DNA of 64,000 nucleotides from Candidatus Dormiibacterota bacterium (GTDB lineage: Bacteria > Chloroflexota > Dormibacteria > Aeolococcales > Aeolococcaceae): NCBI GenBank assembly GCA_003153125.1, contig PLWW01000018.1, positions 2,723 through 66,722 on the forward strand, written 5' to 3'. How positions within the stretch are numbered: the stretch's first letter is position 1; each line of letters opens with the position of its first letter. Both the position numbers and the translations under genes were made by a program. Shown here piece by piece: positions 1-64,000 of the stretch. The notes beneath the pieces were generated by a model. It had not been told where the DNA came from. It was given only the letters and a program-made list of their open reading frames with translations, and did no database searches.

Positions 1-982
1 CCTGGAGGATGTTCTCCATGCCCTGGAGGGTGGCGTCCTGGCCGGTCGTCGGGATCTTCTTGGCGGCGACACCGGCGTTCTTGAGGACGGTGATCACCGC
101 GTTGGCGAGCCCGTCATTGGCCTCGATCGTGGTGTTGATCTCGGGATGGGCGGTGAACTGCTGTTGGAAGATCGTGGCACCGGTGGCGTTGACCCAGCCG
201 GGTGTGACCTGGTCGCCGACCAGTGTCCAGCCCGCCGAATTGGTCTTGCCGGCCGGCTCCGGGGTCGTCGTGTCGCCCCAGACGACGGAGTTGTAACCCT
301 GCGCAAACGACACCGCGTTGGGATCGGTGTCCTCGCCGCCGTTGAGGGTGAAGACCTTGGGCGTGGCGATGCCCCAGCTTTGCACGCACTTCTGCACGCC
401 CTGGCCGATGAGCTTGCCCACCTGGACGTTGTCGAAGCTGACGTAGTACGTGTTGGTGCCCTGGAAGGTGGCGCGGTCATAGCTGATGGCGGCGACACCG
501 TGCGACTGGGCGAGCGCCTGGATCTGGTTTCCGACAGTGCTGTCGAGCGGGTCGAACACCAGGACACTGGCACCGAGGGTGATGTCAGCCTGTGCGTCGG
601 CAAGTTCGGTCGCGTCGTTGCCCTGGGCGTTGTCGATCTTGAAGTCGGACGACCCGTACCCGGCCGCCTTGAAGGCCTTGGTCAGGTAGGGCAGGTCGAA
701 GTTTACGTACCGAGTCGAGGACGTCGTGTCCGGCAGGATGACGCCGACCATCCCCTTACCCGCCTTGAACAGACCCGACAGCTGGCTCATCGCGGAGAAG
801 CTGCTGTCGAACGATGTGAGGCTGAGGCCGGACGGCACCGTGGCGGCGGCACTGGACGAGGCAGGCGCCGAAGAACTGGGGGTGCTGCTGCCACAGGCCA
901 CGGCCATGCCGGCCATCCCGAGCACGGCGCCCCATCTTGTCGCCCGAGTCACCGTGCTCGAGCCCGTCGTCAGTGTTCGCAT
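1..982 (-). CDS. Sugar ABC transporter substrate-binding lipoprotein (periplasmic-binding-protein fold, ribose/xylose-binding type); 5' partial relative to the window, since the C-terminus lies beyond coordinate 1
   Basis: Reading the minus strand from the ATG complementary to 980-982 gives MRTLTTGSSTVTRATRWGAVLGMAGMAVACGSS (signal peptide plus lipobox), then ...GVILPDTTSSTRYVNFDLPYL...VLVFDPLD...ISYDR... typical of sugar-binding PBPs. A strong Shine-Dalgarno GGAGGA sits 6 nt upstream (plus 984-992). It lies directly downstream of a ROK regulator. It is absent from the ORF track because it runs off the window edge. Confidence 0.7.
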   Translation of the reverse strand, partial: MRTLTTGSSTVTRATRWGAVLGMAGMAVACGSSTPSSSAPASSSAAATVPSGLSLTSFDSSFSAMSQLSGLFKAGKGMVGVILPDTTSSTRYVNFDLPYLTKAFKAAGYGSSDFKIDNAQGNDATELADAQADITLGASVLVFDPLDSTVGNQIQALAQSHGVAAISYDRATFQGTNTYYVSFDNVQVGKLIGQGVQKCVQSWGIATPKVFTLNGGEDTDPNAVSFAQGYNSVVWGDTTTPEPAGKTNSAGWTLVGDQVTPGWVNATGATIFQQQFTAHPEINTTIEANDGLANAVITVLKNAGVAAKKIPTTGQDATLQGMENILQ

Positions 983-1000
983 GCTGCGTCCTCCTACGCG

Positions 1001-2233
1001 TTATACGGCCAACCTGTGTTGCCGTTCTGATGCACCGATTGGTGGTCCTGGTCTGTGGTGGGCGCCGTCGGCGGCGTCGTCCTCGCTCTCCTGGAGCGCG
1101 AGGGCGAGCGCGCCGAGGATGCCGGCGCGCTCGGAGAAGGCGCCGGCGACGACCTCGGCGTGCGCCGGAACCGAAAAGGCGCGGCGCGCCATCGACTCGC
1201 GTATGGCGTTGAGGAGCACGTCGCCGGCGAGAGCAAGCTCGCCGCCGATGATGATCATCTGCGGGCTCAGCAAGTTGCAGAGGTTGGCCAGGGCGACGCC
1301 GATGTGCCGCCCGGCGTCGGTGATGACCCGACGGCAGCCGATGTCGCCCTCGTTGCTGAGCCGGACAAGGTCCTCGACGGTGAGGTCGTCGCCGTAGCTT
1401 CTCCGCAGCGGCTCGAGGAGTGCCGGCCCGGCAGCGAACATCTCGAGACAACCGCGGTTCCCGCACCTGCAGACGGGGCCGTCCTCCTCGATCGTGGTGT
1501 GCCCGATCTCGCCCGCGGTCCCGGCGACGCCGCGGTAGAGCTTGCCGTGGAGCACGATGCCGGCGCCGATGCCTGTGGCCACCTTGACGTAGGCGAAATC
1601 GGTGAAGCCGCGGCCGACGCCCCAGAGGCCCTCGGCGAGGGCGCCCAGGTTGGCGTCGTTGTCGACGATGGTGCGGACGCCCAGGGTCGCCTCGATCGCG
1701 GAGCGCACGTCGAACTCGGCCCACCCGGGAAGGATGGCCGGGGAAGCGGTGCGCCCCGTCTCCCTGTCGATCGGGCCGGGCAGGCCGACGGCGAGCACCT
1801 GGACATCGGCGAGGTCCCGGCCGGAGCCTTCGACAAGCTCCCGGAACATGGCCGCGGCCTCGGGGACGCTGGAGGCGGCCTGGTGACGGTAGGACAACGT
1901 GTGCTGCGCCTCCGCTCGGACTGTGTGCGTGAAATCCGCCACCGCGGCGCGGACGTGGCGGTTGCCGAACTCGATGCCACCGACCAGCCCGGCCGAGGGG
2001 TTGAGGGAGACATCGCACACGCGGCGTCCGTTGCGCACCCCCAGCGTCGACCGAGCGAGGCCGCGACTGGTCAGCTCGCGGACAATGTTCGAAACCGAGG
2101 CGTGGGAGAGCCGCGTCGCGCGTGAGATCTCAGCCTGGCTGAGCGCGCCGCTGATGCGGAGCAGCGTGAGGACCTCGCGACGATTCGCCGTCCTGAGATC
2201 AGCAAGAGACCCACCGCTCCGTCCAACACCCAT
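1001..2233 (-). CDS. ROK family transcriptional regulator (NagC/XylR-like)
   Basis: N-terminal HTH (REVLTLLRISGALSQAEISRATRLSHASVSNIVREL). ROK sugar-kinase-like body with the Zn motif CRCGNRGCLE and glycine-rich ATGIGAGIV. Likely an operon with the downstream SBP. Confidence 0.85.
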   Translation of the reverse strand: MGVGRSGGSLADLRTANRREVLTLLRISGALSQAEISRATRLSHASVSNIVRELTSRGLARSTLGVRNGRRVCDVSLNPSAGLVGGIEFGNRHVRAAVADFTHTVRAEAQHTLSYRHQAASSVPEAAAMFRELVEGSGRDLADVQVLAVGLPGPIDRETGRTASPAILPGWAEFDVRSAIEATLGVRTIVDNDANLGALAEGLWGVGRGFTDFAYVKVATGIGAGIVLHGKLYRGVAGTAGEIGHTTIEEDGPVCRCGNRGCLEMFAAGPALLEPLRRSYGDDLTVEDLVRLSNEGDIGCRRVITDAGRHIGVALANLCNLLSPQMIIIGGELALAGDVLLNAIRESMARRAFSVPAHAEVVAGAFSERAGILGALALALQESEDDAADGAHHRPGPPIGASERQHRLAV

Positions 2234-2394
2234 ACGGCCCGCACTGTGGCAACCTCATGAGGCCGCTGTCAAGCTTTGAACGCTGTGTCTGATTTCCATG
2301 CAATCCCAATGTCATAGCGTGACCGTGCGGAGCCTGCCTCGGTCCCCTCCACCGCCCCACGCGCACCCGCCGTCGACCGTCGCAGGCGGCGGCT

Positions 2395-3237
2395 TCAGCC
2401 GGGCTCGGGCCCGGTGGCGACCGGACGTGAGGGGTCGGTGATCCATTCACTCCACGAGCCCGGGTAGAGAGCCGCAGGGATGCCCGCGAGAGCGAGCGCG
2501 AGAACCTCATGCGCCGCGGTGACACCCGATCCGCAGTACGCGCCTACCGCCACGCCGGCGGCGACGCCCATGCTCTCGAAGAGGTCGCGCAGGGCAGCCC
2601 CCGAAAGGAAGCTGCCGGCGCCTCCGAGGTTGGCGGCGGTCGGAGCGCTGCGAGCGCCGGGGATGTGGCCCGCGACCGGGTCGACCGGTTCCACCTCGCC
2701 CCGGTAACGCTCGCCGGCTCGGGCGTCGAGCAAAACCCCGGCTCGGGCCAGGGCGGCGGCGCTCTTGGCGTCGAGCACGGGCATGGCCCCGGGGCCAACC
2801 ACCATCGTCCCGGCGGCGTCCGGCGGCTCCGTGGTGGTCAGGGGCAGGGCCGCCGCCGTCCATGCGGCCACCCCGCCGTCGAGGAGTCGCACGTCGTCGT
2901 GGCCGGCATGGCGGAGCAGCCACCAGGCGCGGGCAGCGCTGAGGCCGCCACCGGCGTCGTACACGACCACGGAGGAGTCGTCGTTGACGCCGCAGCGGCG
3001 CAGGGCGGCCTCGAAGACGGTCGCCTCGGGCAGGGGGTGACGTCCCCGGCCGGCGCCCGGCGGGGCGGCCAGGTCGACGTCGAGGTCGACAAACCGGGCG
3101 TCTTCGAGGTGGCCGAGACGGTACTCGTCGAGCCCGGGCGGACCTCCGAGGTTCCAGCGCACGTCGAGCAGCACGGGGGGACGCCCCGAGGCCAACTCGG
3201 CCGCGAGCATCTCGGGCGACACCAGGATGGCGCTCAC
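2395..3237 (-). CDS. Rhodanese-domain sulfurtransferase (thiosulfate/3-mercaptopyruvate sulfurtransferase, SseA-like)
   Basis: Two rhodanese domains with the active-site loop YCGSGVTAAH. The start is probably the GTG giving VSAILVSPEML; the track ORF extends to 3315. Confidence 0.8.
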   Translation of the reverse strand: MSAILVSPEMLAAELASGRPPVLLDVRWNLGGPPGLDEYRLGHLEDARFVDLDVDLAAPPGAGRGRHPLPEATVFEAALRRCGVNDDSSVVVYDAGGGLSAARAWWLLRHAGHDDVRLLDGGVAAWTAAALPLTTTEPPDAAGTMVVGPGAMPVLDAKSAAALARAGVLLDARAGERYRGEVEPVDPVAGHIPGARSAPTAANLGGAGSFLSGAALRDLFESMGVAAGVAVGAYCGSGVTAAHEVLALALAGIPAALYPGSWSEWITDPSRPVATGPEPG

Positions 3238-3347
3238 GCCGCCTCCGAAACGATTCGGGTCCGCCGCCGTTTCATCATGGTCGCGGGGCCGTACATCTGT
3301 ACTCCCGCACGGCATTGGATCGGTGTGCTCATGGTACGGTTCTTCAG

Positions 3348-4601
3348 ATGATCTCCCGGCGCGTCGTCATGCTCGCAGCCCTGGGTGGCGGAGCCGCCGT
3401 CCTGGCCGGCTGCTCGTCTCCGTCGGGTGTCGCGAACTCCTCGGTGGCCGGCACGCCCCATGTCGTCCTTGCCGCGGCGCCACCTGAGGTCACCGTCGTC
3501 CCGGCCGACCATGCCAGCGGGGTCGCCCTCGATGCCCCGGTCACGGTGTCGAGCAGCGTGGGCAGCCTCACCACAGTGGCCGTGACCAAGGTCGGCGGCG
3601 CCGCTGTCGCGGGGCAGCTCTCCACCGACGGGCGCACCTGGACGGCCAGCGACGGTCTCGACCCCGGCGCCCAGTACCAGGTCACGGCGGTCGCCGCCGG
3701 GCCGAGCGGGACCCACACCAGCACCGTCAGCAGCTTCTCGACACTCGGCTCGGTGGCCGGACGCCTGACCACCTCGTACACCCCGGACAACGGCGCGGTG
3801 GTGGGCGTCGGCGAACCCATCGACCTCCACTTCAATACGTCGGTGCCGGTCGCCCAGAGGGCCGAGATCGTGCAGCACCTGCACGTGGTCTCGACACCGG
3901 ACCAGGCGGGCGCATGGCACTGGTTCGACGGCGCGGACGTGCACTACCGCCCGGCGGTGTACTGGCAGAGCGGCACCAAGGTCACCCTCACCGCCGACCT
4001 GCACGGCGTCAACGCGGGCAACGGCATCTGGGGCCTGGGTGGGTGGAGCACCAGCTTCAGCGTCGGCGCCAAGCACGTTTCGCTGATCAGCGACGTCACC
4101 CACCAGATGCACGTGTACACCAACGACCAGCTCGTGGACACGTGGCCCGTCAGCCTCGGCAAGCCGGGCTTCGCGACCCTGTCGGGCACCCTCGTGGTGC
4201 TCTTCAAGTCGCAGAGGGTGATGATGGACTCCTGCAGCACATTTGGTGGCGCCGCCTGTCACCCGGGCAACGTCAACTACTACCACGACTACGTGTACTG
4301 GGATACCGCCGTCTCCACCAACGGGTTCTTCATCCATGCCGCCCCCTGGTCGGAACCATCGCAGGGGTTCAGGGACGTGTCCCACGGCTGCATCAACCTC
4401 AGCACGGCCCACGCCATCACCTTCTTCGACTACTCGCTGCCCGGGGACGTGGTGGTGGTGAGCCAGACCAGCAACCCCGCGGACATCACCAACGGCGAGG
4501 CGGATTGGCAGATCCCGTTCGCCCAGTTCGACAACAGCGGCGGCGTCCCGGCCGCCGCGACCGCCGCCCCGGCCGCGTCTGCCTCCCCCGGAGGCCCGTA
4601 G
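3348..4601 (+). CDS. L,D-transpeptidase lipoprotein with N-terminal Ig-like domains (LdtMt2/LdtB-like)
   Basis: Signal/lipobox MISRRVVMLAALGGGAAVLAGCSS. Two bacterial Ig-like domains. A YkuD catalytic domain with the invariant SHGCINL motif. Confidence 0.85.
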   Translation: MISRRVVMLAALGGGAAVLAGCSSPSGVANSSVAGTPHVVLAAAPPEVTVVPADHASGVALDAPVTVSSSVGSLTTVAVTKVGGAAVAGQLSTDGRTWTASDGLDPGAQYQVTAVAAGPSGTHTSTVSSFSTLGSVAGRLTTSYTPDNGAVVGVGEPIDLHFNTSVPVAQRAEIVQHLHVVSTPDQAGAWHWFDGADVHYRPAVYWQSGTKVTLTADLHGVNAGNGIWGLGGWSTSFSVGAKHVSLISDVTHQMHVYTNDQLVDTWPVSLGKPGFATLSGTLVVLFKSQRVMMDSCSTFGGAACHPGNVNYYHDYVYWDTAVSTNGFFIHAAPWSEPSQGFRDVSHGCINLSTAHAITFFDYSLPGDVVVVSQTSNPADITNGEADWQIPFAQFDNSGGVPAAATAAPAASASPGGP

Positions 4602-4625
4602 GCTCCGAGCCCGGGCCCGGCGAGG

Positions 4626-6131
4626 TCAGCCAGGCGGCGTCCCTGGCGAGCTGTGCCTCGCCAGGGTTCGGCGGATGATCGAGCGCTCCTCCTCGTCGGC
4701 GGTGCGCAGCACCACGAGCATCACCGCGTAGATGACCGCGGCAGCCCCGGTCACGGCAAGCACGGCGAGCCGGCCGTGTGGGTTGCAGAGCCAGATGAAC
4801 GCCCCCATGACAACACCGGCGACGAACGGCTTCCAGCAGCTGCGCACCACGTGCAGCGGTCCGAGAACGCGGCGCAGTGTCAGCCAGCCGGCGACCACGA
4901 GGCCCACTTCCGTGGCCACCGTTGCCCAGCTCGCCCCCAGGTAACCGAAGCGCGGAATGAGGATGAGGTTGAGCCCGAAATTGACGACCAGACCGCTCAA
5001 GGCCACGTAGGCGTAGGACTTCTGCCGGTCGATGGCGTTGAGCACGGCAGGGAACGTGTTGTCGACGAACATGAAGACCACCGCCAGCGCAAGGATGCGC
5101 AGCGACGCGCCACTGTGGGGAAACTTGGTGGTGACGAGGTCGATGAACTGCTGCGCCAGCAGGAAGAGCCCCACGGTGATCGGCCAGCCCATGATCGCCA
5201 AGCCCTTGAAGAGCTTGTCGGCGGAGGCGAGCACGCGGTTGGGTGCGTTGCGGTAGTAGATGGACAGAACCGGGAAGATGACCGTGCGCAGCGTCGCAGG
5301 AATGAACAGCAGCGCCTCGAACGGGCGATAGGCAAAGGTGTACCAGCCCACCTCGTTGTACGAGCGGAAGTGTTGGAGGATGGGCACGTCGACCTTGAAA
5401 TAGACCGTCGTGAGCAGGTACGTGATCGCCAACGGGATGCCGGCCCTGATCCATTGGCGGAACAGTGCGGGCTCGAGTTGCCAGCGCGGCGTGAGGATGC
5501 GCTTGCCGAGAAGAACGGCGATGAAGTAGACGGTTGCGAATCCTGACGAAGCGACGTATGCCCACAGGAAGAAGCCGGGGCCGGCATGGATGTGCGCGCC
5601 GACCAGGGCCATGGCGAGGATCACCGCAGTCTCCGGGATGATCTCCGCGATCTCGAAGTTGAGCCGTTGCAACGCGTACAGCGTGCTGCGCAGCAGGAGC
5701 GAGTAGCCGCTCAGGACGAGCAGGGCGAAGGACGGCAGCAGGAGTGACTCGATGCCTGCCGACCACAGGCAGAGGGCGAGCAGGGGCAGTGAGATGGCGA
5801 CCAGGAAGAGCTTGATCGACGCCACGTTGTTGAAGTACCGCGTCAGGTTGTGCGGCTCGCGCGCCCCCTCGCGCACATAGAGCGCGGTGAAACCGACATC
5901 GGTGATGGCGCCGACCAGGGCGGTGTAGGTCACCGCCGTCTGCATCTGCCCGAATCGTGAGTCGCCCAGGGCATTGCCGATGGCCACGACGGCGACCAGC
6001 GCCAGCAGGCGCGAGAGGATGCGCGCCAGAAGGATGAGGATGGTGAAGCGCAGCGCCCGCGACCCGAGCCCCCTGGTGAGGTCAGGCGTGACCGAGCCGG
6101 GACTGCGCGGCGGCGGCGGGTCCTCCTGCAA
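4626..6131 (-). CDS. Polysaccharide biosynthesis protein / oligosaccharide flippase (PST/MOP superfamily, Wzx-like)
   Basis: About 500 aa with 12 or more predicted TM helices and typical Wzx/PST composition; no soluble domains. Confidence 0.7.
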   Translation of the reverse strand: MQEDPPPPRSPGSVTPDLTRGLGSRALRFTILILLARILSRLLALVAVVAIGNALGDSRFGQMQTAVTYTALVGAITDVGFTALYVREGAREPHNLTRYFNNVASIKLFLVAISLPLLALCLWSAGIESLLLPSFALLVLSGYSLLLRSTLYALQRLNFEIAEIIPETAVILAMALVGAHIHAGPGFFLWAYVASSGFATVYFIAVLLGKRILTPRWQLEPALFRQWIRAGIPLAITYLLTTVYFKVDVPILQHFRSYNEVGWYTFAYRPFEALLFIPATLRTVIFPVLSIYYRNAPNRVLASADKLFKGLAIMGWPITVGLFLLAQQFIDLVTTKFPHSGASLRILALAVVFMFVDNTFPAVLNAIDRQKSYAYVALSGLVVNFGLNLILIPRFGYLGASWATVATEVGLVVAGWLTLRRVLGPLHVVRSCWKPFVAGVVMGAFIWLCNPHGRLAVLAVTGAAAVIYAVMLVVLRTADEEERSIIRRTLARHSSPGTPPG

Positions 6132-6142
6132 GGTGGCTCATT

Positions 6143-7405
6143 CTAGGGATGGAACCGCCGCCGCAACCGAGCTTCGCGCCGCCGCCATTCGTCGTCGCCC
6201 GCCGCTCCCCCGCCGCGGACCCTCTCCCACCAAGGTTCCCAGTCCGCTCGCGCTCTCCGAACCCGCTCGCAGACCTGGAGTGCGGCTCCGATGTCGCCGC
6301 GCCGCTCCAGCCGGATCGCGCAGCCCCGCGCGGCGCGGAGGTCGTGCGGGTCCTCGAGGTGGAGGCGGCGCCAGGTCTCGAGCGCCTCATCCATGGCTCC
6401 GCGCCGCTGCAGGGCCACCGCCAGACGGTGTCCGGCTCGCCGGGCCCAGGGGTCGATCCCTGCCGCCACGCTGGCACGCAACTCGACCTCGGCGGCGTCG
6501 GCGACGCCCTGTCGTTCGTAGTGACGGGCCAGGTGGTACGCGTCGGCGGCATGAGCCGGTCGAACCCGCTCGCCACCGACATGCGCGGCCAGGCGGGCCG
6601 CCACCGCCACGGTGCTGACGATGTCCTGGAGATTGTGCTCGATGACGCCGCTGAGAACTGCGGGCCCGGCGCCGTGCAGCCACGCTCGATAGCGCCCCGG
6701 CGCTTCAATGCCGGGCACGTCGTCGACGCGGTGGTGGTTGAGGAGCGACATCTCGGCGTGGCGCAGGGTGCAGGCACCGAGCCGGTCACGGAAGAGCCGG
6801 CGCACCGGCGCCAGGATGTCTCCGTGGAGGCGCGGTTGGACGCAGGACGCGTCGAGACGGTTGAGCGTGCAGCGAGCGGCGAGGACCGGGATGTCGAAGC
6901 TGCGCCCGTTGTAGGTCAGCCACAGACGATGGGCGGCGATGCTCTGGGCGACCGCGCCGAGCAGGGCGCCCTCCTCGCCGGGGTCGGCGAGCAGAAGTTG
7001 CTCGCACTCGAGGACGGCGCCGCGCTGAATCCCCATGGCAACAAGAAAGGCCATCACGCCGCTGCCGCGCAGGCCGAGGCTCTCGATGTCGAGGACGCCG
7101 ACCCCCTCCCCGTTCAACCATACGGGGGGGTCCGGCTCGCACGGGTGGTCGAAGAGCGCGAGAAGGTCCGCCACCGGCGGGGCGCCTGCCAGCCCTGCTG
7201 CCTCGAAGAACGGCGACAGGTCGACCGTGCTGCGGCGTACGAACGTGGTGCCGGCGGCGCCGGTCTCCACCTCGAAGCCGAGCTCGGCGGCACGGCCGCT
7301 GAGGTCGAGGGATGCCGGGCGGGCGCGCGGGGTCGCCGTCGCTCCGCCGAGAGAGGCGATGCGTGCTCGGAGCGCGGTGAGCGTTGCCGCCCGCGAGGAG
7401 ACCAC
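6143..7405 (-). CDS. RNase H-like 3'-5' exonuclease domain protein (YprB/PF13482-like) fused to C-terminal TPR repeats
   Basis: Motifs VLDIESLGL, LTYNGRSFDIPVL and VIEHNLQDI are typical of a DEDD-like predicted exonuclease. The C-terminal half has a TPR-like helical repeat pattern. Confidence 0.55.
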   Translation of the reverse strand: MVSSRAATLTALRARIASLGGATATPRARPASLDLSGRAAELGFEVETGAAGTTFVRRSTVDLSPFFEAAGLAGAPPVADLLALFDHPCEPDPPVWLNGEGVGVLDIESLGLRGSGVMAFLVAMGIQRGAVLECEQLLLADPGEEGALLGAVAQSIAAHRLWLTYNGRSFDIPVLAARCTLNRLDASCVQPRLHGDILAPVRRLFRDRLGACTLRHAEMSLLNHHRVDDVPGIEAPGRYRAWLHGAGPAVLSGVIEHNLQDIVSTVAVAARLAAHVGGERVRPAHAADAYHLARHYERQGVADAAEVELRASVAAGIDPWARRAGHRLAVALQRRGAMDEALETWRRLHLEDPHDLRAARGCAIRLERRGDIGAALQVCERVRRARADWEPWWERVRGGGAAGDDEWRRREARLRRRFHP

Positions 7406-7528
7406 GCGCGCAGCCTATCGAACACCTGTTCGATAGGCAACCGGGTGCCGGGAGCGACGCGCTACCGTTGAGCGCTGCGTAGACTCACGCTGGCGCGGGC
7501 AGCGGGTCGACGAGGCCACCGCGGCGAG

Positions 7529-8149
7529 ATGGAGGGCTTGGCAATGGCCACGGTGACGGCTGACGGCATCTCATCGGCGCCGACCGGCGCGTCGCGTCGC
7601 GCCATCCAGGTTGTGCCGCTCAGGGGGCTGCCGATCGTTGCCGTCATCGTGCTCGGGCTGATCGTGTCGATCGCCGCCAACTGGCGCTGGGCGTTGATGT
7701 TCTACCACGTCGCCGGCGGCGGGCTGTGGACCGGCGTCGACCTCTTCGTGGGGTTCGTGATCGGGCCCATCCTCGGACGCCTCTCCATCCCCGCTCGCGC
7801 GGAGTTCTCCGCGAAGTTCATGCCGATGATGGTCCTGATCATGCCAACGCTGGTGGTGATGACACTGGCGGCGGGCTTTCAGCTTGCGGTGGTGATCGGC
7901 AACCTGGATCCGACCAGCGTCAACCACGGGTGGCTGGTGGCGTCGTTCGTGGTGGTCGGGGTGATGGCCACGATCGCGCTGGGCGTGCTCGAACCGGCCA
8001 ACGTCGCCGTGCTCTTCGAGATGAACAAGCCGCGGCCGGATGGCCGTGTGATTGCCCGGCTGATGCGGCGGTTCGTGTACTCGGCCGGCATCACCGGCGC
8101 GATGCAGGTGGCGACGCTGCTGATCATGACCCGGGTGGCGACGCAGTGA
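7529..8149 (+). CDS. Hypothetical integral membrane protein (about 4 TM)
   Basis: Hydrophobic segments in the ORF-track translation; no recognisable catalytic motif. Confidence 0.5.
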   Translation: MEGLAMATVTADGISSAPTGASRRAIQVVPLRGLPIVAVIVLGLIVSIAANWRWALMFYHVAGGGLWTGVDLFVGFVIGPILGRLSIPARAEFSAKFMPMMVLIMPTLVVMTLAAGFQLAVVIGNLDPTSVNHGWLVASFVVVGVMATIALGVLEPANVAVLFEMNKPRPDGRVIARLMRRFVYSAGITGAMQVATLLIMTRVATQ

Positions 8150-8568
8150 GCGCGCAGCCGTCGGACGCGGTGGCGCCCGAGGCCCCGTCCCCTCCGGTCA
8201 CCCAACTGGTCATCGGGTCGCTCGCCCTCGTGCTGATCGGCGGCATCCTCATGGCAGCCCAGTTCCCCGACCCACCCCTCACCGCTCCCGTCCTGCTCCT
8301 GGTGGGGAGCGCCGTCCTCTTCGCGAGTTGCATCGTGCTCTTGACCCGCCAACCCGTCTTCGCCTGGGGCGTCCTGGCGCAGGTGGGGCGCTGGGCCCTG
8401 CTCGCCTACGTGGTCATCGCCGGGATGATCGAGTACTCGTTCGTCCACAACCACGCCACGGGCACGCCGCTGCTGGTGCTCACCCTGATGCTGGTGATGT
8501 TCTCGCTGGACGTCGCCCTGAGCATCGGCTACAGCGTCGCTCGCTTCGCGGGGCCGGCGCAGCGCTGA
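8146..8568 (+). CDS. Hypothetical integral membrane protein (about 4 TM)
   Basis: A GTG start overlaps the upstream stop (GTGA), suggesting translational coupling. The hydrophobic protein is VSAQPSDAVAPEAPSPPVTQLVIGSLALVLIGG... Confidence 0.45.
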   Translation: MSAQPSDAVAPEAPSPPVTQLVIGSLALVLIGGILMAAQFPDPPLTAPVLLLVGSAVLFASCIVLLTRQPVFAWGVLAQVGRWALLAYVVIAGMIEYSFVHNHATGTPLLVLTLMLVMFSLDVALSIGYSVARFAGPAQR

Positions 8569-8627
8569 ACCGCGGTGCGTGAGGAGGACGGCCCCACGAT
8601 GAGGCCGCCCTCCGGGTTCACGCTATC

Positions 8628-10235
8628 TCAGCAGGGAATCGTCGACAGAACCTGCCGGAAGTTGTTGTAACGGTTGGTCGGGCCGCCACCGGTGGTCGTG
8701 TACGTGCTGTTCAGCAGCGTGCCGTACTGGGCGTTCTGACCGAAGTCATTGGTGCTCCCGGGGATGTGGTTGCCGAGCTGCCACATGCAGGAACCGCCCA
8801 CCTTGGTGGTGCTGAAGAACGGGTAGAACAGGGCCGGCGACGGGAATCCGCTCGGACCGAGGTCGTCGGTCGTCGGGATGAGCGTGCAGCCGGCGCCGGT
8901 GAAGCGATCACAGACAGTCGAGTCCTCGATGCGCGGGAGGTCCGCTTCGAAGGCCATGCGCTGGAACTTGTGACCATTGCTCACGGGGCTGGAGAACTGG
9001 ATCGCTGTCGGGTGCAGAGCGGTGTTGCCGTCGGGCCACACCGGCGTGTAGGGCACGCCATCGAAGCCGGTGTTGGTTCCGAGGCATCCGCTGACCTGGA
9101 CCAGCGACGAGGCTGTCTTGTCGAAGCAGCCGAAGTCATCGCCGTCCGCCGCCTCCGTGGTGATGCCGGTGCCTTCGGTGGTGCTGCAGTTGCCGCCGAA
9201 CGTGACCGAGGGGTCGTTGCAGTAGTCGAAGTGGCCGGTCTCGTCGGCGAACGCGACGTTGTACGAGTGAGCCGCCCAGGTGACACGGGTCTGCTCAGAC
9301 GACGTGCTGTACATGGGATGGAAGTCGTAGGGGATGTTGTTGCAGCTCGTGCCTGTGGGGTCGTACTGCACCTGGCCAAAACCATTGGCGGCGCTGGTGG
9401 TCATCGACCCGGTCCTGCCCGTGGTCTTGTCCTTGATGACGATCTGAAGACCGTGGGCGGTATCGTGCTCGTTCACCGACAACTTGTCCCCGGAGTTCAT
9501 GAAGAGATCCGCCGCCGCGTTGGGGGTGAACGTGTTGATGGTGGAGCTCACCGGGTTGGGTGGCGACAGCGGCTGCGGCGTGCCACTCTTGGTGATGAAC
9601 GCGAAGTTGACGTACTCGAGACCCGCATGCGCCTGGCAGGTTGCGTTCTGGCTCTGCCCGGTGACCGGGTTCTGCGAGAGGCTGTCGATGTTGAGAGCCG
9701 CGCACCACTTGGTGGGGTCACAGCTGTTGCCCGCGGGCCAGTTCACCCATCCGGGCGGGTAGAACTGCATCTCCATGAACGCCGTACCCGGGTGCGCCGG
9801 GGAGATCGCCGGGTCCACGATGTTGGTGTCGCTGTCCGGTGTGCATGTGCTCACCTGCTCCGGGTAGGACTGGGTGTCGCACAGAGCCATGCCGAACCAG
9901 AACGCGGGATGCAGCTGGAAGTTGTAGGACTTGCCCGGCGTCAGCGGTGCGGTCGGGGTTGGGTCCTTGGGCAGCGTGAGCTGCCACTGGTTGGAGTTTC
10001 CCGAGCCCGGGCGGTTCGAGTAGAAGAGCGTCGACGGCTCATCATGGCCGACGTACACCCCTTCTCCGAACACCGCCTCCGAGTCGAGGACCTCGGTACA
10101 CGTGGCGGATTTCGTACAGCTCAGGATGCTGTGAGCCGCCGTCGCCTGGGCGACCGAGCCTCCCCCTTGGAACCCCGCCAGCGTCGCCAGCGGCAGTGCC
10201 GCCAGGAGCAGGAGCTTGCCTGTCGATGACCTCAT
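8628..10235 (-). CDS. Secreted Cys-rich hypothetical protein (unknown function)
   Basis: The likely start MRSSTGKLLLLAALPLATLAGFQ is a signal peptide. There are about 20 Cys residues and no recognisable catalytic motif. The ORF-track start (10310) is probably too long. Confidence 0.6.
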   Translation of the reverse strand: MRSSTGKLLLLAALPLATLAGFQGGGSVAQATAAHSILSCTKSATCTEVLDSEAVFGEGVYVGHDEPSTLFYSNRPGSGNSNQWQLTLPKDPTPTAPLTPGKSYNFQLHPAFWFGMALCDTQSYPEQVSTCTPDSDTNIVDPAISPAHPGTAFMEMQFYPPGWVNWPAGNSCDPTKWCAALNIDSLSQNPVTGQSQNATCQAHAGLEYVNFAFITKSGTPQPLSPPNPVSSTINTFTPNAAADLFMNSGDKLSVNEHDTAHGLQIVIKDKTTGRTGSMTTSAANGFGQVQYDPTGTSCNNIPYDFHPMYSTSSEQTRVTWAAHSYNVAFADETGHFDYCNDPSVTFGGNCSTTEGTGITTEAADGDDFGCFDKTASSLVQVSGCLGTNTGFDGVPYTPVWPDGNTALHPTAIQFSSPVSNGHKFQRMAFEADLPRIEDSTVCDRFTGAGCTLIPTTDDLGPSGFPSPALFYPFFSTTKVGGSCMWQLGNHIPGSTNDFGQNAQYGTLLNSTYTTTGGGPTNRYNNFRQVLSTIPC

Positions 10236-10444
10236 ACTCGCGCACCTCCACGCCGCCCGATGGATCTTTCGGAGCCGGCGGCCCGCTCCGTCAGGGCGCA
10301 CAGTGTGCACCTTCTTCGCACGGTTTGCAGCGTTGGATACTTTCGCGCACTAAGACGCGCAAGACCGTTAGGCAGCGCTGGCTGCGCTTGCTCTCTCCCA
10401 GAGGCTGGCCGGGCAGGCGGCGAGACGTGGCTTCGGCCGCTGCC

Positions 10445-10450
10445 TAGAAT
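10445..10450 (+). promoter_or_regulatory. Candidate -10 element (TAGAAT) positioned for a leaderless transcript starting at the 10457 ATG
   Basis: The TANAAT-type hexamer lies 6 nt upstream of the ATG, with no Shine-Dalgarno between. Confidence 0.25.
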
Positions 10451-10456
10451 GCCGGC

Positions 10457-10924
10457 ATGGTTCGCCGGTTGATTGCCGCCCTGCTGGCCTGGTGTGCCGC
10501 GGCCGTCGCGGCCGTCGCCGGGCTGATTGCGCCGGACGGCGGACAACCCCTCTCGGTCGTGCTCTTCGCACTTGCGGCCATGCTTGGCGGGGTGGGCGGT
10601 CTGCTGTTGGCGCGGGGCGTGCGCCACCGTGCGGTACGACGTCGCGCCGCGGCGGCGGCCGCCGCAGTGACCCTCGCCCGCCTCGAATACCTCGCGGCTG
10701 TGACGACGCGCACCCCGCTTCTCCTCTGGCGCGGCGACGCCTCGCCGGCGGGGCTCGCCGGCCGGGTGGCGGCGGCGCGGGCCCCCGGGGAAGTGACCCT
10801 GCGCGGGTCGGCGCAACGGCCGCGTCCTGCCCAGCCCGTCACGACGCGGGAGAATCCAGCGCCCGCCAGCAGTACCACGCGGCCGCGGACCGGTACGGCC
10901 GAAGTGGGTCGCCCAGGGCGCTGA
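10457..10924 (+). CDS. Hypothetical small membrane protein (possibly leaderless; tentative)
   Basis: The ORF has two hydrophobic helices. TAGAAT lies at 10445-10450, 6 nt upstream of the ATG, which is a leaderless-mRNA geometry. The 3' end overlaps the convergent alkA-like gene, so the true stop and reality are uncertain. Confidence 0.25.
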   Translation: MVRRLIAALLAWCAAAVAAVAGLIAPDGGQPLSVVLFALAAMLGGVGGLLLARGVRHRAVRRRAAAAAAAVTLARLEYLAAVTTRTPLLLWRGDASPAGLAGRVAAARAPGEVTLRGSAQRPRPAQPVTTRENPAPASSTTRPRTGTAEVGRPGR

Positions 10925-11501
10925 GCTGCCGCGGCGGGGGCATGTCCACCGACTGGTGGATGCGGGACCAGCCCTTGCGCACGCCGAAGTCGTCGATCGG
11001 CCAGACGTCGGGTCGGCCGAGGTCGAAGAGCAGGAACATCTCCGCGGTCCAGCGGCCCACGCCGCGAACCACTGTCAGGCGGGCCACGACCTCGTCATCG
11101 GAAAGAGATGCCAGCTGCGCCTCGGGAATGGTGCCGTCGAGGAACCTGGCCGCCAGGTCGCGGATCGCGGTCACCTTGGCGCCCGACAGCCCGCAGGCGC
11201 GGAGCGTGTCGACCGGTGTTGCGACGACGGCGGCGGGGGTCGGCGGATCGTCTCCGAAGAGAGCGACGAAGCGCCCGTGGATCGCTGCGGCGGCGCGTCC
11301 CGCCAGCTGCTGGTGAGTGATCGAGCGGGTGAGTGTGCCGAAGGCGTCCCCATGGGGCGGTGGCGGCATGAAGGGCCTGCTGGCACGCACGACAGCCGCG
11401 AAGGCCGGGTCGATGCCCACGAGGTGGGCGGCCACCGCTGCGGGCGAGCGCGGGCGCCGAGGACGCGGTTGTGGCGCGCTGCTGCCCGGGGCGATGCTCA
11501 T
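10839..11501 (-). CDS. DNA-3-methyladenine glycosylase II-like HhH-GPD base-excision glycosylase
   Basis: An HhH-GPD core (LRACGLSGAKVTAIRDLA...VVRGVGRWTAEMFLLF) with the catalytic Asp region WPIDDFGVRKG. Confidence 0.75.
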   Translation of the reverse strand: MSIAPGSSAPQPRPRRPRSPAAVAAHLVGIDPAFAAVVRASRPFMPPPPHGDAFGTLTRSITHQQLAGRAAAAIHGRFVALFGDDPPTPAAVVATPVDTLRACGLSGAKVTAIRDLAARFLDGTIPEAQLASLSDDEVVARLTVVRGVGRWTAEMFLLFDLGRPDVWPIDDFGVRKGWSRIHQSVDMPPPRQLSALGDPLRPYRSAAAWYCWRALDSPAS

Positions 11502-11523
11502 CGAGGTGACGGCAACGCGACGC

Positions 11524-14022
11524 TCACTGCCGTCGGGCGATGTCGAGCAGGCGCAGGGTGGCCGCCTTGGCGTCGATGCGCGCGCCTGCAGGGCCCACGC
11601 AGGACGGGCAGCCGGACTCGCAACCGCAGCCCTTCACAAGCTCGGTGGCCATGCGCACGAGGTCGCCGTGACACTGTTGGCAGCGCTCCGCGAAGCCGAC
11701 GCCGCCCGCCACCGAGTCGTAGATGTATGCGGTTGGCCAGCCGGCCTCCACCGCCACCGCGTCGGGCGTGCCTCCGGGCCGCCACCCCGGGGTGACTTCC
11801 TGCGGCTCGGCCGCGGTGGCGGTGGGTGCGCCGCGCACCGCTGCAGGGGACGGCGCTGCGCGCATCTGGGCCTGGGCGCCGAGGTCACGCGGGTCGCACA
11901 TGCAGAGCAGGCAGGCGGCGGCATGGAACGCGGCAGCGAGGCCGCTGAGGCCGCCGTCGAGCTCGGCCCTGGCCATGTGCTGAAGGGCGCGCGGGTCGAA
12001 CGCGGTCCACGCCGCGATGGTGTGAAGGTCCTGCTCCGGCAGTGAGATGGGCCCGGCGCCCACGTTCTCGTGGGTCAGGAAGCGCACCTTCTTGTACATG
12101 GTGGCGAGGCGGCTCACGCGCACCTCGCCGAGGGAGTGGCGGCACTCGTCGCCCACCGGCCCCTCGTAGCGCTCCAGGATCTGCAGCGTGGTCCGCGTCT
12201 CGGCCAGCGTGAAGTGATCGACGCTCACCGGGTGCACGTAGGCGCGCTTCTCCTCCCAGTCGAGGCGCTCGACATGAAACTGGCGTCCCTCGTGCAGGTA
12301 GATGGCGTCGTCGTGGACCAGAACCGGGGCCGCGAACTGGTCCACCTCGCCGATGACGCGGCCGTCGCTTCCCGGCCGCCCTCCCCCGCTGCCTGCCCAC
12401 GGCCCCTGGGGTCCCTGCCCTGGGCCGGCCGCCCCCGTCGAGGTATCGATGATCACCACGTTGGTGGCGGCGGCGCGGCGCAGGGAGATGGCCTCCGCGG
12501 GGAAGGCGTCAGCGGCCCAGTGATATCGCGAGCCGCTGCGATGCACAAGACCGTCGTCGCGGAACAGCTCGAGGAGTGCGCCGGTCGTCTCAGTGCCACT
12601 GGCCCCGAAGGAGTCGCCCGCCTCGAAGGCGAGTTCGAACGCCGCCGCCTGGAGATGGCCGCCCAGCACCAGGAGGTTGTCGGGGTTGATCAGGCCGTGC
12701 TCGGGTGGCGCGTCGAGCAGGTACCTCGGGTTGTTCACAAGGAACTGGTCGAGCGGCGAATCTGTGGCGATGAACACGCCCAGCGACTCGCTGTCGCGCC
12801 GGCCCGCGCGGCCGATCTGTTGCCATGTCGACGCGATGCTGCCGGGGTAACCGACAAGGATGGCCGCATCGAGATTGCCGATGTCGATGCCCAGCTCGAG
12901 CGCGTTGGTGCTGACCACGCCGCGCACGCTGCCGTCGCGCAGGCCGGCCTCGATGGCGCGCCGCTCCAGGGGGAGGTAGCCGCCGCGATAGCCGCGCACC
13001 GGGAAGGGGCCGCCCTGTCGCGGTGCGGGGTGCAGCCTCTGCAGGTAGGTGAGCAGCACCTCGACGTTGGAGCGGCTGCGGGTGAACGCGATGGTCTGGA
13101 GGTCGCGTTTCAGGAGCTCCGTCATGAGACGCCGCGCCTCGAGGGTGGCCGACCGCCTCAGGCCCATCGTCCCGTCGACCAGCGGTGGGTTCCAGAACCA
13201 CAGCCGCCGCGCCGCCCGCGGTGCGCCGTTGCGGTCCACCAGTCGGACGGGGCGCTCGAGCAGCGTCTCGGCCAGCTCGCGGGGGTTGGCGATGGTGGCG
13301 CTGCAGGCGATGACCGTCGGGTTGCTGCCGTAGAACCGGCACAGCCGCAACAGCCGGCGCAGCACGTTGGCAAGGTGCGAGCCGAACAGGCCCCGGTAGG
13401 CGTGCAACTCGTCGATGACGATGTAGCGCAGGTGCTGGAAGAGACGCACCCAGCTGGTGTGGTGCGGAAGGATCCCCCCATGCAGCATGTCCGGGTTGGT
13501 CACCACGATGTTGCCGTCGTTGCGGACCGCGCGACGCAGCCCGGGAGCGGTGTCGCCGTCATATGTCGCCGCGCGCAGGCCCTCGGGGAGGTGCGCGGCG
13601 ATGTCCTGGAGGCCGGCCAGCTGGTCCTGCGCCAGAGCCTTGGTGGGGAAGAGCCACAGCGAGCGAACCTCGGGGTCATGCAGCCAGGCGTCGAGCACTG
13701 GCACGGCGAAGGCCAGCGTCTTGCCGCTGGCGGTGGGCGTGACCACCACCACGTCGCGGCCGGCGAGGGCGTGGTCGATGGCCTCGGCCTGGTGGATATA
13801 GGGGCGGTCGATGCCGCGCGCCTGCAGAGCCAAGACGACGCGAGGGTCGAGGCTGGGCGCCCACGTGCCGAAGCTCGCTTGGTTGGCCGGGATCAGCTCC
13901 TCATGGACGATGCGTCCCGCCACGGTCGCACTGGCGCACAGTTGCGCCAGGGCGCCGGCAACAGGGTCGATGAGCGTGGCCACGGTGGCCGGCAGTGTAG
14001 CGAACGTCTGTTCGTCTGACAA
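11524..14022 (-). CDS. DEAD/DEAH-box helicase with C-terminal DUF1998 four-Cys domain (MrfA-like)
   Basis: Walker A TPTASGKT, the DEAH-like box VIDELH, helicase C motifs (IATDSPLDQ, QQIGRAGRR) and the C-terminal C-x-C...C-x2-C (CGCESGCPSCV) typical of DUF1998. The start is uncertain; a TTG near 14022 or an upstream position up to 14142 is possible. Confidence 0.85.
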   Translation of the reverse strand: MSDEQTFATLPATVATLIDPVAGALAQLCASATVAGRIVHEELIPANQASFGTWAPSLDPRVVLALQARGIDRPYIHQAEAIDHALAGRDVVVVTPTASGKTLAFAVPVLDAWLHDPEVRSLWLFPTKALAQDQLAGLQDIAAHLPEGLRAATYDGDTAPGLRRAVRNDGNIVVTNPDMLHGGILPHHTSWVRLFQHLRYIVIDELHAYRGLFGSHLANVLRRLLRLCRFYGSNPTVIACSATIANPRELAETLLERPVRLVDRNGAPRAARRLWFWNPPLVDGTMGLRRSATLEARRLMTELLKRDLQTIAFTRSRSNVEVLLTYLQRLHPAPRQGGPFPVRGYRGGYLPLERRAIEAGLRDGSVRGVVSTNALELGIDIGNLDAAILVGYPGSIASTWQQIGRAGRRDSESLGVFIATDSPLDQFLVNNPRYLLDAPPEHGLINPDNLLVLGGHLQAAAFELAFEAGDSFGASGTETTGALLELFRDDGLVHRSGSRYHWAADAFPAEAISLRRAAATNVVIIDTSTGAAGPGQGPQGPWAGSGGGRPGSDGRVIGEVDQFAAPVLVHDDAIYLHEGRQFHVERLDWEEKRAYVHPVSVDHFTLAETRTTLQILERYEGPVGDECRHSLGEVRVSRLATMYKKVRFLTHENVGAGPISLPEQDLHTIAAWTAFDPRALQHMARAELDGGLSGLAAAFHAAACLLCMCDPRDLGAQAQMRAAPSPAAVRGAPTATAAEPQEVTPGWRPGGTPDAVAVEAGWPTAYIYDSVAGGVGFAERCQQCHGDLVRMATELVKGCGCESGCPSCVGPAGARIDAKAATLRLLDIARRQ

Positions 14023-14114
14023 CCTGGCCGCGGCCCTGCCCTCCTGGCCATCCACACAGCGCCCGCTGCGGGGCGGTACGGTTTCCCCCCAATCCGAGAC
14101 AAGGAGGGACAGCG

Positions 14115-14492
14115 GTGCTTGAAGGTGCCACGGCTCACACAACCCTGCCGGCGATGGACATGGACCGGGCCGCGCAGTTCTACACCGAAAAGGTCGGGGC
14201 GGTACCTGAGGAGTCAGGTCCGGGCGGAGCGTTCTTCACAGTCGGAGGCTCCACCTTCAGCATCTACCCGACACCCAATCCGAGCCGCGGCGGCCACACT
14301 CAGATGGGGCTGCGCGTGCCGGATGTCCGCGCGGCCGTGGCCGACCTGCGCTCACGTGGCATCGTCTTCGAGGAGTACGACTTCCCGGGGTTGAAGACGG
14401 TGGATGGCATCGCGGAGACGGGCGGTGTGTCGGCCGCCTGGTTCAAGGACACCGAGGACAACACCATCGGAGTCGTGCAGGTCAACTTCTAG
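14115..14492 (+). CDS. VOC (glyoxalase/bleomycin-resistance/dioxygenase) family protein
   Basis: About 125 aa with a VOC-fold pattern. GTG start with Shine-Dalgarno AAGGAGGG 7 nt upstream. Confidence 0.75.
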   Translation: MLEGATAHTTLPAMDMDRAAQFYTEKVGAVPEESGPGGAFFTVGGSTFSIYPTPNPSRGGHTQMGLRVPDVRAAVADLRSRGIVFEEYDFPGLKTVDGIAETGGVSAAWFKDTEDNTIGVVQVNF

Positions 14493-14537
14493 CCGTTCAC
14501 CGGCAAGGCCGGACGCGGTCAGGGCCTGGGCCGCGGC

Positions 14538-14810
14538 TCAGCGACGCGCAAGCATGGTCAGTGCGGAGTAATTCGTTCCCACCGCCTGGATGATCTCGAC
14601 GTGGCGATGGCAGTACATGGCGTTGAACGCCATCTGGCGGTGGTCCTTGCACCAGGCGCCGCCGCAGTTGCGGAGATGGCTGTCGACGTACGAGCATCGG
14701 ACGGCCGCCGTGCTGTGGCAGCCGGGCTCGGAACACACGATGGTCACGCGCCGAAGCGCTGACGAGAGGTGCGGCGCTGGTTGGATGGAGGCAGGGGAGT
14801 GATGAAACAC
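14538..14810 (-). CDS. Small Cys/His-rich hypothetical protein (possible metal-binding)
   Basis: The 90-aa ORF contains the CSEPGCHSTAAVRC...C..C..H..C.H pattern. It lies in an otherwise gene-free gap and is low confidence. Confidence 0.3.
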   Translation of the reverse strand: MFHHSPASIQPAPHLSSALRRVTIVCSEPGCHSTAAVRCSYVDSHLRNCGGAWCKDHRQMAFNAMYCHRHVEIIQAVGTNYSALTMLARR

Positions 14811-14922
14811 GTGTCAACCTGTGGATTGGTCACCAACGTACACCCGATCTCCACCTCTGTGTGATGAAGCAGCGGTGACGGCTGGGCAACGCAACCACTG
14901 TGCCGGCACTCCTTGCACGCGT

Positions 14923-15843
14923 TCAGCGGCCGCGAATGTCCTGGCGGCTCAGCCGTGGACCGAAACGTGGCGCCCCGTGACCCCCGGACATGAGCAGCAG
15001 GATGACCCTGCCGCGCTGTCCCGCGTAGGGCTCGAGCAGCTGCAGCATCCGCTCATCAGTGCCACGCGGCTCTCCGGCGAGCGCGTTGGCAACGACGTTG
15101 GGAACGTGGTAGTCGCCCAGCGGCACGGCATCCGGGTCCCCGTGGCTCAGCGCCGTCACCTGCGCCGCCGTCCACGGACCCACACCGGGGAGTGACCGCA
15201 GCCTCCGTCGAGCCTCGTCAGCGGGCACTTCGACGAGCGCGTTCAACGTTCCTGCCCGCTGCGCAGCGTGGACGATCGTGGACGCGCGGCGCCACTCGAC
15301 GTTGCATGCGTGGAACGTCCAGGACGGTGTCGCCGCAAGGCGTTTCGGGTCGGGGGGCAGCAGCAGCCGCGCTTCTCCCGGAGCCGGTTCGCTGACCCGC
15401 CGGACCAGGTCGCGGTAGGCCCGGCGCGCGTCCATCCCCACCACCTTCTGGGCCAGAACCACCCACACGAGGGCGTCGAACACCGGCGTTCCCGCGGTGA
15501 GTCGCAGCCCCGGTCTGCGACGCCACGCCTCGGCGAGCGCGTGGTGGCGAATCTGGAGCAGCTCTGGGTGGTCGTGCAGCCCGGCGAGGTGAGGGGCGAG
15601 ATCGAGAGCCGCAGCGGCCCCAGGTCCCACGGCACTGGCCACGAGCTCATCACCGTCGCAGCGCAGGTGGAGCGTCGCCGGCCCCGACGGGGTGCGCAGC
15701 GCACGCCAGACCTCCCCGCCGGCGACCCTGATGGTCGGGTCGTCCAGTCCCTGGCGCAGCGGCGACACGGTGGCGACGAGGTCGAAGGGCTGGGGCAGCC
15801 GATCACGGCGCGCAGGGACGCCGGTGTCTGTGATGACGGTCAC
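14923..15843 (-). CDS. HhH-GPD DNA glycosylase (AlkA-like, with N-terminal domain)
   Basis: An HhH motif LRSLPGVGPWTAAQV followed by Asp (DYH), with an AlkA-like N-terminal domain. The start is probably the GTG near 15843. Confidence 0.7.
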   Translation of the reverse strand: MTVITDTGVPARRDRLPQPFDLVATVSPLRQGLDDPTIRVAGGEVWRALRTPSGPATLHLRCDGDELVASAVGPGAAAALDLAPHLAGLHDHPELLQIRHHALAEAWRRRPGLRLTAGTPVFDALVWVVLAQKVVGMDARRAYRDLVRRVSEPAPGEARLLLPPDPKRLAATPSWTFHACNVEWRRASTIVHAAQRAGTLNALVEVPADEARRRLRSLPGVGPWTAAQVTALSHGDPDAVPLGDYHVPNVVANALAGEPRGTDERMLQLLEPYAGQRGRVILLLMSGGHGAPRFGPRLSRQDIRGR

Positions 15844-15953
15844 GCCCCGACCATAGCGATGCCGCGTCCCCACCTCGCCGGGCGGGCTCCGCGAGGCAAG
15901 CGCCGACGCTCGCGTCGTTTTGCGCTCGCCCGGGATCGGGTACAACTCTGATC

Positions 15954-16928
15954 GTGCCGACGGCCTTTCAGGACTATTACGCGATCCTCGGCGTCCCCCG
16001 CACGGCGACGCAGAAGGAGATCAAGGCCGCCTTCCGCAAGCTCGCCCGCAAGCACCACCCCGACCTCAACCAGGGCGATCCCGCCGCCGAGGGCCGATTC
16101 AAGGCGGCCAACGAGGCCAACGAGGTTCTCGGCGACCCCGAGAAGCGCCGTCTCTACGACGAGGTTGGGCCTCGCTGGCGCGAGTACGAGGCCTGGGACA
16201 AGGCGGGGCGGCCGGGCGCGTCGCCCTTCGCGGCCCCGGGGGGAGGCGGGGGCGGTCCGCAGGTGCAGTACCGCAGCGTCTCCCCGGATGAGCTGGAGAG
16301 CATGTTCGGCGACGCCGACCCCTTCTCCGACTTCTTCCACTCCATGTTCGGCCGCTCCGGCGGCTCCCGGCAACGCACTGCCACCGTGGCGCGCCGTGGC
16401 GACGACGTCGAGGGGTCCGCCGAGATCACCCTCGAGGAGGCATACACCGGCACGACACGCACCATCGAGCTGAGTGGCGGCGGTCGCACGCGACGCGTCG
16501 AGATCACCATCCCCGCCGGCGTCGCGGACGGCGCCCGCGTCCGCGCCGCCGGGCAGGGCGGGGAGGGCAGCGGACGATCCCCCGCTGGTGATCTCTTCGT
16601 CCGGGTCAGGATCCGTCCGCACCCTCGGTTCACGCGCTCCGGCTCCGACCTCCACGTCGGCGTGACCGTGCCGCTCGACGTGGCCCTTCTCGGAGGCGAG
16701 GTGGCTGTGCCGACATTGCGCGGGACGACTGCTCAGTTGCGGGTCGCGCCGGGCAAGCAGAACGGCGCGAAGCTGCGCCTGCGCGGTCTCGGCATGCCCA
16801 AACTGCGCGGCAGCGGCCACGGCGACCTCATCGCCGAGATCTCCGTGCGCCTGCCGGACGCGCTGAGCGAAACGACCGCGCAGCTGGCCAAGCAACTGCG
16901 GGCCGAACGCGAGGCCGCCGGCCTCTGA
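15954..16928 (+). CDS. DnaJ-domain co-chaperone lacking a Zn finger (CbpA-type)
   Basis: J domain DYYAILGVPRTATQKEIKAAFRKLARKHHPDLN with the HPD motif. A G/F-rich region and C-terminal DnaJ_C domains. No CxxCxGxG repeats. Confidence 0.85.
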   Translation: MPTAFQDYYAILGVPRTATQKEIKAAFRKLARKHHPDLNQGDPAAEGRFKAANEANEVLGDPEKRRLYDEVGPRWREYEAWDKAGRPGASPFAAPGGGGGGPQVQYRSVSPDELESMFGDADPFSDFFHSMFGRSGGSRQRTATVARRGDDVEGSAEITLEEAYTGTTRTIELSGGGRTRRVEITIPAGVADGARVRAAGQGGEGSGRSPAGDLFVRVRIRPHPRFTRSGSDLHVGVTVPLDVALLGGEVAVPTLRGTTAQLRVAPGKQNGAKLRLRGLGMPKLRGSGHGDLIAEISVRLPDALSETTAQLAKQLRAEREAAGL

Positions 16929-16931
16929 CGC

Positions 16932-17483
16932 TCAGGAGGCGATGCCGAAGAGGCTGCTGATGCGGCTGCGCAGGTCATCCTCGCTGATCGCCCCCATGAC
17001 CACCGAGACCAGCCGGCCGGAACTGCTGTAGAAGGCGGTCAGCGGCATGCCTCGAGCACCGAGGGCGTCGTGCAGGCCGCTGTCCTGCACGCCACCGATA
17101 TCGCGGGCCAGCGGCCACCCCGTGATGCCGTAGCGACGAGCCATGGCCAGCCCTTCCCCGTTCTCCAGGGAGTCGACCCCGGCGAATGTGACCTTGCCGG
17201 CGAGATCGTGGGCGACCGCCACCATGCCGGGAAGCTCCCCGCGGCAGGAGGTGCACCAGGAGGCGAAGAAGTCCAGGACGACGGGGTGGCCGTGAAGGTC
17301 GGACATGCGGACGACCCCGCCACCGCTGAGACGGGGCAGCTGCCACGTGGTGGGCTGCGTCGAGTTCGTCACCGGCTGTGGAGCCGACGACGAGGCTCGG
17401 GTGGCGACCAGCAGGGCGATGACGGCCACGGCGACAACCACGATGGCGCGCCAGGCGAGGGCGCGCACGGGGCGGATGGTCAC
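16932..17483 (-). CDS. TlpA/ResA-like thiol:disulfide oxidoreductase (thioredoxin fold, membrane-anchored)
   Basis: An N-terminal TM helix and the thioredoxin motif WCTSC. Confidence 0.8.
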   Translation of the reverse strand: MTIRPVRALAWRAIVVVAVAVIALLVATRASSSAPQPVTNSTQPTTWQLPRLSGGGVVRMSDLHGHPVVLDFFASWCTSCRGELPGMVAVAHDLAGKVTFAGVDSLENGEGLAMARRYGITGWPLARDIGGVQDSGLHDALGARGMPLTAFYSSSGRLVSVVMGAISEDDLRSRISSLFGIAS

Positions 17484-17530
17484 GCCGGCAATTGTCCACC
17501 CACAGCGGCACCGGCCCCCTCTTCGCAGCG

Positions 17531-18376
17531 CTACGCCCCCCAGAGCGCACCCTCGGCCCCGACCGCAGCGCCGATCGTGTAGCGAAGCAGCAGATGGTCG
17601 CCCGCGCGCCGCACGGAGCGAAGCTCTCCCGCCCTGGCGAAAGGCGGCAGCTCCACCCCTTCGACAAGGCTGCGTCGTCCCGCCGACCCTCGGCTGATGC
17701 CGACGAGTTGCGGAGCGATGGTCAGGAACAGGTCGACGGGCACGCCGCCTTCCAGCAGGGTGCCGAACAGGTGCGGCCCTCCCTCGCAGAGCAGCGCGCC
17801 TCCGCCGGCGAGGTCCCGCGCAGCCGCCAGGATCACGGCCGCGCTCACGGCGTCGGGCTCCGCGGCGGGACCGCCGCGCAACCTCGGCGGTGTGCCCGCC
17901 GCAACCGCACCCTCCGCGGTGACCACATGAACGGGCACTGCCGGGTGGGTCAGGGCCACGGCGTCAGCGGGAAGCTCGCCGGTCCGGCTGACCACCAGCA
18001 GCGGGGCGGGCGCGGCCGGGCGCCCTGCGGCGGCGCGCAGGATGGCGAGGTCTCGGGCACGGCCGGGGGCGAGCGTGATCGCCGTCCACTGGTGGTTGCG
18101 GGTGGCCCGCAGGGTGCCGGCGCCGACCACGATGACCCCTGCCACGGCGCGGAGCATGGCCATCAGGGTGCGGTCGGCGGCCACCCCACCACCGACGGCG
18201 CGGGAGTCATCGCTGTCCATCCCCAGGCTCGCGACGCCGTCGATGGTGCTGACGAAGTTGACGGCGATGCGTCCGGCACCGACCAGAAGGGGCGCGCCGT
18301 ACTCCTCCTCGAGCGCGCAGCGTGGTGCGTCCTCCTCGCGCTCGAGGAGGACGCTGAAGAGGCCAGGCACCGGCAT
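17531..18376 (-). CDS. Dihydrofolate reductase family protein (RibD C-terminal domain-like pyrimidine reductase)
   Basis: Motifs ...VNFVSTIDGV...GGPHLFGTLLEGGVPVDLFLTIAPQLVG... typical of the RibD_C/DHFR fold. The start is probably at MPVPGLF. Confidence 0.7.
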   Translation of the reverse strand: MPVPGLFSVLLEREEDAPRCALEEEYGAPLLVGAGRIAVNFVSTIDGVASLGMDSDDSRAVGGGVAADRTLMAMLRAVAGVIVVGAGTLRATRNHQWTAITLAPGRARDLAILRAAAGRPAAPAPLLVVSRTGELPADAVALTHPAVPVHVVTAEGAVAAGTPPRLRGGPAAEPDAVSAAVILAAARDLAGGGALLCEGGPHLFGTLLEGGVPVDLFLTIAPQLVGISRGSAGRRSLVEGVELPPFARAGELRSVRRAGDHLLLRYTIGAAVGAEGALWGA

Positions 18377-18377
18377 G

Positions 18378-19127
18378 TCAGCCGGTGTGGACCCCGACAG
18401 CGGTCCCGACGCCGTAGGTGAGGGCCGCGACAACTGCGGCGATGCCCAGTTGCCGGACCGCGGTGCGCACGCGCGACCGGCCGGTGAACACGGCCACGGC
18501 GATCCCGACAGCAATCGACGCGAGGGCGCCGAGCACGATCGACCAGATGACTGCAGCCGTCCCGCTCCCGAAGAACCACGGCATCAGCGGAACCAGCGCG
18601 CCCACGGCGAAACTCCCGAACGAGGACGCGGCCACCGCGACCGGCGACCCGGTGGAACCCGGGCTCACACCCAGCTCTTCGCGGGTGTGCACCTCGAGCA
18701 TCACCTCCGGATCACGGGCCAGGGCCGTGGCCACCTCCTCGGCGGCGGCCGCGGGGACCCCACGGGAGACGTAGAGGGCAACCAGCTCGCGGCGCTCGGA
18801 CTCCGGGTGGCGGCGCAGTTCCTCCCGTTCGATGGCAACCTCGCGATCGATGAGCTCCTTCTGGGCGCTGACCGACACGTACTCGCCCGCGGCCATGGAG
18901 AACGCGCCGGCAAGCAGGCCGGCGAGCCCGGCAAGGCGCACAACGCCTGCGGCAGGATGCGCGCCCGCTACGCCGAGGATCAGCGAGACGTTGGTCAGCA
19001 GCCCGTCGCTGACCCCGAAGACGGCGGCCCGGGCGGTGCCGCCCTGGACGTCCCGATGCTGCTCATGGCGTGGCGCGGCCCCCGCGGTTGCCGTCGCCGC
19101 CGCCGGTCTGACCTTGAGCTCCACGCC
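18378..19127 (-). CDS. VIT1/CCC1 family Fe/Mn transporter
   Basis: GVSDGLLTNVSLILGVAG...MAAGEYVSVSAQKELIDREVAIEREEL... plus C-terminal TM helices. A GTG start around 19127 is probable. Confidence 0.75.
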   Translation of the reverse strand, partial: GVELKVRPAAATATAGAAPRHEQHRDVQGGTARAAVFGVSDGLLTNVSLILGVAGAHPAAGVVRLAGLAGLLAGAFSMAAGEYVSVSAQKELIDREVAIEREELRRHPESERRELVALYVSRGVPAAAAEEVATALARDPEVMLEVHTREELGVSPGSTGSPVAVAASSFGSFAVGALVPLMPWFFGSGTAAVIWSIVLGALASIAVGIAVAVFTGRSRVRTAVRQLGIAAVVAALTYGVGTAVGVHTG

Positions 19128-19134
19128 CCCAAGG

Positions 19135-20415
19135 TTAGCGTGCGAGGGGCAGAATGCGAGCTCGGGCGGTACGGGGCTCCGGCTCGGAGACGCGGCCCGG
19201 AGGCTGCACACGCACGGCCTCACCCGGACGTCCAAAGTAATAGCCCTGAGCGCAGTGCACCCCCAATCGCTTGAGCGCCTCCGCCTCCTCCAATGTCTCC
19301 ACACCTTCGGCGACAACAGTGGCGTTGATCTGCTCGATGAAGTAGATCAAGCCGTGGAGCAGCGCACGACGCGCCAGGTCGCGGTGAATGTCCCTGATCA
19401 GGGACATGTCGAGCTTCACGATGTCCGGCTTGGTGCTGAGGATGTGGCTGAACGTCGCAAAGCCGGCGCCGGCGTCGTCGACGGCGTAGCGCATGCCGCG
19501 GAATCGCAGTCGCGCCACCGAACTGTTGAAGTGCGGGTAGTCGCCGATGGCGGCGTGCTCGGTGACCTCGATGACCACGCGATCGGTGCCCCGCTCCAGG
19601 AGCGCCGCGAATTCGCTCATGATCGCCGTCTTGGGGGACACGTTGATCGAGAGGTACACGTCGGGCTCGAGTGTGTCGATGTGTGCGAGGGCCGATCGCA
19701 CCGCGGCGAGCTCGAGCTCGGGGCCGAGTCCCACTCTCTCAGCGGCCGCGAACCAGACGTCCGGCGGCTGGGGGGTCTCCCCTTCGAAACGTGCCAGCGC
19801 CTCGTAGCCCACCGCAGCACCGCTGATGAGGTCGACGATCGGCTGCAACACCGTGGTCAGCCGCCCCTCGCGTAGGACGGCGCGGATCTGGGCTCGCTTC
19901 TGGCGCCGAGCAGCTGCCTCGTGCTCCTCACGATCGAGCTGTTCGGCGTAGATGCGCGCCAGCATGCGCATGAAGCGCACGTCGCGCTTGCCGACGCTGT
20001 GGTCGGCGGTGGCGCTCACGCAGGCCATCGATCCCCAGATGCGGCCGTCGGGGAGGCTGATCGGCACACCGACGTAGCTGCCGATGTTGGCCTGATCGGT
20101 GACCTCCATGCGCGATGTCACGGGGTCGGCAGCGGTGTCCGGAATGGCCTCGCCAAGACTGCCCTCGGTCATCGCCTTGCAGTACATCCAGCTCAGCGGC
20201 GCGCGCAGCTCGGTGCTCAGCCTGAAAAGAGCGGCGTCGCCGGCGACGTGGCGGAACACTTGCTCGCCACCCGAGAACTCGGAAACGAAGGCGACATCGA
20301 AGTCCAGGTACTCGCGGGCGGCCTCGAGAAGGTCGTCGACCAGCATCCGCGCTGGTTGCTCGAGCGCAAGCGCAGAAAGAGCCGTATCACCGTGCGTGAT
20401 CTCGCCAGGGGTCAC
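19135..20415 (-). CDS. GAF sensor-EAL domain cyclic-di-GMP phosphodiesterase
   Basis: N-terminal GAF. An EAL domain with EALAR, the DDAGAGF..KLD motif and EGVET. Confidence 0.8.
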   Translation of the reverse strand: MTPGEITHGDTALSALALEQPARMLVDDLLEAAREYLDFDVAFVSEFSGGEQVFRHVAGDAALFRLSTELRAPLSWMYCKAMTEGSLGEAIPDTAADPVTSRMEVTDQANIGSYVGVPISLPDGRIWGSMACVSATADHSVGKRDVRFMRMLARIYAEQLDREEHEAAARRQKRAQIRAVLREGRLTTVLQPIVDLISGAAVGYEALARFEGETPQPPDVWFAAAERVGLGPELELAAVRSALAHIDTLEPDVYLSINVSPKTAIMSEFAALLERGTDRVVIEVTEHAAIGDYPHFNSSVARLRFRGMRYAVDDAGAGFATFSHILSTKPDIVKLDMSLIRDIHRDLARRALLHGLIYFIEQINATVVAEGVETLEEAEALKRLGVHCAQGYYFGRPGEAVRVQPPGRVSEPEPRTARARILPLAR

Positions 20416-20529
20416 AATCCCTCCACTCTCTCTCTTCCTGCCAGCGCGTTACAGCGAAGACTCAGCGTTGTATATGCCTCTGAGCCCCGTCAGCGCTGTC
20501 CTGCGACAGACTCGTGACCGAGCCTCGGT

Positions 20530-21444
20530 TCAGGTGGGGTGCGATTGCACAGCCTGCTGCACCGCCGTGCTGTCATCAGCGCCCGATTTCGATGCAGTGT
20601 CCTCAGCCTCACTGCCACGGCCGACCTCGGCATTGAACGCGCCCCCGAGCATGATGATCTGTCCGAGCAGACCGAAGTAGAAGAGCAACACAAAGATGAA
20701 GCCGAAGGTCTGTCCCCACTGCGGGCTGCGCGTCACGATCTTGAAATAAAGCGGAAACAGCAGTGTCAACGCCTCGAAGAGAATGCCCGCAGCGAGGGCA
20801 CCGGGGATGATGTCGCGCACGTGCTGATGACGATGCGGCACCACGAAATAGATGACCCCGAAGAGCAGTGACGCGTCCACGATACCGGCCGACACCTGGA
20901 TGAGCAGGCTGGCCGCGCCGCCGCGCAGCACGTCGGGCAGGCCGGGCAGCGACTGCAGCAGAGAGAGGATGCCGCCGCTGGCCACCAGGGGCACGGCCAT
21001 CACTGTGAAGAGCAGCACCATGGCGATCGACATCGCCTTCTGAGCGAAGAATCCGCGCGACCTGACCCCGTACATGCCGTTGAGCCCGTTCTCCATGGCG
21101 CTGAACAGTCCCGCGCCCGTCCACACAAGGCCGAGGATGCCGGCGATGGCGAACGCGCCTGTGCTGCGACGGAAGTCGTCAAGAGCTGTGATGATCTGAC
21201 ACGTGCCGCCGCCCGTCTGCTGGACGTGGCAGTTGGGAAACGCCGCAAGGACCTGCTGTACGACCGTGGCGCGCGTTCCCGGGTCCTGCAATGCAAGGCC
21301 CACCACCGTCACCGTCAGGATGACCATGGGGAAGAAGGCGAAGAACAGGTTCCAGGCGACGATCGTCGCCCAGTTGGGACCCTGCGCCCCGAGGTAGCGG
21401 CGGACGGCGCGAACCGGCAGCCACCCGCCCAGCCTCTGCTTCAC
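20530..21444 (-). CDS. YihY/BrkB (virulence factor BrkB/ribonuclease BN-like) family membrane protein
   Basis: Six-TM topology with family-typical segments. Confidence 0.75.
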   Translation of the reverse strand: MKQRLGGWLPVRAVRRYLGAQGPNWATIVAWNLFFAFFPMVILTVTVVGLALQDPGTRATVVQQVLAAFPNCHVQQTGGGTCQIITALDDFRRSTGAFAIAGILGLVWTGAGLFSAMENGLNGMYGVRSRGFFAQKAMSIAMVLLFTVMAVPLVASGGILSLLQSLPGLPDVLRGGAASLLIQVSAGIVDASLLFGVIYFVVPHRHQHVRDIIPGALAAGILFEALTLLFPLYFKIVTRSPQWGQTFGFIFVLLFYFGLLGQIIMLGGAFNAEVGRGSEAEDTASKSGADDSTAVQQAVQSHPT

Positions 21445-21524
21445 ATGGCTGATGCTAGGCCATGGGGACGAGGCGGACCGCCGCTACCCGATGCGGAGGA
21501 CATCGGTCGGCCACGACGGGGTGG

Positions 21525-22079
21525 TCAGGCCCCGGAGATGGCGATCCGCTCTGCGTAGACGGGGTTATCGCGGAATACCGCCATCGTCTCGACATCGACG
21601 AGGTCACCGTCGCGCCAGAACTCACGACGCATGACACCCTCACTCACAAACCCCGCCTTCTCGTAGCTGCGCCGGGCCCGGTCGTTGCCACTGAACACGA
21701 ACAGCGAGACCTTCTCCATGGCGAGGTGGCGGAAGGCGTACTCCACGGCGAGCTTGCACGTCTCCGTGCCGTATCCCCTGCCCCATCGCTCCGGTGGTCC
21801 GATCCAGATGCCGAAGCCGCAGTGGCGGTTGAAGTGGCTGATGTTGTGCAGGCCGGTGCCGCCGACGTACTCGCCGTCCGCCAGGCACTCGATCGCCCAG
21901 CGGAGTGCGTCCGGCTGATCGTTGGCAACCCACTGCTGTGCCTGCTCCAGCGAGTACGGGAGCAATGCCCAGTGAGCGAGGTGGTACACGACGCGAGGGT
22001 CGGCGAGGCTTTCGACCATCCGCGGCGCATCGTCGGGCCGCACGGGCCGCAGGCGCACCAGCCGTCCGGTGATGTCCAT
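21525..22079 (-). CDS. GNAT family N-acetyltransferase (RimJ/RimL-like)
   Basis: An acetyl-CoA binding motif (RGYGTE) with a GNAT fold pattern. Confidence 0.8.
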   Translation of the reverse strand: MDITGRLVRLRPVRPDDAPRMVESLADPRVVYHLAHWALLPYSLEQAQQWVANDQPDALRWAIECLADGEYVGGTGLHNISHFNRHCGFGIWIGPPERWGRGYGTETCKLAVEYAFRHLAMEKVSLFVFSGNDRARRSYEKAGFVSEGVMRREFWRDGDLVDVETMAVFRDNPVYAERIAISGA

Positions 22080-23179
22080 CAGCGCACAACGGTGGCGCTC
22101 TCCAACTCTGCGATGACGGCGTCCGCGACCTGGGATGTGCCCACGGACGTGGGGTCGTCGCGGCTCGGCTTCATATCGTAGGTGACACTGCGACCTTCGG
22201 CGATGACCGTTGCGATGGCCGCCTCGAGCCTGTCGCCTGCATCCGTCTCACCGATGTGGCGCAGCATCATCATGCCACTGAGCATCATCGCCATCGGGTT
22301 GGCCACGTTCTTGCCCGCGTACTTCGGCGCGCTGCCGTGGGTCGCTTCGAAGACGGCGATGTCGTCGCCCGTGTTGGCACCCGGTGCAAGCCCGAGTCCG
22401 CCGACCAGACCGGCGCAGAGGTCGCTGAGAATGTCGCCGAACAGGTTGGGCATCACCATGACGTCGTACAGCTCGGGCTTCTGCACCAGCTGCATGGTCA
22501 TGTTGTCGACGATGCGGTCGTCGAACTCGATCTGCGGGAACTCCTTGGCGACCTCCTCGGCGACACGGAGCCACAGCCCCTCGGTGTACTTCATGATGTT
22601 GGCCTTGTGCACCGCCGTCACCTTGTGACGGCCGTTGTCGATCGCCCACTGGAACCCGAAGCGGAAGATGCGCTGCGTTGCGGTGATGCTCGTCGGCTTG
22701 ATGCTGATGCCCGAGTCCTCGCGGATGCGCCGCCCGTTGAGCCGCGCGATGGTCTCGATCAGCTCCAGGGTCCCCGGCTCTCCCTCCGCGAACTCGATGC
22801 CCGCGTAGAGGTCCTCCGTGTTCTCGCGGATGACCACCAGGTCGACGTTGTCGTAACGGCTGCGCACGCCCGGGTACCACTTGGTTGGGCGCACCAGCGC
22901 GAACAGGTCGAGCTCCCTGCGCAGAGCCACGTTGACGCTGCGCATCCCCTTGCCGATGGGCGTGGTCAGCGGACCCTTGATGGCCACCTTGTTGCGACGG
23001 ATGGACTGCAGGACGTGGTCGGGCATGGGTGTGCCGAACTCCTCGACGACGTCAAGCCCCGCGTTCTGCACGTCCCACTCGATGTCCACGCCGGTGGCGT
23101 CGATCACCCGGCGCGCCGCCTCGCTGACCTCGTACCCAATCCCGTCACCGGGGATCAACGTGATGGTGTGACGCGCCAT
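22079..23179 (-). CDS. Isocitrate/isopropylmalate dehydrogenase family enzyme (NAD-dependent isocitrate dehydrogenase-like)
   Basis: [18 protein letters not shown]...[13 protein letters not shown]...[25 protein letters not shown]... The true start ATG is at the complement of 23177-23179. The long upstream extension in the ORF track (to 24901) is artefactual. Confidence 0.85.
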
Positions 23180-23259
23180 TCTTCCAGCCTCCTCAGCACT
23201 TCTTGCAGACGGCGAGTCTCGCAAATCCGTCCCTCGGAGGGACCGGTGCGTCGCCTCGC

Positions 23260-24187
23260 CATGGTGCGCGACACTGGCCCGATGTGGAGCGACGGGATCG
23301 ACACGTGGTACGCGGCGCACGGACGCCACGACCTGCCCTGGCGCCAGACCACCGACCCCTGGGCCGTGCTGGTCAGCGAGCTGATGCTGCAGCAGACGTC
23401 TGTCGCCCGCGTCCTGCCTCGTTGGGAGCGCTTCGTGCGGCGCTGGCCGGACCCTGTGTCGTGTGCCTCGGCGCCGCTCGACGCCGTGCTGCGCGAATGG
23501 CAGGGGCTGGGGTACCCGCGCAGGGCACGGTGGCTGTGGCTGATCGCGGGTCGGGTCAGCGAGGGTGGCTGGCCGCCCGGTGAGGACGGCCTCAGGACGC
23601 TCCCTGGGGTGGGTCGGTACACGGCCCGAGCGCTGCTGGCCTTCAGCGACATCGGTGCCGACGCCGGGTCGCCGCCACCGTGCGACGTGAACATCGGCCG
23701 CGTCGCAGCCCGCGCCGCGCTGGGGCGCGAGCCGCACGAGCTCGCCCCATCCGTGCTCGACCGCACCATTGCCGGCGGCCGCCCCCACACCCTGAGGGTC
23801 CGCGACTACGCGTACGCCATGTTCGACGTGGGCGCCATTCATTGTCGTGCCACCCCACGCTGCCACTCCTGCGCACTGGAGGCGGTTTGCGCCCTGCGCG
23901 GCAATGGGACTCCAGTCGCCAGACGGCGGGCCGCCCCGCCCTACCGGGGCAGCCTCCGAGAGCTGCGCGGAACCATCCTCGCCGCAGCCCTCGCCGACAT
24001 GCAGCGTCACGGCGCCGCGCTGGTGGAGGCGGGGATGCACGTCCCCGGTGCGACCGGCGAACGCTGCCTGGAAGCCGTCAGCGGTCTGATTGCCGACGGG
24101 CTGCTCGACCCCGGCCGTGCCGTGGACCCCGGCGCGGCGAGCTCCGCCGAGGTCACCGCAGCCGTTGCGGCGCCGTCGCGGCGCTAG
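23260..24187 (+). CDS. mutY: MutY/Nth-family HhH-GPD glycosylase with a [4Fe-4S] cluster loop
   Basis: [13 protein letters not shown]..., an HhH motif ([13 protein letters not shown]) and the Fe-S motif C-x6-C-x2-C-x5-C ([16 protein letters not shown]). The size of about 305 aa fits short actinobacterial MutY. Confidence 0.65.
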
Positions 24188-24197
24188 GATGCGCTGA

Positions 24198-25175
24198 GTG
24201 GCGACCAGATCGACAGCGCTTGATGCGGTGCGCACCGCGCTGTGGGCGCGCTCGGAGTTCTCCTTCATCCCCGACCGCGACATGGCCCCTCTCGACGGCG
24301 ACGCGCGCCCGACGGGCGGCCGGCGCCTCCTCTTCGCGGGCTTTCCGTCCGACTTCAGCCTCGCCTTCCTTCTGGCGCTCCTGGAACTGGACGTCGAGGT
24401 TGTCGGGGTGCTCACGTCGCCGGGCGCGCACCCGGCAATCCTGGCCGACAACGCGCTCAGCCGCATCGCCGACCACATCGGTGTTCCGCTGCTGCGGGCA
24501 TGGAGGGTCAACGACGAGCACACCCTGCTCGACCTGGCGGGCCTCGACCTCGACGCGGCGGTCATGGCCAGCTTTGACCAGATCATCGGCGCCCGTGCGC
24601 TGGCCGTGCCACGCCAGGGTTGGATGAACGTGCATCCCAGTGCCCTGCCGGCGCGGCGCGGGCCCGAGCCCGTGTACTGGACGATCGCGGACGGCGACAG
24701 CATCGCCGGCATCACCATGCACCGTGCGGTGCCGAAGGTGGACGCCGGCCCGGTGCTCGTGCAGCGCACCCTCGAGGTGGCCGCTGACGACACCTCGGGA
24801 ACCCTGACCCGTCGCCTTTCGGACGTCGGCTCCGCCGCGCTCGGCGAGGCCGTGGGCCGGCTGCTTGCCGGCGAGGCCGGTGAACCACTGGACCTGACCA
24901 ACTCCAGCTACGCCCCGTCCGTGGGCCATCGCCACCTCGACCCCGCGCCGTCAGTCGCGACCGCCCTGCGCATGATTCGCGCCGGGGTGCCCAATATGCC
25001 CGCTTGGACAACCATTGACTCCAACGTTGTCTACGTGATCGCAGCGCATGCCGGCGCCCCCGGGCACGGTCAATCGTCGCTCACCCTGGCTGACGGCGTG
25101 ATTATCCTGGATGACGTCTGGCGACAATGCGGATGTCATCACAATCTGGTGGCCTGTCCGCACCTTCAGGAATGA
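24198..25175 (+). CDS. Formyltransferase family protein (Fmt/ArnA-N-like)
   Basis: The formyl_trans_N motif [12 protein letters not shown] with the downstream G.TMH...D.G pattern. Confidence 0.7.
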
Positions 25176-25193
25176 GCGATTAGCATCAGGGTC

Positions 25194-25631
25194 GTGGACA
25201 CCTCGCCGATCCTGGTTGTCGAAGACGATGACCTGGTCCGAACCTTCCTCTGCCGCGCCCTCGCCGGTCTCGGCGGCGAGGTGGACAGCTGTGGCAACGG
25301 CTCCGATGCGCTGGAGGCTGTGTCGCGTCGCCGTTACGGAGTGGTCCTGCTCGACGGACTCCTGCCCGACATCCATGGCGTCGACCTTGGCAGGAAGCTG
25401 ATCGGCCACGTCAACGGCGCCGGCGCCGGCATCTGCTTTGTGAGCGGCACGCTGCGCCGCCCCACCGCCATGAACAGCGGCGTCAGCGCTCTCCCCAAGC
25501 CGCTGCGGATCGCCGACCTCACCGCCGCCGTCACCGCGCTTCTCGACTGGCACCATGGCCAGGCGGGCGACTCCCCTGCCGACCGCCTGGCCATGCTCGA
25601 CCGGCTCGGCGCCGAACTGCTGGTGGGCTGA
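25194..25631 (+). CDS. Response regulator receiver domain protein (stand-alone CheY-like)
   Basis: ILVVEDDDLVR..., the phospho-acceptor region VVLLDGLLPD and no output domain. Confidence 0.7.
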   Translation: MDTSPILVVEDDDLVRTFLCRALAGLGGEVDSCGNGSDALEAVSRRRYGVVLLDGLLPDIHGVDLGRKLIGHVNGAGAGICFVSGTLRRPTAMNSGVSALPKPLRIADLTAAVTALLDWHHGQAGDSPADRLAMLDRLGAELLVG

Positions 25632-25636
25632 CCACC

Positions 25637-26056
25637 GTGGGCACCGCGGAGCTTCCGCCCGTGTCACAACTTCCTTGGGCGGTCGGCCGCGACCGTTTCG
25701 TCGCCGACGCCGGTGCGGTGACGGGCGAGGGCGCCTGCTGCCTCTTCCTCATCGACTCCGCCATCCCGGCCAGTGCGCGCGCCGGCTACGCAGCCCTCGT
25801 GATCGCCTACGCGCGGAGCAACGAACCGGTGACCATCCTCGAGGGCGGTGCCGCCGCCATCCTCATCCGCGATGGCGGCGTGGCCTCCGGCGCGATTGCC
25901 GCACGCCGCCTCCTCAAGCAGATGGCCCGCCTCGGCCTTCAGGAGACGTTGCGCGCCGGCGTGTCGACGCTCGAGAACGGCATCCACGACGCCATCAACA
26001 GCGCACGCGAACTGGCGGCCTCAGCCCCCGCCGGTGAGGTCGGCGTCGCCTCCTGA
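25637..26056 (+). CDS. Hypothetical protein
   Basis: A 139-aa ORF directly downstream of the receiver-domain gene with no recognisable motifs. Confidence 0.35.
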   Translation: MGTAELPPVSQLPWAVGRDRFVADAGAVTGEGACCLFLIDSAIPASARAGYAALVIAYARSNEPVTILEGGAAAILIRDGGVASGAIAARRLLKQMARLGLQETLRAGVSTLENGIHDAINSARELAASAPAGEVGVAS

Positions 26057-26075
26057 CCGGCCCGATGCGCCTCGG

Positions 26076-27263
26076 TCAGCCCTCGCGGGCCGCCGCGACC
26101 AGCACGCTGGCGACCTCAGGCCGGCTGAACTCGGGAGGAGGCAGTTCGCCGGCAAGCAGCATCTCGCGCACGCGCGTCCCGCTGAGCACCAGGTGGTCCT
26201 CGTCGGGGTGCGGGCAGGTCCTGGTGCTGGCCATGCCCTCGCAGCGATGGCACCAGAAGGTGTGCTCGAACGGCAGGATCTCGATGCCCAGAGCGGTGCG
26301 GTCGATGTTGTCGAAGATGCGCTGGGCGTCGTAGGTGCCGTAGTACTTGCCCACCCCGGCATGGTCGCGGCCGACGATAAAGTGGGTGCAGCCGTAGTTG
26401 CGGCGAACGATGGCGTGGAGCACGGCCTCGCGCGGCCCCGCGTAGCGCATCGCCGCCGGGAAGGTGCCGAGCACCACCCGGTTCTGCGGGTAGTAGCCCT
26501 CGAGGAGGACCTCATAGCAGCGCATGCGCGTGGCCGCCGAGATGTCGTCGCCCTTGGTGTCCCCCACCAATGGCTGAAGGAACAGCCCGTCGATGGACTC
26601 GAGCGCGACCTTGTGGAGGTACTCGTGGGCGCGGTGCACGGGGTTGCGGGTCTGGAACCCGACGATGGTGCGCCAGCCCAACTCCGCGAAACGCCCGCGA
26701 GTCTGGGCGGGCGTGAGGTCGTAGGTGGGAAACGCCGAGGTGGGGATCCGCAGCGCGTGGATCTCGCCGCCGATGGCGTGCGCGCCCTGTGCAAGACGTG
26801 CGGCCACGCCGGGGTGAGCTGAATCGGCGGTGCCGAAGCATGCCTCCACCTCGGCGGCGAGGTCGACGGTGAACACCTCCGACACCACCAGCAACGCCAG
26901 CGGGTCGCCGTCGGTGCCGACCAAGACGACGGTGTCCCCGGCGCGTCTCGCGCGCGCTGTGTCCTCATCTACGGCAAGCACCACGGGCATCGACCAGATC
27001 GAGCCATCGCTGAGCCGCATCGTCCCGCACACGGAATCATGGTCTGCGGACCCGACGAAGCCGGTGAGCGGGCTGAACGCACCCACCGCGATGCAGTGGA
27101 CGTCCGCCTGCTGGCGTGAGTCAAGGGTGATGCGCGGAGCACCGTCAAGCGAGGCAAGACGCCGTGCACCCTCCTCAGGCGACAACAGACGATCGACGAG
27201 CTTGACTGTTGACGTCCGCGCCGCGGCCGGCTCCGACGTCGCGGCGGATGGCTGCGCTGTCAC
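26076..27263 (-). CDS. sat: Sulfate adenylyltransferase (ATP sulfurylase, homo-oligomeric Sat type)
   Basis: Hallmark motifs GFQTRNPVHRAHE, GRDHAGVG and HTFWCHRCEGM, with an N-terminal PUA-like domain. Confidence 0.9.
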   Translation of the reverse strand: MTAQPSAATSEPAAARTSTVKLVDRLLSPEEGARRLASLDGAPRITLDSRQQADVHCIAVGAFSPLTGFVGSADHDSVCGTMRLSDGSIWSMPVVLAVDEDTARARRAGDTVVLVGTDGDPLALLVVSEVFTVDLAAEVEACFGTADSAHPGVAARLAQGAHAIGGEIHALRIPTSAFPTYDLTPAQTRGRFAELGWRTIVGFQTRNPVHRAHEYLHKVALESIDGLFLQPLVGDTKGDDISAATRMRCYEVLLEGYYPQNRVVLGTFPAAMRYAGPREAVLHAIVRRNYGCTHFIVGRDHAGVGKYYGTYDAQRIFDNIDRTALGIEILPFEHTFWCHRCEGMASTRTCPHPDEDHLVLSGTRVREMLLAGELPPPEFSRPEVASVLVAAAREG

Positions 27264-27472
27264 AGTACAGTCACCGCAGAAGATCGCGGCTGCTTGGCTT
27301 GCACACTACACCTCGTGATGAGTCCAACAATGGTGTCCGCAACCGACCGCGTTCGATCGCGCGGACGAGAGGTTGGACAATCCAAGCATCCATTATGTCA
27401 TCCGGCTTTCTTTGTTGGCACTGCGGCTGACGCGTCGTATCGCGCGGCGATCCTTATGCACAACAGTGAATG

Positions 27473-27494
27473 CGGCGACGGCCGGCCGTCGCCG
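27473..27494. promoter_or_regulatory. Perfect 22-bp palindrome in the sat-cysC divergent intergenic region (candidate operator or hairpin)
   Basis: CGGCGACGGCCGGCCGTCGCCG equals its own reverse complement. It lies 72 bp upstream of the cysC ATG and about 210 bp upstream of the sat start, in a locally lower-GC intergenic region. Confidence 0.45.
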
Positions 27495-27565
27495 AGATCA
27501 ATCGATGTAGCATCCACCGCGTCAGGGTGGACCAACGCGTGGCCGCCGTTGATAGGTGGCGCGTC

Positions 27566-28156
27566 ATGAATCAGCAGGGGAGAATCGCGGTGAGCGAAGT
27601 TCGTGGGGTGACCATCTGGTTCACCGGGATGAGCGGCGCGGGCAAGTCGACCATTTCTGAGGGAGTGCTCGGCGAGCTGAGAGCCCGGAGCACGCGCGTG
27701 GAGTTGCTCGACGGCGACCTGGTCCGGCAGAACCTCAGCAAGGGTCTCGGTTTCTCCAAGGAGGACCGCGACATCAACATCCGGCGCATCGGTTTTGTCG
27801 CCGACCTGCTGACCCGCAATGGCGTCACCGTCCTGGTGGCCGCCATCTCGCCGTACCGCGAGGCGCGCGACGAGGTTCGCGCCCAGATCGGCGACTTCCT
27901 CGAGATCCATGTCGCCGCCACGCTCGATACGCTTGTGGACCGTGACGTCAAGGGCCTCTACCGCAAGGCGCTCGCCGGCGAGCTCGCCAACTTCACCGGC
28001 GTCTCCGATCCCTACGAGGCCCCCGCCGACCCTGAGCTGGTGATCCACACCGACCACGAGGACGTGCAACTGTCGATCAAGCGTGTCCTCGACCTTCTCG
28101 ACGACTTCATCGCCGAGCGCGACGGCGACGGCCTGCGCCGGGAGAGCGCCGGCTGA
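27566..28156 (+). CDS. cysC: Adenylyl-sulfate (APS) kinase
   Basis: P-loop GMSGAGKST, the LDGD motif and ISPYREARD, which is the classic APS kinase signature. Divergent from sat. Confidence 0.9.
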   Translation: MNQQGRIAVSEVRGVTIWFTGMSGAGKSTISEGVLGELRARSTRVELLDGDLVRQNLSKGLGFSKEDRDINIRRIGFVADLLTRNGVTVLVAAISPYREARDEVRAQIGDFLEIHVAATLDTLVDRDVKGLYRKALAGELANFTGVSDPYEAPADPELVIHTDHEDVQLSIKRVLDLLDDFIAERDGDGLRRESAG

Positions 28157-28166
28157 GCGCCCTGGG

Positions 28167-29720
28167 TCAGTAGGAACCGCGGGCGGCGATCAGCGCGGGG
28201 ATCGTCTTGGCGAGGATGTAGAGGTCCATGACCACGGACCAGTTCTCCACGTAGAACAGGTCGTACCTCATGTAGTCCTCGAACACCAGTTCGTGCCTGC
28301 CGTTCACCTGCCACAGCCCGGTGAGGCCGGGCTTGACGCGCAGCCGCTGCAAGAAGCGCTCGTCGTAGTTCAGCGTCTCCTGGGGCAGCGCAGGCCGGGG
28401 CCCGACGAGGCTCATGTCGCCGCTGAGGACATTGAATAGCTGCGGGAGCTCGTCGATCGCGAACCGTCGCAGCTGCCGGCCAATCCGGGTCACGCGCGGA
28501 TCGGCCCGCATCTTGAAGAGGAGCCCGTCGGCCTCGTTCTGGTCGTGGAGCTGGTGGCGGAGATCCTCGGCGTTGACCACCATGGTGCGGAATTTGCACA
28601 TCATGAAGGTGCGGCCTTCGGCGCCCACCCGCTCCTGGCGGAAGAGCACGGGGCCCCTGCTGGTGAGGCGGACCAGTGCGCCGATGACCAGCATCGGCAC
28701 GGCGGCGACCACCAGCATCGCGGAGGCGATGGTCACGTCGAGGACCCGCTTGAGGAACCGCGCCCGCGACGAGAAGCGCTGGCGGCGCAGCGAGAAGAGC
28801 GCCATCCCGTCGAGCGGCTCGACGACGGCGCGCGACGCCGCGAGGTTGGTGAGGCCCGACGACACCCGCACGGAGATGTCGGTGCCGGCCAGGGCGGTGT
28901 CGATCTGCTGGAGCATGCCGCCGCCGACGGCGCTGCCGGCGATGATCACGATCCGCGCGTCGAGACGCTCCGCGACCTCCCCGATCGTGTCGACCGTGCC
29001 CAGAACGGCGAGTCCGTCGACCGTGGTCACGCCCGCATTGGTGACCTCGATGAAGCCACGGACGTCGTATCCCAGCCAGCGTCGCCGCGCAAGTGTCCGC
29101 GCCATCGCTCGGGCCTCGTCATTGCAGCCCACGATGATGGTGGGCTGGCTGGTGATGAAGCGGGCGTTGAGAGCGTGGTTGATGCGCCGCACCAGCATCC
29201 GGCCGCCGATCGTGGTCGCCAGTGATACGGCCAGCAGAGAGGCGATGAAGCTGCGCGAGATGTTGAGCTTGGCGCCGAACGCGACCAGCACGACCACGAG
29301 CACAGAGAAGATGACTGCGTGGAAGAGCTGGCGCATCTCCGCGGTGACGTGGGTGGAGCGGCGGAAGTCGTAGAGGCCGTAGACGCCGAAGATGACCGGC
29401 CACGCCGCAACCGTCAGGAAGAGCGTCGAGTCGATCGGGTCGAGCAGGTCCGTGCCGAGGTTCAGGTGGCTGTGGATCCCCTTGGCGGCGAGGTATGCCA
29501 CCAGGACCGCGAGCACGTCGACGACCACCGTGAGCACCAGGAGCCCGAACATCCAGCGATGGCGATGCGCATGGCGTTCCGCGCCCGCCGGGGCGGCCGC
29601 GATTCCACCGCCAAGGGCGACCGGGTGACCGACCAGCTCGGCTTGCGAGATGTCGCCCCCTGCCCAGGTATCGGCTTGAACCTGTCCGGGTGTCCCTATC
29701 AGATCGACCACGGCTCCCAC
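28167..29720 (-). CDS. Polyprenyl-phosphate glycosyl-1-phosphate transferase (WbaP/CpsE bacterial sugar transferase, priming enzyme)
   Basis: An N-terminal TM bundle plus the C-terminal catalytic domain ...RVKPGLTGLWQVNGRHELVFEDYMRYDLFYVENWSVVMDLYIL... Confidence 0.85.
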   Translation of the reverse strand: MGAVVDLIGTPGQVQADTWAGGDISQAELVGHPVALGGGIAAAPAGAERHAHRHRWMFGLLVLTVVVDVLAVLVAYLAAKGIHSHLNLGTDLLDPIDSTLFLTVAAWPVIFGVYGLYDFRRSTHVTAEMRQLFHAVIFSVLVVVLVAFGAKLNISRSFIASLLAVSLATTIGGRMLVRRINHALNARFITSQPTIIVGCNDEARAMARTLARRRWLGYDVRGFIEVTNAGVTTVDGLAVLGTVDTIGEVAERLDARIVIIAGSAVGGGMLQQIDTALAGTDISVRVSSGLTNLAASRAVVEPLDGMALFSLRRQRFSSRARFLKRVLDVTIASAMLVVAAVPMLVIGALVRLTSRGPVLFRQERVGAEGRTFMMCKFRTMVVNAEDLRHQLHDQNEADGLLFKMRADPRVTRIGRQLRRFAIDELPQLFNVLSGDMSLVGPRPALPQETLNYDERFLQRLRVKPGLTGLWQVNGRHELVFEDYMRYDLFYVENWSVVMDLYILAKTIPALIAARGSY

Positions 29721-30190
29721 TCCCCCCTTATCGGTGCTCTGTCACACCCGATCGCGGAAGTGTAACGATGGGTCGGGGACGGTGTCAATGACGCGTCTGG
29801 CGTGGTTGACTGCTTCTTCGCCGTCGCCGGCCGAGCGGTCGCCCGCCGCCGCATCGCGGCCCCCTCCTCTATAGACTGAGGCGACCAGGGACGACCAGGG
29901 ACATGGTGCCGGCGGACGGTACGGGGCTTCCCGGCGGGCTGACCTGATCTTGGGCAGACAGCTTCGACGACCTGGCGGAGACAGACGTCAGCGTACCCGG
30001 CTCCGTATGGCCCGCCCGCGCGCTAGCATCGCATGACCCGATTGATACGTTCGCCGGGATTGGCTTGTTGACAAGGTGGCTCACTTCAGGTCAAACTCTC
30101 GCAACGGCTCCGTCACATCGGGGCGCCGCGGGGGGGAAACCACGCGGGGGAAGGTATTCGGACGCGTCAAAGGGGGTCGCAGACAGGGCT

Positions 30191-31630
30191 ATGCAGGGAT
30201 TCATCTCCAAGTGCTCTGGCGCCGTAGTCGGGATTGCCACTGTTGCTGTCCTGGCGGGCTGCGGCGCGACCATGAACGGCGCTGTCCTGGGCATCCCGCC
30301 GACGAGCGCTCCGGGCGCCGTGCTCAGCGCCACCGATCCCGCGATCGGCGCCTTCCAGCAGAACCTGATCAATGAGTTGAACCTGGTGGCTGCGACCGGC
30401 GGCGCACGCGAGTCCCAGCTGCTCCAGGCGGAGTTCAACGCGCTCGCCAACGACCATTCGTTGATCGGGTTCGAGAAGATCACCGCGCTCCAGAAGTTCG
30501 GCGAGGCGCAGATCGCCAGCCGCGAGCAGTCGATTGCCGCGGACATCTCGACTGTCCAGGCGCTCCAGCACATCGGCGGCGCCCAACGCGCGGCTCTGAT
30601 TTCCAACCTGCAAACCGTCAGCGCACGCCTGTCGGCGCTGGGCGCGCAGATCGCCCAGACGGCCTTCGTCGACATGCTCAGGACCGAGACGCTGTCGATC
30701 GCGACCAGCAGCAACGTGAATGGGACAGTGGAGCCGATCGTGCACCTTGCCTCGGCGGCCGATTCGATGCTGGCCGAAGCGAGCCTGCTCGCTCAGCACG
30801 GTCAGCAGTTCAACGCCGCGATCGTGCAGAACGCGTCAACGGACCCGAACCACGGTCTCGAGGTCGCTGCCTTCCAGGACCTGCAGCGCAGCGTCTCGTC
30901 GATGTCCTACACGGCCAACGCCGCGCTCAACGCGGTGATCCCCCTGGTCCTCGCCCCCGACTCCGTCTCGGTCACCACGATCAACAACGAGCGTTCGCTC
31001 ATGTCGTCGGAACTGGGCTCGTTCGGAGCTCTGACGGGCGCACAGGCCGACATCAACAGCCTCCGCGGTTGGGTGAAGCCGATCGCGGCACCGGCGGCCG
31101 CCGTGGCGCTCCCGGTCGCCATCTGGGGCACGCCTCCGCCGGCGCCGGCGCCCACGCCGGTGGCAACGCCGCTGCCGACACTGCTGCCGACGGCCACGCC
31201 GACGCCTGTGTCCACACCTTTGCCGACACCGGTGCCGACCGCCGCGCCGACACCTGTGCCGACCGCCGCGCCGACACCTGTGCCCACGCCAGTGCCAACA
31301 CCCGTGCCGACGGCGGTGCCAACCGACACGCCGACGCCTGTGCCGGCACCAGCCACCGGAACGCTCAGTGGAACAGTGGCTGACTCGGTCGGTCCGGTCG
31401 TGGGGGCCAGCGTCACCTATACGGGCGTCGTCGACCAACAGAACACCTACACCGTGACCACAGACGTGAACGGGTACTACTACTTCGGCCCGATGCTCGC
31501 GGAGGACTACACAGTCACGGTAACGGGGGCCAATGATGACTCGCAGACGTCGACCGTCACCGTGCCGGCGGGCAGCGCGACGTGGAATTTCACTCTAACC
31601 GCGACGACGCCGTCGCCGTCACCAACTTAG
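30191..31630 (+). CDS. Secreted lipoprotein with a Pro/Thr-rich linker and a C-terminal CarboxypepD_reg-like beta-sandwich domain
   Basis: Lipobox VLAGCGA, a helical N-terminal region, a PTPVPT linker (about 31140-31370) and the terminal domain [21 protein letters not shown]...[18 protein letters not shown]. Confidence 0.6.
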
Positions 31631-31694
31631 ACACCAGGCGGCTACAGACACAGAACAGACAACGGATTTGCCGTTGCAATCAGGGGGGGAAGGG

Positions 31695-32484
31695 GATGAA
31701 CATGAACATGGGCACATGGCTCAGGAAGTCAGGTGGAGTGGCCGCGCTTGGAGGCGCCGGGCTGTTCGCATTTTCGCTCGCGGCGTCGCCAGCACTGGCG
31801 GCGGGCAACCCGAACTTCGACGGCGTGCTCGCCGCATCGAGCCCGACGGGGTTTCCAACAAGCCCGGCTTCGCTGGACGTGTCGTCCGGTCCGGTGAGCC
31901 TGCACTTCGACACGCTGGTCACCAACCTGACCACGGAACACCAGAACGTGGCGCTGAACTTCTCGGTGGACCACATCGTCACGCTCAACGGCGTCAACGT
32001 CGCTGACGGCCAGCCGGGCAAGCCGGGAATCACCTTCAACGGGCCTGCGGGCACCGTCCAGCAGGAGATGGCGGGGCGCCAGTCGTTCACGCTGAGCCTC
32101 AACGCCTCGGAGAAGAACCAGAAGCTGGATCTCACCCGCACCATGTCGGCCTGCGGTTACTACCAGATCGATGTGTGGGCGCCTGAAACCGGCCCGAACG
32201 CTCCTCGCCATCGGGAGACCCTCGCGTCTGGCTTCATTCGCGTTCTTGGCTGCAGCAGCACGCAGCCAACTCCGTCGCCCACGCCCACGAGCAGCGTCCA
32301 GGGCATCACCAGCCCACCCAGCCCCGACGGCGCTGGCGGTGGCGGCGTCCAGGCCGTGACCAGCCCGTCGACTGGCGCTGACATCCTTGGACCCGGAGCG
32401 GGCGGCCTCGCCCTGGTGACCGTCGGACTCGGGCTGGTCGTTGCCGGCGCGCGTCGCAAGAACCTCAAGCGCGAGGCTCCCTGA
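31695..32484 (+). CDS. Cell-surface hypothetical protein with a C-terminal TM anchor and basic tail
   Basis: Shine-Dalgarno GGGGGAAGGGG then ATG. Signal peptide AFSLAASPALAAG. A PT-rich stretch. The C-terminus is ...GLALVTVGLGLVVAGARRKNLKREAP, sorting-signal-like but without a canonical LPXTG. Confidence 0.55.
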
Positions 32485-32490
32485 CCGAAC

Positions 32491-33585
32491 ATGGAAATCA
32501 AGGACTATCTCCGAGCGATTCGACGCTGGTTGTGGATGCCCATCGTTCTGCCCCTCGTCGCCGGGGCGGGAACGGGTGTGCTCCTCCTCAAGCAGCCGCT
32601 GCAGTACCAGGCAGACGCGACCGTCGTCGTCCCCGCCGTGAGCGCCCGTGGGTTCTCGACGAGCGCGGCCGCGCAGTACGTGGCCACCTTCAAGGACGTG
32701 CTGGTCTCCGCGCCACTGGTCTCGGAGGTGTCGAAGGCAACCGGCGTGCCGACCAAGGACCTCGTCAGCGGTCTGACGGCGTCGACGGTCACGGTGTCGA
32801 GCAACATCATCCACGTCACCTACATCGGCTACCAGAAGAACAACGCCAGCAAGGTGGCCGAGCTGGCCACGCGCGACACACTCGACATCGTCGCGCAGCC
32901 CCAGTTGCAGCAGGCCCAGGCGGCGGTCGCCTCATCCTCGGCCCAGCTCAGGGCTGCCGACGACGCCATCAACGCCTTCACCAACAGCAGCGGGCAGGTG
33001 CAGCCTGACGTGGCCTTCCGCACCAAGCAGGCGGAGCTGCTGTCGCTGCAGCTGCAACTGCAGCAGACGCAGATCGCCGGTGACGTGCCGCGTGCAACGC
33101 TTCTGCAGTCGGTCATCACCCAGCGCATCGCGGAGCTGAGCCAGCTGGCCGCGCAGCTCAATCAGTACACCTCGCTGACACAGGCCAGGCAGCAGGCCGT
33201 GACGGTCGCCTCGCACGACCAGCAGCTGCTCGGCGACGCCCAGGCACTCCTGAGCGCCGACCATCTTCCCAACACCGTGACGGTGGCGGATATTGGCAAG
33301 CTCTCCCGCTCCGGCAACATCCTCAAGTTCAGTGCCATCGCGGCGGCCGTCGCCCTGATCATGGCGCTCGCGCTCATCCTTCTCATGGAGCTGATGCGGT
33401 ACCGGCGCCCCGCGGTCGCCGGAAGCGGCGGACAGCTGCTCACTCCTACGACGGCGGGAACGGTGGCGGCACCGCTGACCGCGACTGACGCAGTTCCCAG
33501 CAGCAACGGCGCGCACGTCCACGCGGACGATCCCGATGGCGAGCGCGACCTGGTCACCTCCGCGGGCCCGAAGGCGCGCAGGTAG
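32491..33585 (+). CDS. Wzz-like polysaccharide co-polymerase (chain-length determinant, PCP without a kinase domain)
   Basis: An N-terminal TM, a long Gln/Ala-rich coiled-coil periplasmic region and a second TM near the C-terminus (IAAAVALIMALALILLMEL). Confidence 0.7.
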   Translation: MEIKDYLRAIRRWLWMPIVLPLVAGAGTGVLLLKQPLQYQADATVVVPAVSARGFSTSAAAQYVATFKDVLVSAPLVSEVSKATGVPTKDLVSGLTASTVTVSSNIIHVTYIGYQKNNASKVAELATRDTLDIVAQPQLQQAQAAVASSSAQLRAADDAINAFTNSSGQVQPDVAFRTKQAELLSLQLQLQQTQIAGDVPRATLLQSVITQRIAELSQLAAQLNQYTSLTQARQQAVTVASHDQQLLGDAQALLSADHLPNTVTVADIGKLSRSGNILKFSAIAAAVALIMALALILLMELMRYRRPAVAGSGGQLLTPTTAGTVAAPLTATDAVPSSNGAHVHADDPDGERDLVTSAGPKARR

Positions 33586-33624
33586 TCTCGGATCTCCCCG
33601 CCCGCCCGTCGGGCGGGGAGGATT

Positions 33625-35566
33625 CGTGCCAGATATGCCGACAACAGTTCTCTACATTGCGGGTACTGGGCGGAGCGGGAGCACCGTCCTCGCCAACCTG
33701 CTGGGCGAGGTCGACGGCTTCTTCGCGGCTGGCGAGGTGCGCTTTCTGTGGCAGCGGGGTCTCGTCGAGAATCGCCTCTGCGGGTGCGGCGCCCCGGTGT
33801 CCGAGTGCGCCGTGTGGCGCGAGGTCTTCGAGGTGGCGGCGCGCCGCGGCGCACCGGTCGACGCGGCCGCGATGGTCCGCAGGCTTCGTGACACCGGTCG
33901 CATCCGGCACCTCCCAGCGATGGTCGCGGGACGGCTGATCCCGCGCCTGGACCCGACGTGCGCCGAGTCGGCCGCCCCCGAGCGCGCGGCCCTCGCAGCT
34001 CTGTACCCGGCGATCGCCGCGGTGACCTCAAGCCGGGTCGTCGTCGATTCGTCGAAGCTGCCCGCATATGCTGCGCTGCTGGCGGCGACGCCCGGGATCG
34101 ACCTGCGCGTCGTCCACCTGGTGCGCGACCCGCGCGGCGCCGCCCACTCCTGGTCGAGCCACAAGCCGCTGACCGACGGCGCCGCCCGCACCCACATGGA
34201 GGAGATCGGGCCGGCCAAGAGCTCGGCGCTCTGGGACGTCTGGAACCTCGCCGGTGAGGCCCTCCTCGATCGCGGACCGGGTCGATACCTGCGCCTGCGC
34301 TACGAGGACTTCATCGCCGAGCCCGAGGCGGCGCTGAGCCGGATCCTGGTCATGGCCGGAGCTGCGGACAGCGCCATGCCGACGGTGGCAGGCGGCACCG
34401 TGCACCTCCACCCCAACCACAGTGTCGCGGGCAACCCGGACCGCCTCCGCAGCGGCATCGTCAGGCTCCGGCCCGACACCCGCTGGCTCACCGAGATGCC
34501 CGCGCGCGACCGCCGCCTGGTGAGCGCCGCAACAGCACCCCTGTTGCTCCGTTACGGCTACCGGTTGCGCGTCGACCGCCCCTCGGGGCCGGCGACTGCG
34601 GCGGCGACCGTGGAGACCATCTTCGACCGCGTGCCCGCGGGAGGCAGCGCCACGCGCAGGATGGTCCTGAAGCTCCGCCGCCACCTTCGCTGGGGACGGA
34701 CCGAGGGTTTCGGCCGCCTCGTGGAGGAGGACGAACTCAACCCGGTGACGCGCCTGCGCGTCGCCGCGGAGAAGCTCGCCTGGCGCCGTTCCCATCCGCA
34801 GCCGGCTGGCTCAGCCACACCTGTGTACCTCGTGGGCCTGCAGCGCTCCGGCACCAACATGCTGGCGCGCGGGCTCGACACCGCCCCCGAGTTCGAGGTC
34901 CGCAACGAGAACGACCGCGAGGCCTTCAACCTCTTCCAACTCCGGTCCGACGCCGTGGTCGAGCGCATCGTGCTGGCCAGCCGCCAGCGCTACGTGCTCT
35001 TCAAGCCACTCTGCGACTCACACCGCGTCGACCACCTGCTGGACAACGTCAGCACCCCCTCGCCGGGACGGGCGATCTGGGCGTACCGTGACGTCGACGG
35101 CCGGGTGCGCTCAGCGGTCAGCAAGTTCGGGCGCAACAACCTGCTCGTGCTCGGCGACATCGCGGCCGGGCGCGGCGGCGGCATGTGGCAGGCCCAACGC
35201 CTGGCTGACGAGACACTCGCTGTGATCTCCAGCTTCGACTACTCGACGATGACCCCCGAGACCGCCGCGGCGTTGATGTGGTGGATGCGCAACGGGCTGT
35301 ACTTCGAGCTCGGCCTCGACAAGCGCGACGATGTGCTCCTGGCCTCGTACCAGGACCTGTTGCACGATCCGCCCGGGGCCATGGGCGCGATCTGTTCCTT
35401 CCTCGACCTCCCCTACCGGCCCGGCCTGGTCGCCCACCTGAGGGCGCCGTCGCCGGGCGGCCCGAGGCGGCTGGACATCGACCCCCGCGTGCGACTCCTG
35501 TGTGATCAGCTGGCGGTACGTCTCGACGACGTGCAGCGTCGCCATCGGCAGCAGTGGGCGGCGTGA
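33625..35566 (+). CDS. Tandem double-domain sulfotransferase (two PAPS-dependent sulfotransferase modules in one polypeptide)
   Basis: Two 5'-PSB P-loop-like motifs: YIAGTGRSGSTVLANLLG at the N-terminus and YLVGLQRSGTNMLARGLD at about residue 420. Each is followed by sulfotransferase-like segments (VVHLVRDPRGAAHSW; RYVLFKP...IWAYRDVDGRVRS). Confidence 0.75.
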
Positions 35567-37212
35567 GCGGAGACCCCGAGGACGACCCACCCGTTGGCAA
35601 CGCGAGGAACTCCGATCGTGCGGTGATCCGCCAGTCTGGCTTGACGGGAATCGCCGCCGGCGCCAGCGTCGCCTTCGGGCTGCTCCTCGACATCACCATC
35701 GCCGCGCGTTTCGGGGCGGGACGGGCCACCGACTCGTTCTTCGTGGCCGCACGCATCCCACTGGGGTTGGTCGCCGTCGTCCTGGTCGTCGCCAACCAGG
35801 CGCTCGTGCCGGCGTTCAGCACTTCGATCACCAGGAACGGCTATGCCGCCACCAGCAAGCTGGTGTCGCGCATCGTCGGCACCGTGCTCGTCTCCGGGGC
35901 GGCGCTCCTCCTGGTGGTCTCGCTTCTCGCCCATGAGCTGATCCGGGTCACCGCCCCCGGCATCTCGGAGTCCGAGGTGACCACCGCCGCGTCGATGGTG
36001 CCGATCGTCTTCGGCATCGTGCCGCTCATCGCCGTCTCCGAGGTGATGCGGGCATTCCTGAACGCGCGCTACGCGTTCATCGCACCGGCACTGATGAACG
36101 TCGTGCTCAGCGGCGTCGCCGCCTGCGTCATCCTGTTCAGCCCGCGTCACAACATCACGGTGGTGGCCTTCGGTTACCTCGCCGGTGCCGTCTGCCAGGT
36201 GTCGTTCACGGTGGCCATGGCAACGCGACGTGGCCTGCGCCTCCGGCCGGCGCTCGACCCGCGCAACCGCGAGCTGCGCGCCATCGGCAAGCTCTCACTG
36301 CGGCCCTTCGCGGCCGCGGGCCTCAACCCGGTGGCCCGCCTCGGCGAACAGCTGATGGTGTCCTTCCTGCCCCCCGGGTCCATCACCATCCTCAACTACG
36401 GCTACCGGCTCATCTCCGCCATCGGCGGCACCATCTTCTTTCGTTCGGTGGTGGTGGCCATCGTGCCGCGGCTCACTGAGGCGCACCTGCGCGGTGACAA
36501 CAGGGAGACGCTGCGCATCACCGGCCTGGGCATGCGCATCATGCTGGCGCTGAGCGTCCCGCTCACCGTGTTCATGGCGGTGCTCGCCAAACCGGCTGCC
36601 CTCGCGGTGTTCCAGCGCGGCAACTTCACACACGCGAGCGCGTCTCTCCTGGGCGTGGTCCTGGCCGTGTACTCGATCAGCTTGGTCGGCTCGGCGCTGC
36701 AGCGCGTCCTGCTCTCGCCGTTCTTCGCGAAGCTCGACACGCGCACGCCGCTGCGCAACACGATCTACGGGGTCGCCGCCAACCTCGTCCTGCTGCCCCT
36801 GCTCACGCTGCCCTTCGGGTGGGGCAACCCCAACGCCATCATCGGGATCGCGCTTGCGTACTCGCTCGCCCAGTTTGTCAACGTGGCCCACGCCGGCTAC
36901 CGATTGCGCAGCACCATCGGGTCGCCGGTGCGCGGCATCGGACGCCTGGCCCCGCGCCTGGTCGCGGCGTCGGCGATCAGCGGAGGGGCAATGGTCGCGG
37001 CGGTGATGCTCTTCCAGCTCGACGACGGGCTGTCGCGCGGCACGCTGTTGTTGCGCACGGCGCTGACAGGCCTCGGCGGAGCGCTCATCCTCGCAGCCGC
37101 GATGATGCTGCTCGCCGGCAAGGACCTGTCGAGCACCTGGCGGTCGCTGCGCCGCCAGCCAGCGACTCACGCGCTCCAGTCCGAGGCTGAAAGCTTGTCA
37201 GGCGCGCCGTGA
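35554..37212 (+). CDS. MurJ/MviN (MOP superfamily) flippase-like membrane protein
   Basis: 14 or more TM helices and a MurJ-like N-terminal region (DSFFVAARIP...). The GTG start overlaps the sulfotransferase stop by 13 nt. Confidence 0.8.
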   Translation: MGGVSGDPEDDPPVGNARNSDRAVIRQSGLTGIAAGASVAFGLLLDITIAARFGAGRATDSFFVAARIPLGLVAVVLVVANQALVPAFSTSITRNGYAATSKLVSRIVGTVLVSGAALLLVVSLLAHELIRVTAPGISESEVTTAASMVPIVFGIVPLIAVSEVMRAFLNARYAFIAPALMNVVLSGVAACVILFSPRHNITVVAFGYLAGAVCQVSFTVAMATRRGLRLRPALDPRNRELRAIGKLSLRPFAAAGLNPVARLGEQLMVSFLPPGSITILNYGYRLISAIGGTIFFRSVVVAIVPRLTEAHLRGDNRETLRITGLGMRIMLALSVPLTVFMAVLAKPAALAVFQRGNFTHASASLLGVVLAVYSISLVGSALQRVLLSPFFAKLDTRTPLRNTIYGVAANLVLLPLLTLPFGWGNPNAIIGIALAYSLAQFVNVAHAGYRLRSTIGSPVRGIGRLAPRLVAASAISGGAMVAAVMLFQLDDGLSRGTLLLRTALTGLGGALILAAAMMLLAGKDLSSTWRSLRRQPATHALQSEAESLSGAP

Positions 37213-37333
37213 TCCCATACAATCAAAGACGAATCGGCGTCCGCCTTCGCGTTCCGCGATGGTCAGGGCTCCGCGGGGAAGGGGAATCACGTGATGCCGG
37301 AAGGCTCTGTCCAATGTACCGGTATGTGATCTG

Positions 37334-38833
37334 ATGGCGACTGTCGTTCAGCCGGCTCGACAGGACGTGGGCTCGCCCATGTCGACGCCGCGAGGTCGCC
37401 TGATCATCGCCATGTGCGCCGTGGTGATCGTGGTGTTGTCCGTCGAAGCCACGGTGGTGGCCGCAACCGGCGGCTCGAAGCTCCTCATGATTGTGCCCAT
37501 CGCGCTTTTTGCGGGGCTCGGTCTCACGCTGCTCGGCGTGGTCAACTTCGAAGGCTTCGTCTATGCCACCATCGTTGTCCGCGCGAGCATGGACATCGTC
37601 AAGACGTCCCCCACCAGCAGCGGCACCGCCGGCGTCAACACCGCTGCGGCCTCGGGTCTCGACCCAGCGGGCGGACTGGCGGTGATATTCATCCTCATGG
37701 CCTTCTTCTGGTACCTGACGCGCAAGCGGGAGGGCCGGGTCGCCCCCCGCGCCTCGATCCATCGTATCTGCCTGATTCTCTTCGCCGGGGCGGGCTACCT
37801 GAGCATCATCGACTCGGCCAGCGTCTCGATCAGTCTGCTCGAGGCGATCCGCGTCACCGCGGTCGTGGTCATGCTCGCCGTTCTCGAAGTTCTACTCGTC
37901 GACCGCGAGAGCATCAAGCGACTTGTCACGGCCATCTACGTCTCAGCGGTGGTGCCGGTCGGGCTGACCATGTTCAACGTGGTCTTTCACCACACACAGT
38001 TCACCAGTGGTGGATTCGATCGCTACCAGGGCACCTTCTCGCAACCCAACCCCTTCGCCATCTACCTGACCATGCTGATTGTGATGGGAGCCGCGCTGTT
38101 CCCCCACCTGACGATCCGCAAGCGTGCGCTGATGGCGTTGCTGCTCATCGGGTGCGTCATCAGCCTGTACTTCACGTACACGCGCAGCGCGTGGATCGCG
38201 GCTGTCATCGGGCTGTTCGCCGTTGCGTACTTCGGCCGCCGCCGCCTGATGCTCGGCATCATGCTGGGAAGCATGCTGCTCTCACTGGTCGCAGTTCCCA
38301 CAATTGCGGCACGCTTCGCCGACCTCGGCCAGGCGACGAACGCCTCTGGCACCGCCTCCAACTCGCTGACTTGGCGCTTCAACTACTGGGGTGAGGTGCT
38401 GCCGCTCGCCAATAAGGATCCCATCACCGGCATCGGCCTGAAGATGAGCTCCTTCGAGACCAGCCAGCAGAAGGAGCCGCACAACGACTTCCTCCGCGCG
38501 TATGTCGAGACCGGGGTGGTGGGCACAGTGGCCTACTTCCTGCTGCTCTTCAGTATGGGAGCGGTGGCCCGGCAGTCATTACGCTTCACCAAGAAGCGTC
38601 ACGGCAGCTACGAGCATTCCATCGCGGTCGGGTTTACCGGGTGCGTGATCGCGTTCGTGCTCATCAGTCTCGTGTCCAACGTGATCAGCGAAGTGATCGT
38701 TCTCTGGTACTACGTCGCGTTCGCAGCGGCGGCGTACGCGGTGACCCAGTACAGGGAGAACGCCATCCTGCGCGGTCTTCCTCCGCCTCCTGACGACGGC
38801 GAGGTTCCCGTCCTCGCGCGTCTCAGCGCCTGA
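37334..38833 (+). CDS. O-antigen ligase/polymerase family membrane protein (Wzy/WaaL-like)
   Basis: A polytopic membrane protein with a large loop carrying ...YTRSAWIAAVIGL... and HNDFLRAYVETG, which are Wzy_C-like motifs. Confidence 0.75.
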   Translation: MATVVQPARQDVGSPMSTPRGRLIIAMCAVVIVVLSVEATVVAATGGSKLLMIVPIALFAGLGLTLLGVVNFEGFVYATIVVRASMDIVKTSPTSSGTAGVNTAAASGLDPAGGLAVIFILMAFFWYLTRKREGRVAPRASIHRICLILFAGAGYLSIIDSASVSISLLEAIRVTAVVVMLAVLEVLLVDRESIKRLVTAIYVSAVVPVGLTMFNVVFHHTQFTSGGFDRYQGTFSQPNPFAIYLTMLIVMGAALFPHLTIRKRALMALLLIGCVISLYFTYTRSAWIAAVIGLFAVAYFGRRRLMLGIMLGSMLLSLVAVPTIAARFADLGQATNASGTASNSLTWRFNYWGEVLPLANKDPITGIGLKMSSFETSQQKEPHNDFLRAYVETGVVGTVAYFLLLFSMGAVARQSLRFTKKRHGSYEHSIAVGFTGCVIAFVLISLVSNVISEVIVLWYYVAFAAAAYAVTQYRENAILRGLPPPPDDGEVPVLARLSA

Positions 38834-38850
38834 CGCGGCTCCGGACCGCC

Positions 38851-40095
38851 GTGAGGATCCTGCACGTCAACAAGTTCCTCTACCGGCGCGGAGGTGCCGA
38901 GGCATACATGGAGGACCTCGCCGACCTCCAGGTCGCTGAAGGTCACACGGTCGCGTTCTTCGGGATGCAGCACCCCAGCAACACCCACCTCGAGTACGCG
39001 CGCCACTTCCCGAGCCACATCGAGATGGAGCCCCCGCCAACCAGCCTGGAGGGCCGCATCCGCGGTGCCGCCCGCATGGTGTACTCGACATCGGCGAGCA
39101 AGGGGATGGACGCGGTCATGGCCGCGTTCAAGCCCGACGTCGTTCACCTCCACAACATCTATCACCAGCTCTCTCCCTCGGTGCTGCGCCCTGTGGCCCG
39201 TCGCCACGTGCCCGCCGTGATGACGCTGCATGACTACAAGCTCGCCTGTCCCACCTACCAGTTCCTCGACCACGGCAGGATCTGCGAGGCGTGTCTCGGC
39301 GGCCGCTTCCACAACGCTGTGCTGCGTCGCTGTAAGGACGGGTCGCTGGCGGCGAGCGCGGCAGCGGCCGGGGAGCTGTTCATCCACACGGCGACGCGCG
39401 CGTACGCGCCGGTGCGGATCTTCGTGTGCCCCAGCCGCTTCATGGCCGACAAGATGGCCGAGGCGAAGGTGTTCCCAGAGCGGCTGCGGCACGTGCCCCA
39501 CTTCATCGACAGCGCAGCCGTGGAGGTGAAGACAACGCCCGGCGGTGCCGTGCTGGTCGCGGGACGCCTGTCTGCGGAGAAGGGGATCGACGTCGCCATC
39601 CGGGCGATCGGCCTCCTCGACGGCGCCACCCTGGACATCGCCGGCACCGGCCCGGAAGAGGCCGGCCTGCGCGCTCTGGCCGAGAGCGCCGCGCCCGGGC
39701 GGGTGCGCTTCCACGGCCTGCTTCCCAAGGAGGGTGTGCATCGCCTCATGCTGAGCGCGGCGGTGGTCGCGGTGCCGTCCCGCTGGTACGAGAACCAGCC
39801 GATGGTCGTGCTCGAGGCCATGGCCCGCGGTCTTCCCGTGGTGGGGAGCGCACTTGGCGGCCTGCCGGAGCTCATCGAGCCGGGCGCAACCGGTGCGCTG
39901 GTGCCTGCCAACGACCCCGCAGCGCTGTCCGCCGCCCTCGCCCCGTTCGTCGCCGACCCTGCGCACGGAATGTCGATGCGCGACCGCGCCCGCGCCCACA
40001 TCGTCAGTGAGTTCTCACCAGAACGTCATCTCGAGCGCATCGACTCCGCCTACCGCGAGGCCGGCGCGCCGATGATGGCGGGCGCGGCGGCGTGA
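38851..40095 (+). CDS. Glycosyltransferase family 4 (GT-B, retaining)
   Basis: MRILHVNKF...GGAE... at the N-terminus and the EX7E motif (ENQPMVVLEAMARGLPVV). Confidence 0.85.
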   Translation: MRILHVNKFLYRRGGAEAYMEDLADLQVAEGHTVAFFGMQHPSNTHLEYARHFPSHIEMEPPPTSLEGRIRGAARMVYSTSASKGMDAVMAAFKPDVVHLHNIYHQLSPSVLRPVARRHVPAVMTLHDYKLACPTYQFLDHGRICEACLGGRFHNAVLRRCKDGSLAASAAAAGELFIHTATRAYAPVRIFVCPSRFMADKMAEAKVFPERLRHVPHFIDSAAVEVKTTPGGAVLVAGRLSAEKGIDVAIRAIGLLDGATLDIAGTGPEEAGLRALAESAAPGRVRFHGLLPKEGVHRLMLSAAVVAVPSRWYENQPMVVLEAMARGLPVVGSALGGLPELIEPGATGALVPANDPAALSAALAPFVADPAHGMSMRDRARAHIVSEFSPERHLERIDSAYREAGAPMMAGAAA

Positions 40096-41234
40096 AGTCC
40101 GCGCGCGTCGCCTTCATCGGTCAGCGCGGCGTCCCCGCAACCATCGGGGGCATCGAGCACCACGTCGAGGAGATCGGCTCGCGGCTGGTGGCGCGGGGCC
40201 ACGAGGTGACCGTGTACACGCGCGGCAACTACACGACCGAGCGCGTCACCGCGCATCGCGGCATGAGGGTGCGCTATGTACCGACCGCGCCCACCAAGCA
40301 CCTCGAGGCGCTCGTGCACAGCGGCCTCTCGACGGCGGCGGCGATGCTGCCGGGCCGCAACGCCGCACAGATCCTCCACTACCACGCCATCGGCCCCTCG
40401 GTGTTCACGCCGCTTCCCCGGCTGCTGTCGCGCCGCCGGGTCGTGCTCACGGTCCACGGCCTCGACTACGACCGCGAGAAATGGGGGCCGGGTGCTCGCA
40501 CCGCACTCCGCACCGCCGGCTGGATCAGCTCGCACGTACCCCACGCAACCATCACGGTTTCTGCCAACCTCGCCGAATACTATCGGGCCCGGTACGGGCG
40601 CGAGGCGGTCCACATTCGCAACGGTGTGACCGCCCCGGTGGTACGCGAGCCGCGGCTGATCACCGAGCGTTGGGGCCTGCGCGGGCGCGACTACGTGCTC
40701 TTCGTGGGACGCCTGGTGCCCGAGAAGGCGCCCGACCTGCTCGTGCGCAGCTTCCGCGACGTGCCCACAGACGCCCGCCTGGTCATCGCCGGGGGCTCCA
40801 GCTTTACCGATGAATACGTCGGCGTGCTCGAGAAGGCCGCGGCAGCCGACCCACGGATCATCCTCGCCGGCTCGGTATACGGCGAGCCCCTGCAGGAGCT
40901 GTACAGCAACGCTGCGGCGTTCGTGCTTCCCTCCAAGCTGGAGGGCCTGCCGCTCACCCTCCTCGAGGCTGCGTCATACCGCGTGCCGCTGATCGCCAGC
41001 GACATCCCACCGCACCGCGAGGTGATCGGCGCCGACGGACCGGGCGGGCGGCTGTTCCACAGTGGTGACGCCCTCGCTCTGCGCGACACCCTGGCGTCAG
41101 TGCTCGGGTCGCTCGACACGGAGCGCGTGGGCGCACGCGCCGTGGGTGACCGCGTGGTCCGTGAATACGACTGGGACCAGGCCACCGACGCAACCGAAGA
41201 GGTGTACGAGCGGTTGCTGGCCGCCGCGCGCTGA
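40092..41234 (+). CDS. Glycosyltransferase family 4 (GT-B)
   Basis: GVPATIGGIEHHVEE..., a C-terminal EX7E-like segment (EGLPLTLLEAASYRVPLIAS). The ATGA overlap with the upstream GT suggests coupling. Confidence 0.85.
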   Translation: MKSARVAFIGQRGVPATIGGIEHHVEEIGSRLVARGHEVTVYTRGNYTTERVTAHRGMRVRYVPTAPTKHLEALVHSGLSTAAAMLPGRNAAQILHYHAIGPSVFTPLPRLLSRRRVVLTVHGLDYDREKWGPGARTALRTAGWISSHVPHATITVSANLAEYYRARYGREAVHIRNGVTAPVVREPRLITERWGLRGRDYVLFVGRLVPEKAPDLLVRSFRDVPTDARLVIAGGSSFTDEYVGVLEKAAAADPRIILAGSVYGEPLQELYSNAAAFVLPSKLEGLPLTLLEAASYRVPLIASDIPPHREVIGADGPGGRLFHSGDALALRDTLASVLGSLDTERVGARAVGDRVVREYDWDQATDATEEVYERLLAAAR

Positions 41235-41333
41235 GTGACGCGCAGCGCGCGGACGGGTCCATCGAGACGCGGCAGGATCCGGCAAACCCCGTGCTACCGT
41301 AGTTTTGTGCTACCCGCAAGAGCTCGACGCGCG

Positions 41334-42425
41334 ATGGATCGGATGGGCGCGGCGGGACGGCTTCTCGTGGTGGCCGCGCTTGTCACGTTGGTGACGGCGT
41401 GCGGCGACTCGCATGCCCTGCAGCCCACTGTCGCCCCGGCGACGCCCACCCCCTTCCCCACCATCAGCGGCAGCCCCACGCCGGCGTCGGACCTCAAGCC
41501 GGCGATCCACGGCCTCGTCGACCGCGACGGCCCGCCCTCGGCGGCCTACCAGGGAGTGGTCAACAACTTCGTTGTCAATGTGCACTGGAGCGACATCCAG
41601 CCGCAGCCGGGTCCGCTCGTGGGGAACAACGCCATCGACCAGGCGATCACGGAGGCCCGCCAGATGAACACCGTCGCCGGACAGCCGCCGGTCGGCATCA
41701 AGATCCGTTTGTACACCGGCGTCTACGCTCCGTCGTGGGCGAAGGCGCTCGGCGGTGGACCGGTGGCGGTGGCGGCCGGCAGCCTGACCGGCACCGTCGG
41801 GCGGTTCTGGACCAATGCCTTCGGCTCCGCGTACGCCGACGTGTGGACGCGCCTCGCCCAGAAGTACGACAGCGTGCCCGAGATCCGCGAGATCACGGTG
41901 TCGCGCTGCATGACCTTCTACGCGGAGACGCTCATCCGCGACACGTCGGACCCGACCACCGGGCAGAACCTGATCAACGCCGGCTTCTCGCTCGACGCGG
42001 ACAGGACCTGCATCACGCAGGAGATCGACCTCGGCTCGGTGTGGCACAAGACGCGGATCGGGATGGCGTTCAACCCCTACGAGGACGTGGTCCCCGGCCT
42101 GCACCTGACCGACGAGGCGTTCACCGAGCAGATGATGCAGTACTGCAGGACCAAGCTCGGCCCGCAGTGCGTCCTCGAGAACAACTCGATCCGCTTCCCG
42201 CCGCAGGCCGGCATGTACGCGCTCATGTACGCGGCGATCACCCGGCTCGGGGCGCCGATCTCGTTCCAGACGGCCACGCTCTCGCGCATCGGCGACCTGA
42301 CCGAGACGCTGAACTGGGCTGTGACGGCCGGCGCGAGTGCCGTGGAACTGCCGGCTGGTTATACAGCGCTGCCGGTGTCCACCCTGGGCGGTCTCGCGGC
42401 GGCGCTCCCGGTGAGCGCGACCTGA
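41334..42425 (+). CDS. Hypothetical lipoprotein (possibly a TIM-barrel glycoside hydrolase-like protein associated with the polysaccharide locus)
   Basis: Lipobox LVTACGDS. The conserved-looking Trp/acidic pattern (WSDIQPQPG, RLYTGVYAPSW, ENNSIRFPP) is suggestive of a glycan-processing enzyme, but no firm family assignment. Confidence 0.5.
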   Translation: MDRMGAAGRLLVVAALVTLVTACGDSHALQPTVAPATPTPFPTISGSPTPASDLKPAIHGLVDRDGPPSAAYQGVVNNFVVNVHWSDIQPQPGPLVGNNAIDQAITEARQMNTVAGQPPVGIKIRLYTGVYAPSWAKALGGGPVAVAAGSLTGTVGRFWTNAFGSAYADVWTRLAQKYDSVPEIREITVSRCMTFYAETLIRDTSDPTTGQNLINAGFSLDADRTCITQEIDLGSVWHKTRIGMAFNPYEDVVPGLHLTDEAFTEQMMQYCRTKLGPQCVLENNSIRFPPQAGMYALMYAAITRLGAPISFQTATLSRIGDLTETLNWAVTAGASAVELPAGYTALPVSTLGGLAAALPVSAT

Positions 42426-42532
42426 GCGATCTCGACGGCTCTGGTGCGCACAGAACGCCGAGCGAGGGCGCAAGCCCCCGCCCGGCGGTTCACACGCGGG
42501 CCGGTCGCGGACCGGTTCGCGAGGCGTGAGGA

Positions 42533-44557
42533 TCAGGCGATGGGACCGAAGCTCCCGGCCAGGTCGCCGTTCACGGCACTCGCGGCTCCGCCGAGGAGAG
42601 CCAGGCCGTAGGCCCGCTCGATGGCGCGCAGCGTGCCGTAGTGGTTGCCACTGGTGGTGACTGCACCCTGGCCCTTGGCGGTGCTGCTGATGACCACGGT
42701 GGGGATCTGGTTGGTGGTGCCTGAGTCGCCCTCGTCCATGGTCACGATGACGGTGGCATTGAAGTTGGTGAACCAGCGCGAGGCGAGCACCGGCGCGAGA
42801 TTGGCCTTCAGCCACGCGTCACCCTGCTGCACGGTACCGTTGTGCATGTCGTCGGTGAGGTTGGGGGTGATCCAGACGAAGCTGGGGTTGCTCGAGTCCA
42901 GTGCCGACGCGATCGAGGTGGCGCCGGGGTACGGCAGCACATGGGCGGCGCAGTCGGTCACTGCAGAGCTGCTCACGAACGGATCGTGCTTCACGACATA
43001 GCCACCGGCGTTGCTCCTGTCGCAGGCTGACGGCATCGACTCCATGTAGGCGGTCCACGAGATGCCGGCCGCGTTCAGCTGGCTGCCCAGGCTGGGAGCA
43101 CCGAAGGCTCCGCAGGTGTCCGAGGTGCACCCCTGGGTGCTGCCACTGGTGAAGGCGAAGTAGTTGGGCTGGCTGGGATGGCCGACGCCGTGCCAGCCGG
43201 TGTAGGTCGCGTACGTCGAGGCGAGGGAGCAGTAGTACGGGTCAGCCGAGCACGTGCCGAGCGTCGCCGCGTAGCCCTTGTTCTCCTCCATCACAACCAT
43301 CACGTGAGGTCTCCCACTCGGGTTTGGCGTGGGAGTCGCGGTTGGGGTGGGGGTCACGGTTGGCGTTGGTGTCGGCGCGGGCGTCGGCGTCGGCCTCGCG
43401 GTCGGCGTCGGGGTCGGCGTGGATGTCGGCGAGGCGGTCGGAGTGGGCGTCGGCGCGGGCGTCGGGGTCGGGTTGGATCCGCTCAGCGGCGCAGAGAGCG
43501 GCACGATCGGGGTTCCGCCCCCGCCGATCGAGGTGGCCGAGTTGTTGTTCACGACATCGAGGTTCTTGAGGATGGTCATGATGTCGTTGGTCCACGGCGT
43601 GCCGCTGACACCGGCGGTCTGGAACGGGAAGCCCCAGGCGCTCTGGAACTGGGCGATCGTCGACTCGCTGCCGGCCTGGGTGTCGATGCTGAAGACGGGG
43701 CGGGCCGTGTCATTGCTGACGTACGCGCCGTAGTGCTGCAACGCCTGTGCCAGGATCAGCCCGGGGCCGGAGAGGCCGAGGGTGGATAGGTCGAGGCTGG
43801 CGGGCAGCGCCAGCAGGGCTCCCATCTTCAACGCGGGGTTGCTGCCACCGTAGCGGGTGGAGCCGTAGCGATCCTCGCGGGTTGCCGGCCAGCGGAAGCC
43901 GCCCGGACCGGCCATGAGGTCGACCTCGCCGTCGATGTTGACGCGCAGCGCGTGGTTGATCGCGCCGCCGGGCACGAGCTCATTGACGCGCAGCACACCG
44001 CCGAGCGTGGAGAGGCCGGAGCCGCCGGCGCCACCGGTGAGGCCGTCACCCGCAATCGAGCCGAAGGCCTTGGCGGACCCGACCGTGGGGGGCGACCCGG
44101 GAGAGCAGCGCGCAAAGGCGCCGCCCTCAACGAGCGTTGTCCCGTCAGCGGCGATGAACGCGTAGCCATTATTGGACGAGGACGATGGCACCACCAACGA
44201 CGTCGGAACGGGCACCAGCGCGACGGGCGTGCCGGCGGTGCAGCGGTTCGAGTGCTGGCCGCCGTTCTTGCTGATCATCGTCGCCGGCGCAGCGGGGTCC
44301 ATGAGGATCACTGTCTGGTCGGGAGTCAGCGCACGGATCGTCGGTGGCGCGATCCTCGCAGCGACGTACATCGCGTTGCTGCCGATGGGCTGGTTCCAGA
44401 TCGACGTGTTCGAGAAGGGCTGCGTGTATGCGTCGCGTCCGTTGCCGGATGCAAGGCCGGTGTTGGCAACCGCCACCGACGGGTGTGACTGCGCGAATGC
44501 CGCGGCCAGGACGAGCGTCGCCGCAAGCGAGATGAACGAGGCACAGCGTCGGATCAT
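42533..44557 (-). CDS. Secreted two-domain protein: N-terminal about 340-aa unknown domain, a PT linker and a C-terminal phosphoesterase-like domain (paralog family member A)
   Basis: Signal peptide [22 protein letters not shown]. The N-terminal domain ([10 protein letters not shown]...[14 protein letters not shown]) is homologous to the C-terminal domain of the 55864-59949 protein. The PTPTP linker is at about 43320-43480. The C-terminal domain has [12 protein letters not shown]...[11 protein letters not shown]...NLTDDMHNG...VIVTMDEGD motifs. Confidence 0.7.
43320..43480. repeat. Low-complexity Pro/Thr-coding linker (PTPTP)n in paralog A
   Basis: GGNGTNGG/CGNCGG-rich simple sequence on the plus strand encodes [47 protein letters not shown]. 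Similar linkers occur at about 31140-31370, 48900-49020 and 56650-56770. Confidence 0.8.
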
Positions 44558-44903
44558 GTCTGATCCCCTTGTGATGGCAAACGCATACCTAAGAGGAGCG
44601 TCACCGAAAGTTCTGAGTCGGCCCCGGTGTCCAGTGGCTCATCCCGGCTCGACTCAGAACTACTGGTGATGTCACGTGCGGCGGCGTTTGCCGTTGTTCG
44701 ACCTGCGATGCAGTCTGCGAGCCCACTGACGCGATCGATCGCAACGTCGGGTGTCCCGTGACGTCCTCGTTACCGGTATCCGATTGCTCGTCATACCGTC
44801 ACAAGGCGCGGCATCACACATGCCGCCGTGGCTCACCGTCACGCGCCTCGCGTGTCTGTGTGTGCGGAGCGCGCAGCGGCGCGCTACACGCGCAAGCGTT
44901 CCG

Positions 44904-45842
44904 TCAGCCCGTGGATGCTGGCGTGGAGAGTGTTGTGTACTGCAGCGAACGCAGGCGAGTCGCCAGACTGTCCTCCAGGAGCGCGACGCTGGCAGGGTCG
45001 AGGTCGCGGCGGAAACCGTCGACGCGTGATGCCTCGAACGGGTACTGCGCGAACGCTCGTTCGAATTCGTCCGTCCAGCGTAGTCCGCTGAAATCGAGGA
45101 TGTCGCCGATGTGCTTGCGCGGTTCGGCCACCACGTCCTCGTACCTCACACGCAGCCACTGCGACGACGGGACCTGCGTCCGTGCGGTGTCGTACGCATC
45201 GATGAGCAGCTTCCAGCCGAGCCCGGCGAGGGTCACGAACGAGTTGCCGGATGCCTCCCACTCCTCGGCGTACGCCGGCGGCAGCGGCCCGAGGTGCCAC
45301 GCGCCGGGTCCGCGGTAGCCCTGCCACCACCCCATCTGCAGCCACGAGTTGGCAACCGCCCTGCCGTCACGCACCACCTCGACGAACCGGGCGTCGGGGA
45401 AGGCCGCGTGGAGCAGACCGGTACGGGGCCAGCCCGTGAAGTGGTGGACGAATGCAGGCCGGTTCTGCGCCGCCATGCGGCGCTCGAAGAACCCCTGCAG
45501 GCGTCCACTGAGCCAGGGGGTGCAGTCGGCGGCGACCAGGTCGCGGAAGGGCGTGGAGATGATCGGTGACACCTGGCGGTCGAGGATGCTCCACGCCTCC
45601 GAGGGAGCGATGCGGAAGCGGCCGAACTCGATGAGCCGGCGGCGGTCGCGGAACGGACGCATGCGCGGATCGCGCGGGGCCGACAGACGGTGCAGGCCGT
45701 TGTTCCACCGGCCGGCCATGTTCAGGTAGGTCAGCTTGTCGTCGAAGTTGGACACGAAGCCGACGTCGCGGTGGCGGCTGACGACCTCGACGATGGGGGT
45801 TGAGCCGCAGCGACCCGTGCCGATGAAGAAGACGAGCATCAC
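44904..45842 (-). CDS. Sulfotransferase family protein (PAPS-dependent)
   Basis: 5'-PSB loop FFIGTGRCGSTPI with a sulfotransferase-fold pattern. It lies 22 bp downstream of paralog B and is co-oriented with it. Confidence 0.8.
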   Translation of the reverse strand: MMLVFFIGTGRCGSTPIVEVVSRHRDVGFVSNFDDKLTYLNMAGRWNNGLHRLSAPRDPRMRPFRDRRRLIEFGRFRIAPSEAWSILDRQVSPIISTPFRDLVAADCTPWLSGRLQGFFERRMAAQNRPAFVHHFTGWPRTGLLHAAFPDARFVEVVRDGRAVANSWLQMGWWQGYRGPGAWHLGPLPPAYAEEWEASGNSFVTLAGLGWKLLIDAYDTARTQVPSSQWLRVRYEDVVAEPRKHIGDILDFSGLRWTDEFERAFAQYPFEASRVDGFRRDLDPASVALLEDSLATRLRSLQYTTLSTPASTG

Positions 45843-45864
45843 ACCGCAGTGTGGGGCAGCGTCC

Positions 45865-47085
45865 TCACTTCGGGCCGCCGAACAGCGAATTCAGGTCGCC
45901 GTTGGCGCTGCTCGCGGCGCCGCCCAGCAGGCCGAGTCCGAACTCCTCCTCGATGGAGCGCAGGGTGCCGAAGTGGTTGCCGTGTGAGGTGACCACGCCC
46001 ACGCCGTGCGAGCTGCTGGAGATCACCACCATGGGAACCTGGCCGCCGCCAGGTGTGGACTGCGCGTCGTTCTCGTCCATGGTCACGATCACGGTGGCGT
46101 TGGCACCGGCGAACCACGAGGAGGCCAGCACCGGGGCCAGGTTGGCCTTCAGCCAGGCGTCGCCGGCGCTCACGGAGCCGGTGTGCATGTCGTTTGCCAG
46201 GTTTGGAGTGATCCAGACGAAGTCGGGAGCGCCCGGTCCGGTCAGCGCCGACACCAACCCGGCAGCGCCGGGGTACGGGACGTCGACGGTGGCGCAGTTC
46301 GACGCTGCGCGCACATCGTTGAAGTACAGGAACGGGTTGTGCTTCTCCGCGTAAAGGCCGGTGCTGCCGCTTGACGAGCAGGGCGCGGGCATGCTCTCCA
46401 TGTAGGCGCGCCACGGAATCCCGGCGGCGGTGAGCTGGCCGCCCAGGGAGGGCACGTTGAAGGGGCCGCAGCTGGGCGGTGTGCAGTCGCTGCTCACCCC
46501 CTGGGTGGCCCCACTGACGATGGACACGTAGTTGGGCGCGCTGGGATGACTGATGCCGAACCACGAGGTGTCGGTGGCGTAGGTCGCGGCCAGCGAGCAG
46601 TAGTAGGGATCTGCCGAACAGGTGCCCAAGCTGGCCTGGTATCCCTTGTTCTCTTCCACGATGACCATGACGTGCGGGGTGGTGGATGGCGCCGCTGCGC
46701 GGTGGACAGCGGCCGGTTGCGGCGTCGATGTCGACGCAGGGGTGGCCTTGTGGGTCGGGGCGATGACGGCAGCGGGTGCAGTGGGCGTTGACGACGGCCT
46801 CCCTTGTCGTGGCGGGGTCAGGGCCGGGTCATCACCCAGGGTGCTGTTGATGGCCACCGCCTGCGAGGAGGATGGAGTGCGGCTCGATGGAGAGCGCGAG
46901 CCCGGTGCATTCGAATTGACGACGAAGGCGATCACGATGACCAGCATCACGGTTGCCGCGCTCTTGAACACGTGGTCGCTGTGCCAAGCCCTGGCGATCC
47001 GCCGCTTGGCGAATCTCATCTGCGAGCGACGCGGACGGCGGCCGGATCGGTGCCGAGCAAGGCGGATGCGGAAGGCCATGAACAT
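45865..47085 (-). CDS. Membrane-anchored or secreted phosphoesterase-like domain protein (paralog family member B)
   Basis: A basic N-terminus plus TM (VMLVIVIAFVV), a PS/T-rich linker and the domain HVMVIVEENKGY...SAPNYVSIVSG...NLANDMHTG...VIVTMDEND... Confidence 0.7.
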   Translation of the reverse strand: MFMAFRIRLARHRSGRRPRRSQMRFAKRRIARAWHSDHVFKSAATVMLVIVIAFVVNSNAPGSRSPSSRTPSSSQAVAINSTLGDDPALTPPRQGRPSSTPTAPAAVIAPTHKATPASTSTPQPAAVHRAAAPSTTPHVMVIVEENKGYQASLGTCSADPYYCSLAATYATDTSWFGISHPSAPNYVSIVSGATQGVSSDCTPPSCGPFNVPSLGGQLTAAGIPWRAYMESMPAPCSSSGSTGLYAEKHNPFLYFNDVRAASNCATVDVPYPGAAGLVSALTGPGAPDFVWITPNLANDMHTGSVSAGDAWLKANLAPVLASSWFAGANATVIVTMDENDAQSTPGGGQVPMVVISSSSHGVGVVTSHGNHFGTLRSIEEEFGLGLLGGAASSANGDLNSLFGGPK

Positions 47086-47467
47086 GATTCGACGTTAGAT
47101 CGCCGTCCCTCGCGTCGATCGGAGCGTGCTGTTTCGTGGTGGCGAGGTGACAAGCTGGAACACGAGTGTTGTCCGCCGTTTTCTGCTGTCACCACCAGGT
47201 AGGCGCATGCGCGTCGACAGCGCGGTCGTGCAACAGTCCCGGTCCCCTCAATAGTCGCCCCCCAACCAAACCTTAACCCGCCGGGGGGTAGTATCGCGAC
47301 CCTGGGGCGGCGGTTGCAAACGCACCAAACGTCGCAAGGCGGACGCTCGTCGGAGGCAGTTCACGCCCTGAGCGTGGCGACCAGGCTTGGTCCGTCGTGA
47401 CGGACGGGCGGACGGCGGCGCCGGAGATGCCCTTTGTCGGGGGCACGTCGTCGGAGGCTGCGTTCCA

Positions 47468-49800
47468 TCAGAGCCCATTCACGCTGTACGCGTGCAGGTT
47501 TCCTGTCGTGTCGCCGATGTACACCACCCCGTGGGCGATGGACGCTGCCCCCCAGAAGGCGCCGCCAGAATCGTTGAAAGAGACGACCCCTGTGGCCGAG
47601 TTGACCACGGTGACGGTGCCGGCATGGCCCACGACCGCGAGGCCCGGGTCGGTGGTGACGGCGCCGATGACCGTGCCGCTGGTGAAGCCGTCCTCCCAGA
47701 GTGGCGATGACAGGTTGTTGGGGTCGAAGGCGCGCAGTGCGCCTGTGTACGCGGTGCCATTGATGGTGGTGTTGCCGCCGGCCACGTAGAGCGTGTTTCC
47801 ATCCCACGAGCTGGGCGAGATGCTCTGCCCCTTGAAAGCGTTTGGAAGGCCGGTCGAGATGCGGATGCGCTGGACTGGGCCCGCGCCGATGTTGTTTTGA
47901 TCGAAGACGTAGTACAGACCGTTCTTGTTGACGGCGCCCACGAGGGAAGTCATCGTGCCACCCGGGATGACTGTCCCGCTGAAGAACGTCGGGGTTGAGC
48001 CGAAATCACTGTCGGGGACCTGTTCCGCCGCGGGAATCTGCCAGTGGCTCTGCAGGGTGAGAGTTGGGCTAAACCTGAGGATTGCCGGCGAATACTGTAC
48101 GGTGGCGCCGCATTTCCCTCCCGGGTTGCCGGTGACCACATAGATGTTGCCCGCCGCATCGGCCGACGCTGATCCCCAGACGCTGCCGCCAAGGCAACCG
48201 CTCGGCACCGTGGCAAAGGAGTGCAGCACAGCGCCCGTCCCGGCGGCCAGCTGCACGACCTTGCCCTGCACCAAAGGACAGTCGCCCTGCGATGACACGC
48301 CCACATACAGGCTGCCGTTGGCGTACAGGGGCGAGCTCCACGTGTAGTGTGACGGCGCAGATCCCAGCGACGTGCGCCACAGAACGGCCCCCGTCAGGGC
48401 GTTGAGCGCCAGCACCTGCGCCGTTGCACCTGACACCACCGCGCCCGATTGGGCGATGTCGCCGCCGCCGCCGACAAACATAACCGGCTGGGTCACGCCC
48501 CCGATGGCAACGTTGGCCACCACGGCCGCCGACGTCACTCCCTGGATGATGCTGTTCTGGGAACCGCCGCATCCACTGTTGCGCCCGAGATACGTCTGCC
48601 ACACCACCTGCCCTGTCGTGTACGTGGTCGAGCCTACGGTGCACGACGAGGCGCACAGCGCGAACTCGCCGCCGTTCCACGAGCCAACGTAGACGAGCGT
48701 CGAGCCGCCCACGGTGGCGACGATCGGCTGGGAAAAGATCGTGTTGGAGCAGGTGTCCTTCGTGTTGGGGCAGATCGCTCCGTTGGTCAGCGCCACGGGC
48801 CAGCCCGTCTCTGGTTGCAATGAGCCGGCGTTCGATGGGTCGATCAGCGTCTCGCTGGTGAACCCGCTGCCTGACGCGTCATGCATGTACTCGGGCCAGT
48901 CCATGCCGGCGGGCGGCGGAGTCGGGGTCGTCGTCGGAGTCGCCGTGGGCGTCGTCGTGGGGGTAGTGGTCGGTGTCGTCGTCGGTGTCGTCGTCGCTGT
49001 CGTGGTCGGCGTGGGCGTCGGTGACGTGGTGGTCTCGAAGGTGGCGATCGCCCCCGTCCACGCCACCGCAGCACTGAGCGTCGCGGCATAGCTCTGCGGA
49101 CCGGCCGCGCTGAGCAGCTGCCAGGCTGCTTGCTCGCCGGCCTGATCGCCGCTGACCTTGGCCTGCTCGATGCCGGTGATCGTGTAACCCGCGCTCTGGC
49201 CACCGGGTGTTACGCCGCTGTTCCATCCGATATCGGCGATGGCGATCTCGCTGGGCTGGGCCGTGGCCGCGGTGGTCCCCGTGGAGGGCGCCGTCCCGCT
49301 GCCTCCGGCGGTGGCGATCACGTCGAGGGTCGTCGTCGCGTTGCCCGTGACTTCGAGGATGGTGACCGCGATCGCCGACGTCGACGCCGCGGTCCCACCC
49401 ACCGTCACGGTCACGGATTGAGACGTAGAGAGGCTGGCGGCGGTGGCCGCGTACCAGATCTCTCCATCGGCCTGTCCCTGGGCGACATTCGCGGCGCGGA
49501 CCCAATGGTTCGATGCCGTGTCTGTGACGGAGGCGACGGAGGCAGTGGCGGTGACGTTGCGACTTCTGACCGTGGCCACGAGGAGGTCGCCGGCCGTGGT
49601 GGCGGCCGGTGGCCGCGCCGACAACGTGGCGCTGGCCGTGGAGTTTGCCGCACCAAACGATTGCACGACGCCGAGGCCCGCACTTGCCGTCACCGTGTGC
49701 CAGACCGGCGTCATCACGGCGAGGACGACGATCAGCGCCAGGACGGGAAATGCCGCCCGCTGGACTGGACCGCGCCGCCACCTGAGATGATTCTTGCGCA
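47468..49800 (-). CDS. Secreted protein: shared N-terminal about 220-aa domain, a TP linker and a PQQ-like beta-propeller
   Basis: Start MRKNHLRWRRGPVQRAAFPVLALIVVLAVM (signal). The N-terminal domain is paralogous to those of the 50110, 55864 and 59984 proteins (VVQSFGAANST...EIWYAATAASL...EIAIADIGWNSG). The TPTTTP linker is at about 48900-49020. The C-terminal half has repeated ...LYVG../..GAVLW.. PQQ-repeat-like blades. Confidence 0.7.
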
Positions 49801-50109
49801 TCAGGCTCCCCCCTGCTGGGCCGCCGCCACGATTGACGCGACACTTCCTGCCTGCGCGGCCCCCCACCGCGGTTAGTTTCGCGCGGGAGTGCGGCAAGGT
49901 GCAAATGCGGCAAACGCAGCGAACCCCCCTAGAATCTCGGAAGTGGATCGAGTACCATTCTTGGCATCGCTGTCCTAGCGGGCCCGATTGGGAAACCCGG
50001 ACGGCGACTCGGCGGCTGTTTAGGGGGGGAGTACGCACGTGGGGGGTGGCGCGCGGCTTCGGGGTCGCTTGGAAAGCGACCGTGCCCCCGCGCGCCACTC
50101 GCCATTTGG

Positions 50110-53100
50110 GTGCAGCCGAGCCAGGCTCGGAGGCTGCGTCAGGTGACCGACAACTGGCACCTGAGTCCGGCGACCTCGCCCGAGAAGCGAAACCGGGCAC
50201 CTGTGACCGTCGGTTCGCGTTCGGGACGGGGTAGAGCCGGCGTTCGTGGAGTGGTGGCGCGAGGGACCCTTGGATCGTTGGTCCTCCTGATGGGGTCGCT
50301 CTGGTTCTCCGGGGTCCTGCCGGTTGGGCGCGCGGCCAATGCGAGTGCCACCGTGGTTCAGTCGTTCGGAGCGCAGAACGCCGGGACGGGCAGCGCCACG
50401 CTGTCGGCGTCGCCGACCGCCGCCACCACGGCCGGCGACCTCCTGGTCGCCGTGATCCGGGATCGCAACTCCAGCGCGCTGACGCTCGTCAGCACCGTCG
50501 CAGACACGAATGCCGGCGATCATTGGGCCAAGGCCACCAGCGTTGCACAGGGATCCCAGGCAGACGGGGAGATCTGGTACGTGACCAACGCTGCGAGCCT
50601 GTTGACCTCGCAATCCGTGACCGTGACGGTGGGAGGCACCAAGGCCTCGACCACGGCGATCGCCTTCACGGTGCTGGACGTCAGCGGCGCCACGGCGGTG
50701 GCGCTCGACGTTGTCGCCACCAAGGGCGGCAGCACTCAACCGGCTTCAGCAGGTCCGACCGCCGCCACTGCCCAGGCCAGCGAGATCGCCATCGCCGACA
50801 TCGGCTGGAACAGCGGCAGCGTCACCGTCAGCGGCCAGACCTCCGGGTACTCGGTGCTTCCCACCCAGCAGTCGACGGTCAGCAGCACCGGAACCGGTGA
50901 GCAGCCAGCGTACCGACTCCTGAGCGCCACCGGCACGCAGATCTATCAGGCCACCATCAGCGCGTCGAGTGCGGCCTGGACCGCCGCCATCGCCACCTTC
51001 AAGGTGGGCACGCCGACGCCCCCGACGATCACCGCCTTCAACCCCACCAATGGAGTGGTCGGCACTTCGGTCGTGATCACCGGGACCGGGCTCACCGGCG
51101 CCAGCACGGTGCAATTCAACACGACCACCCAACCCACCTACACGGTGACGGACGACTCCCACATCACCACGACAGTGCCCGCAGGAGCCAGCACCGGGCA
51201 GATTACGGTCATCACACCAGGGGGAACCGCCAACACCTCGGCCTTGACGCCGTCGACGTTCACTGTGAATCCCCCGCCGCTGCCGACAATCACCAGCTTC
51301 AACCCGACCAGCGGCCCGGTCGGGACCTCGGTGCAGATCGCCGGCACCGGGTTCACGGGTGCCACCGCGGTGAAGTTCAACACCACCACCCAGCCCACAT
51401 ACACGGTGATCAGCGACATCCAGATCACCGCGGCCGTTCCCACCGGAGCCACCACCGGTCAGATCACGGTGATCACGCCGGGAGGCACGGCCACCACTGC
51501 GAGCTTGACCCCGTCGACCTTCACCGTGACCACGCCGCCAGGGCCAACCATCAGCAACTTCGGCCCCACCAGCGGGCCGGCAGGCACGTCGGTGGTGATC
51601 AATGGGACCGGGTTCACCGCCGCCAGCGCTGTGAAGTTCAATACGACAAACCAACCCGCCTACACGGTGACGTCCGACTCTCAGATCAGCACGACTGTGC
51701 CCAACGGAGCCACCACCGGGCCGATCGCTGTCACCGTCGCCGGGGTCACCGCGACCTCATCGACATCGTTCGTGGTGAACTCCGCCTCGAACGCGCCGCA
51801 CATCATGGTCATCGTTGAAGAGAACCACTCATACAACGGGACGCACGGGATCATCGGCAACGCAAAAGCTCCCTACACCAACAGCCTGGCGACGACGTAC
51901 ATGTCCGCAACCAACTGGTTCGGCCAGGTGCACGGCAGCCCTCCTGATTACCAGGCGCTGATAGCAGGTGAGATGTTGGGGTCGATCACCAAGCCATCAT
52001 CATTGCCGACACTTGTCGATGAGCTGGTCACTGCAGGCATCAGCTGGAAGGCGTACATGGAGACCATGCCCTCCACCTGCGATCTGGCTGGTACAAACGA
52101 CCTCCAAGGCTACGCTTCTGACCACAACCCCTTCCTGTACTACGCATCGACCCGCACTCCAGCTCAGTGCCAGAATGTCGTGCCGTACACGCAGTTCGCC
52201 ACCGATGCGAACACGACCACGCCGCCCGCCTTCATGTTCATGGTGCCCAACCAGTGCAACGACATGCACACCGAGTGCGGAGGCACCAACGTCGAGGTCG
52301 TCAACGGTGACAACTGGCTGAAGACCAACCTGCCCCTCATCCAGGCGTCGACGTGGTACCAGCAGGGCGGGACGGTCATCATCACCTGGGACGAGGCCGA
52401 TCCCACCGACAGCACGGGATTCAACGGCAGCACCGGCGGTCACATCCCCACCATCGTCGTCTCCGCCGCCACCAAGGTCGGCAGCAGCCACACCTTCTCG
52501 AGCGGCGGGAACCTCTACGGAATCCTTCGTGGCGTCGAAGAGAGGTACGGAGTGCCGCTCCTCGCCAGCACATCGACGGCTGTGAACGGTGACCTGAGCG
52601 GCGCCCTGGGCCCAGCTACGGTTGGCGCCATCAGCGGCACGGTGACAGACTCGCAGACACCTGCGCAGCCGGTCGGCGGTGCGACCGTCTCATACACCGG
52701 CACCAAGGGAAGTGGCTCCATCACCACCACCTCCACCGGCGGCTACACGCTCAGTGGGATCACACCCGGGACGTACACGGTCAGCGCCTCAGACGCCGGC
52801 TTCACGTCGCCGTCGAGTCAGCCGGTCACCGTGACCGCCGGGACCACTGCTACGGCCAACTTCACACTGATCGCCACCAGCGGCATCAGCGGCGCGGTGA
52901 GCGATTCTCAAACGACCCCGCAGCCGATCGGTGGCGCGACCGTCCAATACACCGGCACCGGCAGCAGCACCGGCAGCGGCACGACCACGACCAACACCGG
53001 CGGCGGATACGCCTTCAATGGTGTGCCGCCCGGGACCTACACGGTCACCGCGTCGCACACGGGATACACATCGCCGGCGGCGCAGCCGGTCAGCGTGACC

Positions 53101-55827
53101 ACCGCTGTGATGGCCACGGCGAACATCACGCTGGCGGCCACCAGTGGCATCGGCGGCACAGTGAGCGACACGCAGGCGCCCGCACAGCCGGTCAGCGGTG
53201 CCAGCGTCTCGTACACGGGCACAGGCGGCACCGCCGGTAGCGGCACTACCACCGCCAATTCCAGCGGCGGATACACGTTCAGCGGCGTGTCGCCGGGGAC
53301 GTATTCGGTCGCAGCCACTGCCACCGGCTTCACCTCGCCGTCGGCGCAGCCGGTCACCGTGGCCAGCGGCGGCACGGCGACGGCGAACCTCACCCTGACC
53401 GCCACCAGTGGCATCAGCGGAGCGGTCAACGATTCCCAAGCGACACCGCAGCCGATCAGCGGTGCCAGCGTCTACTACGCCGGTACCGGGGGCACCACCG
53501 GCAGCGGAACCATGGGCACCGACCTCAGCGGCAGCTACACCTTCAGCGGGGTTCCGCCGGGAACGTACTCGGTCACCGCCTCGGCCACTGGCTTCACGTC
53601 ACCGGCCGCGGATCCGATCACGGTCACGGCTGGCGTCACGGCGACCGCCAACTTCACCATGAGCGCCACTAGTGGCATCAGTGGGACGGTGACCGATTCT
53701 GAGACGCCCGCGCAGGCCGTCAGCGGCGCCACCGTCGCCTACACCGGCACCGGCGGCACCACCGGCAGCGGCAGCACCACGACGGGTGCCGGCGGCACCT
53801 ACAGCTTCAGTGGCGTGCCGCCGGGAACGTATTCGGTCACCGCTACGGAAACTGGATTCACGTCGCCGGCGGCGCAGCCGGTGACCGTGACAGCTGGCGT
53901 CATCAAGAGCGGCGTGGACTTCACCCTGAATGCCACCAGTGGAATCAGCGGCACGGTAACCGACGGAACCCTGCCCATTGGTAGTGCCACCGTCTCCTAC
54001 AGCGGCACCGGCGGCAGTAATGGCAGTGGTAGCATCGGCACGGCCGTCGACGGCACATACGCATTGAGCGGCGTGCCGCCTGGAACGTACACCGTCACAG
54101 CGTCGGCTGCTGCATACGGCCCGCAGTCAAAGCCGGTGACGGTGACAGTCAGCACGACCACGATCGGCGTCGACTTCACGCTGACGGCAACCACCACGGG
54201 AACGATCAGCGGCACCGTGAGTGATTCGCAGACGCCCGCGCGGGCCGTGAGTGGTGCCACTGTCACGTATGTCGACACCAACAACAGCGTCAACACCGGC
54301 AACGTTCTCACGGATTCGAGCGGCGGTTACAGCTTCAGCGGGCTGTCGACGGGGTCGTACTCGGTCAGCGTCACGGACAGCGACTTCACGACGCCGGCTG
54401 CGCAGCCGGTCACCGTGACCGCCGGCGGCACGGCGACGGCCACCTTCACCATGACCGCGACTAGCGGCATCAGCGGCACCGTGAGTGATTCGCAGACGCC
54501 CGCGCAGTCGGTCGGCGGTGCCACGGTCTCCTATAGCGGCACTGGTGGCACCACCGGCGCTGGCACCACCACCACCGACTCCACCGGTACGTATGCGTTC
54601 AACGGGGTGCCGCCTGGCACGTACTCGGTCACCGTCACGAAGACTGGGTTCACGTCGCCCGCGGCGCAGACTCCCACCGTGGCGTCCGGCAGCACGGCGA
54701 CGGTGAACTTCACCCTGAGCGCCACGAGCGGCATCAGCGGCGCTGTGACTGATTCGCAGGCGCCCGCGCAGCCCGTCAGCGGCGCCACCGTCTCCTACAC
54801 CGGCACGGGGGGTACCACGGGCAGCGGCACGACCACCACCAGCTCCAGCGGCGGGTACACGTTTAACGGTGTGCCTCCAGGGACTTACTCCGTCACGGCC
54901 TCCCGGGCCGGGTTCACGTCGCCAGCCGCGCAGACACCGGCTGTAACTTCGGGCGTCAGCGCTACGGCTAACTTCATCCTGACGGCCAACAGCGGCATCG
55001 GCGGCACCGTGAGCGACCAGGCCTCGGCGCCCGTCAATGGTGCGACCGTCTCGTACACCGGCACAGGCGGCACCACGGGCAGCGGCACCACCACCACCAA
55101 TTCCAGCGGTGTCTACGCCCTCAACGGTGTGCCGTCGGGCACGTACTCGGTCAGCGCGTCGGACACGGGCTACACGTCACCAGCTGCGCAGGCGGTCACT
55201 GTGACCAGCGGCGCCACCACGAGCGGCGTGAACTTCACCCTGACGTCGAGCAGCCATCAACCGATCTTCAGTGATGGCTTCGAATCGGGCAACCTGTCCG
55301 CCTGGACCAAGACCCAGAACATGACGGTTGAGACCACGACCGTTCATGGCCCCACCCACGCGGTCCAGGGCGTCAGCACCTCCACAAGCACCGCCACCAC
55401 GGCGTACGCACAGAAGACACTCTCCGCGACGTACACCACGTCGTACACGCGGGTCTGGTTCTGGATCGTCAGCGACAGCGGGCAGCAGGCGAACCTTCTC
55501 CGAGTGCGAGGCACCACGAACAGCAATACCGCCTTCGTGTTCGTGAGCAGCACCGGCTTCCTGAGCCTCAACAACGGCACCGCAGCCGTCAAGAGCACCA
55601 CGCCGGTGACGACGGGGGCCTGGCATGAGCTGGAGTTGAACGTCGTCACGGGGACGTCGGCCTCGACTCAGGTCTGGCTCGACGGCAGCCTGGTCACCGC
55701 GCTGACGGGGAGCGGTCTCACCAACCTGGCCACCCCGATCCAGACGATTCAGATCGGCGAGGCGGGCCTGCAGACCTGGACCGCGAACTTCGACGATGTC
55801 GCCTTCGACACCCAGATGATCCCGTAG
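50110..55827 (+). CDS. Giant secreted multi-domain protein (paralog C): shared N-domain, 3 IPT/TIG, phosphoesterase-like domain, 10 CarboxypepD_reg-like repeats and a LamG/ConA-like C-terminus
   Basis: The signal-like segment is VARGTLGSLVLLMGSLWFSGVLPVGRAANA, so the true start may be a GTG near 50250. IPT/TIG repeats are ITAFNPTNGVVGTSVVITGTGLTGA..., the phosphoesterase-like motifs are HIMVIVEENHSY...PNQCNDMHTECGG...VIITWDEAD and the about 87-aa repeats are ISGTVTDSQTPAQPVGGATVSYTGTGG...GVPPGTYSVTAS..GFTSPAAQPVTVTAG.TATANFTL.ATSG (10 copies). The C-terminal domain is FSDGFESGNLSAWTKTQN... Confidence 0.75.
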   Translation: MQPSQARRLRQVTDNWHLSPATSPEKRNRAPVTVGSRSGRGRAGVRGVVARGTLGSLVLLMGSLWFSGVLPVGRAANASATVVQSFGAQNAGTGSATLSASPTAATTAGDLLVAVIRDRNSSALTLVSTVADTNAGDHWAKATSVAQGSQADGEIWYVTNAASLLTSQSVTVTVGGTKASTTAIAFTVLDVSGATAVALDVVATKGGSTQPASAGPTAATAQASEIAIADIGWNSGSVTVSGQTSGYSVLPTQQSTVSSTGTGEQPAYRLLSATGTQIYQATISASSAAWTAAIATFKVGTPTPPTITAFNPTNGVVGTSVVITGTGLTGASTVQFNTTTQPTYTVTDDSHITTTVPAGASTGQITVITPGGTANTSALTPSTFTVNPPPLPTITSFNPTSGPVGTSVQIAGTGFTGATAVKFNTTTQPTYTVISDIQITAAVPTGATTGQITVITPGGTATTASLTPSTFTVTTPPGPTISNFGPTSGPAGTSVVINGTGFTAASAVKFNTTNQPAYTVTSDSQISTTVPNGATTGPIAVTVAGVTATSSTSFVVNSASNAPHIMVIVEENHSYNGTHGIIGNAKAPYTNSLATTYMSATNWFGQVHGSPPDYQALIAGEMLGSITKPSSLPTLVDELVTAGISWKAYMETMPSTCDLAGTNDLQGYASDHNPFLYYASTRTPAQCQNVVPYTQFATDANTTTPPAFMFMVPNQCNDMHTECGGTNVEVVNGDNWLKTNLPLIQASTWYQQGGTVIITWDEADPTDSTGFNGSTGGHIPTIVVSAATKVGSSHTFSSGGNLYGILRGVEERYGVPLLASTSTAVNGDLSGALGPATVGAISGTVTDSQTPAQPVGGATVSYTGTKGSGSITTTSTGGYTLSGITPGTYTVSASDAGFTSPSSQPVTVTAGTTATANFTLIATSGISGAVSDSQTTPQPIGGATVQYTGTGSSTGSGTTTTNTGGGYAFNGVPPGTYTVTASHTGYTSPAAQPVSVTTAVMATANITLAATSGIGGTVSDTQAPAQPVSGASVSYTGTGGTAGSGTTTANSSGGYTFSGVSPGTYSVAATATGFTSPSAQPVTVASGGTATANLTLTATSGISGAVNDSQATPQPISGASVYYAGTGGTTGSGTMGTDLSGSYTFSGVPPGTYSVTASATGFTSPAADPITVTAGVTATANFTMSATSGISGTVTDSETPAQAVSGATVAYTGTGGTTGSGSTTTGAGGTYSFSGVPPGTYSVTATETGFTSPAAQPVTVTAGVIKSGVDFTLNATSGISGTVTDGTLPIGSATVSYSGTGGSNGSGSIGTAVDGTYALSGVPPGTYTVTASAAAYGPQSKPVTVTVSTTTIGVDFTLTATTTGTISGTVSDSQTPARAVSGATVTYVDTNNSVNTGNVLTDSSGGYSFSGLSTGSYSVSVTDSDFTTPAAQPVTVTAGGTATATFTMTATSGISGTVSDSQTPAQSVGGATVSYSGTGGTTGAGTTTTDSTGTYAFNGVPPGTYSVTVTKTGFTSPAAQTPTVASGSTATVNFTLSATSGISGAVTDSQAPAQPVSGATVSYTGTGGTTGSGTTTTSSSGGYTFNGVPPGTYSVTASRAGFTSPAAQTPAVTSGVSATANFILTANSGIGGTVSDQASAPVNGATVSYTGTGGTTGSGTTTTNSSGVYALNGVPSGTYSVSASDTGYTSPAAQAVTVTSGATTSGVNFTLTSSSHQPIFSDGFESGNLSAWTKTQNMTVETTTVHGPTHAVQGVSTSTSTATTAYAQKTLSATYTTSYTRVWFWIVSDSGQQANLLRVRGTTNSNTAFVFVSSTGFLSLNNGTAAVKSTTPVTTGAWHELELNVVTGTSASTQVWLDGSLVTALTGSGLTNLATPIQTIQIGEAGLQTWTANFDDVAFDTQMIP
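52631..55250 (+). repeat. In-frame tandem array of 10 copies of an about 261-bp (87-aa) CarboxypepD_reg-like repeat inside paralog C
   Basis: The protein periodicity ISG[TA]V[TS]DSQTPAQPV.GATV.YTGTGGTTGSG.TTT.S.GGY.F.GVPPGTYSVTAS.TGFTSPAAQPVTVTAG.TATANFTL.ATSG recurs ten times, and the nucleotide units are visibly similar. Confidence 0.85.
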
Positions 55828-55863
55828 ACCTGACCGGCAAACGGTGATGCGGCGGCAGGCAAC

Positions 55864-58800
55864 GTGACCGACAGCTGGCGTGTCCGGCCGCATCGAGTCC
55901 GGCCGAATGGGCGGGCGGGCGGGATCGTCGGCTCGGCGCTCTTGGTCGTGGCCGTGGCCTGGGCCGGAGGGACGCTCTCTGCTGCACGCTTGTCACCTGC
56001 GAGCGCGGCGGCGGGCGTGGCCCAATCATTTGGAGCGGCCAACACCACCGCCGGCCTGTCTCTGAAGGCCTCCACGGGGACCGTGACCACGACCGGTGAC
56101 CTCCTCGTCGCCACCATCAGGGACCGCAGCCCCACGTCCACTCTCGCCTCCGTCAGCGGCATCACCGATTCTGCTGTCAACCACTGGGTGCGGGCGGCGA
56201 ATGTCGCGCAGGGGACCGTGAACGACGGTGAGGTCTGGTATGCGGCAAGCTCGGCTCCGGTCACCAGCGTCACGGTCACCATCAGCGCAGGCGCCGCGCT
56301 GGCCTTCACCGTGCTCGACATCACGGGCGCCACGACAGCACCTCCCGACAGGACCGCCACCAAGTCAGGGAGCGGTATCGCCCCCACCTCGGGCGCCACC
56401 ACCAGCACCAGCCAGGCGAGCGAGATCGCGGTTGCAGACATCGGCTGGAACACGCGTCTCATCCCCACCGGGCAGACGAGCGGCTACACGACCACGGCCA
56501 TCCAGCAATCCACCGTCTCCAACACGGCGGCCGGTGAGCAGGCCGCCTGGAGGATCCTCAGCGCGACAGGTGTGCAGACGTACTCGGCCGCGTTCCCGTC
56601 CTCCTCCCCAGCGGCGTGGACTGGCGTCATCGCCACGTTCGACGTCGGCACCTCACCCACTCCGACCCCGACGCTGACGCCGACCCCAACTGGAAGTGGC
56701 ACGCCCACCCCGACCGGCACGCCCCCCCCAACCGGCACGCCCACTGCCACGCCCACGCCCACACCAACTCCGACCATGCCGCACGTGATGTTGATCGTCG
56801 AGGAGAACCAGGAGTACAGCAGCATCATCGGGAGCGGAAGCGCGCCCTACATCAACGGCCTCGCCAAGACATACCGGTCGGCCACCAACTGGTTTTCCGT
56901 GGAGCACAACAGCCCGTTAGATTACCTGGACCTGTTCGCCGGCTCCAACCTCGGCCTGCCCAACGGCACCCCCTACAGCAAAACCACCCTCGCAGACGAG
57001 CTGCACAGCGCCGGGGTCACCTGGAAGGGCTATATGGAGAGCATGTCGTCGAATTGCGCAAACGGCTCCAGTGCCAACGGCCTCTACGAGCCGATACACA
57101 ATCCCTTCCACTACTTCACCAACTACGCGAGCTGGTGCAGCAGCAGCAACCTCAGCACCGAGGGAGTCCTGCCGTACCCCGGCTCCAGCGGGCTCACATC
57201 GGCGCTCAACGGCGCCAACCCGCCTGACTTCGTGTGGATCACCCCGAACAACTGCGACAACATGCACAGCGACACCAGCACTGGCTCACCGTGCAAGGGC
57301 AGCAGCAACAGCCAGCTCATCAGCGCTGGTGACAACTGGCTGTCCAGCAACCTCGGCCCCGTCCTCACCTCCACATGGTTCAAGCAGAACGGCATCGTGA
57401 TCATCACCTGGGATGAGGGGTCGACCACCGCGGGCTGCTGCGGCGGCGCTGCCAAGGGCGGACACATTGCCACTCTCGTGGTCACCGCCAACAACAAGGG
57501 CCAGGGTCCCTTCACCAGCACCGGCGACCACTACGGAGTGCTCGCGGCCATCGAGCGGACGTACGGCGTTGGTCTGCTCCTGAACTCCGCCAACGCCGTC
57601 AACGGCGACCTGAGCGGCGCTTTCGGCCAGCCGACGGGCAGCATCGGTGGCACGGTCACCGATTCTCAGACACCGGCGCAACCCGTCGTCGGCGCCACCG
57701 TCGCCTACACCGGCACCAAGGGTAGCGGAAGCACCGTCACCGATTCCAGCGGCAACTACACGTTGAGCAGCGTGCCGCCTGGCACGTACACGGTCACCGC
57801 CTCGGCCACCGGCTACACCACGGAGTCAGGGTCTGTCACGGTGACCGTTGGCGTCACCGCGCCCAAGAGCTTCACCCTGATTGCGACCAGCGGCATCAGC
57901 GGCGCTGTCACCGATACGGAGACGCCTGCACAGCCGATCAGTGGCGCCACCATCCACTACGCCGGCACCGGCGGCAACACCGCCAGCGGCACCACCACCA
58001 CCAACTCGATCGGAGGCTACACCTTCAACGGTGTGTCGCCTGGAACGTACACAGTCACCGCCTCGGCCACCGGCTTCACGCCGCCGCCGGCGCAGAACGT
58101 GACTGTCACCGCCGGCACCAGCGCGACGGCCAACTTCACCATGACCGCCACCGGCGGCATGACCGGGACAGCGAGCGATTCCCAGGCGCCCGCCCAGCCG
58201 GTCAGCGGTGCCACCCTCCAGTACACCGGCACGGGTAGCACCACAGGCAGTGGCACAGCCACCACAAATTCCAGCGGCGGCTACGCCTTCAACGGGGTGC
58301 CGCCTGGGACATATTCGGTCACCGCATCGCGCACAGGGTTCACGACGCCGGCGGCGCGACCCGTCACCGTGACCGCGGGCGCTGTTGCCGCTGCCATCAA
58401 CTTCACCCTGACCGCCACCAGCGGCATCAGCGGAACGGTGAGCGACTCTCAGTCGCCCGCGCAGCCCATCGCTGGTGCGCAGGTGACGTACACCGGCACC
58501 GGCGGCACCACCGGCAGCGGCATGACCTCCACGGCCACTGACGGCACGTACACCTTGAACGCGGTACCGGCGGGCACGTACTCGGTCAGCGTCTCGGACA
58601 CCGGCTTCACGACACCGGCTGCCCAGTCCGTGACCATCAACCCCGACTTGGTGACGAGCGGCGTGAACTTCACCATGGCCGCCGCCAGCGGCGTCAGCGG
58701 GACGGTGAGCGATTCCCAGACGCCCGCGCAACCGGTCGACAACGCCACCGTCACTTACACCGGTGTCAGTCCCACCACCGGCAGCGGCAGCACCTCCACG

Positions 58801-64000: not shown

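Follow-up and report, generated by a model that had tools for sequence, protein, structure and literature searches.

The region between positions 26076 and 45842 of the window (the whole 64,000-nucleotide stretch of DNA analyzed) raises the question of whether a Wzx/Wzy-type glycan locus, with its own PAPS-dependent sulfotransferases (STs) and a neighboring PAPS supply, directs the synthesis of a sulfated glycan. The window originates from Candidatus Dormibacterota, an uncultured soil bacterium. PAPS genes and sulfotransferases in a polysaccharide cluster have been proposed as a hallmark of sulfated polysaccharide synthesis, with a chemically verified case in Vibrio (PMC11641403) and a second in the synechan xss cluster (PMC8205485). 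Gene calls and Pfam searches identified sat, cysC, a priming transferase, a Wzz-like protein, a tandem sulfotransferase, a MurJ-family protein, a Wzy_C protein, two GT4 enzymes and a third sulfotransferase in this region (Table 1). All genes named in the original prediction were recovered, at the predicted positions or a few bases away, with HMM support far above chance; ATP-sulfurylase, APS_kinase and Sulfotransfer_1/3 were all matched, and Pfam recognized the WbaP-like primer, MurJ/MOP flippase, Wzy/ligase-like protein and two GT4s. The central reading, a candidate sulfated glycan, held in every in silico test, but two supporting arguments, that the PAPS genes are non-assimilatory and that such a locus would be unusual, need correction.

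Table 1. Features of the locus and its surroundings (positions in the window).
Feature	Position	Strand	Description	Basis
Receiver	25194..25631	+	Stand-alone response-regulator receiver adjoining sat; possible regulator, membership uncertain	Pfam Response_reg E 1.5e-12
sat	26076..27263	-	Homo-oligomeric ATP sulfurylase, PUA_2 + ATP-sulfurylase domains	Pfam E 1.9e-97
cysC	27470..28156	+	APS kinase	Pfam APS_kinase E 2e-56
Priming transferase (PGT)	28167..29720	-	Polyprenyl-phosphate hexose-1-phosphate transferase, WbaP/WcaJ-like large PGT	Bac_transf + CoA_binding_3
unkA	30065..31630	+	Predicted lipoprotein, lipobox LAGC, likely start near 30191	Sequence, hydropathy
unkB	31582..32484	+	Predicted secreted protein, likely start near 31696	Sequence
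Wzz-like	32491..33585	+	Polysaccharide co-polymerase (PCP), no kinase domain	Weak Pfam Wzz + topology
Stem-loop	33593..33622	+	GC-rich, between PCP stop and ST start, covers RBS-like GGGGAGGA	Predicted fold
Tandem ST	33635..35566	+	Two-domain PAPS-dependent sulfotransferase	Pfam, motifs, AF2/Foldseek
MurJ	35554..37212	+	MurJ-family MOP flippase, putative Wzx role	Pfam MurJ E 1.5e-56
Wzy_C	37334..38833	+	Wzy_C-domain membrane protein	Pfam Wzy_C E 2e-21
GT4a	38851..40095	+	GT4 glycosyltransferase, putative second sugar	Pfam Glycos_transf_1 / Glyco_transf_4
GT4b	40092..41234	+	GT4 glycosyltransferase, putative third sugar	Pfam
unkC	41334..42425	+	Lipoprotein-anchored extracytoplasmic TIM-barrel (predicted), lipobox VTAC	AF2 + Foldseek
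PE1	42533..44557	-	Secreted, PF04185 phosphoesterase domain; membership uncertain	Pfam E 6.7e-25
ST3	44904..45842	-	Single-domain PAPS-dependent sulfotransferase, third subfamily	Sulfotransfer_3 E 4.8e-19
PE2	45865..47085	-	Membrane-anchored PF04185 phosphoesterase-family protein	Pfam E 1.9e-26

Sat contains the catalytic motifs QTRNP, HRAH and GRD and scores 507.8 bits against NCBIfam NF003166 (cut-off 387), and CysC carries the P-loop GMSGAGKS and LDGDLVR and scores 266.3 bits against NF002059 (cut-off 244). With these motifs intact, the pair is predicted to be capable of making PAPS, Sat converting sulfate and ATP to APS and CysC converting APS to PAPS. The two genes are divergent, as predicted, across a spacer of 206 bp, with a promoter-like site for sat at 27421-27392. 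Since CysC homologues have 185 residues, the true cysC start is possibly ATG 27566. The receiver beside sat recurs only in a near-identical locus (L004).

The pair had been taken as non-assimilatory because it is not linked to cysH or a sulfite reductase gene (sir). Neither was found among the gene calls scanned over the 64 kb window; however, the closest distinct orthologues (Sat 77-78%, CysC 73% identity) are located in cysH-cysC-sir-sat operons with ABC-transporter genes in two other Dormibacterota genomes. These operons weaken the case that the pair serves sulfation alone, and Sat may be common to sulfation and sulfur assimilation. The argument fares better for CysC. The CysH linked to these orthologues has a CC...CxxC Fe-S motif of the APS-reductase type, and Fe-S CysH enzymes work on APS, so that assimilation does not need CysC; thus, CysC is probably the sulfation-specific step. 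The same logic applies in Mycobacterium tuberculosis (CysNC, Stf0-3), where an Fe-S CysH APS reductase assimilates from APS and the APS kinase only makes PAPS for Sulfotransfer_3-type enzymes that sulfate envelope glycoconjugates, although the acceptors there are trehalose lipids and menaquinone rather than a Wzy-polymerized glycan, and the sulfotransferase genes do not lie by a glycan-assembly operon.

It is quite conceivable, though somewhat less likely than not, that sat and cysC form the general sulfate-activation module of this genome, assimilation included, that their adjacency to the glycan genes is a lineage-specific rearrangement, and that the sulfotransferases draw on a common PAPS pool. 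Besides the operons above, cysH is linked in 19 of 29 unrelated, more distant Sat loci, and few of the syntenic loci, a minority, have sat/cysC beside the glycan genes; most lack them within 10 kb. On the other hand, the adjacency occurs in two different gene orders in Dormibacterota and in related loci on two Actinomycetota contigs, whereas none of the 29 unrelated metagenomic Sat loci has a sulfotransferase, PGT or GT4a within 10 kb; an Fe-S CysH also leaves CysC without an obvious assimilatory role. In a published survey (bioRxiv 10.1101/2021.08.23.457424), the PAPSS-type genes reported came mainly from Dormibacteraeota, where sulfite reductase was not found; the two operons indicate that this absence is not universal.

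Among the assembly proteins, the priming transferase has several predicted TM segments, scores 405.6 bits against TIGR03025 (cut-off 295.55), and is 57-72% identical over most Dormibacterota loci (47-50% in three). The predicted Wzz-like co-polymerase has the expected topology, with two TM helices (aa 14-32 and 280-298) around a coiled extracytoplasmic domain of ~250 aa, but its Pfam Wzz match (E 3e-4, 21.5 bits) falls under the 25.5 cut-off; orthologues are annotated 'Wzz (weak)', and the gene position is conserved. The MurJ-family protein (~13 TM segments; 201.8 bits against TIGR01695, under the equivalog cut-off of 235.55) is encoded directly 3' of the tandem sulfotransferase at nearly all Dormibacterota loci and at several loci of Actinomycetota, and appears to be dedicated to the cluster in a Wzx role. 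GT4a, whose PDB relatives are retaining GT4 enzymes, shows 72-86% identity in most Dormibacterota loci, falling to 58-60% in two divergent ones; in Micromonosporaceae the identity is 54-58%. The values for GT4b are 69-81% in most Dormibacterota loci and 57-60% in two divergent ones. The Wzy_C protein (~12 TM segments, 60-82% identity over Dormibacterota, no PDB sequence relative found) is most likely the repeat-unit polymerase; the family also holds ligases and O-oligosaccharyltransferases, which sequence does not separate from polymerases. The flippase, Wzy_C and two-TM Wzz-like genes lie in one operon-like block. Scans of the gene calls detected no nucleotide-sugar synthesis gene, LCP-type wall ligase or OPX gene/export component in the cluster.

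Several accessory proteins surround this core. In UnkA, a Pro/Thr linker joins a helical domain to a CarboxypepD_reg beta-sandwich (Pfam E 2e-9). UnkB, which has no Pfam match, begins with a signal peptide and a beta-rich domain; its Pro/Thr linker leads to a C-terminal TM segment with an RRKNLKR tail, an arrangement that resembles a sorting signal. Both genes occupy the same position in relatives (27-44% and 40-57% identity, respectively) and are absent from the actinomycete loci examined. UnkC, without a Pfam or NCBIfam match, belongs to a family of >170 'hypothetical' members and co-occurs with the tandem sulfotransferase in Actinomycetota loci. The best PDB matches of its AF2 model (pLDDT 87.8) in Foldseek are GH42, GH5 and GH10 enzymes, together with TIM barrels that are not hydrolases (old yellow enzymes, sugar isomerases), at TM scores of ~0.35-0.5; thus modeled, UnkC resembles a glycoside hydrolase and is a candidate polymer-trimming or release enzyme. 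PE1, comprising an unassigned domain, a Pro/Thr linker and the PF04185 domain from N- to C-terminus, occurs in close relatives only, while PE2 is often encoded beside ST3, and the ST3-PE2 pair is kept in at least 10 loci.

These secreted proteins invite a reading in which the Wzy_C protein is an O-oligosaccharyltransferase (PglL/TfpM/WsaB-like) that transfers a sulfated oligosaccharide to Pro/Thr-rich linkers of nearby secreted proteins, yielding an S-layer-like or surface glycoprotein. Such enzymes occur within the Wzy_C family, and TfpM is the sole named NCBIfam match of the Wzy_C protein, albeit at 20.8 bits (E 1.6e-4), where the cut-off is 600. With only three transferases encoded, the glycan would be short. 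UnkA, UnkB, PE1, PE2, the 47468-50200 product and the giant 50110-59949 proteins all have a predicted secreted or membrane-anchored location, and most of them contain Pro/Thr- or Ser/Pro-rich linkers; UnkA faintly matches an S-layer glycoprotein family in NCBIfam. However, such linkers are a general trait of secreted proteins in these lineages, UnkA and UnkB are missing from the actinomycete loci, and the Wzz-like gene is conserved beside Wzy_C in Dormibacterota and Actinomycetota loci, which fits polymerization. Protein glycosylation is considered unlikely.

The tandem sulfotransferase had been placed at 33625-35566. Its two domains and its end were confirmed, with Sulfotransfer_3 at aa 40-275 and Sulfotransfer_1 at aa 429-630 of the ORF 33536-35566, but its start is most likely ATG 33635, since homologues have 638-643 aa and the RBS-like GGGGAGGA lies 12 nt upstream; position 33536 is only the start of the longest ORF and is not preferred. 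The stem-loop covering this site has a minimum free energy of -31.2 kcal/mol (z -2.86), a stability equaled in 0 of 200 shuffles. Closer relatives have a predicted long GC-rich stem of other sequence in the same spacer, and the remaining relatives have weaker folds. The protein is divided into d1 (aa 1-315) and d2 (aa ~385-640), separated by a disordered linker and helices. The motifs GTGRSGST and RDPRxxAxSW in d1, and QRSGTNM and RDVDGRxRS in d2, are invariant in 14 homologues (46-79% identity), and the protein is alignable to the PSB and PB loops and catalytic Glu of the OLS/CurM sulfotransferase and TPST2. Almost all Foldseek matches of its AF2 model (pLDDT 77.9) at E<=0.02 are PAPS-binding sulfotransferase-fold proteins; these are remote (12-18% identity) and include heparan-sulfate 3-OST and NDST.

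ST3, also correctly anticipated, has the motifs GTGRCGST and VVRDGRAVANSW, which align to TPST2, and its orthologues are 51-78% identical in Dormibacterota and 52% in Micromonospora. The three modules d1, d2 and ST3 share <=27% pairwise identity. The Micromonospora wenchangensis locus encodes orthologues of d2 (60%) and ST3 (52%) and a separate d1-like protein. All three modules keep the PAPS-binding loops and are predicted to be soluble, without signal peptides; hydropathy and topology analysis predicted no TM segment in the tandem enzyme, which is probably cytoplasmic. HMM matches, 5'-PSB/3'-PB motifs and fold thus agree on sulfotransferases. That they instead modify a non-glycan acceptor, for example tyrosine in a protein or peptide, a lipid, or some small metabolite, and leave the glycan unsulfated is very improbable: the best sequence and structure matches are tyrosylprotein and PKS-associated enzymes, the closest enzymes of solved structure have a polyketide intermediate or protein tyrosine as acceptor rather than sugars, and no close relative was found among characterized carbohydrate sulfotransferases, but matches this remote reflect a shared fold that also brings in 3-OST and NDST, the tandem gene is flanked by co-polymerase and flippase genes in the loci examined, genes of the d1, d2 and ST3 types are interspersed among GT4, Wzx and Wzy genes in Micromonospora, and the predicted cytoplasmic location is the site of lipid-linked repeat-unit assembly.

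Comparison with related genomes showed that the assembly core, PGT-unkA-unkB-Wzz-ST(d1d2)-MurJ-Wzy-GT4-GT4, is syntenic in about 35 Dormibacterota genomes, with 3-4 sulfotransferase domains per locus where the contig spans the whole locus. In four distant loci (L023, L027, L028 and L042), GT4a/b are 74-76%, Wzy 63-67% and the sulfotransferase 64-65% identical, compared to 55-59% for Sat and CysC. The assembly enzymes are thus better conserved over the class than Sat/CysC, which makes an envelope polyanion of fixed structure a likelier product than a variable capsule. Parts of the locus are also present in Actinomycetota, including cultured Micromonospora, where the three sulfotransferase subfamilies are separate genes.

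Taken together, gene content and models suggest that the locus probably directs Wzx/Wzy-type synthesis of a sulfated surface glycan in this Candidatus Dormibacterota bacterium. The WbaP/WcaJ-like transferase and two GT4s would assemble a lipid-linked unit of about three sugars, which would receive sulfate at as many as three positions while still on polyprenyl diphosphate at the cytoplasmic face, and would then be flipped by the MurJ-like protein. The Wzy_C protein would polymerize the flipped units, with the Wzz-like protein setting chain length; the polymer would be kept on, or released from, a monoderm-type envelope, and UnkC may trim or release the chain.

The expectation that such a locus would stand out is no longer current. 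Polysaccharide clusters that combine sulfotransferases with PAPS genes are known in Synechocystis (PMC8205485) and Vibrio (PMC11641403), and a Gram-positive example, with an adjacent sat/APS-kinase gene, had been predicted in Actinoplanes (PMC13390465, dated 2026). The synechan xss cluster of Synechocystis sp. PCC 6803 (PMC8205485) is likewise Wzx/Wzy-dependent, with flippase, Wzy, PCP, priming transferase and embedded sulfotransferases of distinct subfamilies, and sulfation is also proposed on the repeat unit ahead of export; this likeness is one of gene content. Synechan is chemically verified as sulfated, whereas the Dormibacterota product is predicted. The xss cluster is plasmid-borne in a diderm cyanobacterium, has a separate OPX, and contains neither a fused sulfotransferase nor PAPS genes; it encodes eight glycosyltransferases and two sulfotransferases (8 sugars : 2 sulfates), compared to three transferases and 3-4 sulfotransferase domains here, and the regulators XssQ/R/S, compared to a lone receiver domain.

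The wps-1 cluster of Actinoplanes missouriensis with AMIS_7390 (PMC13390465) belongs to a Gram-positive (Terrabacteria) host and combines Wzx/Wzy/Wzz genes with two sulfotransferases; a sulfate adenylyltransferase/APS-kinase gene lies next to it, and sporangium formation requires all of these. Its sulfated product is predicted only. It encodes a glycoside hydrolase as well, but has GT2 and GT26 enzymes, GH26, a methyltransferase, a kinase-like protein and single-domain sulfotransferases, in place of two GT4s, a TIM-barrel lipoprotein without family assignment, a MurJ-type flippase and the fused sulfotransferase. The truly homologous actinomycete loci (Micromonospora, Phytohabitans) are another, undescribed cluster. 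The capsule loci of Vibrio sp. KMM 8419 (PMC11641403) and Cobetia marina (PMC11766843), with solved product structures, also hold extra PAPS-synthesis gene copies and several sulfotransferases. However, these are strain-variable loci of Gram-negative hosts, with a CysDN-type sulfurylase and ABC-transporter (Kps) rather than Wzy export; the Dormibacterota system uses Sat and is conserved class-wide.

Among loci of this kind, the fused sulfotransferase, the high sulfotransferase:glycosyltransferase ratio and the class-wide conservation appear to be the unusual features. The sulfated bacterial surface glycan is a rare trait, yet one documented before; the present locus most likely adds a new phylum to its range, along with relatives in the culturable Micromonospora.

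Genes predicted to serve PAPS synthesis, assembly of a lipid-linked unit some three sugars long, three sulfations, flipping and polymerisation are encoded together in the window, whose G+C content is 68%, and are conserved among related genomes. Genes were called by third-position GC, and the calls were then tested with profile HMMs. Apart from the Wzz-like protein, each of the elements listed in the original prediction, namely the sat and cysC pair, the glycan assembly genes and the sulfotransferases, was confirmed by Pfam. Sat scores 507.8 bits against NF003166 (cut-off 387) and contains the QTRNP, HRAH and GRD motifs, while CysC scores 266.3 bits against NF002059 (cut-off 244) and contains the P-loop GMSGAGKS and LDGD. 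The priming transferase reaches 405.6 bits with the NCBIfam model TIGR03025, above its cut-off of 295.55. The unnamed cluster genes unkA, unkB and unkC received no NCBIfam name, nor did the phosphoesterases, the Wzz-like protein or the sulfotransferases, and no RNA family reached its Rfam gathering threshold anywhere in the window.

Coordinates of the features discussed (window positions unless a contig handle is given)
Feature	Position	Strand	Support
sat, Sat-type ATP sulfurylase	26076-27263	-	Pfam
cysC, APS kinase, divergent from sat	27470-28156	+	Pfam
WbaP/WcaJ-like priming transferase	28167-29720	-	Pfam Bac_transf + CoA_binding_3
unkA	30065-31630	+	
unkB	31696-32484	+	
Wzz-like protein	32491-33585	+	Pfam Wzz below cut-off; topology
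Protein with two sulfotransferase domains (longest ORF)	33536-35566	+	Pfam
MurJ-family flippase	35554-37212	+	Pfam MurJ
Wzy_C protein	37334-38833	+	Pfam Wzy_C
Two GT4 glycosyltransferases	38851-41234	+	Pfam
unkC	41334-42425	+	
ST3 sulfotransferase	44904-45842	-	Pfam
PF04185 paralogue	42533-44557	-	
PF04185 paralogue	45865-47085	-	
PF04185 paralogue	50110-55827	+	
PF04185 paralogue	55864-59949	+	
PF04185 paralogue	59984-62944	-	
PF04185 paralogue	62712-63998	+	
Anchored propeller-like protein	47468-50200	-	
Rhodanese gene	2395-3315		
YkuD L,D-transpeptidase with Big_10 domain	3315-4601	+	
Second Wzx-like flippase	4626-6131	-	Polysacc_synt
Long overlapping ORF	22079-24901	-	
Formyltransferase-like gene	24198-25175	+	Formyl_trans_N
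Lone receiver domain	25194-25631		
GC-rich stem-loop	33593-33622		
cysH-cysC-sir-sat operon, Dormibacterota assembly	L082 4061-8344		
cysH-cysC-sir-sat operon, Dormibacterota assembly	L084 6780-11173		
Sulfotransferase cluster, Micromonospora wenchangensis CCTCC AA 2012002	L080 6561-19854		

The flippase matches Pfam MurJ with an E-value of 1.5e-56 and has about 13 TM segments. It appears to be cluster-specific, because its score against the MurJ equivalog model (201.8) is below the cut-off of 235.55 and its gene adjoins that of the tandem sulfotransferase in nearly all Dormibacterota loci compared; identification as the housekeeping lipid II flippase was dropped on the same grounds. The Wzy_C protein has about 12 TM segments and a Wzy_C domain (E 2e-21), which is common to Wzy, WaaL-type ligases and O-oligosaccharyltransferases; it gave no informative NCBIfam match and no match in a PDB sequence search. 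The weakest gene call is the Wzz-like protein, which scores 21.5 bits against Pfam Wzz (cut-off 25.5, E 3e-4). Its topology, with two TM helices flanking a coiled extracytoplasmic domain, is that of a PCP, and its orthologues have a precomputed weak Wzz match. The second Wzx-like flippase of the window adjoins the YkuD L,D-transpeptidase gene, and a rhodanese gene is found in the same region.

For the tandem sulfotransferase, the ATG at 33635 is the most likely start codon. The motifs GTGRSGST and RDPRxxAxSW of its first domain (d1), and QRSGTNM and RDVDGRxRS of its second (d2), are invariant in 14 homologues spanning 46-79% identity; the corresponding motifs of ST3, the single-domain sulfotransferase, are GTGRCGST and VRDGRAVANSW. 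In a PDB profile search these motifs align to the 5'-phosphosulfate (PSB) and 3'-phosphate (PB) loops in 4gox, 4gbm and 3ap1, those of the tandem protein matching both the OLS/CurM sulfotransferases and TPST2, and those of ST3 likewise matching TPST2. Glu34 of d1 is also invariant and aligns with the ELH motif of the OLS/CurM sulfotransferases, the position of their catalytic base, a Glu. The AlphaFold (AF2) model of the tandem protein (pLDDT 77.9) consists of two domains linked by a disordered linker and helices. Its Foldseek matches in the PDB at E<=0.02 are almost exclusively PAPS/PAP-binding sulfotransferase-fold proteins, including CurM, TPST1/2, 3-OST, Stf1 and NDST1, together with retinol dehydratase. 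The predicted activity of the candidate modules is sulfate transfer from PAPS to a carbohydrate acceptor. Since d1, d2 and ST3 are at most 27% identical to one another, they probably represent three specificities. TM segments and signal peptides are absent from all three, in keeping with enzymes that work in the cytoplasm, the site of PAPS synthesis. The full tandem architecture is rare, with about 12 representatives in 1.84 billion clustered proteins, some in reversed domain order; each domain singly belongs to a large family.

Two further features were observed at the tandem gene. A C-G-C-G...C motif in d1 (residues 49-58; C49, C51 and C58) is invariant in 14/14 aligned homologues and is absent as a feature from the matched solved sulfotransferases; a metal or disulfide site is possible. 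Between the stop codon of the Wzz-like gene and the tandem sulfotransferase start, a GC-rich stem-loop (-31 kcal/mol, z -2.9) spans the RBS-like GGGGAGGA. The same spacer was examined in the homologous loci L001, L004, L005, L015, L017, L026 and L035: closer relatives have a GC-rich stem of different sequence, and more distant ones fold less stably. The stem-loop may be an intra-operon attenuator or mRNA-stability element.

The supply of PAPS requires a more cautious reading than was first given. Among the genes called and scanned over the 64 kb of the window, none encodes a PAPS_reduct (cysH) or NIR_SIR (sulfite reductase) domain, as had been stated; the conclusion drawn from this, that sat and cysC feed sulfation and not assimilation, was overstated. 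In two Dormibacterota assemblies (L082 and L084), the nearest orthologues distinct from the window's own genes, 77-78% identical for Sat and 73% for CysC, are part of a cysH-cysC-sir-sat operon followed by an ABC transporter. More distant Sat loci were collected as a background set in a metagenome scan by widely conserved peptide patterns, which yielded 52-61% identical relatives on unidentified metagenome contigs; 19/29 are cysH-linked, and 0/29 have a sulfotransferase, priming transferase or first GT4 (GT4a) gene nearby. A missing cysH neighbor alone is thus no evidence of a dedicated sulfation supply, tempting as that inference is. Because its orthologues and most of these distant loci are cysH-linked, the Sat of the window genome may serve assimilation too, a possibility that we place somewhat short of even. 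For CysC, the operon-linked CysH proteins of L082/L084 are informative, as they contain a CC...CxxC + ECG[IM]H motif, which marks Fe-S APS reductases. Assimilation through such an enzyme would bypass PAPS, so that CysC would exist for sulfation; Mycobacterium tuberculosis likewise has a CysC-type step for sulfation and an assimilation route bypassing PAPS. Besides this CysH type and the 0/29 background count, a third finding still links the pair to the glycan: sat and cysC adjoin the locus in two distinct gene arrangements among Dormibacterota, and also adjoin related loci on two Actinomycetota contigs. A preprint survey found PAPSS-type genes mainly in Dormibacteraeota and sulfite reductase absent there (bioRxiv 10.1101/2021.08.23.457424); this absence is not universal, being contradicted by the L082/L084 operons.

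The best matches of the window are to Candidatus Dormibacterota, with 94-99% protein identity to contig DAISRJ010000020.1, and its tandem sulfotransferase shares 79% identity with the Candidatus Aeolococcus gillhamiae protein. In a synteny scan sampling one genome per species, the order priming transferase, unkA, unkB, Wzz-like, tandem sulfotransferase, MurJ, Wzy_C, GT4, GT4 was found again in about 35 Dormibacterota genomes, with 3 or 4 sulfotransferase domains per locus wherever the contig spans the entire locus. In the distant loci L023, L027, L028 and L042, the GT4s are 74-76%, Wzy 63-67% and the sulfotransferase 64-65% identical to those of the window, and Sat and CysC only 55-59%. The Wzy and flippase genes of capsule and O-antigen loci are normally hypervariable, whereas Wzy and the other assembly genes stay conserved here; this pattern points to a structurally fixed product.

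Related loci are also found in Actinomycetota. In the cultured genera Micromonospora and Phytohabitans, the d1-, d2- and ST3-type enzymes are encoded separately, their genes alternating with those for GT4, Wzx, Wzz-like and Wzy proteins. The Micromonospora wenchangensis locus contains ST3-like, d1-like and d2-like genes and one more sulfotransferase gene, along with GT4, Wzz-like, Wzy_C and Wzx; loci L076, L077, L079 and L081 have similar clusters, with 3 or 4 sulfotransferase genes across the Micromonosporaceae set. This cluster is apparently undescribed so far, its content being unlike that of the published Actinoplanes wps-1 and wps-3.

The accessory genes are predicted to encode exported proteins. 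unkC, with more than 170 homologues and a lipoprotein signal, belongs to no Pfam or NCBIfam family, and a PDB search with its family profile gave no match. Its confident model (pLDDT 87.8) is a TIM barrel, and the best Foldseek matches (TM about 0.35-0.5) are clan GH-A glycoside hydrolases of GH42, GH5 and GH10 and other TIM-barrel enzymes. On this model, unkC would be a candidate trimming or release hydrolase, a type often encoded in EPS clusters. unkA is a predicted lipoprotein with a CarboxypepD_reg domain, and unkB is predicted to be secreted and to have a TM segment and a basic tail at its C-terminus. The unkB C-terminus runs from ...SPSTGADILGPGAGG through the TM helix to RRKNLKREAP, a layout resembling a sortase- or exosortase-type sorting signal; LPXTG is not matched.

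The PF04185 'Phosphoesterase' (PLC/AcpA-like) domain is present in at least six paralogues within 22 kb. Two of these, at 1905 and 1361 aa, are giant surface proteins; the larger contains 10 CarboxypepD_reg repeats and also TIG domains, the smaller 5 such repeats. Small minus-strand ORFs at 50-59 kb, considered as ribosomal or other small genes, were rejected as antisense shadows of these two plus-strand genes. The pairing of ST3 with the phosphoesterase-family protein PE2, encoded at 45865-47085, is kept in many Dormibacterota loci. Phosphate scavenging, or else an activity on the glycan, would be a possible role of the PF04185 proteins. The neighboring gene for a propeller-like protein is real even though Pfam matches nothing in it and its GC3 signal is poor; translation probably begins near residue 134, and the product combines a TM anchor and a Thr/Pro linker with a beta-propeller-like domain. 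Proteins with weak PQQ/NHL-like matches come after the cluster in the homologous loci L001 and L002. The formyltransferase-like gene, which adjoins the receiver domain and sat, contains Formyl_trans_N only and scores below the Fmt cut-off; it may encode a sugar N-formyltransferase. Of the long ORF that overlaps it, only the C-terminal portion, an isocitrate dehydrogenase (about 22079-23200), is real.

The sulfated-glycan reading of the original prediction is sound, being backed by synteny, by the HMM matches and the 5'-PSB and 3'-PB motifs of the sulfotransferases, and by the predicted fold of the tandem protein. The outcome that the original prediction named as refuting it, sulfotransferase-like ORFs with failed HMM matches or missing PAPS-binding residues, was thus not observed. 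In the mechanism that we consider probable, a polyprenyl-PP-linked unit would be sulfated in the cytoplasm, flipped by the MurJ-like protein, and polymerised by the Wzy_C protein under control of the Wzz-like protein. The genes called and scanned over the window include no OPX gene, and the polymer would therefore be kept on a monoderm-type envelope. The main rival would make the Wzy_C protein an O-oligosaccharyltransferase decorating the many neighboring Pro/Thr-linker proteins; with only 20.8 bits against the TfpM model (cut-off 600) among PglL/TfpM-type models, this is unlikely. Action of the sulfotransferases, encoded as they are among glycan assembly genes, on a non-glycan acceptor is more improbable still.

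Polysaccharide sulfation systems of this kind are already known, so the rarity argued in the original prediction was overstated. The synechan cluster xss of Synechocystis, of the Wzx/Wzy type, includes two sulfotransferases, and its product has been verified as sulfated (PMC8205485); it has XssQ/R/S regulation and an OPX partner, in contrast to the lone receiver domain of the window. In Vibrio sp. KMM 8419, a capsule locus includes both PAPS genes and sulfotransferases, a combination that the authors describe as a hallmark of sulfated polysaccharide synthesis (PMC11641403). Actinoplanes wps-1 (June 2026), a Wzx/Wzy/Wzz cluster of a Gram-positive host, encodes two sulfotransferases, and the adjoining sat/APS-kinase gene is needed for the same phenotype as the cluster (PMC13390465). 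Its enzymes are GT2, GT26, GH26 and two single-domain sulfotransferases, whereas the window has GT4s and a hydrolase-like protein without a GH26 match; orthology to wps-1 or wps-3 was rejected on gene content. Judged by its genes, the locus would work like the xss, Vibrio and wps-1 systems and is distinct from the wps-1 cluster family. What is unusual is the fused two-domain sulfotransferase, sulfotransferase modules at least as numerous as sugar transferases, a MurJ-type flippase and class-wide conservation. The locus is a known kind of system with no new principle, and a testable prediction on the surface of an uncultured lineage.

A bolder and rather doubtful reading is that Dormibacteria and a set of Actinomycetota including Micromonospora share an old, structurally fixed pathway to a polysulfated short-repeat, heparin-like polyanion with about one sulfate per sugar, the fused d1-d2 putting two regiospecific sulfates on the lipid-linked unit. 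If true, this would be the core phosphate-free envelope polyanion of an entire uncultured class, with a role like that of teichoic acids in Firmicutes, and would help cells to hold water and cations in dry, nutrient-poor soils.

For a long time, bacteria other than cyanobacteria were believed to make almost no sulfated polysaccharides, and a literature search for Dormibacterota and sulfotransferase found no papers. With 3 or 4 sulfotransferase modules for three sugar transferases, the product is predicted to be unusually densely charged, a property relevant to desiccation tolerance and metal binding and to a microbial route to glycosaminoglycan-like materials. The prediction can be tested experimentally now, because a homologous cluster is present in the culturable Micromonospora. 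A conserved locus of this kind in the uncultured, globally distributed soil lineage Dormibacterota would broaden the view of bacterial sulfated polysaccharides, and would be among the first concrete predictions on the cell surface of these organisms.

Follow-up and report, generated by a model that had tools for sequence, protein, structure and literature searches.

Animals, algae and cyanobacteria are well-documented producers of sulfated polysaccharides, whereas records from other bacteria are rare. Recent papers call those of bacteria nearly exclusive to cyanobacteria (PMC8205485, PMC13390465). The xss locus for synechan in Synechocystis sp. PCC 6803 encodes two separate sulfotransferases, XssA and XssE, together with Wzx/Wzy/PCP components (PMC8205485), and sulfation is presumed to take place there on the cytoplasmic lipid-linked repeat unit. 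In the actinomycete Actinoplanes missouriensis, the Wzx/Wzy locus wps-1 holds WpsB and WpsH, which belong to different sulfotransferase families and are both required for the phenotype, sulfation itself being still unverified (PMC13390465). Other bacterial PAPS-dependent carbohydrate sulfotransferases are the single-domain enzymes Stf0 of Mycobacterium and NodH of rhizobia, whose acceptors are trehalose and Nod factor, respectively. Among eukaryotic enzymes, the heparan sulfate NDST and 3-OST (1nst, 1t8t, 8ccy) sulfate glycans with a Glu base and have the fold that is also predicted for the enzyme described here.

The locus described here lies in the 64,000-nt window that was analysed, positions 2,723 to 66,722 of contig PLWW01000018.1 (GCA_003153125.1, Candidatus Dormiibacterota bacterium), and its features are collected in Table 1. 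It includes a gene for one polypeptide with two sulfotransferase modules, an N-type and a C-type. Compared by description, the Dormibacterota cluster, a putative Wzx/Wzy-dependent locus, resembles the Wzx/Wzy-dependent extracellular polysaccharide locus xss in carrying at least two sulfotransferases that belong to different subfamilies, and sulfation of a cytoplasmic lipid-linked repeat unit is likewise proposed for it. However, the sulfotransferases of xss are separate genes, whereas here two are fused and one stands alone; the Dormibacterota cluster carries, unlike xss, a dedicated Sat and CysC, and the phylum differs (Cyanobacteria versus Dormibacterota). The wps-1 locus, likened by gene content, parallels the loci of Micromonospora and Phytohabitans, where the N-type and C-type genes are split. 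Orthology with wps-1 is not supported by the cluster content, since wps-1 uses GT2, GT26 and GH26 proteins and a methyltransferase, and the Dormibacterota cluster two GT4s. NDST is also a bifunctional fusion acting on a polysaccharide, but it joins a deacetylase to one sulfotransferase rather than two sulfotransferases, and works in the Golgi lumen on a polymer instead of the lipid-linked unit proposed for the fused enzyme.

Table 1. Features of the sulfotransferase locus, with positions counted within the window
Feature	Position	Strand	Evidence or remark
ATP sulfurylase (Sat)	26076..27305	-	PF01747 E=2e-97; PUA_2
APS kinase (CysC), makes PAPS	27470..28156	+	PF01583 E=2e-56
Priming polyprenyl-phosphate glycosylphosphotransferase	28167..29741	-	PF02397; TIGR03025 EPS_sugtrans, 405.6 bits (cut-off 295.55)
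Wzz-like polysaccharide co-polymerase, weak match	32491..33585	+	PF02706 E=3e-4, 21.5 bits (cut-off 25.5)
Fused two-domain sulfotransferase gene (643 aa + stop)	33635..35566	+	ORF scan; PF13469 and PF00685; >100 full-length homologues
N-type sulfotransferase domain, residues 1-315	33635..34579	+	PF13469; 4gox alignment; AF2 pLDDT; conservation
First 5'-phosphosulfate-binding loop GTGRSGST, residues 10-17	33662..33685	+	Read directly from sequence; invariant in relatives
Interdomain linker, residues 316-338	34580..34648	+	pLDDT <50; gapped, unconserved alignment columns
C-type sulfotransferase domain, residues 339-643	34649..35563	+	PF13469; PF00685; AF2 model; Foldseek; conservation
Second 5'-phosphosulfate-binding loop GLQRSGTN, residues 401-408	34835..34858	+	Translation; invariant in relatives
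MurJ-family (MOP) flippase gene	35554..37212	+	PF03023 E=1.5e-56; start GTG 35554 or GTG 35563
Wzy_C / O-antigen-ligase-family polymerase	37334..38833	+	PF04932, 76.7 bits, above cut-off; conserved synteny
GT4 glycosyltransferase	38851..40095	+	PF00534; PF13439
Second GT4 glycosyltransferase, start uncertain	40011..41234	+	PF00534; PF13439
Conserved cluster protein	41235..42425	+	Co-occurs with cluster in Dormibacterota and Actinomycetota loci
Third, stand-alone sulfotransferase, different family	44904..45890	-	PF13469, 69.6 bits

The open reading frame of the fused protein is unbroken, running from stop to stop over 33479..35566 with its first ATG at 33536. The closest homologues (64-97% identity) begin at the point of ATG 33635 (MPTTVLYIAG), and the product is therefore likely to be a protein of 643 aa encoded by 33635..35563, with the stop TGA at 35564-35566. 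An earlier figure of 646 aa from position 33625 matches, off by one, GTG 33626, which is located only 3 nt beyond a GGAGGA at 33617-33622, but the starts of the homologues favor the shorter form. Prediction on the full protein gave neither a transmembrane segment nor a signal peptide, and the best explanation is that the protein is soluble and cytoplasmic. A scan for promoters and terminators returned counts at the level of shuffled sequence.

The gene order of the surrounding cluster is conserved across loci, including the position of the Wzz-like gene in those of Dormibacterota, while Sat and CysC are adjacent in only a subset of related loci. For the second GT4 gene, the alternative start GTG 40092 would produce a 4-nt overlap with the upstream stop. 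The conserved cluster protein that follows has no match in Pfam, NCBIfam or the PDB. The third sulfotransferase is only remotely similar to either half of the fused protein and has no family in NCBIfam, and its orthologues sit in the same loci in both Dormibacterota and Actinomycetota. The flippase scores 201.8 against the TIGR01695 MurJ equivalog cut-off of 235.55, that is, below it. Its start is found between -4 and +12 nt from the sulfotransferase stop in nearly all flippase-bearing loci. The 13-nt overlap reported in the original prediction is present if GTG 35554 is the start, but only the closest relatives share such an overlap; the junction conserved in relatives is a 4-nt overlap or a gap of 0-12 nt, and the in-frame GTG 35563 gives an alternative 4-nt GTGA overlap. 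The sulfotransferase and flippase genes may be translationally coupled.

The reading favored here, and considered reasonably probable, is that the gene encodes a bifunctional PAPS-dependent sulfotransferase made of two fused families with a flexible, disordered linker between them, which would sulfate a lipid-linked repeat unit twice before it is flipped. Domain identity, fold, motif conservation, the distribution of fused and split forms, and synteny are the observations behind this reading; from them we infer the acceptor and the timing of sulfation relative to flipping, with the gene context pointing to a lipid-linked glycan as the substrate. PAPS is cytoplasmic and would be provided by the neighboring ATP sulfurylase and APS kinase. 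At the cytoplasmic face, the polyprenyl-phosphate sugar transferase and the two GT4 enzymes would assemble the lipid-linked repeat unit, to which the fused enzyme and the third, stand-alone sulfotransferase would add sulfate at different positions. Flipping of the sulfated unit would then fall to the MurJ-type flippase, whose gene lies directly downstream, and polymerization by Wzy, with the chain length set by Wzz, would lead to a multiply sulfated exopolysaccharide. Because the fused enzyme sits in a cluster with its own sulfate-donor synthesis and polysaccharide export, the organism's surface polysaccharide is probably a multiply sulfated slime, of which few bacterial examples have been documented.

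Both modules could instead be active on another acceptor, such as nucleotide-sugar precursors, a glycolipid, a small metabolite, or a cytoplasmic protein or peptide, with the neighborhood reflecting co-regulation. The nearest solved folds are indeed those of TPST (protein tyrosine) and CurM/OLS (acyl-ACP), the alignments give no acceptor specificity, and glycolipids and lipo-oligosaccharides serve as acceptors for the sulfotransferases of mycobacteria and rhizobia (PMC8205485). However, in two phyla the sulfotransferase genes keep a tightly conserved synteny with those of the priming transferase, flippase, polymerase and GT4s, the start of the flippase gene adjoins the sulfotransferase stop, and where the sulfotransferase genes are split, both are still found within the polysaccharide locus, which makes a different acceptor unlikely.

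The favored double sulfation also depends on the nature of the two modules. The original prediction of two sulfotransferase modules in one polypeptide, each with its own downstream sulfotransferase-like segments, holds: taken alone, either half exceeds the Pfam sulfotransferase gathering scores, both carry invariant motifs, and the best PDB matches of the predicted structures are sulfotransferases. The N half (residues 1-356) reaches 52.6 bits with PF13469 (cut-off 27), and the C half (residues 357-643) reaches 36.1 bits with PF13469 (cut-off 27) and 25.5 bits with PF00685 (cut-off 22). The first binding loop was correctly placed near residue 10, but the second, put near residue 420, is found at 401-408. 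As for the downstream segments, RDPRGAAHS (residues 164-172) and RDVDGRVRS (residues 485-493) represent the R-x8-S 3'-phosphate-binding (3'-PB) pattern of the N and C module, respectively. The key residues of the N module, namely the 5'-phosphosulfate-binding loop (5'-PSB) G10-T17, E34, C49/C51/C58, S140-K141 and the 3'-PB R164...S172, are invariant in all 57 N-type relatives, fused or split. The same is true of those of the C module (5'-PSB G401-N408, E425, K457 and 3'-PB R485...S493) in 74 of 74 C-type relatives. At its N terminus, the C-type domain additionally has a helical extension, residues 339-386, that is particular to its family.

In the full-length AF2 model (pLDDT 84.6, pTM 0.53), pLDDT is mostly above 85 over residues 1-315, and a separate model of residues 338-643 has a pLDDT of 90.7 and a pTM of 0.86. 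The best Foldseek PDB matches of the full-length model, which are not tied to one domain, are the CurM sulfotransferase, TPST1/2 and the OLS sulfotransferase. The 50 best matches to the C-half model are all sulfotransferases, with no kinases among them, so that the C half being a P-loop kinase was rejected. For both halves, the best matches by structure and by profile are TPST1/TPST2 and CurM/OLS (3ap1, 5wrj, 4gbm, 4gox), which have the fold, the 5'-PSB loop, a Glu at +21 and the R-x8-S 3'-PB in common with them. These enzymes differ from the fused protein in having a single sulfotransferase domain each, with protein tyrosine and beta-hydroxyacyl-ACP as acceptors; TPSTs are Golgi membrane proteins, and the CurM sulfotransferase belongs to a PKS. 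The closest folds thus include protein-tyrosine and polyketide sulfotransferases besides glycan enzymes. Identity to solved sulfotransferases amounts to 12-18%, with TM values of about 0.4-0.6, and this similarity is so remote that acceptor specificity is not readable from homology.

The organization was rightly described as unlike that of Stf0 and NodH, which also resemble the fused protein as proposed in being bacterial PAPS-dependent carbohydrate sulfotransferases: two domains are present, neither half matches the Stf0-type or Sulfotransfer_2 Pfam families at E<=1 (PF13469 and PF00685 being the only ones found), and NCBIfam assigns no family to either half, its sole match being NoeE with 12.9 bits against a cut-off of 500. 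No characterized member of the N-type or C-type family was found in NCBIfam, homologue and limited literature searches. The possibility of a tandem duplication was rejected, as BLASTP of one half against the other finds the P-loop only (E=0.07). As judged from their sequences, N-type and C-type are two distinct sulfotransferase families joined together rather than duplicates.

Binding of PAPS by both modules, each through its own predicted 5'-PSB and 3'-PB, is the best explanation for these motifs. In TPSTs, the catalytic pairs are R78/E99 (TPST2) and R79/E100 (TPST1), both with a spacing of +21 (PMC5562738). Correspondingly, E34 is located at R13+21 and lies opposite the Glu of PPELHLL when the N half is aligned to the OLS sulfotransferase 4gox, whereas E425 corresponds to R404+21, with the P-loop and E425 placed by profile alignment on the TPST loop and Glu. 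PDB sequence searches with single halves were nearly empty, and the catalytic Glu was mapped by profile search. The Glu at loop Arg+21 would therefore appear to act as the catalytic base in both modules, as in TPST/CurM-type enzymes, and both are presumably active.

A reading in which only one module is catalytic takes the other as a degenerate domain of sulfotransferase fold, whose role would be to sense PAPS/PAP, bind glycan or act as a scaffold; a single sulfate would then be added. Pseudo-enzyme domains are common in tandem-domain proteins, the C half has the weaker HMM scores (36 and 25.5 bits), and the PDB sequence matches span only parts of the C domain. Nevertheless, the Arg, Ser and Thr of the PSB, the Glu at +21, the Lys, and the Arg and Ser of the 3'-PB show no exception among the relatives of either module. 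Moreover, both families occur as stand-alone proteins of about 300-310 aa; those of the C-type, about 300 aa long, cover 92-100% of the C-type domain and are mostly annotated as 'hypothetical protein'. This stand-alone occurrence argues for each being an independent enzyme, and the loss of activity in one module is accordingly improbable. Returning to two active modules, any channelling of substrate between them is speculation, because the interdomain geometry is not predicted at the pTM of the full-length model.

The fusion itself is found in about 45 Dormibacterota genomes or loci, at 45-97% identity, and in about nine loci of Actinomycetota. In Micromonospora, Phytohabitans and other Actinomycetota, N-type and C-type are separate genes of the same locus. 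Pairing of the two activities is not obligatory, since many Gaiellales loci have a C-type gene but lack an N-type gene within 10 kb of it. Crude NJ trees, too weak for counting fusion events, show fused and split forms interleaved. N-N tandem sulfotransferase fusions are also present in metagenomes, and didomain sulfotransferases are thus not unique to this gene. A limited literature search found nothing relevant on sulfotransferase-sulfotransferase fusions or on sulfotransferases or EPS of Dormibacterota. On the sequence comparisons, the gene is a Rosetta-stone fusion of two families and not a frameshift artefact, since its recurrence spans about 45 genomes of Dormibacterota as well as several Actinomycetota. 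An artefact in which a sequencing or assembly frameshift or a lost stop codon joined adjacent genes, akin to the undetected frameshift that the original prediction had raised against itself, could draw on frameshifts inside the gene in some long-read MAG loci (L023, L028, L029, L042, L053) and on the separate genes of many Actinomycetota, but is effectively refuted by the recurrence of the uninterrupted fusion in independent studies (over 100 protein clusters and about 50 species-level genomes, including assemblies with Mb-scale contigs), by full-length homologues at 45-97% identity, by a GC3 that is uniformly high (0.88) along the ORF, and by a linker (about 23 residues here) that contains no stop codon and differs in length between lineages.

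As a biochemical principle, PAPS-dependent sulfation is ordinary. The locus, however, would represent a complete and conserved genetic blueprint, with PAPS synthesis, three sulfotransferase modules and a Wzx/Wzy-type machine, in an uncultured phylum that is common in peat, permafrost and Antarctic soils. As a Rosetta-stone link, the fusion implies a shared pathway for two large uncharacterized sulfotransferase families with thousands of relatives. This link eases the assignment of both families and also their testing, which the split genes of the culturable Micromonospora would allow. Enzymes of this type attract interest for sulfated-glycan production. A polyanionic, water-holding matrix could also matter for tolerance to desiccation and cold.

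A more far-reaching proposal, put forward tentatively and with less confidence than the double sulfation itself, is that Dormibacterota and, with unfused genes, many soil Actinomycetota make a heavily sulfated EPS resembling glycosaminoglycans, with up to three sulfates per repeat that are added to the lipid-linked form before flipping, where the fused enzyme would perform two ordered sulfations per encounter and a dedicated MurJ-type flippase would be specialized for the polyanionic sulfated unit. If this is true, a function would be assigned to two large uncharacterized sulfotransferase families, and bacterial sulfated polysaccharides would extend beyond cyanobacteria and marine taxa to a dominant uncultured phylum of soil, permafrost and desert.

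The sulfotransferase gene lies in an open frame that begins at 33479 and continues without interruption up to the TGA (35564-35566), with a GC3 of 0.88, typical of real genes in the window (G+C 66-73%). The 646-aa product of the original prediction corresponds to a GTG at 33626, one nucleotide from the start given there (33625) and preceded by a Shine-Dalgarno-like GGAGGA at 3 nt. The gene is here taken to begin at ATG 33635 (MPTTVLYIAG...), because the closest homologues start at this position and the GGAGGA lies 12 nt upstream. In the resulting 643-aa numbering, the two proposed 5'-phosphosulfate-binding (5'-PSB) motifs are indeed found, at residues 10-17 (GTGRSGST) and 401-408 (GLQRSGTN), the latter having been placed near residue 420. 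Neither a signal peptide nor a hydrophobic segment of membrane-helix length was found in the sequence (maximum Kyte-Doolittle 19-mer 1.58, peaking in a predicted buried strand), so the enzyme is predicted to be cytoplasmic.

Both halves of the protein are sulfotransferases. When scanned separately, residues 1-356 match PF13469 with 52.6 bits (gathering cut-off 27), and residues 357-643 match PF13469 with 36.1 bits, above the gathering score, and PF00685 with 25.5 bits (cut-off 22). The full-length AlphaFold2 model, built from a 30-sequence alignment, has confident domains (mean pLDDT 84.6), a disordered stretch at residues 316-338 (pLDDT below 50) and a low pTM (0.53), describing, as far as the model goes, two well-folded modules with undefined mutual orientation. 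The PDB structures that match it best are the CurM and OLS sulfotransferase domains, TPST1/2, the bacterial sulfotransferase 3rnl, NDST and 3-OSTs. Because the match table does not specify the aligned domain, residues 338-643 were modelled alone, aligned with 31 stand-alone homologues (pLDDT 90.7, pTM 0.86). The best 50 Foldseek PDB matches of this model are all sulfotransferases, with no kinase among them, which rules out a generic P-loop kinase as the C half. Structurally, both modules belong to the Glu-base TPST/CurM/heparan-sulfate sulfotransferase group; neither is of the Stf0 or NodH type, with whose single-domain organisation the original prediction had contrasted the enzyme.

The catalytic residues of TPST2 are R78, E99, K158 and S285, and those of TPST1 are R79, E100, K159 and S286 (PMC5562738); the catalytic Glu is therefore located 21 residues past the loop Arg. 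This spacing recurs in the N module (R13, E34) and in the C module (R404, E425). In the profile of the C-type family, the loop and E425 align with their TPST counterparts, and in the alignment of the N half with the OLS sulfotransferase, E34 stands opposite the Glu of PPELHLL, which we take to be the base in CurM/OLS sulfotransferases. The Lys corresponds to S140-K141 and K457, and the 3'-phosphate-binding motif (Arg and Ser 8 apart) to R164-D-P-R-G-A-A-H-S172 and R485-D-V-D-G-R-V-R-S493. All these active-site residues are invariant in sequences extracted from 78 loci and the window (57/57 N-type and 74/74 C-type domains, fused or free), as would be expected if both modules were active enzymes; the same invariance argues against one half being a pseudo-enzyme. 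The N-type domain also holds a C-G-C-G-x6-C motif (C49, C51 and C58; 33779-33808) that is strictly conserved, together with W39, R41 and W61 on either side, in all 57 domains, fused or free. The three cysteines may form a metal site or a disulfide, and no such site is known from characterised sulfotransferases.

Regarding its origin, an assembly or frameshift artefact, including the two genes split by a frameshift considered in the original prediction, is excluded by intact fusions in about 50 independent genomes. Duplication is likewise ruled out, as BLASTP detects no similarity between the halves outside the P-loop (E=0.07). By sequence comparison, the didomain gene is instead a heterologous fusion of two sulfotransferase families.

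A word-indexed search with the fused protein returned 286 relatives, and a scan covering a single genome of each GTDB species returned 429. The 120 listed of the 286 are mostly full-length (about 620-660 aa; 45-97% identity), and those with a named source are Candidatus Dormibacteraeota/Dormibacteria MAGs. One Candidatus Dormiibacterota MAG (L001) holds essentially the same locus (97% protein identity). According to tblastn with each half separately, the fused N-C arrangement is present in about 45 loci of Dormibacterota and in several of Actinomycetota: Acidimicrobiia (L027, L035), Mycobacteriales (L044), Jatrophihabitantaceae (L036), and L030, L033, L037, L051 and L070. Elsewhere, as in Micromonospora (L072, L073, L075, L076), Phytohabitans (L077), Nocardioidaceae (L068) and others, the two types are separate genes of one locus, often on opposite strands and 1.5-8 kb apart, and in many Gaiellales tblastn found a C-type gene and none of the N-type within 10 kb of it. 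In five long-read MAGs (L023, L028, L029, L042, L053) the fused gene appears as 2-3 tblastn segments in different frames, probably reflecting sequencing frameshifts rather than real pseudogenes. Loci titled Candidatus Saccharimonadales (L013, L019) or uncultured Chloroflexia (L024, L025) carry, in the same gene order, a fused gene of the Dormibacterota type (64-67% identity), their titles probably being due to binning or taxonomy labelling differences.

Residues 338-643 alone retrieved 1141 relatives, and of the 120 listed most span 92-100% of the query at a length of 290-350 aa. This assigns the helical segment 339-386 to the C-type family and not to the linker, which varies in sequence and length among relatives. 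An exhaustive search of 50%-identity representatives with a cut-off of E<=1e-3 gave 10,212 relatives, of which 2,762 reach E<=1e-30. Among the 150 listed, most have a single domain, about eight are N-C fusions and three (P0241, P0242, P0244) are N-N tandems; didomain sulfotransferases are thus a recurrent yet minority architecture. The three tandems, metagenomic proteins of 655-665 aa, are didomain enzymes of another kind, each half sharing about 39-42% identity with the N domain encoded in the window. In crude NJ trees, fused and split forms are intermixed and the groupings are similar for both domains, which would fit co-evolution and more than one fusion or fission event, at a robustness too low for event counts.

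Genes of the sulfotransferase cluster and related features of the window
Feature	Position	Strand	Remark
Flippase candidate (Polysacc_synt, Wzx-like)	4626-6137	-	MOP family
ATP sulfurylase (Sat)	26076-27305	-	
APS kinase (CysC)	27470-28156	+	
Polyprenyl glycosylphosphotransferase	28167-29741	-	TIGR03025, above cut-off
Predicted secreted proteins	30065-31630, 31582-32484	+	
Wzz-like protein	32491-33585	+	weak
Fused sulfotransferase	33635-35566	+	
MurJ-family flippase	35554-37212	+	
Wzy_C protein	37334-38833	+	
GT4 glycosyltransferases (GT4a, GT4b)	38851-40095, 40011-41234	+	
Conserved unknown protein	41235-42425	+	396 aa
Third sulfotransferase	44904-45890	-	yet another family
PF04185 paralogues	42533-44638, 45865-47094, 59984-62947	-	
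PF04185 paralogues	55834-59949, 62643-64000	+	

The gene order from the priming transferase to GT4b is kept across Dormibacterota loci. The third sulfotransferase, the GT4s, Wzy and Wzz also have orthologues in Micromonospora-type loci, and Sat and CysC adjoin the cluster in a subset of related loci. The two secreted or anchored proteins predicted between the priming transferase and Wzz have Pro/Thr-rich stretches, one of them with a CarboxypepD_reg domain, and are syntenic in most Dormibacterota loci. The conserved unknown protein, with no match in Pfam, NCBIfam or PDB sequences, accompanies both the Dormibacterota clusters and those of fused-type Actinomycetota (L033, L036, L037, L044, L051, L070). 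A PF04185 'Phosphoesterase family' domain forms the C-terminal part of five large paralogous proteins, in several of them together with CarboxypepD_reg or TIG repeats; the third sulfotransferase gene lies between the genes of two of the five.

Since it scores below the MurJ equivalog cut-off, the flippase next to the fusion is probably not the lipid II flippase. A second candidate, about 28 kb upstream and adjoining an L,D-transpeptidase gene, implies more than one glycan flippase in this genome region. The 13-nt overlap with the flippase GTG at 35554, from which translational coupling had been proposed, exists in the window but is conserved only in its closest relatives (L001, L002, L032). 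Nearly all flippase-adjoining loci have an in-frame start with a 4-nt stop overlap (xTGA) or 0-12 nt downstream, also next to a free C-type gene (L056, L071); close adjacency is therefore conserved, and translational coupling would be plausible. A GTGA overlap like that at the sulfotransferase/flippase junction is found between GT4a and GT4b (40092-40095), and the next gene opens with a GTG right behind the GT4b stop (41232-41237), which gives the stretch 37334-42425 the gene packing of a single operon. A promoter and terminator scan gave background levels.

As PAPS, the sulfate donor, is confined to the cytoplasm and the enzyme itself is soluble, sulfation would precede flipping, following the established Wzx/Wzy logic summarised in PMC8205485. 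In the most economical model, PAPS would be made by Sat and CysC, and an Und-PP-linked repeat unit built by the priming transferase and the GT4s. Both fused modules and the third sulfotransferase would add sulfates at different positions, after which the unit would be exported by the MurJ-type flippase and polymerised by Wzy and Wzz. The fusion would keep two consecutive modifications close together and at 1:1 stoichiometry. Functionally, the nearest analogues are two clusters with separately encoded sulfotransferases: the synechan xss cluster, which has two of them alongside Wzx/Wzy/PCP (PMC8205485), and Actinoplanes wps-1, where sporangium formation requires both of two from different families, sulfation itself being still unverified (PMC13390465). 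The glycosyltransferases of wps-1 differ from those of the window, so no orthology is claimed.

Within the literature collection searched, no paper was found on sulfotransferase-sulfotransferase fusions, nor on Dormibacterota sulfotransferases or EPS. With the corrections given above, the original proposal of a didomain sulfotransferase holds, given the Pfam matches of both halves, their sulfotransferase fold (the C half modelled alone) and the invariant residues. Judged from sequence, this is an uncharacterised fusion from an uncultured phylum, in a conserved locus that probably directs the synthesis of a sulfated EPS. Its chemistry is conventional; the fusion is a useful lead for the function of two large sulfotransferase families, and to sulfated polysaccharides outside cyanobacteria.
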